From: Myxococcota bacterium
Lineage (GTDB): Bacteria > Myxococcota_A > UBA796 > CAJQPC01
Length of the DNA stretch: 55,016 nucleotides
Direction of reading: 5' to 3'
Assembly: GCA_036012755.1 (NCBI GenBank)
Contig: DASCPX010000072.1
Coordinates: forward strand, 1-55,016
Shown here piece after piece: positions 1-55,016 of this stretch. The position numbers were made by a program, and so were the translations under genes. Position 1 is the first letter of the stretch; each line of letters begins with the position of its first letter. A model generated the notes under the pieces. The model was not told where the DNA came from. It was given only the letters and a program-made list of their open reading frames with translations, and did no database searches.

Positions 1-98
1 ACGAGTGGGCGGTGGGACGCCGCTACTTCAGCCTCGCGTCGATGGCCCTCGTCACCGGCGCCGCGGACGTCCCACCCCGAGCGTTGGAGGCCGGATGA
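1..98 (+). CDS. IS256-family transposase, C-terminal fragment (5' truncated by window)
   Basis: EWAVGRRYFSLASMALVTGAADVPPRALEAG*, TGA at 96-98; not in ORF track. Confidence 0.7.
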   Translation, partial: EWAVGRRYFSLASMALVTGAADVPPRALEAG

Positions 99-234
99 CC
101 CTCCTGCCAAGACCCACAGATCGCTGACTCTGACGAGAGGGGGACACCCTCTCGTCGCTCTCCCCCTTCAACCCCGGACATCAACAACCAGGAAGACTCC
201 AACGGCTTCGATACACCACTTGACGGGACACAGC
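1..234 (+). mobile_element. Right end of an IS256-family insertion sequence (partial; left part outside window)
   Basis: Frame 3 encodes EWAVGRRYFSLASMA..., typical of IS256 transposase C-termini. It is followed by TACACCACTTGACGGGACACAGC (212-234), which resembles IS256-family right terminal repeats. Exact end uncertain. Confidence 0.7.
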
Positions 235-402
235 TTCGAACTGGCGCAAAACGCTCCTTTCGCCGTTCAAAAACCGTTCGATTTCTGCGCCAGAATTTTC
301 AAAACATGCGCAGATCGTCCCCAAACCACCCAGCCCATCTTCGTGTTGAGAGAAGCAGGCCTCACCGCCGGTGTCACCGCCGGGGGTGGCCCAAGAGGCC
401 CC

Positions 403-442
403 AAAAGTAAACCACCCGGAGGGTAAGTACCCTCCGGGTGGT
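403..442 (-). terminator. Rho-independent terminator downstream of tRNA-Asn
   Basis: Perfect 15-bp inverted repeat ACCACCCGGAGGGTA (411-425) / TACCCTCCGGGTGGT (428-442) followed on the minus strand by TTACTTTT. Confidence 0.8.
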
Positions 443-445
443 AAA

Positions 446-523
446 TGGCTCCCGCGGTAGGACTTGAACCTACGACACCCTGATTAACAGTCAGGTGCTC
501 TAACCAAGCTGAGCTACGCGGGA
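446..523 (-). tRNA. tRNA-Asn (anticodon GTT)
   Basis: Minus strand TCCCGCGTAGCTCAGCTTGGTTAGAGCACCTGACTGTTAATCAGGGTGTCGTAGGTTCAAGTCCTACCGCGGGAGCCA: acceptor stem TCCCGCG/CGCGGGA, anticodon arm CCTGA-CTGTTAA-TCAGG, T-loop GTTCAA, encoded CCA. Confidence 0.97.
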
Positions 524-559
524 TCAGCGGCCCCCATCTAAACCCTGCTCTCGGGCGTG

Positions 560-1804
560 TCAACGGAGCAGGTAGCCCAGGGCTTCGAGCTGTCCCAGGG
601 TGTCCTCGTCGGTGGCCATCTGGCCCATCACCGCGGGGGTCGTCTTCGCCCATCGGGTCAGGGCATCTTGCATCGCCTGGTCCACCTCGGCGGCCACGGG
701 CTCGTCCTCGTCGGGCATGGCGAAGAGCTCCGGCGGCTGCCTGTAGAAGGGGCACTGCACGGCCTTCCAGGTGCCCTCCCACATGGCCCTGCAGTTGCCC
801 TCGTTGGCCCAGCTCCCGTCGGTCCGAGGACGGTGCGGCATGGTCGCCTCGCTGTAGACCGCGCGTTCGTGCGCCCGGGCCAGGGACTGGCCCTCCATGC
901 CCTCCGCCGACAGCCCCAGGATCTCCAGCAGGGTCGGCGTCACGTCGATGTTCGAGACCAGCTCCGTCCGCCGCGCGGGCTCCCAGCCCGGCACGTGCAT
1001 CACCAGCGGGATGCGGGTCTCGGTGTCGTGCACGTCGACCCCGTGGGACCAGGCGTCCTTGTTCTCGTGGTGGACCTCGCCATGATCGGAGACGACGACG
1101 ACGATGGTGTCCGGGTCGAGGCCCTCGAGCAGGCGTCCGATGTGGTGATCGACGTAGGACACGGCCCCGCCGTAGCTGCCCTGGAGCGCGCGGTTGAGCT
1201 CCTCCCAGCCCTCGGCCCGATGGGAGACCTTTGCCCTGTAGGAGCCGACCTCCTTCTTGGGCCGCAGCTCGAGCGAGTCCTCCCGGTACATGTGGTCCCA
1301 GGGCTCCGGCGGGGTCCAGGGGTGGTGGACGTCCCAGTAGTGGACGAACAGGAAGCTCTCATCCTCGTGCAGGCCATGCCAGGCGAGCGCGACGTTGGTG
1401 ACCGCCTCGGCGTTCCTCCAAGGGCCCGCGTAGTCGTCGAAGCCCTGGTCCAGCCCGAAGCGCTCCTCCAGCGGGAAGCCACCGACGACCGCCCCCGTGT
1501 GGTAGCCGGCCCCAGAGAGGCGCTCGGCGAGGAGGACCTCCTCCTCCGGCACGATGACGCCGTTGTAGGGCACGCCGTGGGTGTGGGGATGCCGGCCCGA
1601 AAACAGCGAGGTGTGCGAGGCCAGCGTGGTCGGCGCGGCGGTGTAGGCGCGCTCGAAGACGACCGAGGTGGCCATCAGCGCGTCGAGCTCGGGGGTCTGG
1701 ACCCATGGGTGGTCGTAGACGAAGTCCGCCCGCAGGGTGTCCACGCTGATCAACACGAGGCTCGGCCGGGGCTCACCACCCGTGCAGGCCAACAGCCAGA
1801 TCAC
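560..1804 (-). CDS. Sulfatase-like hydrolase/transferase lipoprotein (alkaline phosphatase superfamily)
   Basis: LISVDTLRAD, TTLASHTSLFSG, HYWDVH, SDHGE, LEALGY. Start moved to GTG 1804 (VIWLLAC), which overlaps the upstream stop (GTGA). Confidence 0.85.
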   Translation of the reverse strand: MIWLLACTGGEPRPSLVLISVDTLRADFVYDHPWVQTPELDALMATSVVFERAYTAAPTTLASHTSLFSGRHPHTHGVPYNGVIVPEEEVLLAERLSGAGYHTGAVVGGFPLEERFGLDQGFDDYAGPWRNAEAVTNVALAWHGLHEDESFLFVHYWDVHHPWTPPEPWDHMYREDSLELRPKKEVGSYRAKVSHRAEGWEELNRALQGSYGGAVSYVDHHIGRLLEGLDPDTIVVVVSDHGEVHHENKDAWSHGVDVHDTETRIPLVMHVPGWEPARRTELVSNIDVTPTLLEILGLSAEGMEGQSLARAHERAVYSEATMPHRPRTDGSWANEGNCRAMWEGTWKAVQCPFYRQPPELFAMPDEDEPVAAEVDQAMQDALTRWAKTTPAVMGQMATDEDTLGQLEALGYLLR

Positions 1805-3639
1805 CGACTGATCAGGATCCAGCTGGTCATGATGGTGTGTGACCAGTTGTCCCCGGAGTACTCGCTGCCGTTGTAGTAGTTCTGGTACCAGACGGTCGCC
1901 TCGGTGCCAGGCTCGACCAGCTCGGTGATGTCCGTGACGATGGGGTCGACGTGCTTGCCCGGGCACCAGCCCCCGCGCCCGTACCACCAGGTGCCGTACT
2001 GGTTGGGCACCGTCTGGTCGTCCACCTGGGTCATGCAGCCGTAGTTGTCTCCCACCCAGGGCTGGTCGTAGACGATCTCGTCGGTGTCGTTGATGGTCCA
2101 GTGGTGCTTCAGGTCGCAGAACTCGGCGCAGTTGCCCGGCGATGACATGCCGTGGCCGGTCGTGACCGTGACGAGCTCGACCTTGACGGCGTCCGCCGGG
2201 ATGTCGACGGTCAGCTCCTGGTAGCTCTCGTTGTAGCCGCCGCTGCGGATGTTGACGCCGTCGTAGAGGAAGACGAGCTCAGAGGCGCGCACCTCCTTGA
2301 CCTGGTTCGACAAGCGCAGGTCCAGGTCTAGCTCGTAGGGGCCAGTGGTCGCGAAGCGGAAGGTGTGATCCCGACCATCGTCCAGCATGGGCAGGAGCGA
2401 GCTGACGTCGTGAACCCAGCGCCCCTCGCGGTGGTAGGTCGTGATCCACCGACCCAGCTCGGTGTCGCAGCCGCAGGAGAGCTCGCCGTAGCCCGCGCCG
2501 TCCTCTGCGCAGGTGTAGGTCCCGGTGTGCTCGGTCCCGTCGGCCTCCTGGCAGGTGCCGCTCTCGGTGTCTGCGGAGATCGCGGCGCTGTAGCCTGTGC
2601 AGGTGGAGCTCTGGCCCGTGTCGACGCTGCAGTCGTCGTCGCTCCGGCACTCCGTGGCGCCGTCTTCGCAGAGGCCCATGACCTCGGCCACCGCCGGCTG
2701 GCAGGCGGTCTCCTCCCAGGGGTTGTCCTCGCCGGCCCAGGCACAGACGAAGAGGTAGGCCATGTAGTCCCAGGCCGGGCAGTAGCCATACTCGCCCTCG
2801 CCCTCGCAGCCCATGTAGAGGTCGATCTCGAGGGTGTTCCAGGCCGACATGTCCTCTGCCGCGGGGAGGTCGATCTCGGCGTAGGTGTTGCCCGAGACGC
2901 GCTCCCCATCGAAGACCGTGACGATCGTCGCGTCGGGGTCCAGGGCGTCCTCGCGGTCGGACTCCATGTTGTAGAAGCGGGCCTCGTTGGCCGCCATGCC
3001 GAGGTTCGGCTCGAACCAGCCGGCGGCGGAGTTGTAGCGCGAGGGGTCCGCGAAGCTGCCGATGTAGCGAATGCGCTGGAAGCGATCGACGGCCACGCCG
3101 AAGCCGGGGGAGTTGAAGTGGTCGCCGATCCAGCCGTCGACGTTCCTGGCCCTGACCGTGACGTAGTGGACCCGGGGGCCCCAGTGCGAGGCGCTCTCTT
3201 CGGTCACGTCGTCGACGTAGACCTTCAGGTCCTCGAGCGCGGCGTTGCGGTCGTCCTCGTTGGCCTGTTCGCTGACCAGGAAGAAGACGTGGGTGTTCTC
3301 TGGCAGGTCGGAAAACAGGGTCCGGACGTCCTTCTTGAGGCTCCAGAGCGGGTTCGGCCAGCCGGTCGCCTGGGAGGGCTCGCTGGGGATGAACAGGAAG
3401 GTCTCGCAGCCTGTCCACAGCTCGCTGAGGGTGACCTGCCCCTCGGTCGTGTCGAGGGTGACGTCCGCGGCGATCGCGTAGAGGGCGTCGCTGTCCTCTG
3501 CGTCCTGCCAGGGGCGCTGGGTGAGATCCTGCTCCTCGCACCAGCTCGGCGGAGCGTCGGAGTCTGCGCTGTCTACGACCTCGGGGGGGTCGGGGCGGTC
3601 ATCGGGGCCGCCGATGCAGGCCAGGAGCAGAAGCGACAT
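1801..3639 (-). CDS. Peptide-N-glycosidase F-related lipoprotein
   Basis: CPAWDY, ELGRWITTY, TGHG..NCAEFC, PNQYGTWWYGRGGWCPG; ATG 3639 preceded by GAGGAGG; MSLLLLAC lipobox. Confidence 0.75.
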   Translation of the reverse strand: MSLLLLACIGGPDDRPDPPEVVDSADSDAPPSWCEEQDLTQRPWQDAEDSDALYAIAADVTLDTTEGQVTLSELWTGCETFLFIPSEPSQATGWPNPLWSLKKDVRTLFSDLPENTHVFFLVSEQANEDDRNAALEDLKVYVDDVTEESASHWGPRVHYVTVRARNVDGWIGDHFNSPGFGVAVDRFQRIRYIGSFADPSRYNSAAGWFEPNLGMAANEARFYNMESDREDALDPDATIVTVFDGERVSGNTYAEIDLPAAEDMSAWNTLEIDLYMGCEGEGEYGYCPAWDYMAYLFVCAWAGEDNPWEETACQPAVAEVMGLCEDGATECRSDDDCSVDTGQSSTCTGYSAAISADTESGTCQEADGTEHTGTYTCAEDGAGYGELSCGCDTELGRWITTYHREGRWVHDVSSLLPMLDDGRDHTFRFATTGPYELDLDLRLSNQVKEVRASELVFLYDGVNIRSGGYNESYQELTVDIPADAVKVELVTVTTGHGMSSPGNCAEFCDLKHHWTINDTDEIVYDQPWVGDNYGCMTQVDDQTVPNQYGTWWYGRGGWCPGKHVDPIVTDITELVEPGTEATVWYQNYYNGSEYSGDNWSHTIMTSWILISR

Positions 3640-3703
3640 CTGGGTGCCTCCTCGGGGGAGGGGCATTCTGCCCTAGTCGGGACGGCTTCGCAGCCCTGTG
3701 ATC

Positions 3704-4549
3704 TCAGTCGACCATCGCCGCGGTCGAGAGCTCCAGGATGGTGTCGTGCACGTCCCCTCCTGCGTCCGCGCAGAAGGTCGTGCACATCCAGTCGGTGGGG
3801 GACTCGAAGTCGCAGTGGTCGGCCCCGGCGATGAGCTCGATGTCCGCGTCCAGCCCCGCTCCGTTGGCCGAGTCGTTGCAGTCGCTCGGTTCGCCGATCA
3901 GCGCGCTCGCAGGGATGGAGAGCGAGATCGCGGCGCCGAGCCCGTCCGAGTCCACGGGGTCCAGCCCGACCCAGGCCACGGCTGAGTCGTCTTCGTCCGC
4001 CGCGAGCAGCGCCGCGAGTCCACCCGCCGAGTGGCCGGCGTAGACCACCTCCGTGGCGCCGAGCGCCGAGGCGAGCTCGACGAGGTCGTGGCCGTTTTCG
4101 ACGTGATCCGTGTCCCACATCGAGGCGTGGCAGAGCTCCGGCGTGGCCACGATCACACCGTGGGAAGCAGCGTGATCGGCCCATCCGGCCATGTTCGCCG
4201 CGCTCCGGGCGAAGCCGTGGGCGAGCACCACCAGGCGGTCGCCTCCGCCGCTGGGCTCGTAGAGCGTCACGCTCATCGCACACGAGGTCTCGACGCTGAG
4301 CGTGGTGGTGGTGACGGTGTGTTCGCCGCGAGCACCGTAGTCGACCTCTGGAGGGTCGCTGTCCTGCGGGTCGCTGTCCTGCGGGTCGCTGTCCTGCGGG
4401 TCGCTGTCCTGCGGGTCGCTGTCCTGCGGGTCGCTGTCTGGCAGCGAGTCGACCGTGTTGTGGTGCTCGACGGCGCTGTCGGAGGGCCTGGACGAGCCAC
4501 CGTTGTTCGGATTCGAGGTGATCGGGGAGCAGGCGAGGAGCAGGATCAT
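3704..4549 (-). CDS. Alpha/beta hydrolase lipoprotein (chlorophyllase/cutinase-like)
   Basis: AHGF oxyanion motif, GHSAGG nucleophile elbow, LDPVD, DHCDFE; MILLLAC lipobox; DSDPQ linker. Confidence 0.8.
   Translation of the reverse strand: MILLLACSPITSNPNNGGSSRPSDSAVEHHNTVDSLPDSDPQDSDPQDSDPQDSDPQDSDPQDSDPPEVDYGARGEHTVTTTTLSVETSCAMSVTLYEPSGGGDRLVVLAHGFARSAANMAGWADHAASHGVIVATPELCHASMWDTDHVENGHDLVELASALGATEVVYAGHSAGGLAALLAADEDDSAVAWVGLDPVDSDGLGAAISLSIPASALIGEPSDCNDSANGAGLDADIELIAGADHCDFESPTDWMCTTFCADAGGDVHDTILELSTAAMVD
4353..4438. repeat. Perfect 15-bp coding tandem repeat (GGGTCGCTGTCCTGC x5 plus partial), encoding DSDPQ repeats
   Basis: Directly visible; units start at 4353, 4368, 4383, 4398, 4413, 4428. 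Confidence 0.95.
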
Positions 4550-4550
4550 A

Positions 4551-4570
4551 AATCAACCGTTCGGTCGATT
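4551..4570. promoter_or_regulatory. Putative TetR operator in front of the hydrolase gene
   Basis: Imperfect palindrome AATCAACCGTTCGGTCGATT directly upstream of ATG 4549. Confidence 0.6.
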
Positions 4571-5207
4571 AGCGTGGATCACTCCTCGCCGCAACCCCGC
4601 AGATCCGATGAACCTGGGCGAGCACCGCGATCTTCCGGGCGCATACCTGCTCCGGCGTGAAGACATCCCCCTCCAAGAGCAGCGAGGAGACCTCCGAGGT
4701 GGCGAACCAGAGCAGGTGGACCCCAGCGATGGACATCGCCAGCTGGCGAGGATCCTGCTGGGCGATCGCGCCCTCGGCCATGCCCGCGGCGAGGAAGGCG
4801 CTGGTCAGCTGCATCGTGGTCCTGACAGCTCCCACCCCCACGCTGTCGACGTAGGGGCCGTGGTCCATGAGCTCCCGCAAGAGCAGCGCAGCCGCCTGCG
4901 GGTGTGTGCCCAGGTAGTCGGTCACGCCGGCTCCGAGCCGGTCCAGTCGCTGGAGGAAGTCTCCGGGCTCCGCCACCGCCGCGACCACCAGGGCGCCGAG
5001 GTCGTCGATCGTCGTCTTCAGCACCTCGACGTAGAGCGCTTCCTTGGACTCGACGTGGTGGAAGAGCGATGACTTGCGGATTCCGCAGGCGCTCGCGATC
5101 TCCGCCATCGAGGAGGCCCCGTAGCCCTTGGCCGCGAACAGCGCGGCGGCCTCGGCGAGCAGCCGTCGTCGGGGGAGGGGATTGCGGGGTCGCCCGGGCT
5201 TGCGCAT
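4569..5207 (-). CDS. TetR/AcrR family transcriptional regulator
   Basis: N-terminal HTH: LLAEAAALFAAKGYGASSMAEIASACGIRKSSLFHHVESKEAL. Confidence 0.92.
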   Translation of the reverse strand: MRKPGRPRNPLPRRRLLAEAAALFAAKGYGASSMAEIASACGIRKSSLFHHVESKEALYVEVLKTTIDDLGALVVAAVAEPGDFLQRLDRLGAGVTDYLGTHPQAAALLLRELMDHGPYVDSVGVGAVRTTMQLTSAFLAAGMAEGAIAQQDPRQLAMSIAGVHLLWFATSEVSSLLLEGDVFTPEQVCARKIAVLAQVHRICGVAARSDPR

Positions 5208-5212
5208 GGGTG

Positions 5213-5232
5213 AATCTAACGCGTGGTCGATT
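5213..5232. promoter_or_regulatory. Second putative TetR operator (autoregulation), overlapping a -10-like TAGATT
   Basis: AATCTAACGCGTGGTCGATT, 15/20 identical to the 4551-4570 site. Confidence 0.5.
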
Positions 5233-6353
5233 CAGAAGGGGTGGTCGGACAGCACGTAGATCTGCACCAGCGGGCGGAGGTGGGGCTCGGCTTCGTACTC
5301 GTCCAGCCCGGCGCCGAGGTCCGCGCGGAAGACGATGAGGTCCTTCACGTTCAGGCGCAGGCCGGTGCCCGCGGTGACCTTTGGGGCGAAGGTGGGTTCA
5401 TCCCAGGTCCAGATCTCGATGGCGTCGACGAAGGGAGCCAGCATCCAGGCCGTCGAGGCCTCGCGGATCGTCGGGGCCCAGAAGGTCCAGCGGAGCTCTG
5501 GCATGAGCACGACCATCGAGTCCCCGCGGTAGCGCTCCTCTGGCAGGCCCTTGAGCATCCAGCGGCCCCCGACCACGCCCCGGCCCATGCCGCCGGCGTA
5601 GGCCTGGTCGAAGAAGGGCTCTCCCCAGCTCAGGTCGACCATCGCGTGGCCGGCCAGGGTGAGCCGGTCGGTGGGGGAGTGGTAGCCCCGCCAGCGCGCG
5701 TTGACGCCGAAGACGTCGAAGTCCGAGCCGAGCCAGGGCTGGGCGGTGCGCACCGAGGCATCCACCGCCTGACCCTGCCGGCTGTCGATCTCGCTGTCCC
5801 GCGCGTCCCAGACTCCGCCGACGGCGAGCCAGGCGTAGCGACCGCCCTCGAAGCCGAGGGGCCGATCCTCGAGGAGCAGGCTCTCGGGGTAGGGGGCCAC
5901 GACCTCTGTGCGGAGGTCGAACATCGCCAGCAGCTCGAGGTCCCCGACCAGCTCGTAGCGCAGCTTCGTGTTCAGCAGGTTGCGCTCTTGGCAGTAGAGG
6001 TAGAACTCCTCGTCGACCCCCTCGCGCCGGGGTGCCTCGGGCCCGATGCCCATGTACGGCGCTCGGCTCCAGCTGACGGTGCGCGCCTCGAGGGTCCAGC
6101 GGAAGCGAGAGCCGAGGAGCTTGGGCAGGTCGAAGCGGAGGTAGTGATTGCGATAGCCCCCGGTCGTCCAGTAGAGCTGCAGCTCCGTCGAAAACAGGTA
6201 GGGACGGTCCCCCCCGGCGTCCCCGAGGACCACCTGCCCGAAGCCCCCGTAGCCGAACAGCAGGTTCGAGTCGTAGCTCAAGAGCGGCACGGCGTAGGCC
6301 GCGACGTCGTCCCTCTCCACGGCCTGCGCCAGGGTGAGGAGGGTCAGGAGCAC
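5232..6353 (-). CDS. Omp85/BamA-TamA family outer-membrane beta-barrel protein without POTRA domains
   Basis: P.LSYDSN..FGYG start, WDARDSE, LKGLPEERYRG loop motif, GTGLRL..VFRADLG, C-terminal Phe. Confidence 0.7.
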   Translation of the reverse strand: MLLTLLTLAQAVERDDVAAYAVPLLSYDSNLLFGYGGFGQVVLGDAGGDRPYLFSTELQLYWTTGGYRNHYLRFDLPKLLGSRFRWTLEARTVSWSRAPYMGIGPEAPRREGVDEEFYLYCQERNLLNTKLRYELVGDLELLAMFDLRTEVVAPYPESLLLEDRPLGFEGGRYAWLAVGGVWDARDSEIDSRQGQAVDASVRTAQPWLGSDFDVFGVNARWRGYHSPTDRLTLAGHAMVDLSWGEPFFDQAYAGGMGRGVVGGRWMLKGLPEERYRGDSMVVLMPELRWTFWAPTIREASTAWMLAPFVDAIEIWTWDEPTFAPKVTAGTGLRLNVKDLIVFRADLGAGLDEYEAEPHLRPLVQIYVLSDHPF

Positions 6354-6366
6354 GCCGTGACCTCGG

Positions 6367-7089
6367 TCACCGAGTCGATCCGCAGAGCTCCGCCGTGCGG
6401 TCGTCCCAATCGCGCATGCCGTCGATGATCGTGTTCACGAGGCCGTCGTTCTCGGTCGTGAGCCCGACGTCCAGCTCGCGCCAGATGCCGTAGAGGTGGA
6501 CGAGCTCGGCCCCGTCCTCCAGCCAGACCTCTACCTGGTAGTCCTGGGTCCAGGACCAGTCGGAGCCCTCCTCGAACTCGGCGGGCGCGGGGAGCCAGGT
6601 GCGAGCCATGAGCACCTCGTCGGAGCGGCGCAGCCCCCCCAGCAGGCGCTCCGTGTAGGCCGTGTTGAGGTAGGAGCCCTCGATCACGACTTCCCAGGTC
6701 AGGGTCTCGCTGGCGCCAGAGGTGTAGTCGTCCAGGGACGAGGTGTACTCCCGGCTGTAGTCGTCGTAGTCGGCCTCTGGGTACTGCTCGTCCTGGTGCC
6801 TGGAGTACAGGATCGGCTCCAGGTCCTCGAGCGTGCACTCGTAGCGGTAGAGGATGAACCAGCCCCGCGCCTCGGCCGGGTCGACCTCGCCGAGCTCGAT
6901 GTGGTCGATCTCGGCCTCGGTCAAGCGGCTCGTCTCTCCGTCCTGGGGCTCCCGGGGGAGGTTCGCGGCGGCCTCTGCGATGCGCTCGGAGTCGGCCTCC
7001 TCGAACTCCGTCCAGAAGAGGTGGAGCAGTCCGTCGACCTCCTCCGGCGCGGGCTCGGGAGCGCAGGCGATGGCAGCCAGGGTCCACAT
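6367..7089 (-). CDS. Hypothetical acidic lipoprotein
   Basis: MWTLAAIAC lipobox; GC3-rich codon pattern; no recognised family. Confidence 0.7.
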   Translation of the reverse strand: MWTLAAIACAPEPAPEEVDGLLHLFWTEFEEADSERIAEAAANLPREPQDGETSRLTEAEIDHIELGEVDPAEARGWFILYRYECTLEDLEPILYSRHQDEQYPEADYDDYSREYTSSLDDYTSGASETLTWEVVIEGSYLNTAYTERLLGGLRRSDEVLMARTWLPAPAEFEEGSDWSWTQDYQVEVWLEDGAELVHLYGIWRELDVGLTTENDGLVNTIIDGMRDWDDRTAELCGSTR

Positions 7090-7096
7090 CGTCGGC

Positions 7097-7104
7097 GTTA
7101 TACC
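7097..7104. promoter_or_regulatory. Overlapping back-to-back -10 elements of two leaderless genes
   Basis: TATACC (+) 6 nt before ATG 7111 and TATAAC (-) 7 nt before ATG 7089; only 21 bp intergenic. Confidence 0.55.
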
Positions 7105-7110
7105 CGCCTC

Positions 7111-8457
7111 ATGCTGCTGCTACCCGTTGCCTTCGCTGCCGACATCGACTGGGAGGCGTCCACCGCCGAGACCGTCGAGCTCCTCTCCAGAACACTCCAG
7201 GCCGAGAGCGTGAACCCGCCGGGCAACGAGACCGAGGCGGCGCTGGTGCTGGCAGGGGTCCTCGACCAGGAAGGCATCCCCTGGGAGATCTGGGAGTCGG
7301 CCCCCGGTCGCGGGAGCCTCATCGCGCGGCTCGAGGGAGGGGACGAGCCTCCCCTCTGCCTGCTGTCCCACCTCGACGTCGTGCCCTTCGAGGCCGAGTC
7401 CTGGCCCGTGCCGCCGCTGTCCGGCAAGGTCGAGAACGGCAAGGTCTGGGGGCGCGGTGCCCTCGACATGAAGGGGATGGCGGTGGTCGAGGTGATGACG
7501 CTCGTGAACCTGAAGCGCCAGGGGGTGGAGCTGGACAGGGACATCGTGCTGCTCGCAGTCGCCGACGAAGAGGTCGACAACGCCGGTGTCCACACCGTGA
7601 TGGAGCGGTGGGACGAGATCGGCTGCTCCCACGTCATCAACGAGGGCGGAATGGGTGTCCAGGACATCCTCTTCGAGGGGCTGCACCTCTGGCCGGTCAG
7701 CGTCGGAGAGAAGGGGGTGCTCTGGGTGCGCATGACCGCTCATGGCGAGCCCGGCCACGGCTCGACCCCGCGCCCCGGCGAGGCCCCCGAGCGCCTGCTC
7801 GCCGCGCTGGAGCCGCTGTTGGCCTGGGACCCCGAGCTCACATGGCACCCGGCGATGGTGGAGCTCTTCGACAGCGTCGGCCAGACCCGCTCCGGTTTCG
7901 AGAGGTTCGTGCTCACCCACCCCGGCGTGATGCGGGTGATGCTGAAGAAGACCGTCAAGGCCAACGCGCTCACCCACGCCGTGCTCATCGACACCGTCCA
8001 CGTGACGGGCCTCGAGGGCGCGAACAAGCCCAACGTCGTGCCTGGAGAGGCCAGCGCGCTCTTGGACTGCCGCCTGTTGCCCGGCACCACGCCGGAGGCA
8101 CTCCTGGAGACTCTGGAGGCGCTCGTCGGAGACGACCAGGTCACCTTCGAGGTGCTCTCCGCCCAGTCCGCCGGGGGCTCCGAGTGGCACGGGGACCCGC
8201 TCTATGCAGCCCTGTCCGAGGCGATCCTCGAGGCCGACCCCCAGGCCACCGTGGCGCCCACGCTGTCGCCGGGCTTCACCGACAGCATCTACCTGCGCGA
8301 GCTCGGCGTCACCGCCTTCGGCATGATCCCCTTCCTGGTCACCCAGGAGGAGCTCGCGACGATGCACGGCAACGGGGAGTATGTCCGCGTCGAGGAGCTC
8401 GAGCGAGGGCTGAAGGTGCTGTACGGGACGATCGAGCGCTACGCTGCCTCCCAGTGA
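7111..8457 (+). CDS. M20/M25/M40 family metallopeptidase/amidohydrolase, secreted
   Basis: SHLDVVP, GRGALDMKG, ADEE, PGHGS, NVVP, GFTDS, MHGNGEY; start ATG 7111 (MLLLPVAFA-A). Confidence 0.9.
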   Translation: MLLLPVAFAADIDWEASTAETVELLSRTLQAESVNPPGNETEAALVLAGVLDQEGIPWEIWESAPGRGSLIARLEGGDEPPLCLLSHLDVVPFEAESWPVPPLSGKVENGKVWGRGALDMKGMAVVEVMTLVNLKRQGVELDRDIVLLAVADEEVDNAGVHTVMERWDEIGCSHVINEGGMGVQDILFEGLHLWPVSVGEKGVLWVRMTAHGEPGHGSTPRPGEAPERLLAALEPLLAWDPELTWHPAMVELFDSVGQTRSGFERFVLTHPGVMRVMLKKTVKANALTHAVLIDTVHVTGLEGANKPNVVPGEASALLDCRLLPGTTPEALLETLEALVGDDQVTFEVLSAQSAGGSEWHGDPLYAALSEAILEADPQATVAPTLSPGFTDSIYLRELGVTAFGMIPFLVTQEELATMHGNGEYVRVEELERGLKVLYGTIERYAASQ

Positions 8458-9266
8458 TCCTCTTCACCTTCGTCGCCTGTGCCGAGACGCTGAACGACTG
8501 CGAAGGCTGGGCTGCGCCAGAGGTCACGGGCCAGATCGCGGATGACGAGATCGACGAGATCAGCGGCATCGCCGTGAGCCGGCAGCACAGCGGGTGGCTC
8601 TGGGTGCACAACGACTCGGGGGACCAGGCCCGCGTCTTTGCGATGCGCACCGACGGTGACGAGGGCGGAGCCTTCCGGCTGGCGGGGGTCGACGTCAACG
8701 ACATCGAGGACATCGCGTTGACCTCCGACAACCGCCTCGTCATCGGCGACATCGGCAACAACAAGCGCAAGCGCTCCACCGTCCAGATCCTGCTCGCCGA
8801 CGAGCCAGACCCCGGCTCGGGTGGCGGCACGATCAGCGACGTCGAGGTCGTCACCCTGGCCTACCCGGGCGACCCTCACGACGCAGAGGCGCTCCTCGTC
8901 GATCAGGACGACACCATCTACATCCTGACCAAAGGCGCCACCTCGACCCTCTTTCGCGCCGATCTCGAGGCCGGCACGCTGTCCGAGCTCGCGACGATCG
9001 ATCCCAGCCGCTGGCGCCTGGATGATCGTACTCAGGTCACCGGCGCGGACGTCACGACCGACGGCAAGGTCCTGGTTCGCATGTACGACCACATCCTCGT
9101 GTGGAACCTCGACAGCGGAGGACTGCCCTCCACATTCGACGGGACCGCTTGTCGAGTGGCCCCAGCGGCCGAGTCACAGGGAGAGTCCCTCGGCGCCTCC
9201 ACCAGGGGTTTCTACACGGCGAGCGAAGGAGAGGGGGCCGCCGTTCACGAGTATTCGCGTCGATGA
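8454..9266 (+). CDS. Beta-propeller lipoprotein (SdiA-regulated/phytase-like type), function unknown
   Basis: EISGIAVS, WVHNDSGD, DIEDIA, GDIGNN, DAEAL, QGES; GTG 8454 coupled to upstream stop; VILFTFVAC. Confidence 0.7.
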   Translation: MILFTFVACAETLNDCEGWAAPEVTGQIADDEIDEISGIAVSRQHSGWLWVHNDSGDQARVFAMRTDGDEGGAFRLAGVDVNDIEDIALTSDNRLVIGDIGNNKRKRSTVQILLADEPDPGSGGGTISDVEVVTLAYPGDPHDAEALLVDQDDTIYILTKGATSTLFRADLEAGTLSELATIDPSRWRLDDRTQVTGADVTTDGKVLVRMYDHILVWNLDSGGLPSTFDGTACRVAPAAESQGESLGASTRGFYTASEGEGAAVHEYSRR

Positions 9267-9303
9267 CACTCCGTTCACCTGACCATGAGAATTATGAGCT
9301 ATC

Positions 9304-10347
9304 GTGGCCTCTTGCTGTCTCCCTCCTGTCACCGTGCCGTCACACCTCGCTGAACGCAGATTTCGCTCCGTCGCGGGCAGCCTGGCCGGTGTTGCACTGG
9401 TGGGCCTGGCCCTGGTGTCCTGGACGCCGCGGGACCTCGAGCTGCGCGGGGTGGTCGAGCCCGGCGCGCGCTTCTCGCTGAGCTCGGCGCCTGGAGAGCT
9501 GCGCTGGACGCTCTCGGAGCATGGTCAGGCGGAAGGCCTCGCGGTCGTCAACGAGGGCACGCTGCAGCTGGAGCGCGGAGAGCAGCTGGAGCTCCGCGTC
9601 CACCGCGGCGCCACCGTCACAGAGGGTGAGTCTGTCGCCGTGATCGACTCGGTGCTGGTCACCCGGCTCATCACCGAGCTGGAGGCGGAGCGGGCCGAGA
9701 TCTCCGCCCAGGTGAACCTGCTGCAGGCCGGGGGCCGTCTGGAGACCATCCGGCGCGCCCAGGCCGATGTCCAGGTCGCAGAAGCCCAGCTCGCCGCCGC
9801 CGCCCTCGCCAGCGACCGCCTGCGGCCTGCCGACGGTGTCATCGCCCGCGCCGAGATCGAGGACCTCGCCGCCGTCGTGGCGGTCCGTGAGCGTGAGCTG
9901 AGCTTCTCCCAGGCCGGCCTCGCCGAAGCGCGGCTGCCCGCGCGTCCGGAAGAGGTCGCCACCCTGGTCGCCCGCCTCTCGGGCGTCGAGTCCCGCATCG
10001 CAGAGGCCAACCGCCGCCAGGCCGCCCTCACCGTCGTGAGTCCCATCACCGGCAGCGTCGGCGCGGGGCGGGACAACGAGCTCCTCGCGGTCGTCTCCGC
10101 CACGGAGCGCTTCGCCCGCTTCCCGGTGCCCGAGAGCGATCGCGAGCGGATCCACATCGGTGACGACGTGGACTTCGCGTCGCCCTCGACGGAGGGTGCG
10201 ATGGAAGGCCAGGTGGTCGACATAGCCGACGTGGCCGTTCCGCTGGGGACAGAGAGTGTCTTCTGGGTCGCGGTCCAGCTCGACGACGCGGGCGCCTTGC
10301 CGCCGGGAGCGACCGGCACGGCCCGCTTCCACCCGGACGACAGTTAG
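9304..10347 (+). CDS. HlyD-family membrane fusion/periplasmic adaptor protein
   Basis: N-terminal TM, lipoyl half-motifs V..GATVTEGE and VVSPITGSV, long coiled coil, LPPGATG; start uncertain. Confidence 0.75.
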   Translation: MASCCLPPVTVPSHLAERRFRSVAGSLAGVALVGLALVSWTPRDLELRGVVEPGARFSLSSAPGELRWTLSEHGQAEGLAVVNEGTLQLERGEQLELRVHRGATVTEGESVAVIDSVLVTRLITELEAERAEISAQVNLLQAGGRLETIRRAQADVQVAEAQLAAAALASDRLRPADGVIARAEIEDLAAVVAVRERELSFSQAGLAEARLPARPEEVATLVARLSGVESRIAEANRRQAALTVVSPITGSVGAGRDNELLAVVSATERFARFPVPESDRERIHIGDDVDFASPSTEGAMEGQVVDIADVAVPLGTESVFWVAVQLDDAGALPPGATGTARFHPDDS

Positions 10348-10353
10348 GTCCTG

Positions 10354-11097
10354 ATGAGCGAGGGGCGCTACGAGCTCAAGTACGTCTTGCACGAGACCGA
10401 GACCCCGCGGCTCCTGGCCGCGATCGCAGGACACGTCGAGCCCGACCGGCACGCCTCGGCGCTGCCTTCGGGCGGCCTCGGCTACATCGTGAGCTCGGTG
10501 TACCTCGACACTCTCCAGTTCGAGGGCTACGCCGAGCGCCTTCGCATGGAGCGCATCCGGAACCGCGTGCGGGTGCGGACATACGGCAGGGCGGGGGACG
10601 GCGCCCCGGTCTTCCTCGAGTGCAAGCGCAAGCTCGCCGACCAGGTCATCAAGCACCGCACGCGCATGGGCGACGCGGACAGCTACCAGCTGGGCCCCGA
10701 GCGCTCGTGGGACCAGATCGACGATCGCCGCGTGCAGCGCTTCGCGCGGGCAGTACAGGGGATGAAGGCGATGTGCGTCGTGCGCTACGAGCGGGAGATC
10801 TTCACAGCGGACACTGCCCGGCTGACCGTCGACCGCAACGTCCGCGCCGGCCCCGTCGACGACACGCGGCAGCTCTACGCTCCGGTGCCGCTGGACCTCA
10901 TCCCAGAGGACTGGTGCGTGATCGAGCTCAAGTTCAACGGCCAGATGCCAGGCTGGATGCGCCGGGCCAGCCATGAGCTGCAGCTCTACAGCGAGCCGGT
11001 GTCCAAGTTCGCCCTCGGCATGGTGATGTCCCGCCGTGCGGACCACCCTGGAGAGCTCCGCCAGCTGACCCCCTCGACGATCCTGAGGGCGGCGTGA
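10354..11097 (+). CDS. VTC-domain (polyphosphate polymerase-like) protein
   Basis: RYELKY, SSVYLDT, RNRVRVRTYG, FLECKRK, VRYERE, RLTVDRNV, VIELKF, VSKF. Confidence 0.88.
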   Translation: MSEGRYELKYVLHETETPRLLAAIAGHVEPDRHASALPSGGLGYIVSSVYLDTLQFEGYAERLRMERIRNRVRVRTYGRAGDGAPVFLECKRKLADQVIKHRTRMGDADSYQLGPERSWDQIDDRRVQRFARAVQGMKAMCVVRYEREIFTADTARLTVDRNVRAGPVDDTRQLYAPVPLDLIPEDWCVIELKFNGQMPGWMRRASHELQLYSEPVSKFALGMVMSRRADHPGELRQLTPSTILRAA

Positions 11098-11789
11098 ACG
11101 AACTCCAGATCCAGCAGCTCCTCGGCCAGATCCCGCCCATCTCCGGGCAGGAGGCCTTGCGGAACCTGCTGTTGGCCCTCGGCCTGGGCCTCACGGTGGC
11201 GGTGCTGCACCGCATCACGAACTTCCGGTCGAAGCCCTCGCCGGCGCTGCTGAGCGCTCTCGCGCTCTTGCCTCCGATCGGCTCGATGGTGATGATGGTG
11301 ATCGGAAACAGCCTGGCCCGGGCATTCAGCCTGGTGGGTGCGCTGGCCATCATCCGCTTCCGGACACGGCTGCGCAGCCCCTGGGACATCAGTTTTGTCT
11401 TCCTCTCCCTCACCCTGGGCGTCGCCTGCGGTGTCGGTGCCCACCAGGTGGCCCTCATCGGCATCGTCGTCGTCGGCCTTGGCATCCTGGTCATCGGGGC
11501 GCTCCCGGGCACCCGTCCGACCCCAGAAGCCTACGTGCTCCGGTGCGAGGTCGCGGCCCACCAGGTCGGCGAACGTGAACTGGCGCCGGTGATGATCCCA
11601 CACATCGAGGAGCAGCACCTCGACCAGGCCCAGACCCGGCGCTTTGGCGAGGCCCTGAGCCTCACCTGGAGAGTGGTCTTGAAGCCAGACGCGACGCTCG
11701 AGGCTCTGATCCGCGAGTTGGCAGCCGTAGAGGGAGTCGAGAGAGTCACTGTCGTATCCAACTTCGATGCTGTGACTGAGCCCAGGTGA
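11094..11789 (+). CDS. DUF4956 family membrane protein
   Basis: IGNSLARAFSLVGALAIIRFRT motif, several TMs, C-terminal soluble domain; GTGA-coupled to VTC gene. Confidence 0.88.
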   Translation: MNELQIQQLLGQIPPISGQEALRNLLLALGLGLTVAVLHRITNFRSKPSPALLSALALLPPIGSMVMMVIGNSLARAFSLVGALAIIRFRTRLRSPWDISFVFLSLTLGVACGVGAHQVALIGIVVVGLGILVIGALPGTRPTPEAYVLRCEVAAHQVGERELAPVMIPHIEEQHLDQAQTRRFGEALSLTWRVVLKPDATLEALIRELAAVEGVERVTVVSNFDAVTEPR

Positions 11790-11826
11790 TGGTAATAAGG
11801 ATCTTGAACTTTTCGGGAGGCGGCCG

Positions 11827-13611
11827 GTGATCACTCTGCTCCTGGCATGCGGAAATATGGGTAGCGTCGTCATAGATGGTCCCCCGGATGAAGTCCCCGA
11901 GGCTGAGCGGGACGACGACGAGGACGGCTTCGTCGCGGAAGAGGACTGCGACGACGAGGATCCGCTCTCTTTCCCCGGCGGCGACGAGGGCACCGCTCCG
12001 GACGGCGCTGACAACGACTGCGACGGCGTCGTAGACGACTACGAGGTGGGCTGTGGGGGCGTCACCGACGTGATCATGGACGCCGTGGATCTAGTAGACG
12101 ACGGCATGACGATCCTGGTCTGTCCCGGTCACTACCCAGAGGATCTCGTGCTCGACGGGCGCGAGCTGACCATCCTGTCCATGGAAGGGGCAGGCGAGAC
12201 CTACATCGACGGCAGCGGCGACACCTCGGTCGTGAGCCTCACCGGCGCCGACATCACGCTGACGGGCTTCACCATCTCCGGCGGCCTGGCAGAAAACGGC
12301 GGCGGCGTCTACGCCATGGACTCCGAGCTGACCCTGTCCGAGAACGTCATCGAGGACAACGTGGCCACCCAGTATGGCGGCGGCGTCTACACCCAGAGCA
12401 CTGGCGCGGACATCCTCGACAACACGGTCGAGGACAACGACGCCTTCGAGGGAGGCGGGCTCTACGTCTGGGGCCAGGTGACCCTCCAGGGCAACGAGAT
12501 CCTCGAGAACCACTGCGTCTCGCTGCAGGAGGGCGAGGCCTACCACGGGGCCGACGGCGGCGGCGGCGGTCTCTTCGCGCGAGGAAAGGTCGACATCCTC
12601 GACAACGTCATCGCGCGCAATGTCAGCGAGGTCAACGGGGCGGGGGTCTACACCCTCGACGCCAGCGGCACCTTCTCGGGCAACCTGGTCAAGGCCAACG
12701 AGACCTACGAGGACGGCAGCGGTGTCTACGCCAACTACACCAGCGAGACCTACGACAACAACGAGTTCATCGACAACTTCGCCCACGACGACGCGGGCGG
12801 GCTGCGCATCTACGTCGGCTCCGCCGAGATCACGAACAACTACTTCGAGGGCAACGGCTGCAACGACGACGGCGGCGGACTCAAGCTGAGCCACGCCCGG
12901 AGCACTGTCTCCGGCAACACCTTCGTCGACAACTACGCCGGCGACTCCGGCGGCGCGCTGGAGCTCGACAACGACGTCAGCCCCGTGAGCGACTGCGTCT
13001 TCGAGGACAACCGGGCCGCGCGAGGGGCGGCGATCAACGCCAAGGAGCTCTTCAGCGCCACTACGCTGACGGACCTCACCTTCATCGACAACGAAGCGAG
13101 CTCCTCCGGCGGCGCCATCTACATGTACGACAACCCCTACACGTTGACAGCCAAGCGCATCGTGGTCGAACGCGGCGACGCCCCCTTCGGCGCGGCCATC
13201 GCGGCCTCCGCGGCCAGCGTCGTCGTGAGGAACGCGCTCATCACAGGCCAGGACGGGGACGCCATCGAGCTCACCGGCTCCACCGGCAGCTTCGGCAACA
13301 TCGTCATCACCGACTCCACGGGCACCGGCATCGTCAGCGACGGGGCCTACACCCTCTACAACTCCATCCTGGTGAACAACGAGATCGGCGTCGAGGGCCC
13401 CGCGACGGTCAGCTACAGCACCTTCTGGGACAACGACATCCTCGGCGACAACGCTGACGGCACTGGCGTGATCTACGAGGATCCGGACTTCACGGCGAGT
13501 TACGAACTCGAGAGCTCCAGCCCCTGCATCGACGCGGGGACCCCGAGCGTGAACGACCCCGACGGCTCACGCAGTGACATGGGCTACTACGGAGGCCCCG
13601 ATGCTCCTTGA
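11827..13611 (+). CDS. Right-handed parallel beta-helix lipoprotein with MopE-like Cys/Asp motif
   Basis: DCDDEDP..PG..DGADNDCDG, many N.A..GGG(V/L)Y repeats, SPCIDAG..DPDGSRSDMGYYGG; GGAGG before GTG. Confidence 0.82.
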   Translation: MITLLLACGNMGSVVIDGPPDEVPEAERDDDEDGFVAEEDCDDEDPLSFPGGDEGTAPDGADNDCDGVVDDYEVGCGGVTDVIMDAVDLVDDGMTILVCPGHYPEDLVLDGRELTILSMEGAGETYIDGSGDTSVVSLTGADITLTGFTISGGLAENGGGVYAMDSELTLSENVIEDNVATQYGGGVYTQSTGADILDNTVEDNDAFEGGGLYVWGQVTLQGNEILENHCVSLQEGEAYHGADGGGGGLFARGKVDILDNVIARNVSEVNGAGVYTLDASGTFSGNLVKANETYEDGSGVYANYTSETYDNNEFIDNFAHDDAGGLRIYVGSAEITNNYFEGNGCNDDGGGLKLSHARSTVSGNTFVDNYAGDSGGALELDNDVSPVSDCVFEDNRAARGAAINAKELFSATTLTDLTFIDNEASSSGGAIYMYDNPYTLTAKRIVVERGDAPFGAAIAASAASVVVRNALITGQDGDAIELTGSTGSFGNIVITDSTGTGIVSDGAYTLYNSILVNNEIGVEGPATVSYSTFWDNDILGDNADGTGVIYEDPDFTASYELESSSPCIDAGTPSVNDPDGSRSDMGYYGGPDAP

Positions 13612-14197
13612 GGTGCTCTTCCTCCTCGCTTGCAATGGTACGACCGTAGGCGAGGAGGAGGGCGACGACCCCGCCGAGTGCACCGACGGCGAGGACAACG
13701 ACGGCGACGGCGAGATCGACTGTGACGACCTCGGCTGCGCGGCGGTCTGCGAGGGCGCGGACTACGGCTCCGTCCTCATCAACGAGTTCATGGCCAGCAA
13801 CCAGACCACCGTCGACGCAGAGGACGGCGGCTTCTACGACTGGTTCGAGCTCTACAACCCCGGCAGCGAGACCGTGAACCTCGGCGGCTGGACGGTCACG
13901 GACGACTTCTCCGTCCCCGACAAGTACGAGCTGTCGGACAACCTGGAGTTGGATCCCGGTGACTTCCTCCTCATGTTCGCCTCGGACAACGAGGAGGAGC
14001 TCGGCGACACCCACGTCGGCTTCCACATGAACAAGAGCGGAGAGGCCCTGGCGATCTACCGGCCCGACGGCTCCGCCAGCGACGAGCTCGACTACGAGGC
14101 GCAGGCCGCAGATCTCTCGGCGGCGCGGATCCCGGACGGCAGCAGCACCTGGGAGATCACCGGCGACGCCACACCTGGCGAGAGCAACGACGAATGA
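13601..14197 (+). CDS. Lamin-tail-domain (LTD) lipoprotein
   Basis: VLINEFMASN, DWFELYNP, VNLGGWTVTDD, SAARIPDG, TPGESN; start ATG 13601. Confidence 0.85.
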   Translation: MLLEVLFLLACNGTTVGEEEGDDPAECTDGEDNDGDGEIDCDDLGCAAVCEGADYGSVLINEFMASNQTTVDAEDGGFYDWFELYNPGSETVNLGGWTVTDDFSVPDKYELSDNLELDPGDFLLMFASDNEEELGDTHVGFHMNKSGEALAIYRPDGSASDELDYEAQAADLSAARIPDGSSTWEITGDATPGESNDE

Positions 14198-15411
14198 CAC
14201 TCCTTCTCCTCGCGTGCACGGGCGGGAGCCTGGTGGTCGATGGTCCCGTGACCGACGACTCGGCGATCGGCGACAGCTCGCGGCCGGTGGACACCAGCCA
14301 CGACATCGAGGAGGTCCCTGGTGTCGGAGAGCTCAGCGACGTGCTCTTCAACGACGAGGTGCTGCCGGAGTTCGACGTCCTGTTGTCGGACGAGGCCTTC
14401 TCCAGCCTGGCGAGCGACCCCTACAACTGGGTCGAGGGCGGCATCGTCTTCGACGGCGTGACCTACGAGGGCATCGGCGTCAGGGTGAAGGGCGAGAACA
14501 GCTACCTGCCGATCTCGCAGAAGGCTTCGCTGAAGCTGAAGTTCGACAAGTACGACCCCGACATGCGCTTCTTGAAGCTCGAGGAGCTCACGCTCAACAA
14601 CATGTCGAACGACTACTCGATGATGCACGAGCGGCTGAGCTACCGGCAGTTCCGTGAGTCCGGGCTGCCCGCCCCTCGGGCGAACCACGCGCTGGTGTCG
14701 ATCAACGGCGAGCACGTCGGCCTCTACACCGTCCTCGAGACCGTCGACCGCGACTTCATCAAGCGCTGGTACGACAACACCGAAGGCCCCATGTTCGAGG
14801 TCTGGGATGTCGACTTCAAGGACTACTACATCGACAGCTTCCAGCTCGAGTTCGGCGAGGACGACCGCACCCAGCTCCAAGGGGTCGCGGACACGCTGGA
14901 AGACAGCGGCGATGACGCCTACGAGGCCGCCGCCGAGTACCTGGACTGGGAGCAGTTCACGAAGTGGTGGGCCAACGGGATCATCGTCGGCCAGTACGAC
15001 GGCTACCCCTACGCAGACCCCGGGGACGACTGCCACGTCTTCGTGAACCAGGACAACCTCGGCCCCGCCGGAGGACCCCGCCTGGAGTGGATCCCCCACG
15101 GCATGGACGAGACCTACTACTACCCGACGGGCGTCGCGGTGCTCACGCAGGTCAACGGCATCGTCGCCAAGCGCTGCACGAACGTGGCCCAGTGCCAGGA
15201 CATGGTCGTCGAACAGATGAACGTCGGGCTGGACCGCCAGGACGAGATCGGCACGCTGGAGTACTTCGACATGGTCGAGGCGCAGATCAAGGACCACGTC
15301 ACGGCCGACACGAACAAGAACTACACCGACGAGTACGTCTGGTACTACCAGGACGCCATGCGCTCCTTCATCGCGAGCCGACGGAGTGACTTGTCCCGCT
15401 GGACGGACTGA
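14194..15411 (+). CDS. CotH-family kinase lipoprotein 1
   Basis: IGVRVKGENS, KASLKLKF, LTLNN, MHERLSY, PAPRAN, GLYTVLE, WIPHGMD. Confidence 0.88.
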   Translation: MTLLLLACTGGSLVVDGPVTDDSAIGDSSRPVDTSHDIEEVPGVGELSDVLFNDEVLPEFDVLLSDEAFSSLASDPYNWVEGGIVFDGVTYEGIGVRVKGENSYLPISQKASLKLKFDKYDPDMRFLKLEELTLNNMSNDYSMMHERLSYRQFRESGLPAPRANHALVSINGEHVGLYTVLETVDRDFIKRWYDNTEGPMFEVWDVDFKDYYIDSFQLEFGEDDRTQLQGVADTLEDSGDDAYEAAAEYLDWEQFTKWWANGIIVGQYDGYPYADPGDDCHVFVNQDNLGPAGGPRLEWIPHGMDETYYYPTGVAVLTQVNGIVAKRCTNVAQCQDMVVEQMNVGLDRQDEIGTLEYFDMVEAQIKDHVTADTNKNYTDEYVWYYQDAMRSFIASRRSDLSRWTD

Positions 15412-16892
15412 TGTTCCTCGGGCTCGTCGCGTGCGGGCCGGGCAGCATCGCGATCGGGCCCCTGGCTGACACGGGCCAGGCCCCAGTGGGGTGTGGTCTC
15501 GAGCTCGACGACGCCGACATTCACGGCGTCGAGGACGAGCGCCTGTCCTTCGACGCGCGCTGCGCCAGCGGGGCCGAGCTCTCGCTGTCGGGACCGGGGT
15601 CGTGGGAAGACGACGAGTGGACCTGGCGCCCGGACCTCGACGAGGCGGGAGAGTACGAGGTCCTGCTGTCGTGGGGGCTCGAGAGCGCGGTGGTCCGCGT
15701 CTTCGTCGCCGACGCCTGGGACGAATCGGACAACGAGCCGGTCGACCCCTTCGAGTACCAGGAGGAGTTCGGGCTCCCTGTCGTCCACATCTTCCCTGGC
15801 GGCAGCGTCGGCGAGGACTACGTCTCCGCCAGCGTCGTCTTCGAGGGCCGCGAGTACACCGGGGCTCGGGTCAAGAAGCGAGGCGCCGCCAGCCTCTACT
15901 ACCCCAAGGTCGGCTACACGCTCGACTTCGACTCCGAGGACCAGCTGGAGTTGTCAGACCGCGGAATGGGGGACAAGGCCCACCTGGTCTTGATCTCGAC
16001 CTTCGACGACAACAGCTACGTGCGGCAGAACCTCGCCTACGGGCTGTGGGAGGACATCGCCGAGCACTTCGGACAGGCGCGGCTGGTCGTCCGCACCTTC
16101 CACACCATCGTCTACATGGGTGGCTCCTACATCGGGCTGTACGTGGCCTCTGACCACGTCGACGACGAGTTCCTCCAGCAGATGGGGCTGGACCGGGACA
16201 GCCCGCTGTTCAAGGCCGTGGACCACAACGCGAACTTCTACGGCACCGACTACTACGGCAACCCCAAGCCCTCCTGGCACTCCGGCTACGAGCTCAAGGA
16301 GGGGGACAGCTGGGAGACCCTCGATGCCCTGGTGCAGTGGTCTGCCGTTGCCAGCGACGAGGAGCTGGTCGCCCAGGCGGACGACTGGCTGTCCTCGACG
16401 GAGTTCGCGGACTGGTTCATCTTCGTGCACTTCACGGAGTCCGGGGACTCCGGGGGCAAGAACAGCTACCTCGCCTGGGACCTGACGACCCAGCGCATGC
16501 GCTACGCCCCCTGGGACTTCAACCACAGCTGGGGCCAGGACTGGCGCACGCTGCGAGTGAGCTCCAGCACCTACAACGACTTCACCTGGACCAACCGGGT
16601 CTTCAAGGCCCAGCAAGCGGTCGACGGCGCGGCGCTCTGGGCGCGCTGGTGGAGCCTGGTCGACGACGGGCCGCTGCGCGAGGACAGGCTCATGGCCGAG
16701 CTCGATGGCATGTACTCGGACATCGATCCCTCGGCGCGGCGTGACTGGGATCGCTGGGGAGACGCCTACCGGAGCTACAGTGGGTGGGCCTCGAGTCGCG
16801 ACGGCTGGACCGACTACGAAGGCGAACGCCGCTACCTGGAGGACTGGATCTCCGACCGCTGCGAGTGGGCGCGAGAGGACCACGACCGATGA
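15411..16892 (+). CDS. CotH-family kinase lipoprotein 2 with N-terminal Ig-like segment
   Basis: KKRGAAS, YPKVGY, FDDNSYVRQ, YIGLY, GKNSYL, PWDFNHSWG. Confidence 0.88.
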   Translation: MFLGLVACGPGSIAIGPLADTGQAPVGCGLELDDADIHGVEDERLSFDARCASGAELSLSGPGSWEDDEWTWRPDLDEAGEYEVLLSWGLESAVVRVFVADAWDESDNEPVDPFEYQEEFGLPVVHIFPGGSVGEDYVSASVVFEGREYTGARVKKRGAASLYYPKVGYTLDFDSEDQLELSDRGMGDKAHLVLISTFDDNSYVRQNLAYGLWEDIAEHFGQARLVVRTFHTIVYMGGSYIGLYVASDHVDDEFLQQMGLDRDSPLFKAVDHNANFYGTDYYGNPKPSWHSGYELKEGDSWETLDALVQWSAVASDEELVAQADDWLSSTEFADWFIFVHFTESGDSGGKNSYLAWDLTTQRMRYAPWDFNHSWGQDWRTLRVSSSTYNDFTWTNRVFKAQQAVDGAALWARWWSLVDDGPLREDRLMAELDGMYSDIDPSARRDWDRWGDAYRSYSGWASSRDGWTDYEGERRYLEDWISDRCEWAREDHDR

Positions 16893-18089
16893 TGTGGCTC
16901 CTGGCCTGCACCGGCTCCGTGACCCTTCCAGGGGGCCAGGGCGAGTATGTCGTCGGAGGACGACACAGGTGACACCGGTCCCTTCGAGGAGCCCGAGACC
17001 GGCCCCCCCGAGCCCTTCGGCCTGGCGCGGTCCACGAGGTCGAGCTCGAGCTGGACGAGGAGGCCTGGGAGTCTCTCTCGGTCGCCCCCTACACCTACGT
17101 GCCGGCCTCCATCCACTTCGACGGCGAGCCCTACGAGGTCAGCGTCCGCCTCAAGGGCCGCTACGGCAGCTACCGGCAGCTCTCGGCCAAGGCGGGCTTC
17201 AACGGTCGACATCAACCGCTACGACCCGGACCAGACCATCCACGACCTGGAGCGGCTGAACCTGAACAACATGGTGCAGGACAGCGCCCAGGTGCACGAC
17301 TTCATGGCCTACACGGTCTACCGGGCGATGGGCGTGCCCTGTCCCTGGGTCGGCTACGCGTGGGTGAGCGTCAACGGCGAGGTCTTCGGGCTCTACGCGC
17401 TGGTCGAGGCCTACGACGATGTGTTCGTCGGGGAACGCTGGGAGGACGGCAGCGGCAACCTCTACGACGGGGACTACTGGCTGGCCGAGGACTGGAGCTA
17501 CTACGTGCTGCTCGACTTCTACGCCTCGCGCCACGAGTACTTCCAGCTGGACGAGGGCACTGACGTCGGGTGGGTGGACATCGCCGGAGTCACGGCTGTG
17601 CTGGACGAGACCGCCGGCACCCAGGACGTCGACGAGGCCCTCGACGAGGTCGTCGTGCTCGACGAGGTGATCTCGATGTGGGCCAGCGAGGTCTGGCTCG
17701 GCCACTACGACGGCTACTTCTACAACACGAACAACTACCGCCTCTACTTCGACCCGGCGGACGGTCGCGCGACCATGATGCCCTGGGATCAGGACTGGGC
17801 CTTCTACCGGGACACGCCGATCACGAGCCCCTCCGGTCGCATCGGCGCTACCTGCCTCGGCGACATCTCCTGCCGCCAGCGCTACGGGGACGCGATCGAC
17901 GAGGTCTGCTCGGTCACGGGCGGGCTCGGTCTGGAGCGCACCCTCGACGAGGTCACGGACCTCGTGAACCCCTACGTACGCGACGATCCTCGCCGGGAGA
18001 TCAGCTTCCCCGACGCCGAGTACTACCAGGCGGACCTGTTGGACTGGATCTCGCGGCGCTGCGGAGAGCTCGAAGCGGCCGGGCTGTAG
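16889..18089 (+). pseudogene. CotH-family kinase lipoprotein 3, with three apparent frameshifts (pseudogene or assembly error)
   Basis: MMWLLAC start at 16889; frame changes near 16953, 17025 and 17203 are needed to join DTGDTG, VRLKGRYGSYR and VDIN..LNLNNM..NNYRLY..PWDQD. Confidence 0.7.
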
Positions 18090-18105
18090 GTGCTATGACC
18101 TCGGC

Positions 18106-19581
18106 ATGAAGCTGCCCGAGTACGACACCTGGGACGCATGCGAGATGGCCGAGCTCGTCGGCAAGGGCGAGGTCTCGATCGAGGACCTCGTCGAGGCCGC
18201 CATCGAGCGCATCGAGCTGCGCAATCCAGCCCTCAACGCGGTCGTGACCCCTCTGTTCGAGCGAGCTCGCGCCTCGCTGGACTCCTTGCCCGACGGTCCC
18301 TTCCGCGGGGTGCCGTTCTTGCTGAAGGACCTCAAGCAGTACCTGGCGGGGACACCGACGACGGGGAGCTGCAAGCTGCTCTTCGACTACACGCCGGAGG
18401 TCACCTCCACCCTCGCCCGGCGCTACGAGGAGGCAGGGCTGGTGGTGCTCGGCAAGACCAACACCCCCGAGTTCGGCATCATGGGCGTCACCGAGCCGGA
18501 GCTCCGCGGCCCCTGCCGCAACCCCTGGAACACGGACCGCACCCCTGGTGGCTCCAGCGGCGGCTCGGCCAGCGCCGTGGCCTCTCGCATGGTCCCGGTC
18601 GCACACGGCGGGGACGGCGGAGGCAGCATTCGCATCCCGGCCAGCTGCTGCGGTCTGTTCGGGCTCAAGCCCACTCGGGGCAGGGTGACCATGGCGCCCT
18701 CGCTGGGCGACGCCTGGGACGGCTTCGTGCAGGAGCATGTCCTTGCCCGCTCCGTGCGGGACAGCGCGGCGATGCTCGACCTGGCGGACGGGCCGACCCC
18801 CGGCGAGCCCTACGCGGCTCCCGCCAAGCTGCGTCCCTGGCGTGAAGAGGTCGGCACACCGCCTGGCAAGCTCAAGATCGGCTTCACCCGCGGCACGCTC
18901 TTCGCCGGTGAGAGCTCGCCGGAGGCCGTCGCTGCGGTCGACGACGCGGTCACCCTGCTGACCGAGCTGGGCCACGAACTGGTCGAGGCCACGCCGCCAT
19001 TTGACCGAGAGGACCTGGTCCACGCCTACTTCATCACGGTGGCCTCCCACACGGCCTGGTACGTCGAGGACGCGGCCCGCATCGCTGGCAAGAGGCCCTC
19101 GCCGGGGGACTTCGAGGCTCCCACCTGGCTGCTGGCGCAGATCGGCTGGAAGAGCTCGGCCCCGGAGCTCGTCGACGCCCGCATCACCATCCAGCGGGCG
19201 GCGCGGCAGGTCGGCGCATGGTTCGAGGACCATGACTGCTTCTTGTCCTCGACGATGGCGAGGCTGCCGGTCGGGATTGGTGAGATCGGCCTGTCCTCGG
19301 CGGACCGGCGGCAGCTGGCGCTCTTGCGCGCGGTGAACGTGAAGAGGCTCCTGGACCTCGCCCTGAACGAGCTCGGCACCAACGCCCTCGCGGCGACGCC
19401 GAACACGCAGCTCTTCAACCAGACAGGCCAGCCGGCGATGAGCGTGCCCCTGTACTGGACGGCCTCTGGCATGCCGGTGGGCGTGCAGATCGCCGGGCGC
19501 TTCGGTGACGAGGCGACGCTGTTCAGGCTCGCGGCGCAGCTTGAAGTGGCCAGGCCCTGGGCGCAGAGGGCGCCTGGCTGA
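18106..19581 (+). CDS. Amidase signature family enzyme
   Basis: [44 protein letters not shown]. Confidence 0.93.
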
Positions 19582-19586
19582 GACCC

Positions 19587-21509
19587 CTACTGGCGGTAGG
19601 CTGCGCAGCCCTCCGTCCAGCCCTGGCGGGCGCGCTCGTCGAGGTCCTCTTCGTCAGAGCAGCCCACCCAGCGGGCCCAGCCGCGGCCGAGGCCATCCCA
19701 GGTTCCCTGCTCGGTGATGCATGGGCCGACGTGGTCCTCGAAGGTGCCGACGTCGTCGCGGAAGATGGCCGGGGGGAGCTCGCCCTGGAGGCTCGTCTCG
19801 GCGATCCAGTCCTGGCCTCGCGCCGAGCAGGCCCCGGTGAAGACACGGGGATCCGCCAACAGGGTGCCCTCCGACTCGAAGAGCGCCCGCCAGGCGCGGC
19901 GACCCACGGCCTCGCCGAAGTCCTGGTCGAAGCCGTCGGGCATGGCGTCCAAGAGCGGGACGATGTCCGCGTGGACCTCGCCGTGCTCGCCGATCAGCGC
20001 CCGGGCGAAGCCGTTGGCGAGGTGCCTTCGGCTCTCCGTGTCCGACACGAAGCGGGAGGCGGTGTGGACGAGGACGACCACGTCCTCTGGACGCTCCGAC
20101 AGAGCCAGGCCGATCCGCCGTCCGGTCTCCGAGAGGTGGTCGTAGCGGCACTCGGGGAAGCGGTCTTCGTGGTCGGTCAGGAACTGGAAGGCGGCGCCGA
20201 GATCCTGGGGCCGTGACTGCTTGTCCCGGTTGCGCTGCGGTGGATCACCGCTGGGCACGGTCTGGTCCGTGCGACCGTCCGGTGCGTAGACCCGCACGTC
20301 CAGGAAGCCAGCCCTCAGCGGTCCCCACTTGCCCACGCGCAGGCCGATCCCGAGGCCAGCCGCCGCGACGACTCCGACGAGCGCGGCTCGACCGAACCAC
20401 CGCGGCGCCGTGCACGCCATCGCCGCGCCGAGGAACAGCAAGGGGATGAGGGGGGCCCGGTAGCGGAGGTGGAAGGTCGCGAACGCGATGTCCGAGGGGT
20501 TGTCGTCCCAGAGGTCGTAGCGCAGGGCGTAGGCCACCAGCAGCGCGGCCAGCGCCACCGCGGGGAACCAGGAGACCACTGGCTGATCGCGCCACCTGCG
20601 GATGACCAGGCCCATGCCCGCCAGCGCCGCCACCCACAAGACGAACCAGTACAGCGAGGGCAGGACGCCGAGGTCGCCGTACTCGACGACCAGGCGGCCC
20701 GCCATCGGGTTCACCTCCAGGGGCCAGAGGCCGTCGCGGAAGAAGGGGCCCCAGAGCCAGTCGGCCAGTCCGTCCAGGGGCGCGGGGGTGAACATGGAGA
20801 ACCAGTCGACGGCCTCTCCCTTGGCATAGGGGCGCGACTCGTGGACCCAGAACCAGGGGTAGGCGCCGAGGGCTCCGCCGAGGGCGAACAGGGGCGCGCC
20901 TCGCCACCACAACAGCACAGCGGCCACGGCGAGGGCGGGCACGGCGTGGACCGAGATGTGGGCGAACCAGAGCCCGAGTCCGGTCACCACCCCGCTGGCG
21001 ATGATGCAGAGGGCCTGCACCCATCGCCTCCGTCCGGCCCCGGCGGCCAACAGCGCCAGGGCGCCGAGGGTGAAGGCGGCGGACTCGGCGTGGTTGCCCC
21101 AGCCCGTGTGGATGAGGTCACGGTAGAAGCCCGGGGCGCCCAGCATGAGCAGGCACCAGGCGACCCCGGCCTTCCACGAGATGCGGTTGGCGACGAAAGC
21201 CCCGAGCGCCGTCACCAGCACGTGGAAGCCAAAGGGGATCAGCTTCCAGACCATCACCGTCGGCCCGAGCTCCGAGAACAGGGGCGCCGCCATCAGCGAC
21301 TCACCGGTGCAGCCGCCGCAGAAGGTGCGGTACTGCAGCGCCCACCATCGATCGAGGTGGCCGCATGCGAACTGGGCGCCGGCCCGGGCGTTGAAGCGCT
21401 CCTCCCAGTGGACGCGGGCCCAGGGGCCGAAGAGCAGGTCGATTCCGCTGGCGAGTGCCTCCAGCGCGACCAGCGCCCACACGAGCAGGCGCTGCCTCGA
21501 GCTAGTCAC
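19587..21509 (-). CDS. Polytopic membrane protein, GT-C/PMT-like glycosyltransferase candidate
   Basis: TM1 followed by acidic HWEE motif, about 10 further hydrophobic segments, soluble C-terminal domain. Confidence 0.55.
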   Translation of the reverse strand: MTSSRQRLLVWALVALEALASGIDLLFGPWARVHWEERFNARAGAQFACGHLDRWWALQYRTFCGGCTGESLMAAPLFSELGPTVMVWKLIPFGFHVLVTALGAFVANRISWKAGVAWCLLMLGAPGFYRDLIHTGWGNHAESAAFTLGALALLAAGAGRRRWVQALCIIASGVVTGLGLWFAHISVHAVPALAVAAVLLWWRGAPLFALGGALGAYPWFWVHESRPYAKGEAVDWFSMFTPAPLDGLADWLWGPFFRDGLWPLEVNPMAGRLVVEYGDLGVLPSLYWFVLWVAALAGMGLVIRRWRDQPVVSWFPAVALAALLVAYALRYDLWDDNPSDIAFATFHLRYRAPLIPLLFLGAAMACTAPRWFGRAALVGVVAAAGLGIGLRVGKWGPLRAGFLDVRVYAPDGRTDQTVPSGDPPQRNRDKQSRPQDLGAAFQFLTDHEDRFPECRYDHLSETGRRIGLALSERPEDVVVLVHTASRFVSDTESRRHLANGFARALIGEHGEVHADIVPLLDAMPDGFDQDFGEAVGRRAWRALFESEGTLLADPRVFTGACSARGQDWIAETSLQGELPPAIFRDDVGTFEDHVGPCITEQGTWDGLGRGWARWVGCSDEEDLDERARQGWTEGCAAYRQ

Positions 21510-22605
21510 TCGTCAGGTTGTCCGTCCCCGCCTTGATGTCGCCCTCGCCCCACTCCTTGTCCCGGAAGCGCTTCGCCGCAGCCTTCCTCTCCCGCTTCTC
21601 CTCCTGGAGCTCGACGAGGTGGTGGTGGGTCGTGAAGTAGGGCAGCGTGGCTCCCCGCATGGCCTCGACGGACTCGAAGCCGTGCTGCTCCATGAAGGCC
21701 TCGAGCCCCTCGGCCAACTCGCTCACCATGCCGAAGCCCTGGAGCATCGGGCCGGTGCAGGCCTGGACCGTGTTCGCGCCGACGAGGATGTGCTCGATGG
21801 CGTCCCTGCTGCAGGTCACCCCCCCGATGCCGCTGAGCGAGAAGCCAGGCAGATCCTGGGCGATCTCTGCGACCATCCGCAGGGCGATGGGCTTGACCGC
21901 CAGGTAGCTGTAGCCGCCGAAGGTGCTGTGGCCCTCGACCGTCGGCTGGGGCCGCAGGGTCTTCAGGTTGATGCCGATGCAGGCCAGGATCGTGTTGATC
22001 GCGGAGACCCCGGAGGCGCCGCCGGCCTTCGCCGCCCGCGCGGGTAGACGGATGTCGGTGATGTTGGGTGTCATCTTGGCCCAGACCGGGACCGAGACTG
22101 CGTCCACCACCCAGCTGGTCACCTCCTGCACCATCGGCGGGTCCTGGCCCATGGCCGCGCCCATGCCCCGCTCCGGGTGGCCGTGGGGGCAGCTGAAGTT
22201 CAGCTCGAGGGCGTCGCAGCCGGACTCGACGCAGCGCCCCGCCAGCTCCTGCCAGCGGTCCTTGGAATAGCTCTCCATGATCGAGCCGATGAGGATGCCC
22301 TCTGGGTGGGTGTCCTTCGTCTCGCGGTACCAGTCCTCCCAGTCCTCGAAGGGGGCGTCGCTGATGAGCTCGATGTTCTGGAAGCCGACGTTCTCCTTGC
22401 CGGCGGTGCGCAGCTTGCCGTAGCGAGGCTGCACGTTGATGACCTCTGTGTCGGTGAGGCTGGTGGTCTTGGCGACGACCCCGCCCCAGCCCGCGGCGAA
22501 GGCCTTGCACATGATCTTCGCGTTTGTGCTGGGGGGACCGGAGCCGATGACGAAGGGATTCGTGAACTGGAGGCCATCGACGTCGACGGCGAGCCTGGAA
22601 CTCAT
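21502..22605 (-). CDS. preA: Dihydropyrimidine dehydrogenase FMN subunit (PreA/PYD1-like), no C-terminal Fe-S domain
   Basis: NPFVIGSGPP, NIELIS, ELNFSCPHG, WAKMTPNITDI, AINT, GGYS..AVKPIAL, SGIGG. Confidence 0.88.
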   Translation of the reverse strand: MSSRLAVDVDGLQFTNPFVIGSGPPSTNAKIMCKAFAAGWGGVVAKTTSLTDTEVINVQPRYGKLRTAGKENVGFQNIELISDAPFEDWEDWYRETKDTHPEGILIGSIMESYSKDRWQELAGRCVESGCDALELNFSCPHGHPERGMGAAMGQDPPMVQEVTSWVVDAVSVPVWAKMTPNITDIRLPARAAKAGGASGVSAINTILACIGINLKTLRPQPTVEGHSTFGGYSYLAVKPIALRMVAEIAQDLPGFSLSGIGGVTCSRDAIEHILVGANTVQACTGPMLQGFGMVSELAEGLEAFMEQHGFESVEAMRGATLPYFTTHHHLVELQEEKRERKAAAKRFRDKEWGEGDIKAGTDNLTSD

Positions 22606-22619
22606 GCGAGCCTCGGAGC

Positions 22620-23795
22620 GTGAAGAAACGACAAGGTACTACGAGCCGCCTGTTTCGAGACTGCTGGGTCGGAGGCAGGCGGGCGGACCTCCTGGTCGAG
22701 GACGGCGTGATCGCTGCGATCGGCGCCATGGAGGGGCCCGCCGAGCTCGAAGGCGGCACGATCTGTCCTCCCCTCGCCGAGCCCCACGTGCACCTCGACG
22801 CCGCTCTCTTGGCGCGGGATGCGCCGAACCACAGCGGCACCCTGGAGGAGGGCATCGCCAACTGGGCGCGTCTCCGCGACGGCCTCGGAAAGGAGGACGT
22901 GAAGCGCCGCGCCCGCGAGACCATCGGCTGGTACCGCCGCTTTGGCTGCAGGCGAATCCGGACTCACGCCGACACCGGCTGCCTGGACAACGTCGAGGCC
23001 CTCGTCGAGCTCCGCGAGGAGGTCGCCAAAGAAGGCACCACCTTGCAGATCGTGGCCTTCCCCCAGGAGGGCATCCTGACCGGACAGCGCCGCGAGGAGC
23101 AGTGGCGAGAGGCGGTGGAGCTCGGCTGCGATGCCATAGGTGCCATCCCCCACTTCGAGCCGAGTCGGCCAGAGGGAGACCGCTCGCTGCGCCTGGCCAT
23201 CGAGCTCGCGGCCGAGCACGGCCTGGCCCTCGACGTGCACTGCGACGAGCGCGACTCCGGCGAGTTCCGCCACCTGGCGACCCTCTGCGCGCTGGCCAGG
23301 GAGCACCCAGGGGTCCACGTCGTCGCCGGACACTGCACGGCCATGCACTGCTGGCCCGACGAGCTCGCGGCAGAGGTAATCGAGGCGGTGGTCAGCTCCG
23401 GAGTGCTCGTCGTCACCAACCCGCTGGACAACATCGTGCTGCAGGGCAGGGGAGGCTACCCGCGCATCAGGGGGCACACCCGGGTCGACGAGCTCTGGGC
23501 CGCCGGCGCTTCTGTCGGCATCGGCCACGACTCGGTCATGGACCCCTGGTACGGCCTGGGCACAGCGAACCTGCTCGACGCCGCCTACGTGCTCGTCCAC
23601 TACGCCCACCTGAGCAGCCGCGAGCAGATGGTGCGCGCTTTTGGCGCCCTGTCCCACGAGAACCACGCCCCCTTCGGCTCGGTCCCCCGGCTCGAGGTCG
23701 GCGCCCCCGCGGAGTTCCTCTTCTTTCCGGCTCGAGATCCCCTCGAGGTCCTGCGGCTTCGACCACTACCGGTCATCATCGGCCCCGGCGCGTGA
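22620..23795 (+). CDS. codA: Cytosine deaminase (amidohydrolase fold)
   Basis: EPHVHLD, IRTHAD, QIVAFPQEG, GAIPHFE, DVHCDE, NPLDNIVLQGR, GHDSVMDPWY; start uncertain. Confidence 0.85.
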   Translation: MKKRQGTTSRLFRDCWVGGRRADLLVEDGVIAAIGAMEGPAELEGGTICPPLAEPHVHLDAALLARDAPNHSGTLEEGIANWARLRDGLGKEDVKRRARETIGWYRRFGCRRIRTHADTGCLDNVEALVELREEVAKEGTTLQIVAFPQEGILTGQRREEQWREAVELGCDAIGAIPHFEPSRPEGDRSLRLAIELAAEHGLALDVHCDERDSGEFRHLATLCALAREHPGVHVVAGHCTAMHCWPDELAAEVIEAVVSSGVLVVTNPLDNIVLQGRGGYPRIRGHTRVDELWAAGASVGIGHDSVMDPWYGLGTANLLDAAYVLVHYAHLSSREQMVRAFGALSHENHAPFGSVPRLEVGAPAEFLFFPARDPLEVLRLRPLPVIIGPGA

Positions 23796-25084
23796 TAGGC
23801 CGCGTCTCAGTGCCCGACAAACGCCTCCGGCGCTGGCAGGCGGCCATCTTCGTCTCGACGTGGGCGGCCTACGCCGGCTTCTACCTGACCCGCCGGAACT
23901 ACGCCGTCGCCCAGCCCGCGATCCTGCGGGAGTTCGGCTGGACCGAGACCGACGTCGGCGTCGTGATCACCCTGTACCTGACGGCCTATGCCATCGGGCA
24001 GTTCGTCCACGGCTGGCTCGGCGACCGCTTCGGGCCTCGACGCATGCTGGCCTTCGGCTTCGGCGCGACGATCCTGCTCAGCGTCGGCCTCGGCTTCCAG
24101 GGCAGCGTCCTGGGCTTCGGGTTGCTCTACGGGCTCAACGGCTTCGCCCAGTCGGCGGGCTGGCCCAACGTGACCAAGGCCATGACGATGTGGTTCCCCG
24201 CGGCAAATCGCGGGCGCGTGATGGGCATCTGGGGGACGAACTACTCCTTCGGAGACGCCTTCGCGACGGCCCTGGCCGCGTGGATGCTCGGGACCTGGGG
24301 CTGGCGGAGCGTCTTCTGGGGCCCGGCCATCGCCGGGCTCGGCGTCGCGGTCCTCGTCGTGTTGATCCTGCGAGATCGGCCAGAAGACGTCGGCCTGCCG
24401 CCTGTGCAGGTCTCGGAGCCCGTGGCCGAGTCCGAGCCGCTGTTGGAGTCCTTGAAGCCGCTCTTGGACACCCGCGTGCTCCGCCTGGGCGCCGCCTACT
24501 TCTGCCTCAAGTTCGTCCGCTACACCTTTGTCTTCTGGATCGGTCTCTACCTCGTCGGGCAGCTGGAGTTCACAGACGAGCAGGCCGGCTACCTCCAGGT
24601 GCCGTTCCCCCTCGCCGGGCTCCTCGGGAGCGTCGCGGCGGGCTTCGCCTCGGACCTGCTCTTCGACGCCCGTCGGGCGCCGGTGGCCGTGATCATGCTG
24701 ATCCTGCTGGGCGGCGCGCTTGGCCTGCTCCTGGCCCTGCCAACGGATCTGTCCACGGAGCCGATCCTCTTCGGCCTCGGGCTTCGGACCCTGGCCTTCG
24801 GCGGAACCCTGGCGCTCTGCGGCTTCATGCTCTACGGCCCCGACATGCTGGTGTCGGGGACCGCCGCGATGGACTTCGGCTCCACCAAGGCGGCCTCCCG
24901 TGTCGCCGGCTTCGTCAACGGCGTGGGGTCCATCGGCGCGGCGCTCAGCGGCGTGGTCATCGGCGTCGTCTCCGGCCACGGCTGGACGGCGGTCTTCGCG
25001 CTGTTGGTCGTCCTCGTCCTGGCCTGCACGGTGGTCACGGCGACCCTCTGGAACGCCCGGGACGAGAGCGCCGTCGAGGCCTGA
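23792..25084 (+). CDS. MFS transporter, organophosphate:Pi antiporter (GlpT/UhpT-like) family
   Basis: YAGFYLTRRN, GWLGDRFGPRR, NGFAQSAGWP, RGRVMGIWGT, YFCLKFVRY, GFVNGVGSIG; start GTG 23792 or 23810. Confidence 0.85.
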   Translation: MIGRVSVPDKRLRRWQAAIFVSTWAAYAGFYLTRRNYAVAQPAILREFGWTETDVGVVITLYLTAYAIGQFVHGWLGDRFGPRRMLAFGFGATILLSVGLGFQGSVLGFGLLYGLNGFAQSAGWPNVTKAMTMWFPAANRGRVMGIWGTNYSFGDAFATALAAWMLGTWGWRSVFWGPAIAGLGVAVLVVLILRDRPEDVGLPPVQVSEPVAESEPLLESLKPLLDTRVLRLGAAYFCLKFVRYTFVFWIGLYLVGQLEFTDEQAGYLQVPFPLAGLLGSVAAGFASDLLFDARRAPVAVIMLILLGGALGLLLALPTDLSTEPILFGLGLRTLAFGGTLALCGFMLYGPDMLVSGTAAMDFGSTKAASRVAGFVNGVGSIGAALSGVVIGVVSGHGWTAVFALLVVLVLACTVVTATLWNARDESAVEA

Positions 25085-25098
25085 GCCGGTAGAGTGCG

Positions 25099-26580
25099 AT
25101 GGTGATCTGGAAGGTCCTCGGCGTCGCCGCCTATCTCCTCTGCCTCGTCGCCATCGGGGTGGTGGCCTCCAGGCGCATGACCAGCGCGCGGTCCTATTTC
25201 GCCGGGGACAAGAGCTTCGGCTTCTGGGCCGGGGCCTTCTCGGCTCGGGCCACCGGCGAGTCGGCCTGGCTGTTGATCGGCCTCACGGGCATGGGCGCGC
25301 TGGTGGGGGTGAAGGCCTTCTGGGTGGTGCTCGGCGAGGTCCTCGGCGTGCTCGGGGCCTGGGCCCTGATGTGCGGGCCCTTCAAGCGCCTGACCGATCG
25401 CTACGACTCGATCACGATCCCCGACTACCTCGAGTCCCACTTCGGCGACTCGAAGAAGACCCTGCGACTCGTGGCGGCGGTTGCCCTGGTGGTCTTCGTG
25501 ACGATCTACGTCTCCGCGCAGATCGACGCGACCGGCACCGCCTTCGAGAGCTTCTTGGGCCTGAACTACTACACGGGCGCGCTCATCGGCTTCGGCGTGG
25601 TCTTGGCCTACATCGTCAGCGGCGGCTTCGTCGCCGTGGTCTGGTCCGATGTCTTCCAGGGCACCCTGATGTTCCTGGGGCTGGTGCTCTTGCCCATCGT
25701 CGGCGTCGTCTATGCGGGCGGTCCCGCCGAGGTCGTCGAGGGCCTCCGCGGCATCGACGCAAACCTGCTGTCCTCGACCGGCGGCGAGGGCTGGACGCTT
25801 TCGGTCACCGCCGAGATCATCGGCCTGTCCCTCATCGGTCTGGGCTTCCTGGGCTCGCCCCAGATCTTCGTGCGCTTCCTCTCGCTGAGGAGCGACCGCG
25901 AGGTCCTCCCTGGCGGCATCGTCGCCGTGATCTGGACGCTGTTCGCCGACTCCGGCGCGGTGCTCACCGGGCTCGTCGGACGCCACCTGCTGACCTCGAC
26001 CGGGCAGGACGTGGAGGTCGCGCTGGGAAACGGCGCCCAGGACGTGCTGCCGATGCTCAGCGAGCTGGTGTTGCCGCCTGTGCTGGTCGGGCTCGTCATC
26101 GCCATCGTGCTCTCGGCGATCATGTCGACGGTCGACTCGCTGCTGGTGCTCGCCTCCAGCGCCGCGATCCGCGACGTCTGGCAGAAGGTGCTCCACCCGG
26201 AGCTCCCGGACGAGGCGCTGGTCGGCCTCTCTCGCTTCGGCACCGCCGCTCTGGCCGCGTGCGCGCTGGGGGTCGCGCTGGGGGTCGCCGCTCTCGTACC
26301 CGGCCGGACCGTCTTCTGGTTCGTGATCTTCGGCTGGAGCGGCATCGCGGCCACCTTCTGTCCGACGATGATCCTCAGCCTCGGCTGGCGTGGCTTCGAC
26401 AAGAACGGGGCCCTGGCTGCGATGATCGTCGGCTTCGTCTCGGTGCCGCTCTACAAGTTCGGCGCCCCGGAGCTGCCAGGGCAGCTGGGGGTCTTCTTCG
26501 CCAACCTCGGCGAGCTCCCGCCCGCCTTCCTCACCTCGATGCTCGCGGGGGTGCTGGTGTCCCTCGTCAGCAGGAAGTGA
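25099..26580 (+). CDS. Sodium:solute symporter, PutP-like
   Basis: SARATGESAWLLIGL, ITIPDYL, GGFVAVVWSDVFQG, LGSPQIFVRF, SAIMSTVDS. Confidence 0.9.
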   Translation: MVIWKVLGVAAYLLCLVAIGVVASRRMTSARSYFAGDKSFGFWAGAFSARATGESAWLLIGLTGMGALVGVKAFWVVLGEVLGVLGAWALMCGPFKRLTDRYDSITIPDYLESHFGDSKKTLRLVAAVALVVFVTIYVSAQIDATGTAFESFLGLNYYTGALIGFGVVLAYIVSGGFVAVVWSDVFQGTLMFLGLVLLPIVGVVYAGGPAEVVEGLRGIDANLLSSTGGEGWTLSVTAEIIGLSLIGLGFLGSPQIFVRFLSLRSDREVLPGGIVAVIWTLFADSGAVLTGLVGRHLLTSTGQDVEVALGNGAQDVLPMLSELVLPPVLVGLVIAIVLSAIMSTVDSLLVLASSAAIRDVWQKVLHPELPDEALVGLSRFGTAALAACALGVALGVAALVPGRTVFWFVIFGWSGIAATFCPTMILSLGWRGFDKNGALAAMIVGFVSVPLYKFGAPELPGQLGVFFANLGELPPAFLTSMLAGVLVSLVSRK

Positions 26581-28050
26581 TCAGTAGAGGTTGCCCTTCC
26601 GCGCTCCGCCCGCGTGGTTGATGTAGATGGTCTTCTCCTCGGCATAGAACTTCCACGCGTCCGGGCCCATCTCGCGGGGGCCGACGCCGGTGTTCTTGAT
26701 GCCGCCGAAGGGCATGTGGGCCTCTCCTCCGATGGTGGGGTTGTTCACGTGGTTCATGCCCGTGTCGAGGTGCTGGATGACCTGGAAGGCCCGGGACAGA
26801 TCGCTCGTGAACACAGATCCCGTCAGGCCGAAGTCGACGGAGTTGGCTGCCTCGATGGCCTCTTGGGGCGAGCCGACGCGGATGACGCTCAGGACCGGGC
26901 CGAAGATCTCCTCTGTGGCGATGCGAGCGCTGGCCTCGACGTGGTCGAAGACGGTGGGGCAGGGGAAGTAGCCGCGGGACAGGTCGCCGTCCTGGAGCCT
27001 GGTCCCGCCGCAGCGGAGCTCTGCCTCCTCGCGGCCCACGCCCATGTAGCGGAGCACCTGGGCCAGCTGCCGCTCACTCACAGAGGGCCCCATGGTCGTG
27101 GCCGGGTCCAGGGGATGGCCGGCCTTCATGGAGCCAGCCGCCTCGACGACCGCGGAGACGAAGTCGTCTGCCACCTCGTGCATGACGATGGCCCTCGAGG
27201 TCGCCGTGCAGCGCTGACCGGTGGAGCCGAAGGCCCCCTTGGCGCAGGCCGCGGCTGCGGTGGCGACGTCAGCGTCGTCGAGCACGATCAGGGGGTTCTT
27301 GCCCCCCATCTCGCACTGGATGCGCTTGTGGAGGGCGCCGCAGCGTCCCTCGATCTGGAGGCCCACGCTGGTCGAACCGGTGAAGCTGATCGCCGCGACG
27401 TCCGGGTGCTCGATGAGCGCCATCGCCGGGTCGGCGTCACCGTGCACGACGTTCACGATGCCGTCGGGGATGCCCGCCTCCTGGCAGAGCTGGGCGATCT
27501 TGTGGGCGGTCGCCGGGGTCTCCGGGGCCGGCTTGAGCACGACCGCGTTGCCGCTGGCGATGGCCGGGGCGATCTTCCACAGGGGGATGCAGACGGGGAA
27601 GTTCCAGGGGGTGATGAGCCCGATCACGCCCAGCGGGCGCCACAGGGTCATCGCCAGGGCCCCCGGGGCCTCGCACTCGCTCGTGAGGCCGGTCATGCGA
27701 CGGCAGTCGCCGGCGGCGTAGGTCACGTAGCGGATGGTCTTCATCACCTCGCCCTTGGCCTCTGGCAGGATCTTGCCTTCCTCGAGGCTCAGGATCTCGG
27801 CGAGCTCGTCGGCGTCGCGCTCGAGCAGGCCCACCAGGCGGAACAGGGCCACGCCACGAGTCGGAGCCGGGGTCGCTGCCCAGGCGGGCTGGGCCTCCTT
27901 GGCGGCGGCGACGGCGGCCTCTGCCTCCTCGCGCCCGGAGTCCGGGGCGGTGCCGAGGTGCAACTCGGTGTCGGCCGGGCAGAGGTTGTCAGTGGTGCTG
28001 GCGCCGTCGACGAAGCGCCCTCCGATGAGGTTCTGGCAGCGGATGTCCAT
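26581..28050 (-). CDS. Aldehyde dehydrogenase
   Basis: ITPWNFP, FTGST, EMGGKN, GQRCTA, EEIFGPV, PFGG. Confidence 0.93.
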   Translation of the reverse strand: MDIRCQNLIGGRFVDGASTTDNLCPADTELHLGTAPDSGREEAEAAVAAAKEAQPAWAATPAPTRGVALFRLVGLLERDADELAEILSLEEGKILPEAKGEVMKTIRYVTYAAGDCRRMTGLTSECEAPGALAMTLWRPLGVIGLITPWNFPVCIPLWKIAPAIASGNAVVLKPAPETPATAHKIAQLCQEAGIPDGIVNVVHGDADPAMALIEHPDVAAISFTGSTSVGLQIEGRCGALHKRIQCEMGGKNPLIVLDDADVATAAAACAKGAFGSTGQRCTATSRAIVMHEVADDFVSAVVEAAGSMKAGHPLDPATTMGPSVSERQLAQVLRYMGVGREEAELRCGGTRLQDGDLSRGYFPCPTVFDHVEASARIATEEIFGPVLSVIRVGSPQEAIEAANSVDFGLTGSVFTSDLSRAFQVIQHLDTGMNHVNNPTIGGEAHMPFGGIKNTGVGPREMGPDAWKFYAEEKTIYINHAGGARKGNLY

Positions 28051-28109
28051 GACGTTCCTGTTTTTTCGGGGCGCGCATCATATCTTCCTCGACCGGCTTG
28101 GAGGCCTCG

Positions 28110-29429
28110 ATGGAAACCCAGCAGATGATCGACCTGTGCAAGCGCCACACGCTCTTCAACTGGAGCGCCCGTGGGGCCGTCGCTCCGCTCCCCATCGCGC
28201 GGGCCGAGGGTGTCTACCTCTACACCCCCGACGGCGACCGCATCCTCGACTTCAACAGCCAGCTGATGAGCGTGAACATCGGCCACAGCCACCCCCGCGT
28301 CGTCGCGGCGATGAAGGAGGCCTGCGACGGCCTCATCTACAGCTTCCCCGGCTCGGCGACGGAGCCGCGGGCCCGCCTGTCCTCCAAGCTCGCCTCGATG
28401 CTGCCGGGGGACCTCGACACCGTGTTCTTCACCCTCGGCGGCGCGGAGTCGAACGAGAACGCGATCAAGCTCGCGCGCCTCTACACCGGCCGCCACAAGA
28501 TCCTGAGTCGCTACCGCAGCTACCACGGGGCCACGAACCTCTGCATGCAGATGACCGGCGACCCGCGGCGCTGGGCCAACGAACCCGGCAGCCCGGGCTT
28601 CGTGCGGGTGATGGACCCGGAGCCCTACTCCTTCAGCTTCGGCTCCAGCCCGGAGCAGCGCACAGAGAACAACCTGCGCTACCTGCGCGAGGTCATCGAG
28701 TACGAGGGCCCCCAGACCATCGCGGCGATGGTCATCGAGACGGTGACCGGAACAAACGGCGTTCTGCCTCCGCCCCCCGGCTACCTCCAGGGGCTTCGGG
28801 CGCTGTTGGATGAGCACGGCATCCTGCTCATCTGCGACGAGGTCATGTCGGGCTGGGGTCGCACCGGCAAGCTCTTCGCCTTCGAGCACGGCGACATCAT
28901 CCCGGACATCGTCACGATGGCGAAGGGTCTGACCTCCTCGTACGTCCCCCTGGGCTGCGTCGCGATGCGAAACGGCATCGCCCGGCACTTCGACGACAAC
29001 GTCTTCTGGGGCGGCCTCACCTACAACAGCCACCCGCTCGCGCTGAACATCGCGCTGGCGGTCATCCAGGTCTTCGAGGAGGAGGGGCTGGTGGAGCGCT
29101 CCGCCCAGATGGGCGAGGTCATGCGAGGCCACATGCAGACCTTGAAGGACAAGCACCCCTGCGTGCGTGACTTCCGCCAGATCGGGCTCTTCGGCATGGT
29201 CGATGTCCAGGACACCCGGGGCGAGCTCATCGCTGGCTACAACGGCAAGCACCCCGCCATGGCAGCCCTCGGCGCCCACTTCCGCCGCGAGGGGCTCTTC
29301 ACCTTCGTGCGCTGGTCACACTTCATGTGCAACCCGCCGCTGATCATCACCGAGGAGCAGCTCGCCGAGGGCTTCGACATCATCGACCGTGGGCTGGACA
29401 TCGTGGAGTTGGCGCTGGCTCAGGGGTAG
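28110..29429 (+). CDS. Class III aminotransferase (beta-alanine/taurine-type candidate)
   Basis: GGAESNENA, SYHGAT, LICDEVMSGWGRTG, PDIVTMAKGLT; ATG 28110 after GGAGG. Confidence 0.9.
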   Translation: METQQMIDLCKRHTLFNWSARGAVAPLPIARAEGVYLYTPDGDRILDFNSQLMSVNIGHSHPRVVAAMKEACDGLIYSFPGSATEPRARLSSKLASMLPGDLDTVFFTLGGAESNENAIKLARLYTGRHKILSRYRSYHGATNLCMQMTGDPRRWANEPGSPGFVRVMDPEPYSFSFGSSPEQRTENNLRYLREVIEYEGPQTIAAMVIETVTGTNGVLPPPPGYLQGLRALLDEHGILLICDEVMSGWGRTGKLFAFEHGDIIPDIVTMAKGLTSSYVPLGCVAMRNGIARHFDDNVFWGGLTYNSHPLALNIALAVIQVFEEEGLVERSAQMGEVMRGHMQTLKDKHPCVRDFRQIGLFGMVDVQDTRGELIAGYNGKHPAMAALGAHFRREGLFTFVRWSHFMCNPPLIITEEQLAEGFDIIDRGLDIVELALAQG

Positions 29430-30496
29430 CGCGTGAAGGTCGAGCCGGGCTGGATGGAGCTCAGGCCGTAGTACTGCCTGCGGGTTCCGCGGAAGTAGTT
29501 GGTCGAGGGGGCAGACAGCCGCGTGTACGTGAACTGCTGGCTGGCGGTGAAGGGGCCGTGGATCCAGGGGGCGTAGTCGGTCAGCCGAAAGGCCGAGTCC
29601 GTCCAGCGGTGCTCCGGAAGCCAGTCGCCGACCGCGAAGAGGCCCGAGCTCACGCTCAGCGGGCAGGCGCCGACGACCTGGGTCTGGAGGTGGTAGGTCT
29701 GCTGGATTCGGGCCGTCCACGAGCAGGTCGTGGTCCAGTCGATGAGCTGGAACTGCACGGTGCCTCGGACCTGGCCTCGGTTCCACGTGTAGCTCGGGGT
29801 GGAGACGGTCACGATGCGGGAGCCGCTGGGGGAGTAGAAGCCCCGCAGGTAGTTGTAGAGGTTCACCTCCGCGCTGAGACCCCCGGTGACCCGGCTCTTC
29901 ATCGCGACGTAGCACCCCTGATCTCCGAAGCACTCGTCGTCGAAGCAGTCGGTGTCGCCGTCGCCGTCGTTGTCGACGTCGTCGAAGCAGTCGGTCTCGC
30001 TGCAGCCCTCGCAGATGCCATCCTCGCAGTCGGAGAGCCCGTCGCAGTCGTTGTCCTTGCCGTCAGCGCAGAGCTCCTCGGCGCCCGGGTTCACCGTGTC
30101 GTCTGCGTCGTTGCAGTCCCCGTCGACGGCGGTCCAGCCCTCGCCAGGGTCCGCGCAGTCCTGCAACGAGGCCTCGTCGCCGCCGTAGCCGTCGAGGTCC
30201 CCGTCCCAGTACCAGGTGGTGGTCGCCAGCCCCTCGTCAATGGAGCCGTCACAGTCCTGGTCGACGCCGTCGCATTGCTCTTGTGCGCCCGGGTGGCGCG
30301 TCTCGTCGGTCTCCGCGCAGTCCCCGTCGGTCTCGACGTGGTCCGCGGGGGCCTCGCAGGCCTCCACGGCGGCTCCTGCGCCGTAGCCGTCCCCGTCGTC
30401 GTCCGGGTACCAGGACGTGGTGCAGGGGTCGGTCTCCGAGTCCGATGGCCGGTCGTCCGGGGGCTTCGGGCAGCCCGCGAGCAGGAGCAGGAGCAC
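29420..30496 (-). CDS. Lipoprotein with MopE-like putative metal-binding repeats and unknown C-terminal domain
   Basis: WYPDDDGDGYG, DC...PGA.E.CDG.D.DCDG repeats; VLLLLLAGC. Confidence 0.8.
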   Translation of the reverse strand: MLLLLLAGCPKPPDDRPSDSETDPCTTSWYPDDDGDGYGAGAAVEACEAPADHVETDGDCAETDETRHPGAQEQCDGVDQDCDGSIDEGLATTTWYWDGDLDGYGGDEASLQDCADPGEGWTAVDGDCNDADDTVNPGAEELCADGKDNDCDGLSDCEDGICEGCSETDCFDDVDNDGDGDTDCFDDECFGDQGCYVAMKSRVTGGLSAEVNLYNYLRGFYSPSGSRIVTVSTPSYTWNRGQVRGTVQFQLIDWTTTCSWTARIQQTYHLQTQVVGACPLSVSSGLFAVGDWLPEHRWTDSAFRLTDYAPWIHGPFTASQQFTYTRLSAPSTNYFRGTRRQYYGLSSIQPGSTFTRYP

Positions 30497-30520
30497 GGCT
30501 CAACGCTACCCGAGTGCAGC

Positions 30521-30549
30521 TTGCGTTTCCGTAGTCGAATGACTACGCT
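30521..30549 (+). promoter_or_regulatory. Leaderless sigma70-type promoter with overlapping palindromic operator
   Basis: TTGCGT-17 bp-TACGCT, 6 nt before ATG 30556; inverted repeat CGTAGTC-GAAT-GACTACG (30530-30547). Confidence 0.65.
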
Positions 30550-30555
30550 CGAGCG

Positions 30556-31134
30556 ATGAGCACCGAAGTGGTCGTCGTCCAAGGTCGAGCGGACGTCATG
30601 CGCGCCCTCGTCGAGGCTGCCACCATGCTCTTCGCGGAGCAGGGCATCTCCAGCACGTCCGTCCGGCGTATCGCCGCTGTCGCAGGGGTGAACCACGGAC
30701 TCGTGCATCGCCACTTCGGCTCGAAGGAGGCGCTGTTGCGCGCGGTCATGCGCAAGCTCGCCGCAGAGGTCATCGCCGCGATGCCGCCGGAGCGACCCGA
30801 CGAGACGATCAAGGATGTGCTCTACGGCGCGGTCGGCCCCAGCCAGCACCTCTTCAACCGCATCGTGGCGCGGGCCATGCTCGAGGGACGCGCTCCAGGA
30901 GAGCTCCAGGACGAGTGGCCGGTGGTCGAGCGCATGTTGAAGGCAGCGGCGAGGTCAGAGGGGGAGCTCAGCCCCGAGGCACACGTGGCGCTGATCATGT
31001 CCACGGGTCTCGGCCTGCTCTTCTTCCAGGACTACCTGCGCGAGGCAATCGGCCAGGACGAGGTCCAGTGGGCCTCGACGTGCGCCGAGTTCATGCGCTA
31101 CGCGACCCGAGGCGGAGCTCAGGGATCGGGCTGA
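30556..31134 (+). CDS. TetR/AcrR family transcriptional regulator
   Basis: LVEAATMLFAEQGISSTSVRRIAAVAGVNHGLVHRHFGSKEAL. Confidence 0.92.
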   Translation: MSTEVVVVQGRADVMRALVEAATMLFAEQGISSTSVRRIAAVAGVNHGLVHRHFGSKEALLRAVMRKLAAEVIAAMPPERPDETIKDVLYGAVGPSQHLFNRIVARAMLEGRAPGELQDEWPVVERMLKAAARSEGELSPEAHVALIMSTGLGLLFFQDYLREAIGQDEVQWASTCAEFMRYATRGGAQGSG

Positions 31135-31445
31135 CCTCTGTGGTCGGGCTGGAGTGGCGAGGTCGTCCAGGCGGCGTCTCGCAGCTCGTCGGCGTCGACC
31201 CGACCGTCGCCGTCCTGATCCCATCCGGCCATCGGTGTGCTCGACAGGTTCGCCCACTCCTCCGTATCGAGGTGGCCGTCACCGTCGCCATCGAGCACGC
31301 GCATGAGCTCCCAGGCCGACTGGGACGCCACCTTGCTGTCGTACTCGGCCCAGCTCCACCTGAGGGTGTTCCACCGCCTCGCGGCGACGAGGAGGAGCAG
31401 CGCGGAGGCGACGAGCAACAGCAGGGTCGTGCGCCGGGCGGTCAC
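31119..31445 (-). CDS. Small membrane-anchored EF-hand protein A
   Basis: N-terminal TM; DGDGDGHLDTEE and DQDGDGRVDADE. Confidence 0.8.
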   Translation of the reverse strand: MTARRTTLLLLVASALLLLVAARRWNTLRWSWAEYDSKVASQSAWELMRVLDGDGDGHLDTEEWANLSSTPMAGWDQDGDGRVDADELRDAAWTTSPLQPDHRGQPDP

Positions 31446-31466
31446 GAGGCGAATCGTACTCCCAGC

Positions 31467-32636
31467 CTATTCCCAGGTCTCGGGGTCGCCATAGCCAAGG
31501 GCCTCGGCGAGCTCGCGGATCTCGCGCTGGCGGAGGACACCGTCGAGGATCTCCCGCCGCGCGAACCACCGCCGAATGCGCGGACGCGCCGTCGCCATGA
31601 CCTTTGGGAGGGGAAGGGCGAGGCGCTCGCGGGCCGCGGGCGGGAGCTCCTCGCCGAGCCAGTCGAAGAGCTCGTCCAGCACGGCAAGTCGCGAGGGCGA
31701 GTCGCGCACGAAGTCCTCGAAGCGTAGGACGTGGCGGTCGAAGCCCTCGGCCTCGAGGATCGCGGCGTGGGCGCTGCGCCACTGGAAGGCGCAGACCTCT
31801 GGGAGTGGACGGCGCTCGTAGTCCTGCCAGCCCGGGGGAAGGTCGTACTTCCACCAGTGGGCGTCGGCTGGCCGGTGGTCCGTGTAGCCGGGGATCTCCA
31901 GGGGCGCGGGGAGCCGGTGGCTGTGGAAGCCGTGGAAGCGCCAGCCGTCGAAGAGGCCGTTGATCGCGCCCGCCGGGTTGCGCAGGAGGTGGAGCAGGCG
32001 GATGCGGGCCCTGGGAAAGAGCTTCGAGAGCAGCGGGAGGCGGTATGCGTTCGAGGGTGTCTTCACGAACAGCGGGCGGGTCCGCATCTCCTCCTCCGTC
32101 GCCCGGCGCCAGGGACTGATGGCGACGAAGGGCGGCTCCTCGAGCACCCGCTCTCCGGGCGGTCCGGTGGGTCCCGTGCCGCCCCACGGCAGGTCGTACC
32201 AGGCGGGATCGAGGCCCAGGCGCCGGAGGTTCTCGACGTGGTCGCCGACGATCGCCGTCCGTGGCAGCCGGTCGGGCCACTGCACGGCGAGGCGCCAGTC
32301 CAGATCGAGCTGCAGATCGGCCTGGTGCCCGGCGCGTTGGCCGATGTCGTAGGCGAGCTCGGCGGCGAAGAGCTCCGGGTCGCCCTCGTCGAGGCGGCTC
32401 AGGGCGTCGCTCTCGGGGAGGCCGGGCCACCCGTAGCCGGCGAGGCGCAGGAAGGGGTTGATCTCGGCGCGAAGGTGGAGCAGGCCCGGGATCTCGCGCA
32501 GGGCCTCGCTGAAGACGGAGCTCCCGCCCCGCGACGAGCTGACGATGAGGACGAGGTCGCGCACCTCTTCTCGCGGCTCGGGCCTGGGTCCGCGAGCCTC
32601 TCGGAGCTCGGCGAGCCGGGCGTGGAGAGCGTCCAT
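31467..32636 (-). CDS. Sulfotransferase-family protein, cytoplasmic
   Basis: IVSSSRGGSSVF (5'-PSB-like), FVKTPSN, HLLRNP, CAFQW, LRFEDF, AEALGY; start ATG 32636. Confidence 0.75.
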   Translation of the reverse strand: MDALHARLAELREARGPRPEPREEVRDLVLIVSSSRGGSSVFSEALREIPGLLHLRAEINPFLRLAGYGWPGLPESDALSRLDEGDPELFAAELAYDIGQRAGHQADLQLDLDWRLAVQWPDRLPRTAIVGDHVENLRRLGLDPAWYDLPWGGTGPTGPPGERVLEEPPFVAISPWRRATEEEMRTRPLFVKTPSNAYRLPLLSKLFPRARIRLLHLLRNPAGAINGLFDGWRFHGFHSHRLPAPLEIPGYTDHRPADAHWWKYDLPPGWQDYERRPLPEVCAFQWRSAHAAILEAEGFDRHVLRFEDFVRDSPSRLAVLDELFDWLGEELPPAARERLALPLPKVMATARPRIRRWFARREILDGVLRQREIRELAEALGYGDPETWE

Positions 32637-32661
32637 GGGGCGAGAGCCTATCCTCGCCGCG

Positions 32662-34074
32662 GTGTTTCTCCTCTTCGCCTGCGCCCCACCACCCAGCGAC
32701 GGCCCCCCGAACCTGCTCCTGGTCTCGCTCGACGGCGTCGCCGCGTTCCGCACCCACCTCGGCGGTGGGGACAACCCGAACACCCCGACCCTCGACCGCC
32801 TCGCAGCAGAGGGTCGCAGCTTCCCCCTGGCGTTCTCCCAGTCCAACGAGTCCCTCTTCAGCCACGCCTCGATGTTCTCGGGCCGCTACCCGAGCGAGAT
32901 CGCGGTGCCGACCTACGCGGCCTACTCGATCCCCGACGACGCGGTCCTCGTCAGCGAGATCCTCCCCCTCTATGGCTACACGACCGGGGCCTTCGTGGCT
33001 GGTGGCCACGTGAAGGGGGCCTACGGCTTCGACGAGGGCTTCGCCGTCTACGAGGACGACCACGACTTCGGCGCTCTCTTCCACACGGTGCCTGAGGCCC
33101 TCGACTGGCTCGAGGAGGTGCAGGAGCCCTGGTTCCTCGTGCTCCACGGCTACGACGTCCACCGGCCCTACCAGAAGGCCGGGGTCTTCGCCGAGGTCTT
33201 CGGCGAGGGACCCTCGGCGGCCACCCTTCGGGGCCTCTCCGGCACCGATCGCGTCTACCAGGGGCGCTACTACCCGGACTTCTCCGTCGAGCGGATCACC
33301 CACGTCACCGGCGACCCGATCGTGGATCCGGAGGGCTACCTGCGCATCGCGCGCTGGGCAGAGGGGCATGACGGGGAGCCCGTGAGCAGCGAGGACATCG
33401 CTGCCGTCGGCGACAGCTACGACGCCGCGGTGCTCGCCGCCGACCTGCAGCTCGGACGCTTCCTGGAGGAGGCTGGCGCCCGCGGTCAGCTGGACCGCAC
33501 CTTGGTGATCGCGACAGCAGATCACGGAGAGGATCTCCACGTCCACGGCCTCTTCAACCACCGGGCGCTGTTGCGCGACTCGACGACGCGGGTGCCCCTG
33601 GTCCTGTGGGGGGAGGGTGTGGAGCAAGGTGTGGACGAGGGCCTCGCCGCGGCTGTGGACATCGTGCCGACCCTGCTGGGCGCCGCTGGCGCCGTGCCTC
33701 CGGCGGGCGTAGCCGGGCGCGATCTGCTCTCTGCCGAGCCCGCTGCAGTCCATGTCTTCCAGGAGTCGGTCATGGACGAGCTCAGCGTGCGGAGCCAGAC
33801 CCACCGGCTCGTCTTCCGCGGCGTTCCGCCCGCCTTCGACCTCCTCGAGCTGGCCCTGGCAGTGGCGCCGATGCAGGCCCCCCACTTTGCCCTCTACGAC
33901 CTCCGCAACGACCCGGACGAGACCACCGATGTGCTCGCGGCGCAGCTCGAGGTGGCAGAGGAGCTCCGCGCCGCCATGCTCCGGTGGCACAGGGGGCTCT
34001 CGCGCGGTCAGCCCGGCTCGGTCGCGCGGGATCCGGAGCTGCTCCAGGCCCTCAGGGCGCGTGGGTACTGGTAG
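32662..34074 (+). CDS. Sulfatase-fold lipoprotein, NESxxSH type
   Basis: PNLLLVSLDG, QSNESLFSHAS, HGYDVHRPY, ADHGE, LYDLRNDPDE, LRARGYW; start GTG 32662 (VFLLFAC). Confidence 0.85.
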   Translation: MFLLFACAPPPSDGPPNLLLVSLDGVAAFRTHLGGGDNPNTPTLDRLAAEGRSFPLAFSQSNESLFSHASMFSGRYPSEIAVPTYAAYSIPDDAVLVSEILPLYGYTTGAFVAGGHVKGAYGFDEGFAVYEDDHDFGALFHTVPEALDWLEEVQEPWFLVLHGYDVHRPYQKAGVFAEVFGEGPSAATLRGLSGTDRVYQGRYYPDFSVERITHVTGDPIVDPEGYLRIARWAEGHDGEPVSSEDIAAVGDSYDAAVLAADLQLGRFLEEAGARGQLDRTLVIATADHGEDLHVHGLFNHRALLRDSTTRVPLVLWGEGVEQGVDEGLAAAVDIVPTLLGAAGAVPPAGVAGRDLLSAEPAAVHVFQESVMDELSVRSQTHRLVFRGVPPAFDLLELALAVAPMQAPHFALYDLRNDPDETTDVLAAQLEVAEELRAAMLRWHRGLSRGQPGSVARDPELLQALRARGYW

Positions 34075-34441
34075 CGAGCTCCCCGAAGTCGTCGACGCCG
34101 ATGGCCCGGAAGGCCTCGCCCCAGGCGACCAGCAGGGCCTCGTCATCGCCTGCTCGGGCCTCTGCCGAGGGGAACACAGGCTCCACACCTCGGGCCGCTG
34201 CCTCGATCAGCATGCGGTCCTCGAGGATGCGATCGAGGGCTCTGATCCCCCGGGCCTGGTCGGCGGCGAGGTAGTCGGCGGCGAGCTCCTCCTGCTGGTC
34301 CATTGGCGGCGGTGGGGGCCGCTCCAGCGCAACCGAGGGCGGGGGCATCGGGGCCATGTACAGGCCCGCAGCGAGCAGGCCAGTGAGCCCGAGGGCACTG
34401 GCGGCGCCCCAGCGCGCGCGCTCCCAGGACCGTGGTGTCAT
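34052..34441 (-). CDS. Hypothetical membrane-anchored protein
   Basis: N-terminal TM, Pro-rich linker, helical domain; TATACC 7 nt before ATG. Confidence 0.65.
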   Translation of the reverse strand: MTPRSWERARWGAASALGLTGLLAAGLYMAPMPPPSVALERPPPPPMDQQEELAADYLAADQARGIRALDRILEDRMLIEAAARGVEPVFPSAEARAGDDEALLVAWGEAFRAIGVDDFGELATSTHAP

Positions 34442-34468
34442 GAGCCCTGGTATATCCTTCGCTTCGCC

Positions 34469-34768
34469 ATGATCGACAAGCTCCTTGGGGCCGCCACCGC
34501 GGTCCTGGTCGTGCTCATCGGCGTCAGCCTCACCTCGAGGCCCACGCCGAGGGCTCCTCGGGCTGCCGCGGACCTCGCCGCCGTCATCGACGCCGACAGG
34601 GACGGGGTCGACGCCGCGGACTACGAGCGGGTCTCAGATGGGATCGTGCCCTTCGAGCTCGTCGATCTCGACGGCTCTGGTGAGCTGGAGGCCTGGGAGC
34701 TCGACGTGCTGCTGCGCACCCAGAGCCCCCTCGTCCCGCAACCCAACCGGCTCCCGCAGGTCTACTGA
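34469..34768 (+). CDS. Small membrane-anchored EF-hand protein B
   Basis: MIDKLLGAATAVLVVLIGVSL; DADRDGVDAAD and DLDGSGELEAWE. Confidence 0.78.
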   Translation: MIDKLLGAATAVLVVLIGVSLTSRPTPRAPRAAADLAAVIDADRDGVDAADYERVSDGIVPFELVDLDGSGELEAWELDVLLRTQSPLVPQPNRLPQVY

Positions 34769-34906
34769 GTGGAGAAGCTCACCCGCGCTGCGCTGCTCCT
34801 GCTTGCCCTGAACGTGATCGTGCTGGTGGTGCTCTACCTGCTGCCGATGCCCGATGAGGGCGAGATCCCGGGTCGAGATGCCCGCACCATCGTGGGCACG
34901 CCGTGA
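34769..34906 (+). CDS. 45-aa single-TM small protein (not in ORF track)
   Basis: VEKLTRAALLLLALNVIVLVVLYLLPMPDEGEIPGRDARTIVGTP; exactly fills the gap, and its stop overlaps the next GTG. Confidence 0.65.
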   Translation: MEKLTRAALLLLALNVIVLVVLYLLPMPDEGEIPGRDARTIVGTP

Positions 34907-37221
34907 GCCCTTCGACCCGCAGCATCCTCCTGGTCGTCGCGGCGATGGCCGCCTTTTCGCTGATGGCGCTGTTCACGCGGGCCGCGGACGCCAGCGCCTT
35001 CACCGTCGCCGCTTGGCGCGGCATCTTCGTCGCCCTTGCCTTCGGGTCGTGGATGATCGCCAAGGAGGGGCCTCGCAGCTTCAAGGTCGACGGCCAGACG
35101 CTTCGCATCGCCGGGATCATGGGCGTCGCGCTCGCGGTCGCCAGTGGGACCTTCGTCGCCGGCTACGTCTACACGACCGTCGCCAACACGATCTTCCTCC
35201 ACAACCTCGCCCCGGTGGTCGTGCTGCCGCTGGCATGGTGGGCCTTCCGGGAGCGACCGGGGGCCGCTGTCCTCGCTGGCGCCGCCATCGCCGTGGCCGG
35301 AATCGCGCTGTTGTCCGGTGTCTCTTTCGTGCAGGTCGCCCACTTCGCGAACCCCCAGTTCCTGCTCGGCGACGGCCTCGCCCTGGTCAGCGCGCTCGGC
35401 TACGCGGTCGTCCTCGTCGTCACCCGCGAGAGCCGGCAGCGGACAACGCCGATCGTCGCGACGTTGTTCTATGCCTGGCTCATCGCCGCGGTCCTGCTGA
35501 CGGCCACCGCGCTCCTGGTCGACACGATGGCCGCGAGCTGGACGAGCCTGCTCTGGATCGTCGGGCTGGCCCTGGTCTGCACCAACCTCCCCTTCGTGCT
35601 GCTGAACCTGGGCATGAGGCGGGTCGGAGCGGGGCTCGCGAGCGTGCTGTCGCTCTCAGAGGTCGTCTTCGCCACCCTGTTGGGCGTCGTGGTCTATGGC
35701 GAGGATCTCTCCCCCGCCGGCTGGCTGGGTGGGGGCCTCGCGGTCATAGGTGTGCTCTACGCCCTGCGACAGGGCGGCCGGGACTTCGAGGACCCGCGGG
35801 CCCTGCCGCATGCGGCCCGCGCCCCTCGATTGGTGCGTCTCGGCCTGGCGCTCGTGGCGCTGAACGCCGCTGGCATCGCGAGCCTGCTCGGCGGCGGGGC
35901 TGCGCTCCTGGCCTTCTGGGCGTTTCTCCGACTCTCACGCGGCGCACCCTCGGCGGTGGCGGTGTTCCTCGGCGCGCGCCGGGCTGCGTGGGCCCGGTGG
36001 GGCGCCGTCGCCCTGAGCGGGGTGGCTGGCGTCGTCGTCCTGACCCGCGCCTCTGAGCCCGAGGGCAGCGTCTTCGTCCTCGCCGGCGCGCTGTTGTTGT
36101 GGGGTGTCGACCGCTACGCCGCGGACAAGGAGCCTGCCGAAGCACGGGACCACGACCGGCTTGGCCAGCTCGCGCTGTTGGCGGTCGTCGCCGCAGAGGG
36201 CTTCGCGCTGCTCGCTCACGACGCCTCCATCTGGACGACCTGGATCGCTCGGGCCGCGCTCGCGCTCGCCGCCCTCGAGGTAGTCGCCAGCGGCATCCGC
36301 GGGAGCCTGCACCTCCGCCCGGCCCCGCCCCCACTGGGGGATCATGGGCGCTGGTTCCGTGCCCCGGTGCTGGTTGCTGCGGCGCTGTTGTTCTGGCTGC
36401 TCGGTGGCGTGCACGCCGTGCCGGCTGGCCATGTCGGCATCGTCGAGCGCTTCGGCGCCCCCCAGGCAGACCTCGCCGAGCCCGGTCTGCTCATCCAGGC
36501 ACCCCCGCCGATCGACCGGGTCGTCGAGGTCCACGTCGCCCGGGCCAGAGAGGTCGAGATCGTCGAGCCGGGGACGCCGCTGTTGTGCGGAGACCAGGGC
36601 ATGGTCTCGCTCTCCGCGACCCTCGCCTACCGGGTCGACGACCCCGTGCGGTGGACCTATGGATACGCCGACCCCGACGCCGTCCTCGCCGAACTGGCTC
36701 GTAGCGCCCTGGTGGAGATCCTGGCGGGGAGCTCTGCCGACGAGGTCCTCGCAGAGGGTCGCGCCGATGTCGAGGAGCGCAGCGCGGCGCGGACCCAGGT
36801 GGTAGCCGCGGAGCTCGGCGCCACGATCGACGCCATCCACCTCCAGGTGGTGCGCGTGCCCCCGCCGGTTCAGGCCGCCTTCCTCGACGTCATCAGCGCC
36901 GACGAGGAGCGCCTGACCACCATCAACGAGGCCCACGCCTACGCCGCGCAGGTGCTGCCGGAGGCCGGGGGCCGCGCGGTGGAGATCCTGGCCGCCGCCG
37001 ACATCTCGGCCTTCGAGATCGGCGCCCGCGCAGAGGTCGATAGGCAGGTCTTCGAGGCCATCTCGAGAGGAGGATCGCCCAGCGACCGCCTGACTCGTGA
37101 GCGCCTCGCCATCGAACACGCGGAGGCGACCCTCGCCCCCGCGAAGCTCCTCGTCGTCCCACGGGATCTGCGCCTGTGGATGGGCGACGTAGAAGCCTCC
37201 CCGACGCTGGAGATCCCATGA
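34903..37221 (+). CDS. EamA/DMT transporter fused to extra TM region and C-terminal SPFH (HflK-like) domain
   Basis: First ~285 aa are two EamA repeats (TTVANTIFLHNLAP, GDGLAL.SAL.YA, ASVLSLSEVVFA). C-terminus has GHVGIVERFG, LLCGDQGMV, PPPVQAAFLDV, INEAHAYA..LPEA.G. Confidence 0.85.
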   Translation: MSPSTRSILLVVAAMAAFSLMALFTRAADASAFTVAAWRGIFVALAFGSWMIAKEGPRSFKVDGQTLRIAGIMGVALAVASGTFVAGYVYTTVANTIFLHNLAPVVVLPLAWWAFRERPGAAVLAGAAIAVAGIALLSGVSFVQVAHFANPQFLLGDGLALVSALGYAVVLVVTRESRQRTTPIVATLFYAWLIAAVLLTATALLVDTMAASWTSLLWIVGLALVCTNLPFVLLNLGMRRVGAGLASVLSLSEVVFATLLGVVVYGEDLSPAGWLGGGLAVIGVLYALRQGGRDFEDPRALPHAARAPRLVRLGLALVALNAAGIASLLGGGAALLAFWAFLRLSRGAPSAVAVFLGARRAAWARWGAVALSGVAGVVVLTRASEPEGSVFVLAGALLLWGVDRYAADKEPAEARDHDRLGQLALLAVVAAEGFALLAHDASIWTTWIARAALALAALEVVASGIRGSLHLRPAPPPLGDHGRWFRAPVLVAAALLFWLLGGVHAVPAGHVGIVERFGAPQADLAEPGLLIQAPPPIDRVVEVHVARAREVEIVEPGTPLLCGDQGMVSLSATLAYRVDDPVRWTYGYADPDAVLAELARSALVEILAGSSADEVLAEGRADVEERSAARTQVVAAELGATIDAIHLQVVRVPPPVQAAFLDVISADEERLTTINEAHAYAAQVLPEAGGRAVEILAAADISAFEIGARAEVDRQVFEAISRGGSPSDRLTRERLAIEHAEATLAPAKLLVVPRDLRLWMGDVEASPTLEIP

Positions 37222-38081
37222 AGCGCAAGCTCGTCACCGGGGCTGTCGTCGCGATCGTCTGTGCCGCGTGCGTCTCGACGCTCTACACCGTCGACGCCCG
37301 CGAGGTCGCCGTCGTCACCTTCTTCGGAAAGCCGGTGGCCAACCGCATCGAGCCTGGCCTGTACGTCCGGGCGCCCTGGCCGCTCCACCAGGTCACCCGC
37401 TACGACCGCAGGGCACGGCTGCTCGACGTCGAGCCAGCAGAGGTGCTCACGAGGGACAAGAAGAACCTCGTCGTCGAGGCCTTCGTGCTGTGGCGCGTCG
37501 CCGACCCGGAGCGCTTCCTGGAGTCCGTGGGCAGCGCAGAGGCCGCCGAGACCCAGCTCTCCGACCTCGTCGTCAGCCGCATCGCCGCCAGCTTCGGACA
37601 GCGGGAGTTCCACGACCTGATGAAGGTCGGTGGCTCCGAGCCGACCCTGCCAGCCGATGTCGTGACCGCCACCGCAGAGGTCGCCAACGCGCGCCTCGGC
37701 GTCGAGGTGGTGGACGTGCGACTCCGCCAAGTCGGCCTGCCTGTCCAGAACGAGCAGTCCATCTACGAGCGCATGCGCGCCGAGCGTCGCCGCATCGCCA
37801 ACGCATACCGCAGCGAGGGCGAGGAGAAGGGCAGCGTCATTCGGGCCGAGGCCGATCGCCAGGCCGCCGAGATCCTCGCTCGCGCAGACGCGGAGGCCGC
37901 CGGTGTTCGAGCCGTCGCCGAGGAAGCGGCCGCTGAGAGCTACGCCAGGACCTACAAGCAGGACCCGGAGCTCTTCCGCCTGATCCGCCGCCTCGAGGCC
38001 AGCGAGGTCCTCCTCGACAACGACAGCGTGCTCGTGGTCGAGCAGGGCGCGCTGGTCGGTGCCCTCGTGGAGGGTCCCTGA
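37218..38081 (+). CDS. HflC-like SPFH protein
   Basis: VVTFFGKP, LTRDKKNLVV, WRVADP, IYERMRAERRRIANAYRSEG, DPELF. Confidence 0.88.
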   Translation: MKRKLVTGAVVAIVCAACVSTLYTVDAREVAVVTFFGKPVANRIEPGLYVRAPWPLHQVTRYDRRARLLDVEPAEVLTRDKKNLVVEAFVLWRVADPERFLESVGSAEAAETQLSDLVVSRIAASFGQREFHDLMKVGGSEPTLPADVVTATAEVANARLGVEVVDVRLRQVGLPVQNEQSIYERMRAERRRIANAYRSEGEEKGSVIRAEADRQAAEILARADAEAAGVRAVAEEAAAESYARTYKQDPELFRLIRRLEASEVLLDNDSVLVVEQGALVGALVEGP

Positions 38082-38083
38082 CG

Positions 38084-38923
38084 GTGTCCATCCCCAAGCT
38101 GCTGGCTGCGCTGTTCGGCCTCCTGGTCGTGCTCTGGCTCGGCAGCGGCGTCTTCGTCGTGAACCCTGGACACTCGGGTGTCGTCTTCCGCTTCGGCGCC
38201 GTCGCGCGCTCGGTTGAGCCGGGTGTGCAGGTGCGGCTGGCCTGGCCCATCGAGCGCCAGGAGATCGTCGCGGTCGGAGAGGTCCGTCGGGTCGAGAGCG
38301 AGCCGGTGCGGATGCTCACCGGCGACACGAACCTCGTCGATCTGCAGTTGGTGGCCCAGTACAGCGTGGAGGACGCCGAGACCTTCCTGCTCAGCGCCCG
38401 GGATCCCGACGCGCTGGTGCTCGCCGCCGTGCTGAGTGCGGCGACCCGCGTCGTGTCCACGGTCGACGTCGACAGCCTGCTCACGACCGGACGCGCCACC
38501 CTGCAGCGCACGGTGAAGGCGGAGGCACAAGTACTCATGGCCCCGCACGGGGTGCGCATCGACGCTGTCGAGCTCGCCGAGCTGTCCCCTCCACCTGCCG
38601 TCGTCGATGCCTTCAACGACGTGTCCTCGGCCCGCGGGGACAAGGACACCATCGCTCTCGCCGCCGAGGGCTACGCCAGCGATCTCCTCCCTCGGACCCG
38701 GGGAGAGCACCGGCGTCGCGTGGAGCTGGCTCGGGCGGAGGCCGCAGCGCGAGGTGCGGAGGTCGAGGGGGACGTCGCGCGCTTCGATGGGCTCCAGCCG
38801 ACCTGGAAGGAGGCGCCCGAAGCTGTCGAGGGACGGCTGCGCCGGGAGACCTGGGAGGCCGTCGAGGCAGAGATCATCGTGGTAGAGGCTGGGTCCTCGT
38901 TGGTGTGGAGGACCTCGCAGTGA
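38084..38923 (+). CDS. HflK-like SPFH protein
   Basis: GVVFRFG, WPIE, MLTGDTNLVD, PPPAVVDAFNDV, AEGYASDLLPRTRGE. Confidence 0.85.
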   Translation: MSIPKLLAALFGLLVVLWLGSGVFVVNPGHSGVVFRFGAVARSVEPGVQVRLAWPIERQEIVAVGEVRRVESEPVRMLTGDTNLVDLQLVAQYSVEDAETFLLSARDPDALVLAAVLSAATRVVSTVDVDSLLTTGRATLQRTVKAEAQVLMAPHGVRIDAVELAELSPPPAVVDAFNDVSSARGDKDTIALAAEGYASDLLPRTRGEHRRRVELARAEAAARGAEVEGDVARFDGLQPTWKEAPEAVEGRLRRETWEAVEAEIIVVEAGSSLVWRTSQ

Positions 38924-40383
38924 ACACTCACGTTCGAGCTGGACTGGCGCTCTTCGTCGTCGCGAACATCGCGGTGTTCGCCTTCCTCCTGCTGCGCCCA
39001 CCGGAGGAGCCGGCGGAGGATCTCGGCGCGATCCTCGACCCGATGGTCGCCGACGGGACGATGGAGACTGCCAGGTACGATCTCTCCGACAAGGCGGGGG
39101 AGCTCAACGTCATCCTCATCAGCTTGGACGCCCTCCGCTACGACCGGACCGGCCTCAGCGGCAACTCGGATGGACTGACACCGAACCTCGACGCCTTCGT
39201 GGAGGAGGCCATCGTCTTCGACAACGCGGTGAGCGCGGCCAGCTGGACCTTGCCCTCGCACATGTCGATGTGGACCGGGCGCTGGCCGAGCGTCCACGGG
39301 GTCACCAACAAGCTCCGCCTGCTCGGCGCAGACCAGATGGCCGAGTCAGCGCTCTCTGCGGGCATCGAGACCTACCCCTCGCTGCTGGTCCGGGACGGCA
39401 TGGTCGCGGCGGGCTTCTCCGGCGGCGCGGGCATGAGCGGGCGCTACGGCTTCGCGCGGGACTTCTCGGTCTACGTCGACGATCGCCCCTTCGCTGGCCT
39501 CGACTACTCCGCCCCACAGGCCGTCGACTGGCTGCGGGAGCACCGGGACGAGCGCTTCCTCCTCGTCGTCCACGGCTACGACGTTCACGGCCAGTACCCC
39601 CTCCCGCCGGCAACCGCCGATGGCATCGAGTACGCGGGCGACCTCGACGGCACGGTCGAGGAGAACGCTCGCCTCCGCGAGCAAGGCCTCGCCGCCATCG
39701 TCGAGCCCGGCGACGCCTCCGACATCACCGGAGACGTCGGAGCGGACGACGCCCGCTTCCTCGAGGAGCTCTACGACCTGAAGGTGCGCGCGGCCGACGA
39801 GCGCCTCGGCAGCCTGCTCTCCCAGATCCGGACAATGGGCTTGATGGACAACTCGATCATCGCTGTGGTCTCCGACCACGGTGACGAGTTCATGGAGCAC
39901 GGCGCCCTCGACCACGGCCACACGCTCTACGAGGAGCAGCTGCACGTCGTCATGGCGCTGCGGATCCCGGGCTACGCGCGCCAGCAGCGAATTCCCGACA
40001 TCGTCCGCACGGTCGACCTGTTCCCGACGGTCTTCGACCTGCTCGGTCTCCCAGGACCGGAAGGAGTCAACGGCGTCAGCCTCCTGCCGCTGTTGCGGGG
40101 AGAGCCCATGGAGCTGGAGGCCTACAGCGAGACCGACTACCGGCTCTTCGTCCACCAGCGCGCCCTCCGCCAGGGGGACTACAAGCTGATCCTCGACCTG
40201 CGCGACGGGGAGCGCTCCCTCTACGATCTGTCCGCCGACAGCGAGGAGCTGCGGGACATCAGCAGCGGCGAGCCACGGCGCACCTACGAGATGGAGCAGG
40301 AGCTCAAGGGCTGGATGATGCAGCACGGCCAGAACCCGCAGGACTACCTGGGCATCCGCCAGAACCCCATCGAGATCTTCTGA
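38920..40383 (+). CDS. Membrane-anchored sulfatase-fold protein, WTLPSH type
   Basis: NVILISLDALRYD, ASWTLPSHMS, HGYDVH, SDHGDEF, LYDLSAD; GTG 38920 coupled to upstream stop. Confidence 0.88.
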   Translation: MNTHVRAGLALFVVANIAVFAFLLLRPPEEPAEDLGAILDPMVADGTMETARYDLSDKAGELNVILISLDALRYDRTGLSGNSDGLTPNLDAFVEEAIVFDNAVSAASWTLPSHMSMWTGRWPSVHGVTNKLRLLGADQMAESALSAGIETYPSLLVRDGMVAAGFSGGAGMSGRYGFARDFSVYVDDRPFAGLDYSAPQAVDWLREHRDERFLLVVHGYDVHGQYPLPPATADGIEYAGDLDGTVEENARLREQGLAAIVEPGDASDITGDVGADDARFLEELYDLKVRAADERLGSLLSQIRTMGLMDNSIIAVVSDHGDEFMEHGALDHGHTLYEEQLHVVMALRIPGYARQQRIPDIVRTVDLFPTVFDLLGLPGPEGVNGVSLLPLLRGEPMELEAYSETDYRLFVHQRALRQGDYKLILDLRDGERSLYDLSADSEELRDISSGEPRRTYEMEQELKGWMMQHGQNPQDYLGIRQNPIEIF

Positions 40384-40520
40384 TGAGCCGTCTCGCTTGC
40401 CTGCTGGCGCTCAACGCGCTGTTGAGCGTGGCGATCGCCTGGCGGTGGATCGAACTCTCCGACGCGTGGCAGCGCCACGTGCACGTCCTCCAGGTGAGGA
40501 CCCACGTCGGCGCCCCGTAG
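40383..40520 (+). CDS. 45-aa single-TM small protein (not in ORF track)
   Basis: MSRLACLLALNALLSVAIAWRWIELSDAWQRHVHVLQVRTHVGAP; TGATG coupling, fills the gap. Confidence 0.55.
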   Translation: MSRLACLLALNALLSVAIAWRWIELSDAWQRHVHVLQVRTHVGAP

Positions 40521-40522
40521 GC

Positions 40523-41062
40523 CTAGCCCTCCTGTGGGGCGGCGACCTCGGACTCGTCCACTCGCCCGTCGTCGTTGGTGTCGAGGTGGATGAAGATCTC
40601 GGGTGGGCCGGGGAACTCGGAGCGGTCGAGCGCACCGTCGCCGTCGGCGTCCGCGGCCGGGATCGGGAAGTCCCTCCAGCGCTCGAGGAGCTCGCCCACC
40701 TGGCCGCGGGTGGACTTGAGCTCATCGCGAGTCACGAAGCCGTCGCCGTCGGTGTCCCGCTCCAGGAAGCGGGCTGCCCACTGGCCGTCCTCGCTGTATT
40801 CGCTGATGGACACGCGGCCGTCCCCGTCGCGGTCGAGCTCCATGAACGCCCCTCGGAGGCCGTCCTTTGGGGCGCTGGGGCGATCGCCCTTCTTCTTCGC
40901 CGGTTCCAGGACTGGAGGAGGGAGCTGGGGCTGCGGGCGGGGCTCTTCGTCGGGGGCGGCCTCGAGGCTCGGTGGCACGCTGCGGGTCCAGCCGAGCCAG
41001 GCGAAGCCCGCCACGGTCAAGGTGGCGGCCAGCACAGCGAGTCCCTGGGCTGCGGTCGACAT
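40523..41062 (-). CDS. Membrane-anchored protein with four EF-hand motifs
   Basis: DRDGDGRVSISE, DTDGDGFVTRDE, DADGDGALDRSE, DTNDDGRVDESE; start ATG 41062. Confidence 0.82.
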   Translation of the reverse strand: MSTAAQGLAVLAATLTVAGFAWLGWTRSVPPSLEAAPDEEPRPQPQLPPPVLEPAKKKGDRPSAPKDGLRGAFMELDRDGDGRVSISEYSEDGQWAARFLERDTDGDGFVTRDELKSTRGQVGELLERWRDFPIPAADADGDGALDRSEFPGPPEIFIHLDTNDDGRVDESEVAAPQEG

Positions 41063-41093
41063 CGGCGGCGAGCATACGACGTAGAATGAGGCC

Positions 41094-42065
41094 GTGAAGC
41101 GTGCGTTGCGGTGGCTGGCGGTTGGAGCCCTGGCGCTGGCCTTGATCTTTGCCGTCGTCGTCGGCCCGCCCGCCCAGGTCCGTGTCCTGGAGACCGGCGT
41201 CTCCTGCCGCATGGTCGACGAGACTCTCGGCGTCGCCACCTACCAGCCGCGGTGCAAGGGGGAGCGCGACATCGGCGAGGGGCCCGTCCCCTTCCTGATC
41301 AACGGCAGGGGCTTCCGGGGGGCACCCCCGATCGAGGGAGCCCGGCGCGTGCTGCTCCTCGGTGGTTCTCGGGCCTTCGCGCCCGGCCTGACGAACGCCG
41401 AGGAGCCCTCTGCCGTCGCCGAGGCCTACCTCCAAGAACACGACCGCGCCGGCGTGGACATCCTGAACCTGTCGGTAGAGGGCTACTCCTCGATCCAACA
41501 CGCCATCCGCCTGCCCAAGTACCTCGCACATTACGAGCCAGACCTCGTGGTGCTAACGACCTTCACCCGACGCGGCATCTACAGGGAACACCTCGTGGAG
41601 CCGGAGCGGAACGACAATGGCTACCCGCTGCGCCTGCTCGGGGCGGACCCCGGCTGGCTCCACTTCACCTCTTCGTGGAGTCTGCGCGACGCAGGCGCAT
41701 TGCCCTTCGCCGGCCCCGCGCTGGATTCGACCAAGAACATGGCGCGCCTGTGCCGGAGCAAGGGCGTGAAGTTCCGCGTCGCCTGGGACGGGCGGGGTCT
41801 CTCCAATGCCCGGAGCAGCGGCGCCAAGGAGGGAAGCAGCGCGCTGCGATGGCTCACGCCACGGGTGGAGGTGACCAGCGACGACCTGGAATGGTTGATC
41901 GTCGAGAAGGGGGTGCCGCTCTACTACGCCGCCGACTGGTATCCGGACCGGGAGCTGGAACCGGAGCTCTTCACACCGGACGGCTCGTTCGCCACCGCCG
42001 AGGGTGTGGACCGTCTCGGCTTCGGGCTCGCGCGGCTCGTGGACGGGCTGATGTACAAGGACTAG
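41094..42065 (+). CDS. SGNH/GDSL-like membrane-anchored protein with degenerate active site
   Basis: INGRGFRG, RVLLLGGS, ILNLSVEGYS, PDLVVL. Confidence 0.65.
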   Translation: MKRALRWLAVGALALALIFAVVVGPPAQVRVLETGVSCRMVDETLGVATYQPRCKGERDIGEGPVPFLINGRGFRGAPPIEGARRVLLLGGSRAFAPGLTNAEEPSAVAEAYLQEHDRAGVDILNLSVEGYSSIQHAIRLPKYLAHYEPDLVVLTTFTRRGIYREHLVEPERNDNGYPLRLLGADPGWLHFTSSWSLRDAGALPFAGPALDSTKNMARLCRSKGVKFRVAWDGRGLSNARSSGAKEGSSALRWLTPRVEVTSDDLEWLIVEKGVPLYYAADWYPDRELEPELFTPDGSFATAEGVDRLGFGLARLVDGLMYKD

Positions 42066-42985
42066 CCCCGGCGCAGGATGCCGGTAGCGCACCCGATCGC
42101 CCCAGCGGCGTCGAGGTAGGGGCGGACATCCACCGTGTGGGTCACCACCCCGAACGACTCCATGCGCTCGCGTAGCCGGGGGGCTCCCGTCGGCATGAGC
42201 ACCTCTGTTGGTGCCAGGGCGACGAGGTTGTTCCCCCGAGCGATGGCGACCTCCGGGTCGTCCTCATCGAGCTCGATCACCTCGACTCCGGAGAGGGCCT
42301 CACGCAGGCTCGCCGATGCCATCGCGGGTCGCAGGAGCACGAGGTCGTCCGCCAGGGGCGTACAGATCCCCAGCAGGTGCTGCGCTCCACGCTTCGGCAG
42401 CTCCACCTGCTGGACCTCGACACCCTGCCGCGCGAGGATCTCCTCGACGAGCGCGGCGCCCGCCTGGTTGGTTCGCAGACCGACTCCCAGGAGCACCCGG
42501 TCCTTGCCCAGCCAGAGCGCGTCGGCTCCCTCGAAGGTGGCCCCGCCCGTCGGCGTGGCGAGGATGGGCACCCCCAGGCCCGCCAGCGCCGCGGCGGCGA
42601 AGCGCTCCTCTCCTGCCCGAGCCCGGCCCGCGAGGCGGCCCAGGATCGCTCCCTCCGCGGACATGAAGAAGAGGTCGGCGGCGAAGATGACGTTGGGCGG
42701 TGCCCCCTCCGTGTCGATCCAGGAGACCTCTACGTCGAGGGCCTCCCATGCGGCCGCGAGGCGCAGCGAGGCGGCCCTGGTCGCCTCGAGATCCGGGACG
42801 CGCTCCATGAGCCAGCCCTCGGCGTCGTCGATCTCGCCGAGGCTCTGTGGTGGCCTGGCGAGCAGGACGTGCCGAAGGCGCTGTACAGAGGACCGTGCGC
42901 CGCACTTCAGCCAGGCGCCGCCGAGCTCTTCTGCGTGGGTGGTCGTGCGGGGCTCGAAGCCCTCGCCGCCGTAGGTCGCCTTCAT
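42062..42985 (-). CDS. Amidinotransferase/dimethylargininase (DDAH-like) family protein
   Basis: LRHVLLARP, RAGEE, FEGAD, GLRTN, HLLG, GAIGCAT; ATG 42985 coupled to upstream stop. Confidence 0.8.
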   Translation of the reverse strand: MKATYGGEGFEPRTTTHAEELGGAWLKCGARSSVQRLRHVLLARPPQSLGEIDDAEGWLMERVPDLEATRAASLRLAAAWEALDVEVSWIDTEGAPPNVIFAADLFFMSAEGAILGRLAGRARAGEERFAAAALAGLGVPILATPTGGATFEGADALWLGKDRVLLGVGLRTNQAGAALVEEILARQGVEVQQVELPKRGAQHLLGICTPLADDLVLLRPAMASASLREALSGVEVIELDEDDPEVAIARGNNLVALAPTEVLMPTGAPRLRERMESFGVVTHTVDVRPYLDAAGAIGCATGILRRG

Positions 42986-43959
42986 CGGAGGCCCAGCTTC
43001 ATGCGCGCCACCCGCGCCCGGCGGCGCCAGCGCAGCCAGTGGATGCGGTCCCCCTGGAGGCTGCGGAGCTCGCTCTGCACGCGCATGACGAGGTCGCGGG
43101 CTCGGGCCTCGAGGAAGTCCCTTTGACTCGGCGTTGGCCCTGGTGCCTCGGGACGGTAGCCGAGCTCCTGCATCACCTCGCCGGCGACGGCCTCGACCTG
43201 GGCGAGCTCTCTCTTCGTCAGGCCCTTGCGCCACTTCTCCGTGTTGTTCCGCATCACCGGCTTGTTGTTGTTCTCCCAGGACTTGGAGAGCCCGGCGGTC
43301 CGGCTGGCCCTCGCCCTGTCGTGGAAGCTCAGCATCGCCTCGTGCATGGTGATGCCGACGTGGTCGCAGAGCCGCGCCGTCATCAGCTCTGGCGAGGCGA
43401 GCACGTCCTCGTAGTGGAGTCGCATGACCCGCTCGGGCCCCAGCCGCTGTGCCACGTCGATGGCGACCCGCTGCTGCCGGGCCCACAGCCCGGCGGTGAG
43501 CAGGGGCTCGAAGGGGTTGAAGACCGAGGTCTTCGAGGACAGGGCCACGTCGCGCACGTCGCGGACGAGCCAGACGAAGCGGGCGCCTGGACGGCGAGCC
43601 AGGATCTCGTCCACGAACTCGACGACGAAGGTGCTCTTGCAGCCCCAGTGGGTCGCCCCTCCGTGACTCGCGACGAGGTCGTAGAGCGCGAGGAAGACGC
43701 CGACGACGGTGGGGTCATCGCGTGCCTCTGACGCGAGCTCTGCCGCCGTGGGCATCCAGTCCCAGGGGTGGATGTGGCCGCGCACCATCGCGAGGGTGTC
43801 GGCGACGATGTCGTCGAGGCCTTCGTGATCGAGATCGCCCAGGTAGCGGAGCAGGTGAGGGGGGTGGGGCACGACGACCTCGGGGTGAGCGTCGAAGATC
43901 ACCCGCAGCAGGTTCGAGCCGCTGCGCTCCGTCCCGATGATGAAGAAGGCCTCACTCAC
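42982..43959 (-). CDS. PAPS-dependent sulfotransferase, cytoplasmic
   Basis: IIGTERSGSNLLR, WGCKST, LVRDVRDVALS, LHYED, MQELGY. Confidence 0.88.
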   Translation of the reverse strand: MSEAFFIIGTERSGSNLLRVIFDAHPEVVVPHPPHLLRYLGDLDHEGLDDIVADTLAMVRGHIHPWDWMPTAAELASEARDDPTVVGVFLALYDLVASHGGATHWGCKSTFVVEFVDEILARRPGARFVWLVRDVRDVALSSKTSVFNPFEPLLTAGLWARQQRVAIDVAQRLGPERVMRLHYEDVLASPELMTARLCDHVGITMHEAMLSFHDRARASRTAGLSKSWENNNKPVMRNNTEKWRKGLTKRELAQVEAVAGEVMQELGYRPEAPGPTPSQRDFLEARARDLVMRVQSELRSLQGDRIHWLRWRRRARVARMKLGLR

Positions 43960-44251
43960 GGTCAGACCCGGGCATTCGGATCACCCAGAGGGGGTCGAGC
44001 TCCTCGACGAGGATCTCCACCTCGCGGGGGTCGAGGCGGTCGTCGCGGTTCAGGTCGTGCAGGCGCCAGGAGAAGCCGGGGGGATCGCTGCCGGTGAGCT
44101 CCTCCGCCTCGAGCCACCCCGACTCGTCGGTGTCGAACTGGGCCAAGAGGCGCTGGGCCTGCAGGGGGTGGTGGGGACCCGCGCCCCACAGCAGGAGCGC
44201 GATCGCCAGCGCGCTGAGCAGGATCGCCAGGGCGAGCATGGTCGCTCTCAC
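43952..44251 (-). CDS. Small membrane-anchored EF-hand protein C
   Basis: MLALAILLSALAIALLLWG; DTDESGWLEAEE and DLNRDDRLDPRE; start GTG 44251 or ATG 44239. Confidence 0.78.
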   Translation of the reverse strand: MRATMLALAILLSALAIALLLWGAGPHHPLQAQRLLAQFDTDESGWLEAEELTGSDPPGFSWRLHDLNRDDRLDPREVEILVEELDPLWVIRMPGSDRE

Positions 44252-45558
44252 TGCAGCTCCGCGAAGAGCTCTGGGCCGAGCGGATCGGACCAGGACAGCG
44301 GCTCGCCGTGGGGCCCGGTGATGAAGGCACCCGGGGGGGGCTCCTCTGGCCACTGGTCGGATCCATGAGGCATCGCCAGGCGACCCTCGGCGGAGCGGAG
44401 GCTGACGGTGCCGAGCACCGCCTCGCTGTAGACCACCCGGTCCGGATCCGGAGACAGCAGATCCTGGCCCCGGGTCTCCGGCACCCGGACTCCGCTCAGC
44501 CCTGCCAGCGTCGGAAGGATGTCGACCAGGCCCACCGGCGTGGCGACGGCGCCGGGCTCGATGCCGGGGCCGCGAAGCATGAGCGCGACGTGGATGTTCT
44601 CGTCGTGGAGCGAACTGCGGTGGTTGACGTGGCCATGATCGAGGAGGTCCTCTCCGTGGTCGCTCATCACGACCACGACGGTGTCTCCTGACAGCCCGCG
44701 GTCCTCTAGCTCGGCCAGCAGGACGCCGACGTGGTAGTCCGCGTAGCGCACCGAGCCGTCGTAGAGCCCGCGCACGAAGGCCTCGTCCTCTGGCCCCAGG
44801 GTGATGCCCTCGCCCTCGTGGCCCGCGGCCCAGGTCTCCAGCTCGTCGAAGAGCGCCGGGTCGAGCACCGTTCGGCCACCGGTGGAGATGTTCTGCGGGT
44901 CGAAGCCGGGGTGCAGCACGCCGTCGAGGATCTGCTCGCAAGTCCAGGGGATCAGCGCGCGCTCCAAGAGCGGTCCGTTGTAGCCGGGCGTGTCCCCACG
45001 AAAGAGCGGTCCCCACTTCAGGTAGGGGGCGTGGACGTCGTAGCCGTGGACGAACATGAGCCAGGGCCGGTCACCTTCTTCGAGCACGTCGATGCGCTCG
45101 AGCGCCAGCGGCACGGTCTGCTGGAAGCTCCCGAAGTCGTCCCCGGAGGCGTAGCGCTGGAAGCCGACACCGAGGCCGAACTCGGGCGCGAGGTGTCCAC
45201 CGGCGACCACCGCCTCCGTGGCGTAGCCGGAGCGAGAGAAGACGGCGGCCATGGTCTCCTGGTCGGCCCGGAAGCCGTAGGTCGCGTAGTCGAGCTCGCC
45301 CATCTCGCTGGGGTAGAGCCCGGTGAACACCGAGGCGTGGCTGTAGAGGGTCTCGTTCGCCTGGGACCACGCGGACTCGAAGACTCGCGCGTCCCTGGCG
45401 AAGGCGTCGAGGTTCGGTGTCATCGATCTGCCCTCCGCGTCCCGCCTCCCGACGCGGTCCGCGCGGAGGGTGTCGATGCTCACGACGAGCACGTTCGGCG
45501 GGCCCGGGGCGGGTTCGCCACAGGCCGAGAGAGACAACAAGAGAGTCCACGACAGCAC
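44248..45558 (-). CDS. Sulfatase-fold lipoprotein, NETxxSH type
   Basis: PNVLVVSIDTLRAD, QANETLYSHAS, HGYDVHAPY, SDHGE; GTG 45558 lies 6 nt after TACGAT. Confidence 0.85.
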   Translation of the reverse strand: MLSWTLLLSLSACGEPAPGPPNVLVVSIDTLRADRVGRRDAEGRSMTPNLDAFARDARVFESAWSQANETLYSHASVFTGLYPSEMGELDYATYGFRADQETMAAVFSRSGYATEAVVAGGHLAPEFGLGVGFQRYASGDDFGSFQQTVPLALERIDVLEEGDRPWLMFVHGYDVHAPYLKWGPLFRGDTPGYNGPLLERALIPWTCEQILDGVLHPGFDPQNISTGGRTVLDPALFDELETWAAGHEGEGITLGPEDEAFVRGLYDGSVRYADYHVGVLLAELEDRGLSGDTVVVVMSDHGEDLLDHGHVNHRSSLHDENIHVALMLRGPGIEPGAVATPVGLVDILPTLAGLSGVRVPETRGQDLLSPDPDRVVYSEAVLGTVSLRSAEGRLAMPHGSDQWPEEPPPGAFITGPHGEPLSWSDPLGPELFAELQ

Positions 45559-45593
45559 GGTGCTATCGTACGTCGCCATGCACGCGAGGAGAT

Positions 45594-45986
45594 GTGGACA
45601 GGCTGCATCGCGGGCTCGCAGTGGCCCTGCTCATCGCCAACGCTGGCGTGCTGGCCTTCGTGCTCGCCTCCGCGGCCCGGTTGGTGCCTTCGTGGTTCGA
45701 TCGTCCGGGGAGCGAGGCCGCCGCGGCGAGCGCGCCGAGCATCCACAAGACCCGTCACAGCCCTCCCGGGGACGAGTGTGACCACGTCCTCGTGCAGCTG
45801 CGCACCGCCATCCTGGAGCTCCACGGCGGCCACCTCCCGCCGGAGGAGGAGGCGCGCATCGACGCGCTTCGCGGCAGTGGCAACTGCTCGGCGGGCAGCG
45901 AAGAGGTGGAGGCCCTCCGCGACGAGCTCTCGAGCGCCTTCCACGAGCAGGGCCGGGAGCCTCCGGAGTTCCTGGGGCTCCAGTGA
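45594..45986 (+). CDS. Hypothetical membrane-anchored protein with a Cys pair
   Basis: VDRLHRGLAVALLIANAGVLAFVL...; stop overlaps next GTG. Confidence 0.65.
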   Translation: MDRLHRGLAVALLIANAGVLAFVLASAARLVPSWFDRPGSEAAAASAPSIHKTRHSPPGDECDHVLVQLRTAILELHGGHLPPEEEARIDALRGSGNCSAGSEEVEALRDELSSAFHEQGREPPEFLGLQ

Positions 45987-47368
45987 TCGTCCCGCTCCTG
46001 GCCTGCGCGGTGCCGGGCGCCCAGCCCAACCTCGTCCTGGTGAGCATCGACGGTCTCCGGATGGACCGGACGAGCCTCGGCGCCGAGCGCGACACGACGC
46101 CGAACCTCGCCCGTCACGCGGCAGAGGGCCTCGTCTTCAACAGCGCTTTTTCCGCCAGCAACGAGTCGGCCCTGTCCCACGGTGTGCTGTTGACCGGCCG
46201 CTACGTGCCCGAGATCGCGGTCCCGGACTACACCACCTTCATCCTCCCGGAGGGGCTGACCACGCTGCCCGAGGCGCTCCAGCAGGTCGGCTACGAGACC
46301 GCTGGGATCCTCGCTGGTGGACACCTGCGCTCGACCTTCGGCTTCGGCCAGGGCTGGGACCACTTCGTCGAGGTCAGCGACTTCGGCAGCTTCCAGGAGT
46401 CAGTCCCAGAGGCCCTGAGCTGGCTCGAGATGCGCGACAGCCCGGAGCCCTTCTTCCTGATGGTCCACGGCTACGATCTCCACCGGCCCTACGCCAAGAC
46501 CGGGCCCTTCTTCCATGCCTTCGGCGGCGACTACGAGGGACCGATGTGCGCGCTGGCCTCAGAGCGAAACGAGACCGAGCGCATCTTCCGTGGTGTGCTC
46601 TACCCGGAACACGAGCGCCCGACCGTGCGACATGCCTCCGGCGCCGAGATGAGCGACCCCCGTCAGTACGCCGCCGGCCTCGAGCGGACCGAGGGCGGCA
46701 CGCCCCTGTCCTCGGCGGACCTCGAGCACATGCGCGACCACTATGACGGAGGCGCTCTTGCCGCGGACTTCTACCTGGGCGTCCTGCTCGACAGTCTGCC
46801 CGAGAACACCGTCGTCATCGTCACGAGCGACCACGGCGAGGACCTCCAGGACCACGGGGTGAGCAACCACCGCGCCGTGCTGCATGACAGCACCACCCAC
46901 GTCCCCTTCGTGATCCTCGGAGCGGGCCAGGGACAGCGCGACGACCTCGTCAGCGCCACGGACGTCGTGCCGACGATGATGGCGCTGGCCGGGTCGACGC
47001 CTCCAGCTGGCGCTCGCGGCCTCGACCTGCTCGCGGAAGCTCGCGACGATGGCCTCTTTCAGCAGGGGGTGATGGGACAGAGCGCCATGCGCTCCACCAC
47101 CCACCGCCTGCTCTTCGAGGGTCTCGAGCTGGACGATCCCCAGTACCTGCGCGTCGCCTACGAGTCCGACATCGGAGACCACTTCCGCCTCTACGACCTC
47201 CGCACCGACCCCGATGAGCAGCTCGATGTGCTCGCCGAGCAGCCGGCCATCGCCCGGGCGCTGCGAGAGGAGCTCGTCGAGGTCCTCGCGTCCCTTGCCT
47301 GGAGCGACGCGGCGAGGGCGCCCACGCCAGAGGTGATCGAGGCCATGCGAGCTCGCGGCTACTGGTAG
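45983..47368 (+). CDS. Sulfatase-fold lipoprotein, NESxxSH type
   Basis: PNLVLVSIDG, ASNESALSHG, HGYDLHRPY, SDHGE, LYDLRTDPDE, MRARGYW. Confidence 0.85.
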   Translation: MIVPLLACAVPGAQPNLVLVSIDGLRMDRTSLGAERDTTPNLARHAAEGLVFNSAFSASNESALSHGVLLTGRYVPEIAVPDYTTFILPEGLTTLPEALQQVGYETAGILAGGHLRSTFGFGQGWDHFVEVSDFGSFQESVPEALSWLEMRDSPEPFFLMVHGYDLHRPYAKTGPFFHAFGGDYEGPMCALASERNETERIFRGVLYPEHERPTVRHASGAEMSDPRQYAAGLERTEGGTPLSSADLEHMRDHYDGGALAADFYLGVLLDSLPENTVVIVTSDHGEDLQDHGVSNHRAVLHDSTTHVPFVILGAGQGQRDDLVSATDVVPTMMALAGSTPPAGARGLDLLAEARDDGLFQQGVMGQSAMRSTTHRLLFEGLELDDPQYLRVAYESDIGDHFRLYDLRTDPDEQLDVLAEQPAIARALREELVEVLASLAWSDAARAPTPEVIEAMRARGYW

Positions 47369-47379
47369 CGTGGCGGTCG

Positions 47380-48381
47380 ATGTTGCTCGCCCTCCTTGGC
47401 TGCTCTGCGCTGAGCCAACGCTACGCGGCCTCGAATCTGGAGCCCGGGACCACCATGTTCGGGCTTAGCTACCCGGCCAATGCCCAGCAGATCCTCCATG
47501 TCGACGTCAAGGGCGAGGTCCTCTGGTCCTACACGCTCCCCTACGGGGTCTTCATGCAACAGGGCCAGCTCGGGCCGTCGATGTTGATGGACGTCGAGCC
47601 CCTCGAGTCAGGGAACGTGCTCTTCACCGTGTTCCCAGGTGGCGTCTACGAGGTCGACCGGGAGGGCCGCATCGTCTGGTACTACCTCGACGATGTCGCC
47701 AGTCACGACTCTGACCGGCTCGACAACGGAAACACGCTGATCGCTCGCACCTGGGCGAAGAAGGGCGACTTCCAGGTCATAGAGGTCGACGCTGACAGGA
47801 AGGTCGTGTGGGGCTGGGTCGGTGCTGGCTTCGGCGAGGACGAGCGCTTCGTCTCGATCTCCGACGAGGGCGACGCGTGGATGCACATCACCAACGTCGA
47901 TCGCACGCCCGAGGGGCTGACACGGGTCTGCGTCCGCAACTTCAACGCAATCGTCACCATCTCCCCGGAGGGCGAGGTCGTCGACGAGTTCTTCCTCCAG
48001 ACCCTCCCCAAGACCACGGTGGCCGAGACCACGGGCACCCTCGTCGGTGAGCGCCCTCACGCGGCCGAGTGGCTCGACGACGGACGCTTCTTGCTGGCGA
48101 CGCGGCGCCCGGACAAGATCGTCGAGATCGGTGATGGAGAGGTGACCTGGAGGTTCAAGGACCCGACCGTCGCCAGTGTTCGGGACCTCGATCGGCTGCC
48201 AGGCGGCAACACCTTGATCGCGGCCAGGGATCGCATCATCGAGGTCGACCCGGGCGGCACGGTCCTGTGGCAGTGGACGATCCCGAATCCACCTGATTGG
48301 ACCGTCTCCTGGAACCAGCTGCATCCGCTGATGAGCGTCACCCGCGTCGCGCCGGATGGGACCTTTGTGGACCGGGACTGA
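47380..48381 (+). CDS. Arylsulfotransferase (ASST)-like beta-propeller lipoprotein
   Basis: SHDSDRLDNGNTLI, WMHITNVD, VRNFNAI, RPHAAE, RDLDRLPGGNTLI; MLLALLGC. Confidence 0.65.
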   Translation: MLLALLGCSALSQRYAASNLEPGTTMFGLSYPANAQQILHVDVKGEVLWSYTLPYGVFMQQGQLGPSMLMDVEPLESGNVLFTVFPGGVYEVDREGRIVWYYLDDVASHDSDRLDNGNTLIARTWAKKGDFQVIEVDADRKVVWGWVGAGFGEDERFVSISDEGDAWMHITNVDRTPEGLTRVCVRNFNAIVTISPEGEVVDEFFLQTLPKTTVAETTGTLVGERPHAAEWLDDGRFLLATRRPDKIVEIGDGEVTWRFKDPTVASVRDLDRLPGGNTLIAARDRIIEVDPGGTVLWQWTIPNPPDWTVSWNQLHPLMSVTRVAPDGTFVDRD

Positions 48382-48404
48382 GCTGACCGTATAAGCCCCC
48401 CGCC

Positions 48405-50060
48405 ATGTGCGGAATCCTGGCAGTCATCGACCCGGCCGACCCCCTCGCAGATCGAGCCTCCATCCTCGAACACCGACGCCTGCTGCGGCATCGCGGGCCC
48501 GACTGGAGCGGCGTCTGGACGGGCGCCCGCGCGGTGCTGGCCCACGAGCGCCTCGCCATCGTCGATCCCGAGTCCGGAGAGCAGCCCTTGACCCACGGCG
48601 AGTTGGCCCTGGCCGCCAACGGGGAGATCTACAACCACGCGGCGCTGCGCAAGGCCGGCCACCCCTACAAGACCGGCAGCGACTGCGAGGTCATCCTCTC
48701 CCTCTACGAGGACGAGGGCGCCGAGCTCGTCCATCGACTCGATGGTCAGTGGGCCTTCGTGCTCGTTGACGACGCCACAGGCGACTTCGTCGCTGCTCGG
48801 GACCCCATCGGCGTGGTGCCGCTCTATGTCGGCACCGGCCGCGACGGCGCCACCTGGTTCGCCTCCGAGATGAAGGCCCTGGCAGGTGTCTGCACCTCCT
48901 GGAAGGTCTTCCCTCCGGGCCACGTGATGACCCGCGAGGGACTGCGCCGCTGGTACGAGCCGGAGTGGTTCGCCGACGAGGTCCCGACCCGCCCCCTGGA
49001 CCCGGCGCGCTTGCGCGCGGCCCTCGAGGACGCAGTGGTGAAGCGGCTGATGTCGGACGTGCCCTGGGGCGTGCTGCTGAGCGGCGGGCTCGACTCCTCG
49101 CTCGTGAGCGCCATCACAGCGGTCCACGCAGCGCGCCGCGTCGAGGACGACGAGCAGTCAGCTGCCTGGTGGCCCCGTCTGCACTCCTTCTCGATCGGGC
49201 TGGAGGGCTCTCCGGACCTGGCGGCGGCGGCGAAGGTGGCGGAGCACCTCGGCACCGTGCATCACCCCTTCACCTACACCATCGCCGACGGCATCGACGC
49301 GCTCTCGGACGTCATCTGGCACCTCGAGACCTACGACGTGACCTCGATCCGGGCCTCTACTCCGATGTACCTGATGGCCCGCAAGATCCGGGCGATGGGC
49401 ATCAAGATGGTGCTCTCGGGAGAGGGCGCCGACGAGATCTTCGGCGGCTACCTGTACTTCCACAAGGCGCCAGACGCCGCCGAGCTCCACCACGAGTGCG
49501 TGCGCAAGCTGCAGACGCTCCACCTCTATGACTGCCTGCGCGCCAACAAGTCGATGATGGCCTGGGGTGTCGAGACCCGGGTTCCGTTCCTGGACAAGGG
49601 CTTCCTGGCCGAGACCCTGAGCTTCGACCCGACCGCCAAGATGTCCACCACCCACCCGGACGGGCCACGCATGGAGAAGCACCTGCTGCGCGCTGCCTTC
49701 GATGACGAGGTGGCCCTGCTGCCCGATGAGGTGCTGTGGCGCCAGAAGGAGCAGTTCAGCGACGGCGTCGGCTACGGCTGGATCGACTCGCTGAAGGCTC
49801 ACTCAGAGGCGCAGGTCAGCGACACCCAGCTGGCCGAGGCCGCCGAGCGCTTCCCCTACAACCCGCCGGCGAACAAGGAGGCCTACTGCTACAGGCAGAT
49901 CTTCGACCGCCACTTCCCCCAGGCCTGCTCGGCTCGGACGGTGCCCGGCGGGCCCTCGATCGCCTGCTCGACGCCGGTGGCCATCCAGTGGGACGAGGCC
50001 TTCTCCAAGATGGCGGATCCCAGCGGCAGGGCCGTGGGTGTCCACGTGGACAGCTACTGA
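48405..50060 (+). CDS. asnB: Asparagine synthetase B (glutamine-hydrolysing)
   Basis: MCGI, HRGPD, HERLAIVD, NGEIYN, LLSGGLDSS, SGEGADE, WRQKEQFSDGVG. Confidence 0.96.
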   Translation: MCGILAVIDPADPLADRASILEHRRLLRHRGPDWSGVWTGARAVLAHERLAIVDPESGEQPLTHGELALAANGEIYNHAALRKAGHPYKTGSDCEVILSLYEDEGAELVHRLDGQWAFVLVDDATGDFVAARDPIGVVPLYVGTGRDGATWFASEMKALAGVCTSWKVFPPGHVMTREGLRRWYEPEWFADEVPTRPLDPARLRAALEDAVVKRLMSDVPWGVLLSGGLDSSLVSAITAVHAARRVEDDEQSAAWWPRLHSFSIGLEGSPDLAAAAKVAEHLGTVHHPFTYTIADGIDALSDVIWHLETYDVTSIRASTPMYLMARKIRAMGIKMVLSGEGADEIFGGYLYFHKAPDAAELHHECVRKLQTLHLYDCLRANKSMMAWGVETRVPFLDKGFLAETLSFDPTAKMSTTHPDGPRMEKHLLRAAFDDEVALLPDEVLWRQKEQFSDGVGYGWIDSLKAHSEAQVSDTQLAEAAERFPYNPPANKEAYCYRQIFDRHFPQACSARTVPGGPSIACSTPVAIQWDEAFSKMADPSGRAVGVHVDSY

Positions 50061-50065
50061 GGCGC

Positions 50066-53942
<3,877 letters not shown>

Positions 53943-54102
53943 GGAACACTCGCAATCGAAAGGTCGGAGGCGCGTGTTCTATCAGATTCGGGAGCCTTTC
54001 GAGGCCTCAGTCGATGCCGAGCCCGGTCAAGCGTGACCCACGGAGGATTCTCCGACTCAGAACTGCTCTTCTTCCGATCGCCATCGTAGGTAGGATCCGA
54101 CG

Positions 54103-55016
54103 GTGCTCACGGTCCTCTCCATGGGCGTCGCGTTTGCTGAGGGTTGCCCCCGAAGGCCCTTGGCGATTCGGCAGGTCCTACCGCCCGACGGTACCGTCGA
54201 TGTCCCGCTGGACACGCGCCTGGTCATCCCGACCATCGGCTACGGGACCGTCGAGGACTTCGACGTCGTCCTGAGCTCGGACAGCGGCCAGGTCGAGCTC
54301 GAACAGCGGAGCTGGTGCTACGAACACGAAGGGCCTGACGAGCTGCACTGCTGGCAGGCGCTGAAGCCCGTCGGCGACCTGGCTGCGGAGACCAGCTTCG
54401 AGATCGTCGTCACCAACACCGAGAGCTGGACGGGGGATGGCGTGATCAGCCGGCGCAGCCAGTTCACGACGGGCAGCGAACACCACGGGGCCCTCGAGGG
54501 ACGGCCGTCTGGAGGCGTCGACGAGGCGTGGACACAGCACGGCCTGGTCTGCGCCTGGCCCCAGACCCGCCGATACTGGATGACCTTCACAGAGGTGCCC
54601 GACTCCAGCGGACTGGGGCTCCTTCACTTCATGCACCTGCCCGAGGGGGGCGACCCGGTTCTCGTCCACACGCTCTACCTCGACGGCAGCACCTCGGGGG
54701 CGCCCGTCAAGCAGTACCTGGACGCGCGCCAGGATCCGAGCGATTGCTTCCAACTCGTCCAGGAGGACGGGTCGGGGAGTTGGAGCGAGCCCTCGGAGAC
54801 CTTCTGCTGGACCCAGCCCGAGCAGCCAGGTGACACCGGGGACTCCACTGGGGACTCCACCGGGGCCATCGACTCCGAGCCACCCGCTCCCCGCGACAGG
54901 CGGCAGCCCTACACCCCTGGCTGCGGGTGCGTGACGGGCATCAGCGGGGCTCTTCTGCTGCTAGCGCGTCGACTACGCGGACGACCACCCACTCCATCGC
55001 GTCGCTCGTCGGTCTG
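54103..55016 (+). CDS. Secreted protein with MYXO-CTERM-like C-terminal tail (3' end at or beyond window edge)
   Basis: GTG 54103 follows a TAGGAT -10-like hexamer; VLTVLSMGVAFA signal; open frame to the edge ending GDTGDSTG...GCGCVTGISGALLLLARRLR. Confidence 0.7.
   Translation, partial: MLTVLSMGVAFAEGCPRRPLAIRQVLPPDGTVDVPLDTRLVIPTIGYGTVEDFDVVLSSDSGQVELEQRSWCYEHEGPDELHCWQALKPVGDLAAETSFEIVVTNTESWTGDGVISRRSQFTTGSEHHGALEGRPSGGVDEAWTQHGLVCAWPQTRRYWMTFTEVPDSSGLGLLHFMHLPEGGDPVLVHTLYLDGSTSGAPVKQYLDARQDPSDCFQLVQEDGSGSWSEPSETFCWTQPEQPGDTGDSTGDSTGAIDSEPPAPRDRRQPYTPGCGCVTGISGALLLLARRLRGRPPTPSRRSSV

Follow-up and report, generated by a model that had tools for sequence, protein, structure and literature searches.

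A predicted polyphosphate polymerase, a DUF4956 membrane protein and an efflux-type adaptor encoded with exported CotH proteins: a candidate polyphosphate supply module in a marine bacterium

In the eukaryotic VTC complex, Vtc1-type three-helix subunits build a 15-helix channel, and MacA/EmrA-type adaptors and TolC, in turn, function in export. The CotH protein of Bacillus is a spore-coat Ser/Thr kinase (PDB 5JD9), and that of B. subtilis uses ATP in vitro. Genes for a CotH protein, a polyphosphate polymerase and a DUF4956 protein have been described, without a function, as accessory genes of Gram-positive pel loci such as S. intermedius SIR_1592-1594 (10.1101/768473, 10.1101/2024.04.20.589940), and the same trio is present in C. 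perfringens NELoc-2 (PMC2879425). Deletions made in S. intermedius left Pel and aggregation largely unchanged, and the preprint of 2024 (10.1101/2024.04.20.589940) expected the polyphosphate to remain cytoplasmic and did not find the trio outside pel operons. Export of polyphosphate by these three families was not found in print. The earlier note on this DNA called the association recurrent but functionally uncharacterised; the trio itself had already been described, with no function assigned.

The locus analysed here, from a marine bacterium and lying within a 55,016-nucleotide stretch (the window), shares with the pel loci and NELoc-2 the three families in one gene run and a secreted CotH, but it belongs to a diderm, no pel genes were seen near the operon, and an adaptor as well as LTD, beta-helix and propeller genes are added. 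Eight co-oriented genes on the + strand occupy 9304..18089, and five of the seven junctions from the adaptor gene to cotH3 overlap (-4, -11, -4, -1 and -4 nt), the other two being gaps of 6 and 37 nt; the mostly overlapping gene run that had been claimed is thus real. The beta-propeller lipoprotein gene immediately upstream, which had been left out of the earlier gene list, also belongs to the module. The genes are as follows.

8454..9266, + strand: phytase-like beta-propeller lipoprotein, accessory (PF13449, E 6e-5, below cut-off)
9304..10347, + strand: periplasmic adaptor, i.e., membrane fusion protein (profile match to MacA/EmrA; structure model)
10354..11097, + strand: stand-alone Vtc4-type triphosphate tunnel enzyme, predicted polyphosphate polymerase (PF09359)
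11094..11789, + strand: DUF4956 inner-membrane protein, predicted exporter membrane subunit (PF16316)
11827..13611, + strand: acidic right-handed beta-helix lipoprotein, accessory (Pfam NosD, Chlam_PMP, MopE-type motif)
13601..14197, + strand: lamin-tail-domain (LTD) lipoprotein, accessory (PF00932)
14194..15411, + strand: CotH1 lipoprotein, frame intact (PF08757, E 3e-26; 5JD9 match; lipobox)
15411..16892, + strand: CotH2 lipoprotein, frame intact (PF08757, E 9e-39; 5JD9 match; lipobox)
16889..18089, + strand: cotH3, probable pseudogene with frameshifts (the alignment to homologues is split over two frames)

Pfam searches over the module returned VTC (E 7e-27), DUF4956 (E 4e-12), a NosD-type beta-helix, LTD and three CotH matches, and a promoter and terminator scan of the locus gave signal at chance level only. 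Each of VTC and DUF4956 is encoded once in the host genome, which carries one module and about 25 CotH genes; rather than feeding the three neighbouring CotH proteins, as had been suggested, the module probably serves the genome's whole complement of these genes.

The VTC protein (247 aa) consists of the VTC domain only, with neither an SPX domain nor fused membrane helices, and its best PDB match is Vtc4 (E 1e-22). All nine residues of the Vtc4 triphosphate/Mn site are present, each conserved in 73-80 of 80 homologues: K9, R73, R75, K91, Y145, R147, E191, S217 and K218 correspond to Vtc4 K200, R264, R266, K281, Y359, R361, E426, S457 and K458, respectively. Further, Arg5 and Lys193 (as R196 and K428 in Vtc4) stand where TTM hydrolases have Glu, based on motif mapping rather than superposition, whereas Glu7, which belongs to the ExExK motif of the hydrolases, is retained (79/80 homologues) at the position of Thr198 in Vtc4, again as mapped by motif. 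Judging from these residues, which match the Vtc4 polymerase set and, apart from Glu7, depart from the acidic patch of TTM hydrolases, it appears less probable that the protein is only a triphosphatase, and we consider it likely that it is a polyphosphate polymerase. Neither PPK1 nor PPK2 was found in the host genome (96% complete), and therefore VTC could serve storage. No fusion of VTC to a longer protein was present among 8000 candidates, which is weak evidence. Compared to the yeast complex (Vtc4/Vtc3/Vtc1; PDB 3G3Q, 8I6V, 7YTJ), the host system has in common the catalytic tunnel domain, in which no residue of the Vtc4 triphosphate/Mn set is missing, and a membrane partner with conserved basic residues in a helix, but its enzyme is free of SPX and fused helices, and a periplasmic adaptor is added. 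Its membrane partner, DUF4956, combines five helices with an ACT domain, and searches with the full protein gave no match to the Vtc1/3/4 helices.

The DUF4956 protein has five predicted helices (18-136) followed by a C-terminal ACT-like domain (model pLDDT 91) with matches to ACT/MgtC C-domains (Z 8-10). Two arginines, R88 and R90, are invariant (150/150 sequences) and R76 is present in 125/150. Searches with the full protein, by sequence or fold, were dominated by the ACT domain, and in these lists neither homology to Vtc1 nor a solved match to the membrane part was seen; the Atlas gave only DUF4956 clusters plus two unnamed matches under 0.8. The protein is MgtC-like, with an ACT domain: the MgtC family shares the combination of a membrane domain with an ACT-like C-terminal domain, and relatives of the host protein have weak, below cut-off matches to PF02308 (MgtC), but the host protein itself has no such match and stands in a different gene context.

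The first gene of the run encodes a true MacA/EmrA-type adaptor. On its own, it has no HlyD match in Pfam, and the NCBIfam HlyD/RND_mfp matches fall below cut-off; the family profile matches MacA/EmrA (E 4e-13), as does the AlphaFold model (pLDDT 92) in Foldseek (E about 1e-13), and the protein has a single membrane helix at its N terminus and a hairpin made of four helices, with alpha-hairpin, lipoyl and beta-barrel domains all present. Translation likely starts between 9304 and 9334. The HlyD-like identity proposed earlier thus stands, and so does the conservation of the gene with the module, given that the adaptor adjoins DUF4956 in 70/80 DUF4956 loci, including 24/32 distant ones, and remains beside DUF4956 even in loci that are missing VTC (L100, L111, L122 and L145). 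Among 38 VTC loci of the same order, DUF4956 is present in 35, and 32 of these 35 have an adjacent adaptor (23) or DUF2490 gene (9).

The claim that this adaptor comes without an ABC or RND pump also holds: the surroundings of the operon showed no ABC, RND or TolC gene, and no ABC, RND or MFS pump was found among the scanned neighbours of related loci except for unlinked ABC ATPases. The module shares the adaptor fold with MacAB-TolC, EmrAB-TolC and HlyBD-TolC, but DUF4956 would occupy the inner-membrane position in place of the pump. Only some related loci, 13 in all (4/80, 2/35 and 7/20 hand-picked loci), have a TolC-type gene next to the module, and these are spread over several DUF4956 subclades in a quick tree. 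In the host, no dedicated TolC could be identified, all five TolC-type genes being located beside RND-like pumps on other contigs, and only R172 is left of the hairpin-tip R-x3-L-x6-S, which we take to be the TolC-docking motif of adaptors and which is whole in 37/63 family members. In most relatives, a TolC-type channel, whether the module's own or one shared with another system, is probably what the adaptor docks to; in the host genus, delivery may end in the periplasm because the docking tip is degenerate there.

Lipoprotein signals were predicted in 21/25 CotH proteins of the host genome. CotH2 has both catalytic Asp equivalents, and CotH1 keeps the N-lobe lysines and Asp269 and has Gly303 at the position equivalent to Asp251, the second catalytic Asp, so that it may be a variant kinase or a pseudokinase; this mapping (B. 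subtilis D228, D251) rests on the 23-residue spacing in 5JD9. Of the three exported CotH kinases claimed previously, these two are intact and carry the lipoprotein signal, but cotH3 is frameshifted: the gene opens with a lipoprotein signal at 16889 and runs into a stop near 16970, about three frame changes are apparent (near 16945-16970, about 17035 and about 17205), and the ORF at 16947-18089 has no signal peptide and no in-frame N-lobe R-x-K-G motif. Sequencing error was considered as the cause and rejected, as no indel is present in contigs of X1 and X6 (whole stretch; these runs may be the source data of the host assembly) or of X4 (16509-17744); cotH3 is probably a pseudogene. Compared to Bacillus CotH, the host set has in common the kinase domain, the N-lobe basic residues and the Asp228 equivalent, and differs in the lipoprotein signal, the number of paralogues and the lack of the Asp251 equivalent in 9/24 of them. 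Asp-Ser/Thr motifs in lipoprotein tethers, evaluated as candidate CotH substrates, are enriched in the host (29.7 vs. 17.9 expected per 1000), but the marker was rejected because it is equally enriched (ratio 1.71) in G006, which has neither module nor CotH; no enrichment was seen in G138 (1.05, only 17 proteins).

A beta-propeller homologue lies within 9 kb of 29/80 DUF4956 loci and LTD within 9 kb of 45/80, and the beta-helix gene recurs near the module in relatives. Elsewhere, propeller-like domains are fused to the adaptor (5 other loci), beta-helix domains to CotH, and LTD to CotH (in other phyla); because of these fusions, the three lipoproteins are likely positioning or substrate-binding partners. 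Homology of the host propeller to the adaptor-fused ones was negative by BLAST and HMM and weak by hhalign (E 0.004, probability 8%). The amidase and M20 peptidase genes were rejected as module parts, with no homologue in 38 related loci.

The synteny survey that the earlier note had proposed found CotH and the module to co-occur across the phylum, with the adaptor kept with the module. Among 121 phylum genomes, which are related and thus not independent samples, VTC or DUF4956 is present in 46/48 with at least two CotH genes vs. 14/73 of the others. VTC and DUF4956 occur together in 51/60 genomes with either; six of the nine exceptions have VTC only, and in these a divergent subfamily may have escaped the DUF4956 profile. 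Of 57 VTC genomes, 8 are without CotH at E<=1e-15, and two of the eight have a divergent CotH in the locus. Neither VTC nor DUF4956 was found in G133 (94% complete; 12 CotH) and G119 (3 CotH). In several loci (L163-L166), DUF4956 and VTC are separated by a divergent CotH gene. A T9SS sorting tail is present on 4/10 CotH proteins scanned from related loci, and six loci have porin O/P-family genes beside them. Among 14 control genomes, VTC and DUF4956 are found in the same three, which also have CotH (B. thetaiotaomicron, C. glutamicum and M. acetivorans), and B. subtilis alone has CotH without either.

We favor, at a probability of roughly 0.45, coupled polyphosphate synthesis and export that serve envelope CotH kinases. 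The observations behind this model are the gene content, the conservation of the adaptor-VTC-DUF4956 core, the Vtc4 residues, the adaptor fold, the CotH lipoprotein signals and the co-occurrence across the phylum, and from them we infer polymerase activity, a DUF4956 pore, export and the use of polyphosphate by CotH. Specifically, VTC would polymerise ATP-derived phosphate at the inner membrane; an oligomer of DUF4956 would form a pore lined by the conserved Arg76/88/90 helix and pass the chain across; and, in the periplasm, the adaptor would lead it on toward the exported CotH kinases, which, without a steady ATP source, would depend on it for phosphate, with the polyphosphate being either the direct donor or a means to regenerate ATP locally. 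Several observations weigh against this model: the genomes with CotH but no module (G133, G119), the DUF4956-CotH loci without VTC, the VTC genomes without CotH, the retained Glu7, the CotH paralogues that lack the Asp251 equivalent, the use of ATP by B. subtilis CotH, the missing PPK1/PPK2, the S. intermedius results, and the lack of a dedicated TolC together with the degenerate docking tip in the host. If synthesis takes place, export is the somewhat favored outcome, but polyphosphate as the direct phosphate donor of CotH is a tentative and rather doubtful proposition. Similarly doubtful is the boldest form of the model, in which a VTC-powered, envelope-spanning exporter of a class not described so far has DUF4956 as its inner-membrane channel, and the exported CotH proteins are polyphosphate-dependent protein kinases. 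In this form, the model would account for bacterial phosphorylation of targets beyond the cytoplasm, with a single polyphosphate feed for about 25 surface kinases in the host.

Alternatively, polyphosphate might be made and exported to act at the surface as a polyanion, to buffer cations or to form part of the matrix, with the CotH proteins being surface-assembly factors that obtain ATP from elsewhere or only bind. The paralogues without a catalytic Asp equivalent, the decay of cotH3, the genomes with many CotH but no module, and the polysaccharide synthase genes that the Gram-positive trio adjoins all speak for such a role, which we nonetheless regard as unlikely, given that CotH count tracks the module closely and that CotH is inserted between DUF4956 and VTC in L163-L166. 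Also unlikely, and perhaps slightly more so, is that what DUF4956 and the conduit export is a small donor of phosphoryl groups, be it ATP, PPi, tripolyphosphate or some nucleoside polyphosphate, with VTC as an optional maker or regulator and not a long-chain polymerase. This scenario would account for the DUF4956-porin-CotH loci without VTC in four genomes (three of genus g3, and G115), with PPK1 present in both g3 genomes tested, for the kept Glu7, and for the exported lipoprotein with a PPDK nucleotide-binding domain that adjoins two loci (L061 and L172), but it is at odds with the presence of every Vtc4 catalytic residue, the Lys458 equivalent among them, and with the frequent joint occurrence of VTC and DUF4956.

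It is improbable, in our view, that VTC makes polyphosphate for storage in the cytoplasm, with DUF4956 as an MgtC-like membrane anchor or regulator and no export at all. While the missing PPK1/PPK2, the ACT domain and MgtC resemblance, the proposal made for S. intermedius and the five non-truncated loci among the 80 that lack an adaptor would agree with storage, most diderm loci have a gene for a periplasmic adaptor, for TolC or for an outer-membrane barrel beside them, and PPK1 is present alongside the module in G002, B. thetaiotaomicron and M. acetivorans. Finally, an inward flow, in which polyphosphate or pyrophosphate from outside is scavenged by the module and VTC works in reverse or hydrolyses it, would agree with the porin O/P-family genes and the phytase-like propellers beside some loci; the export function of MacA/EmrA-type adaptors and TolC, and the basic residues that mostly replace the hydrolase acidic patch in VTC, make it very improbable.

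The locus is one instance of a widespread cassette. If the favored model of coupled synthesis and export is true, it would answer where exported CotH kinases obtain their phosphate. The module would also be the bacterial equivalent of the polyphosphate translocation that VTC carries out in eukaryotes, though with a membrane subunit unrelated to theirs, and would add a new inner-membrane partner for efflux-type adaptors; further, it could supply extracellular polyphosphate to seawater.

The adaptor, VTC and DUF4956 genes open a run of eight genes on one strand with overlaps at five of the seven junctions (the other two have gaps of 6 and 37 nt), in keeping with the earlier note, which had called them co-oriented and mostly overlapping, and the GC content of the run resembles that of the remaining window. 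A lipoprotein gene that accompanies the module lies directly upstream:

8454-9266: beta-propeller lipoprotein gene
9304-10347, + strand: adaptor gene, first of the eight
10354-11097, + strand: VTC gene
11094-11789, + strand: DUF4956 gene
11827-13611, + strand: beta-helix gene
13601-14197, + strand: lamin tail domain (LTD) gene
14194-15411, + strand: cotH1
15411-16892, + strand: cotH2
16889-18089, + strand: cotH3, a broken gene

The flanking M20 peptidase and amidase genes do not travel with the module; divergent from the former, upstream, are genes for an Omp85-family barrel and a lipoprotein (5232-7089, - strand). The best sequencing-run matches to the window are marine metagenomes, and the host is probably a marine bacterium. 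The window also holds a cluster (31467-48381) of four sulfatase-family lipoproteins, two sulfotransferases, one arylsulfotransferase-like protein and three SPFH/Band 7 genes, one of them as a fusion with an EamA transporter, and, at 21502-29429 and 50066-53942, genes that resemble a reductive pyrimidine degradation set, as named from translations only (dehydrogenase, hydantoinase-like, nitrilase-like, aminotransferase, aldehyde dehydrogenase and nucleobase permease).

The window VTC is likely a polyphosphate (polyP) polymerase, as predicted from its sequence, because its set of Vtc4 site residues is complete and Arg5 and Lys193 are Vtc4-like, despite a retained Glu7. A profile of 31 homologues matched Vtc4 best (E 1e-22), with the non-catalytic Vtc2 and Vtc3 ranking lower, and all nine Mn/triphosphate-site residues named in excerpts of a cryo-EM preprint (E426, K200, R264, R266, K281, R361, K458, S457 and Y359, with K458 the one lost in Vtc2/3; 10.1101/2023.01.27.525886) have counterparts, and 73-80 of 80 homologues keep any given one of these. 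Arg5 and Lys193 occupy two acidic positions of TTM hydrolases, which, as excerpted, require an acidic second metal site that is absent from Vtc4 (PMC4641920).

The AlphaFold model of DUF4956 (pLDDT 91) has five helices and an ACT-like domain, and fold matches are restricted to the latter, MgtC C-terminal domains among them. An Ala- and Gly-rich helix is flanked by Arg88 and Arg90, invariant in 150/150 homologues, and Arg76, kept in 125/150; purely by analogy, these arginines may act like the basic residues of pore helices that polyP transit needs in yeast VTC, according to part of the source (PMC9911596). Since the adaptor remains immediately upstream of DUF4956 in four loci without VTC, the evidence points to DUF4956 as the adaptor's partner.

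The HlyD-like gene does encode an adaptor, of true MacA/EmrA type, and the synteny survey that the earlier note had proposed found it conserved with the module. Among the best 80 of 398 DUF4956 loci in GTDB genomes, a set biased by a query from adaptor-type loci, many close kin and some loci used to train profiles, VTC occurs in 74, the adaptor in 70, LTD in 45, CotH in 38, the propeller in 29 and a TolC-type gene in 4; contig ends interrupt five of the ten adaptor-less loci. In a less biased set selected by VTC alone, which took in every VTC locus of 40 relatives (38 in total), DUF4956 is present in 35, of which 23 have an adaptor of either the upstream or the downstream type and nine have DUF2490, which we take to be an outer-membrane barrel. 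Twenty hand-picked phylum loci include seven with the order DUF4956-adaptor-TolC-VTC, three with a porin O/P gene and several with a divergent CotH between DUF4956 and VTC and no adaptor, and conduit type tracks DUF4956 clades in a quick tree. In G000, the genome with the window, all five TolC-type genes adjoin RND-like pumps, and the adaptor tip, like that of both same-genus orthologues, has only the Arg of R-x3-L-x6-S, presumably the docking motif, which is whole in 37/63 family members. Delivery in G000 may use a borrowed channel or stop in the periplasm.

Other loci carry further candidate partners. The DUF4956-adaptor-TolC-VTC operons at L157, L159, L160, L161 and L162 encode adaptors that end in a fused propeller-like domain, which was DUF6910/DUF6929/phytase-like in the three that were scanned. 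Eight distant loci (L118, L119, L121, L123, L128, L133, L134 and L138) have, directly upstream of adaptor or VTC, a small gene for a single phospholipase D-like domain with an H-x-K motif, in most cases with an N-terminal hydrophobic segment; its product may be a partner that transfers phosphate or processes polyP. DUF2490-type modules at L061 (6799-8766) and L172 (5747-7810 and 7869-9158, with DUF2252 also there) lie beside a gene for a lipoprotein that has a pyruvate phosphate dikinase nucleotide-binding domain and might regenerate ATP outside the cytoplasm.

Of the three exported CotH kinases that the earlier note envisaged, cotH1 and cotH2 are unbroken; cotH3 is not, as its signal-peptide frame stops near 16970, homologues match it in two frames, with the change-over near 17205, and its acidic linker is in the other frame (~3 frame changes in all). 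Because contigs of sequencing runs X1, X4 and X6 have no indel there, the damage is a genuine lesion, though X1 and X6 may be source data, and paralogue decay extends further, since another CotH match (G000:C160:69121-69903) is interrupted by a TGA stop. In CotH1 the basic residues of the N-lobe and Asp269 are retained, with Gly303 replacing the first Asp of W-D-x-D; CotH2 has both Asp residues. B. subtilis CotH activity needs D228 and D251, each (PMC7821199, in part); with equivalents placed via the 23-residue spacing in 5JD9, an inferred mapping, the D251 counterpart is kept in 15 of 24 sufficiently complete G000 paralogues and absent in nine. G000 has 26 CotH matches (~25 genes) and a single VTC and DUF4956 each, and a lipobox-like signal marks 21/25 of its CotH vs. 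908/5711 proteins genome-wide. Asp-Ser/Thr motifs after the lipobox number 29.7 vs. 17.9 expected per 1000 in G000 lipoprotein tethers (e.g., five tandem DSDPQ repeats in gene 3704-4549) and are also enriched in the module-negative G006; Bacteroidota have an O-glycosylation sequon of this kind, which the motif possibly represents.

Among 121 genomes of the phylum with completeness of 90% or more, kin included and hence not independent samples, VTC and CotH occur together in 49, VTC alone in eight, CotH alone in 14 and neither in 50; VTC or DUF4956 is found in 46/48 genomes with at least two CotH vs. 14/73 others, and this kinship makes the Fisher values too strong. The same three of 14 control genomes carry VTC, DUF4956 and CotH; in B. 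subtilis the spore-coat CotH alone is present. In other phyla, module-linked CotH can bear a T9SS tail, and LTD or beta-helix domains are fused to it; these fusions support the view that the LTD and beta-helix lipoproteins, separate in the window, are partners of CotH. The likeliest hypothesis, at a probability of about 0.45, is that VTC makes polyP that is exported via DUF4956 and the adaptor and on which the CotH kinases depend: VTC would synthesise polyP at DUF4956, DUF4956 would move it outward, the adaptor would guide it into the periplasm or on through to the far side, and the kinases would rely on the exported polymer. That polyP is the direct phosphate donor of CotH is doubtful, and export of polyP as a surface polyanion is, in our view, unlikely.

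An obligatory feed of CotH is disfavoured because the module was not found in two CotH-bearing genomes (G133, with 12 CotH, and G119, with three) and VTC is absent from three genomes of genus g3 and from G115, which retain DUF4956, a porin O/P-like gene and CotH. It is quite unlikely that a small phosphate donor is exported instead, with VTC optional. In the VTC-less variant (L152 7175-8971, L153 7789-9600 and L154 from g3; L174 3201-4759 from G115), a divergent DUF4956 adjoins porin O/P-like barrel, LTD and CotH genes. Cytoplasmic storage of polyP is improbable for the module; polyP is expected to remain cytoplasmic in the excerpted S. intermedius study (10.1101/2024.04.20.589940). Neither PPK1 nor PPK2 was found in G000, and PPK1 stands alongside the module in G002, of the same genus, whose ppk block (L176 11034-14463) gave no tblastn match in G000; the absence is a true loss or an assembly gap. 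A role in uptake is highly improbable.

The VTC/DUF4956/CotH association recurs in bacteria, as the earlier note had held, both across the phylum genomes and at Gram-positive pel loci, where a cotH/polymerase/DUF4956 trio adjoins pel operons (10.1101/768473, in part). Within its excerpted text, the S. intermedius study places the trio in pel operons only and reports that deletions had little effect, and C. perfringens NELoc-2 contains VTC-domain and CotH genes (PMC2879425, in part). In partly seen literature, with subscription journals mostly outside coverage, we found neither an adaptor-linked module nor export nor CotH fed by polyP described. The module is real, conserved and functionally uncharacterised; it fits best as a novel form of the VTC type of coupled synthesis and translocation, outside both the eukaryotic VTC complex and the known tripartite pumps.

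Follow-up and report, generated by a model that had tools for sequence, protein, structure and literature searches.

What is made, and where, by a stretch of myxococcal DNA in which genes for sulfatase-fold proteins, sulfotransferases, EF-hand proteins, and a transporter fused to an SPFH domain lie side by side? The window analyzed here is a 55,016-nucleotide sequence from an uncultured member of the Myxococcota, and an earlier note had read 17 kb of it (31119–48381) as a single, possibly undescribed system that sulfates or modifies the cell envelope. The reading favored here, which we consider moderately probable, is that the region represents one half of a two-locus system homologous to the Streptomyces gene set for the sulfamyl group (H2N-SO2-O-), coupled to an export and processing module of its own. 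Open reading frames in this 70% GC DNA were called from third-position GC bias, and their products were scanned with Pfam and NCBIfam profiles. Export of the sulfatase-fold proteins and lipoboxes were read by eye from the translations.

Three genes hint at the chemistry. The first, g13 (positions 42982–43959, minus strand; 325 aa), encodes a NucK/AcmK-like PAPS-type sulfotransferase that matches Sulfotransfer_3 (E 1.9e-30) and Sulfotransfer_1 (E 5.2e-7), and its nearest solved structures are the olefin-synthase/CurM sulfotransferase and TPST. The second, g3 (31467–32636, minus strand; 389 aa), encodes a NucO/AcmO-like sulfotransferase-fold protein whose Sulfotransfer_3 match (E 1.5e-5) lies under the Pfam cut-off; its AF2 model (pLDDT 78.5) matches STF9 (2Z6V), 4GOX, 4GBM, and TPST2. 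Homologs of g3 with 42–47% identity over the full length are 442–456 aa proteins of the actinomycetes Streptomyces, Saccharothrix, Micromonospora, Actinomadura, and Nonomuraea, with SSSRGGSS and RNPAAAINGL as conserved motifs. Neither sulfotransferase has a signal sequence, which bears out their earlier description as cytoplasmic, and BLASTP detects no relationship between the two (E 0.65). The third, g12 (42062–42985, minus strand; 307 aa; PF02274), listed earlier as an amidinotransferase, is confirmed as a DDAH/ADI-fold enzyme: it is NucN/AcmN-like, carries a C-terminal GCATG cysteine, matches DDAH structures at 3e-9, and shares 46% identity across 304 aa with the 15-member S. calvus/S. virens “amidinotransferase” cluster P0259. 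Because nucN has no paralog in the producers (PMC10946740), this cluster probably corresponds to NucN. Homologs of g3 and g12 also lie on one contig of [Kitasatospora] papulosa, 12 accession numbers apart.

Sulfamylation in nucleocidin biosynthesis depends on every one of nucI, G, J, K, L, N, O, Q, and P, nine genes in all (PMC10946740). NucK is a strong Sulfotransfer_3/_1 protein, while NucO, of about 445 aa in actinomycetes, has a weak central Sulfotransfer_3 signal and a CurM/olefin-synthase fold; the types assigned to NucN, NucL, NucQ, and NucJ are, respectively, amidinotransferase, methyltransferase, pseudo-rubrerythrin, and radical-SAM enzyme (PMC10946740). Among the acm genes tabulated in PMC4257720 are those for a sulfatase (480 aa), an Fe-S oxidoreductase (557 aa), a sulfotransferase (356 aa), a methyltransferase (250 aa), an amidinotransferase (319 aa), a hypothetical protein (444 aa), a “topoisomerase II” (658 aa), and a rubrerythrin (155 aa).

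Contig C179 of this genome (G000) carries a second locus that encodes several of these types. This locus harbors a 643-aa fusion of a GyrB N-terminal region to a methyltransferase (HATPase_c, DNA_gyraseB, and Methyltransf_11), near which lie a rubrerythrin-like protein (152 aa), a methyltransferase (229 aa), and a B12 radical-SAM enzyme (566 aa), together with another ASST-like gene and a gene that fuses EF-hand and sulfatase-fold parts. The rubrerythrin-like protein, methyltransferase, and B12 radical-SAM enzyme are likened to NucQ, NucL, and NucJ by type and size, and they flank the GyrB-methyltransferase gene both on C179 and in relatives, where genes of the window type and of the C179 type lie together.

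Taken jointly, the two loci match the protein-type list of the nuc genes (S. calvus/S. virens) and of acmG-acmQ (ascamycin, Streptomyces sp. JCM9888), with similar lengths (g9, 492 aa; B12 radical-SAM enzyme, 566; g13, 325; methyltransferase, 229; g12, 307; g3, 389; GyrB-methyltransferase, 643; rubrerythrin-like protein, 152). The likeness of g13 to NucK is one of domains, namely the Sulfotransfer_3 and Sulfotransfer_1 pair, rather than of alignment; g3 resembles NucO in its weak Pfam signal, its fold neighbors (STF9, 4GOX, 4GBM), and its actinomycete homologs; g12 resembles NucN through its identity to the S. calvus/S. virens protein; and C179 shares with NucP the rare GyrB-N/methyltransferase fusion. 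As for the remaining two, g9 and g18 are putative counterparts of NucG/AcmG and NucI/AcmI, respectively. The PAPS route is also present, with two APS-kinase genes in the genome for PAPS supply. Judged largely by protein type, the composition of the window and C179 thus appears to match the sulfamylation gene set of nucleocidin and ascamycin, so that the earlier statement that no described pathway has such a composition does not hold.

The resemblance has limits. Unlike the nuc and acm clusters, the present genes (i) reside in a Gram-negative marine myxococcal host rather than in actinomycetes, (ii) lack accompanying nucleoside, fluorination, or glucosylation genes, with no nucleoside-tailoring gene (PNP, APRT, or glucosyltransferase) in the window, (iii) include a sulfatase-fold component that is predicted to be exported, multiplied, and of the Thr/Ser type, (iv) are joined by a DMT-HflK fusion, HflC/HflK paralogs, and EF-hand partners, and (v) are divided between two separate loci. 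What is new here is the exporter-SPFH fusion, along with the Thr-type enzymes predicted to be exported and the EF-hand proteins that accompany them.

The exporter-SPFH fusion is g6 (34903–37221, plus strand; 772 aa), in which two EamA stretches (2.3e-27) and a Band_7 domain (1.7e-20) occupy one protein. It has about 12 or more transmembrane helices, comprising a 10-helix DMT part and additional helices before the HflK-like part, and its last 300 aa align to residues 83–342 of E. coli HflK (E 3e-28). Both domains are present in 84 of its 85 full-length homologs. There is a 4-nt overlap between the g6 stop and the start of g7 (37218–38081, plus strand), whose HflC-like SPFH product scores 171 bits with the hflC model TIGR01932 (cut-off 134.4). 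The HflK-like SPFH protein g8 (38084–38923, plus strand) reaches 158.5 bits and g6 120.5 bits with the hflK model TIGR01933 (cut-off 159.4). The DMT-SPFH fusion and HflC/HflK-like partners of the earlier note are recovered, with g7 alone above the cut-off of its curated hflC/hflK model. The final gene of this DMT-SPFH/HflC/HflK/sulfatase-fold operon is g9 (38905–40383, plus strand), which encodes a 492-aa enzyme with one N-terminal transmembrane helix. Like HflK/HflC-FtsH of E. coli (PDB 7VHP, 7WI3), the SPFH proteins display an N-terminal membrane anchor followed by an SPFH domain and a helical region. Unlike it, one HflK-like subunit (g6) sits C-terminal of a DMT transporter, and the conserved fourth gene encodes a membrane-anchored alkaline-phosphatase (AP)-superfamily enzyme, with no FtsH gene in the g6-g9 operon. 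Further SPFH genes are present elsewhere in the same genome.

Do these genes belong with the sulfotransferases at all? An alternative is that g6-g9 serve membrane homeostasis, combining a transporter and a phospho- or sulfo-ester hydrolase with an HflK/C-like assembly, and that their proximity to the cassette (g3, g12, and the GyrB-methyltransferase) reflects genome organization only. The g6 fusion was located at 41 loci in species-level metagenome-assembled genomes (MAGs) of uncultured Myxococcota, and all carriers are uncultured MAGs. At these loci g7 is present in 34 and g8 in 33, g9 lies directly 3′ of g8 in 27 of 33, g3 occurs in 14, the B12 radical-SAM gene in 13, the methyltransferase in 8, and g13 and g12 in 7 each; orthologs of g15 (43–53% identity) lie upstream of g6 in 5 of 41. 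Among 41 related genomes, g3, g12, and the full-length GyrB-methyltransferase fusion occupy an identical set of 18, and the cassette accompanies g6 in 15 of the 16 genomes that have the fusion vs 3 of the 25 that lack it, although such counts overstate the support because the genomes are not independent. The modules are nevertheless separable, as an association by proximity would allow: G026 has the DMT-SPFH trio without g3, g12, and the GyrB-methyltransferase, the cassette occurs without the trio in G027, G033, and G038, and contigs other than that of the g6-g9 operon carry part or all of the cassette in G000 and G002. Two further observations stand against the alternative. In G026, which alone has g6-g8 in the absence of the cassette, g9 is missing as well. 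Moreover, G033, which is devoid of the SPFH module, has a contiguous cassette of g13, g3, g12, a g9-type lipoprotein, the B12 radical-SAM enzyme, the rubrerythrin-like protein, and the GyrB-methyltransferase (with no match there for a separate NucL-like methyltransferase or an ASST-like gene), and this lipoprotein is 51% identical to g9. That two unrelated systems lie side by side is rated as improbable. Homologs are not scattered; the neighborhood is conserved in relatives, which argues for co-location beyond chance and sustains the view of a single functional system. The TetR-family regulator g1 (30556–31134, plus strand; TetR_N E 2.7e-17) stands apart, with no tblastn match in 55 related loci, and is possibly a local regulator that is not kept beside the system in relatives.

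If the genes form one system, what do the sulfatase-fold proteins do in it? All four proposed earlier match PF00884, at E 6e-28 to 1e-32: g4 (32635–34074, plus strand; 4e-32), g9 (6e-28), g15 (44248–45579, minus strand; 5.8e-32), and g17 (45983–47368, plus strand; 1.3e-32). The genome contains five copies when that on C179 is included. By eye all four appear exported, three (g4, g15, and g17) as predicted lipoproteins with lipobox-like LFAC, LSAC, and LLAC and g9 through its membrane anchor. The g4 and g15 proteins are paralogs with 39% identity, g17 is 44% identical to g4, and the named nearest relatives of g9 come from Myxococcota and Elusimicrobia MAGs, not actinomycetes (10 representatives checked). 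Like type I (S1) formylglycine sulfatases, these proteins match PF00884 and SGSH_C, conserve the SDHG metal motif, and have S1 enzymes (mucin-desulfating and choline sulfatases, E 1e-25) as best solved relatives. Unlike them, they have Thr or Ser, together with His, where C/S-x-P-x-R has Cys/Ser...Arg, and the sulfate-pocket lysine is replaced (H-G-H or N-H-R). When solved sulfatases are aligned with g9, their formylglycine position falls on its Thr, which is kept in 15 of 15 orthologs. PF01663 matches an N-terminal region with S-x-D-x-x-R and T-x-P-x-H motifs, which resemble those of nucleotide pyrophosphatase/phosphodiesterases.

These substitutions weigh on a third explanation, in which sulfated compounds of the sea would be a source of sulfate or carbon released by exported sulfatases, the remaining genes serving regulation and uptake. 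Four PF00884 proteins in DNA of marine origin are what such a scavenging locus might be expected to contain. However, the formylglycine motif is absent from all four (g9, Thr type WTLPSH; g15, Thr type NETLYSH; g4, Ser type NESLFSH; g17, Ser type NESALSH). C-x-P-x-R appears in none of 170 aligned segments from 148 related representatives, and the motif is missing at the nucleophile position from all 150 closest members of the family. Sulfotransferases are, furthermore, anabolic, and the cluster is without glycoside hydrolases or SusC/D or TonB uptake genes. Scavenging is hence highly improbable.

The sulfatase-fold genes are interspersed with EF-hand genes. Of the four reported earlier, g2 (31119–31445, minus strand; 108 aa, EF-hand_1 E 3e-10, N-terminal hydrophobic stretch) and g10 (40523–41062, minus strand; 179 aa, EF-hand_1 7e-17), both membrane-anchored, are above the Pfam cut-offs, whereas the membrane-anchored g5 (34469–34768, plus strand; 99 aa, E 1e-3) and g14 (43952–44239, minus strand; 95 aa, signal-like N-terminus, E 2e-5) fall below, though by eye each has two canonical 12-residue loops. 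A 63% identical homolog of g5 precedes g6 in G002, g14 follows g15, the first gene of the operon g15-g14-g13-g12, and an EF-hand gene follows a g15-type gene at two further loci (L016 and L018). The EF-hand modules are tied to the sulfatase-fold enzymes, since in the paralog on C179 a lipoprotein signal is followed, within a single reading frame, by two EF-hands and a sulfatase-fold domain. The trio of sulfatase-fold, EF-hand, and sulfotransferase genes does occur twice (g2-g4 and g13-g15), but not as a duplication: the two sulfotransferases are unrelated, while g4 and g15 are the paralogs described above. Instead of four small single-pass membrane proteins, two are found, g4b (34052–34441, minus strand; 129 aa, coding-like GC3 phase) and g16 (about 45594–45986, plus strand, start uncertain; GC3 phase and translation). 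Neither has a match in the Pfam scan; among related loci, g4b has a homolog (40% identical) only in a same-genus genome and g16 has none.

Two further proteins bear on the proposed envelope target. The ASST-like lipoprotein g18 (47380–48381, plus strand; 333 aa) is upheld by PF05935 at 41.1 bits (cut-off 24.2), with profile positions 26–207 of 374 covered, and a paralog adjoins the second locus on C179. The membrane-anchored g11 (41094–42065, plus strand; 323 aa), previously called SGNH-like, has neither a Pfam nor an NCBIfam match, while Atlas comparison with GDSL/SGNH clusters (features 0.96, structure TM 0.63–0.69) offers a lead to an SGNH/GDSL-like protein. Envelope sulfation would entail a cytoplasmic sulfuryl donor, DMT export, and installation or trimming of the group on an envelope polymer or lipid by the ASST-like and sulfatase-fold enzymes. 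Sulfotransferases without signals, an exporter, and predicted exported ASST-like and AP-superfamily enzymes accord with this, and g11 and an MBOAT gene near the C179 locus could act on polymers. A precedent for two-step, carrier-mediated transfer is caprazamycin sulfation, in which, as cited in PMC4257720, the PAPS-dependent sulfotransferase Cpz8 is followed by the ASST-type transferase Cpz4. The resemblance is by gene types only (a PAPS-type sulfotransferase together with an ASST-like protein, which suggests that a small carrier relays the group); unlike in caprazamycin, g18 is predicted to be an extracytoplasmic lipoprotein, and there is no pyrone synthase here. Yet genes for a glycosyltransferase, Wzx/Wzy, an ABC polysaccharide exporter, or a lipid carrier were not found in the window or in the related loci that were scanned (seven loci with 34 flanking ORFs, L055 with 8 ORFs, and L062 with 3), and the strictly co-occurring GyrB-methyltransferase, B12 radical-SAM enzyme, and DDAH-fold enzyme belong to a small-molecule pathway. 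The cell envelope is for these reasons an unlikely target.

For the sulfamyl-type system favored here, a sequence of five steps may be envisaged. First, a small acceptor would be sulfated in the cytoplasm by g13 and g3 in a PAPS-dependent manner. Second, g12, the radical-SAM enzyme, the methyltransferase, the GyrB-methyltransferase, and the rubrerythrin-like protein could rework the sulfate ester toward an S-N compound, through chemistry that is unsolved in Streptomyces too. Third, the intermediate or product would leave the cell through the DMT part of g6; such transport has to be postulated because the sulfotransferases have no signal sequence and the sulfatase-fold enzymes look exported. 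Fourth, the group would be transferred or unmasked outside the cytoplasm by Thr/Ser-nucleophile enzymes of the alkaline-phosphatase superfamily and by the ASST-like protein, acting with EF-hand partners that bind Ca2+; the five candidates are g4, g9, g15, g17, and g18. Fifth, an HflK/C-like assembly of g6, g7, and g8 may hold the exporter and the membrane-anchored g9 together. The order put forward in the earlier note, activation in the cytoplasm followed by export and processing outside, fits this distribution of signals, exporter, and exported enzymes, and the Ca2+ responsiveness and SPFH scaffolding proposed in that note may apply as well.

A more specific and rather doubtful proposal is that g6, g7, and g8 build an HflK/C-like cage that includes transporter-bearing subunits, in which the DMT part would feed a sulfated or sulfamoyl intermediate into a closed, periplasm-facing chamber, where g9 would form a covalent sulfuryl- or sulfamoyl-threonine and pass the group on.

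The sulfamyl moiety is a rare group of the antibiotic nucleocidin, and a relative of its gene set now appears in marine myxobacteria. If the cage reading is true, a key step of sulfamyl assembly, the enzymology of which is unsolved, would be extracytoplasmic and compartmentalized, and sulfamoyl metabolites, which one review records so far from actinomycetes, would be common in marine Myxococcota.

Together with a second locus in the same genome, the gene cluster at 31.1–48.4 kb matches in composition the nucleocidin/ascamycin-type sulfamyl-assembly gene set, and the description of the system as undescribed in the earlier note was not borne out; the cluster is best read as a Gram-negative, marine variant of such a set and is not categorically new. 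The gene cluster itself, as observed in the same note, was confirmed, with genes in this window (GC ~70%) called from third-position GC bias and then scanned against Pfam and NCBIfam. In order, the cluster encodes an EF-hand protein with a transmembrane (TM) anchor (g2), a 389-aa sulfotransferase-fold protein (g3), a sulfatase-fold lipoprotein (g4), a small TM protein (g4b), an EF-hand protein (g5), a 772-aa protein in which a two-EamA DMT transporter is joined to an SPFH domain (g6), HflC-like (g7) and HflK-like (g8) proteins, a sulfatase-fold protein with a single N-terminal TM segment (g9), an EF-hand protein (g10), a TM-anchored protein that has no family hit and is SGNH/GDSL-like by Atlas only (g11), a DDAH/arginine-deiminase-fold enzyme (g12), a sulfotransferase (g13), an EF-hand protein (g14), a sulfatase-fold lipoprotein (g15), a small TM protein (g16), a sulfatase-fold lipoprotein (g17), and an ASST-like lipoprotein (g18). 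Signal sequences and lipoboxes were assigned by eye. Spacing within g6–g9 is very close, with adjacent genes overlapping by 4 nt, separated by 2 nt, and overlapping by 19 nt in turn, and g15-g14-g13-g12 are similarly compact.

Both flanks are unrelated to the cluster. The left flank includes a TetR gene and, just left of the cluster (29420–30496), a lipoprotein with MopE-type putative metal-binding repeats, a weak relative of which lies upstream of g6 in one related locus (L052). Gene sets resembling reductive pyrimidine/beta-alanine catabolism occur on either side (21502–30000 and 50066–53978), comprising DHO_dh-like, amidohydrolase, CN_hydrolase, class-III aminotransferase, aldehyde dehydrogenase, sodium:solute symporter, and xanthine/uracil permease genes. 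AsnB (48405–50060, right flank) was rejected as a cluster member, since it matches asparagine synthase B at equivalog level (781 bits) and is absent from related loci. Farther left (10348–18089), a VTC-domain protein, a NosD/PMP-repeat protein, a lamin-tail-domain protein, and three tandem CotH kinase-like genes stand in a row.

The ascamycin gene table lists acmG (sulfatase, 480 aa), acmH (radical SAM/B12), acmI (“acylsulfatase”, 302 aa), acmJ (Fe-S oxidoreductase, 557 aa), acmK (sulfotransferase, 356 aa), acmL (methyltransferase, 250 aa), acmN (amidinotransferase, 319 aa), acmO (hypothetical, 444 aa), acmP (“DNA topoisomerase II”, 658 aa), and acmQ (rubrerythrin, 155 aa), and consecutive Frankia genes are the best homologues of acm G, N, O, P, and Q (PMC4257720). 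In the nucleocidin knockout study, nucI, G, J, K, L, N, O, Q, and P and the PAPS genes are each required for sulfamylation and not for fluorination (PMC10946740). The descriptions given there of NucK, NucO, NucN, NucL, NucQ, and NucP fit, point by point, g13, g3, g12, and proteins on a second contig of the same genome, C179, the likeness of the C179 proteins to their Streptomyces counterparts being one of description. A search of the literature for newer sulfamate enzymology returned nothing beyond PMC4257720, PMC10946740, and PMC9113183.

The NucN-like g12 shares 46% identity over 304 residues with a 15-sequence cluster named from S. calvus and S. virens, and the alignment spans the C-terminal G-C-x-T-G cysteine motif. 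That cluster is taken to be NucN because nucN has no paralogue in the producers, according to PMC10946740. For the NucO-like g3, 603 proteins score at E ≤1e-5 among 8000 candidates, and the 120 matches listed include many proteins of 442–456 aa with 42–47% identity and 94–100% coverage from Streptomyces, Saccharothrix, Micromonospora, Actinomadura, Nonomuraea, and other genera. A sequence search of solved structures found no relative of g3, so a fold search was needed; the family model (11 sequences; pLDDT 78.5, pTM 0.84) matches the sulfotransferases STF9, 4GOX, 4GBM, and TPST, which include both folds reported for NucO. One actinomycete carries g3 and g12 homologues on a common contig, 12 accession numbers apart.

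Two other pathways were considered and dropped. A RiPP pathway, with a TPST-like sulfotransferase, a B12 radical-SAM protein, and an M13 peptidase, was set aside because the nuc/acm match accounts better for the gene set, and neither a precursor nor a peptide exporter was found. For arsenic or osmolyte methylation, the sole hint was weak ArsM-like scores. Sulfation of the cell envelope is an improbable reading, as no polymer or lipid-carrier genes were seen in the window or in the related loci scanned.

Candidates for further members of the sulfamyl-assembly set come from recurrent partners. In relatives, the neighborhood adds a B12 radical-SAM protein (best NCBIfam matches HpnJ and BchE, both sub-threshold), a protein of 657–670 aa that matches gyrase B over its first 400 residues (E 1e-133) and terminates in a class-I methyltransferase, another methyltransferase, and a small ferritin/rubrerythrin-like protein. 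The genome to which the window belongs has all four grouped outside the window, on C179 (locus L076, 10146–17870), together with a second ASST-like gene. Also on C179 is a paralogue that joins an EF-hand pair and a sulfatase-fold domain in one frame behind a lipoprotein signal, and an MBOAT gene lies 3 kb upstream of the second locus. Two APS kinases in the genome could supply PAPS. Genes for g3, g12, and the full-length GyrB–methyltransferase fusion occur in an identical 18 of the 41 related genomes.

Searches of a plasmid collection gave no cassette of this type with g3 as the query; the matches were haloarchaeal megaplasmid sulfotransferases adjoining cysC in defense islands. With the GyrB–methyltransferase as the query, ordinary gyrB alone was returned, and no record had at least 80% coverage. 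One g3-like sulfotransferase (34% identity, 89% coverage) on a Halomicrobium salinisoli plasmid (NZ_CP084467.1; locus L078, 14821–17918) adjoins cysC and a YqcI/YcgG-family gene, with BREX and McrBC genes on either side. Sulfotransferases of this kind are found on 10 haloarchaeal megaplasmids, and the L078 set is possibly a defense-island sulfation module.

The sulfatase-fold proteins diverge from sulfatases at the alignment position where solved sulfatases have the Cys/Ser of C/S-x-P-x-R; here g9 has T-L-P-S-H, g15 T-L-Y-S-H, g4 S-L-F-S-H, and g17 S-A-L-S-H. Judged by these motifs, none of the four is a formylglycine sulfatase. Within the alkaline-phosphatase superfamily, members with a Thr/Ser nucleophile are typically those that transfer phosphoryl or other groups, not S1 sulfatases. 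The Thr is kept in 15/15 g9 orthologues and the His in 14/15; when the 150 nearest family representatives of g9 were aligned, the motif was spanned by 170 segments belonging to 148 proteins, of which none has C-x-P-x-R, and Thr predominates. Scavenging of sulfate esters, which would assign these enzymes a hydrolytic role, is highly improbable given the absence of the formylglycine motif. The proteins form two subfamilies, with g4, g15, and g17 sharing 38–44% identity with each other versus 27–31% with g9. None of 10 g9 relatives looked up by name was from an actinomycete.

The g6–g9 genes and their neighbors are a real, conserved system. Both domains of the g6 fusion are present in 84 of its 85 full-length relatives in public protein data, and 41 species-level genome records contain the fusion, each bearing a MAG title and most being Myxococcota or “Deltaproteobacteria”. 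Among these 41 g6 loci, many of them truncated by contig ends, g7 is found in 34 and g8 in 33. In 27 of the 33 g8-bearing loci, an orthologue of g9 (≥50% identity) begins <600 bp past g8; among the other six, the locus ends <400 bp from g8 in three, g9 lies 7 kb away in one, and g9 is absent in two. Other recurrent neighbors are g3 (14 loci), the B12-binding radical-SAM protein (13), methyltransferases (8), g13 (7), g12 (7), and g15-type genes (5). Matches to g6–g9 DNA occur in 20 metagenome DNA datasets of marine, seawater, and vent origin, and the datasets listed include none of RNA. An M13 (neprilysin-type) metallopeptidase gene, absent from the window, lies between g12 and g6 homologues in L014 (16506–18599), L024 (1818–3959), L057, and L064, and precedes g6 in L047, where g12 is unmatched.

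The fusion is present in 16 of the 41 related genomes, 15 of which carry the nuc/acm-like cassette; these genomes are kin, and such counts are descriptive only. One genome (G026) has g6–g8 and lacks g9 and the cassette, and three genomes of one family (G027, G033, G038) have the cassette without g6–g8. Contiguous cassettes lie on contig C33 of G002 and contig C28 of G033. The G033 genes run g13-g3-g12 and then, after a gap, g9-type, B12 radical-SAM, rubrerythrin-like, and GyrB–methyltransferase. The g9-type protein of G033 (51% identity to g9) has an N-terminal lipoprotein signal and the motif W-T-V-P-S-H. This arrangement and signal indicate that the g9-type enzyme is a cassette member, predicted to be exported even without the SPFH module. 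From these gene orders, the DMT-HflK/HflC/HflK trio is best read as a lineage-specific add-on directly in front of the g9-type gene. That two independent systems merely lie side by side is unlikely, since g9 belongs to both the g6–g9 operon and the cassette, and g6 genomes overlap with the cassette in 15 of 16 cases. Four further SPFH genes elsewhere in the genome mean that g7 and g8 are not its sole HflK/C-like pair. No solved relative of the DMT half was found by sequence, and no description of an SPFH–EamA (DMT-HflK) fusion was found in a literature search that returned 2 unrelated papers, assessed from their titles and opening abstract lines; nor was one found for the several exported Thr/Ser sulfatase-fold enzymes or their EF-hand partners, once fused.

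From the observed gene content, homology, co-occurrence, and motif states, we infer the further steps of a sulfamyl-assembly pathway. Starting from PAPS, g13 and g3 would sulfate a small acceptor, and g12 and the C179 enzymes would rework the sulfate toward an S–N compound, as implied by the Streptomyces knockout phenotypes. The GyrB-derived ATP-binding domain hints, speculatively, at an adenine-nucleotide-like substrate. The DMT half of g6 may export the intermediate or product, and g9 and its paralogues, the ASST-like proteins, and the EF-hand partners would act outside the cytoplasm. The g6, g7, and g8 proteins may assemble in an HflK/C-like manner, keeping exporter and g9 together. The cassette of a low-GC relative (G037, 48% GC; locus L055, 1–9253) is accompanied by genes for a Rce1-like protease, an LMW-phosphatase/ArsC-like protein, a QueG-like Fe-S protein, and an alginate-export-type outer-membrane porin, through which the product could leave across the outer membrane.

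In the literature, natural products with a sulfamate are called exceedingly rare and are ascribed to actinomycetes, with S–N bond formation unknown (PMC9113183, PMC10946740), its mechanism being given as such in the 2021 review (PMC9113183). Of 41 genomes sampled from an uncultured order of marine Myxococcota, 18 have a sulfamyl-type gene set; this, together with >600 NucO-like proteins in public data, suggests that the chemistry extends far beyond the products known so far. For studies of mechanism, the myxobacterial versions offer features that are lacking in the Streptomyces clusters, namely a sulfatase-fold component that is predicted to be exported, Thr in place of formylglycine, Ca2+-binding EF-hand partners, and a putative dedicated exporter. 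If the proposed assembly is true, the DMT-HflK fusion with its HflC/HflK-like partners and conserved client enzyme would mean that SPFH proteins have another type of client in addition to FtsH and would provide a testable model of the purpose of SPFH cages.
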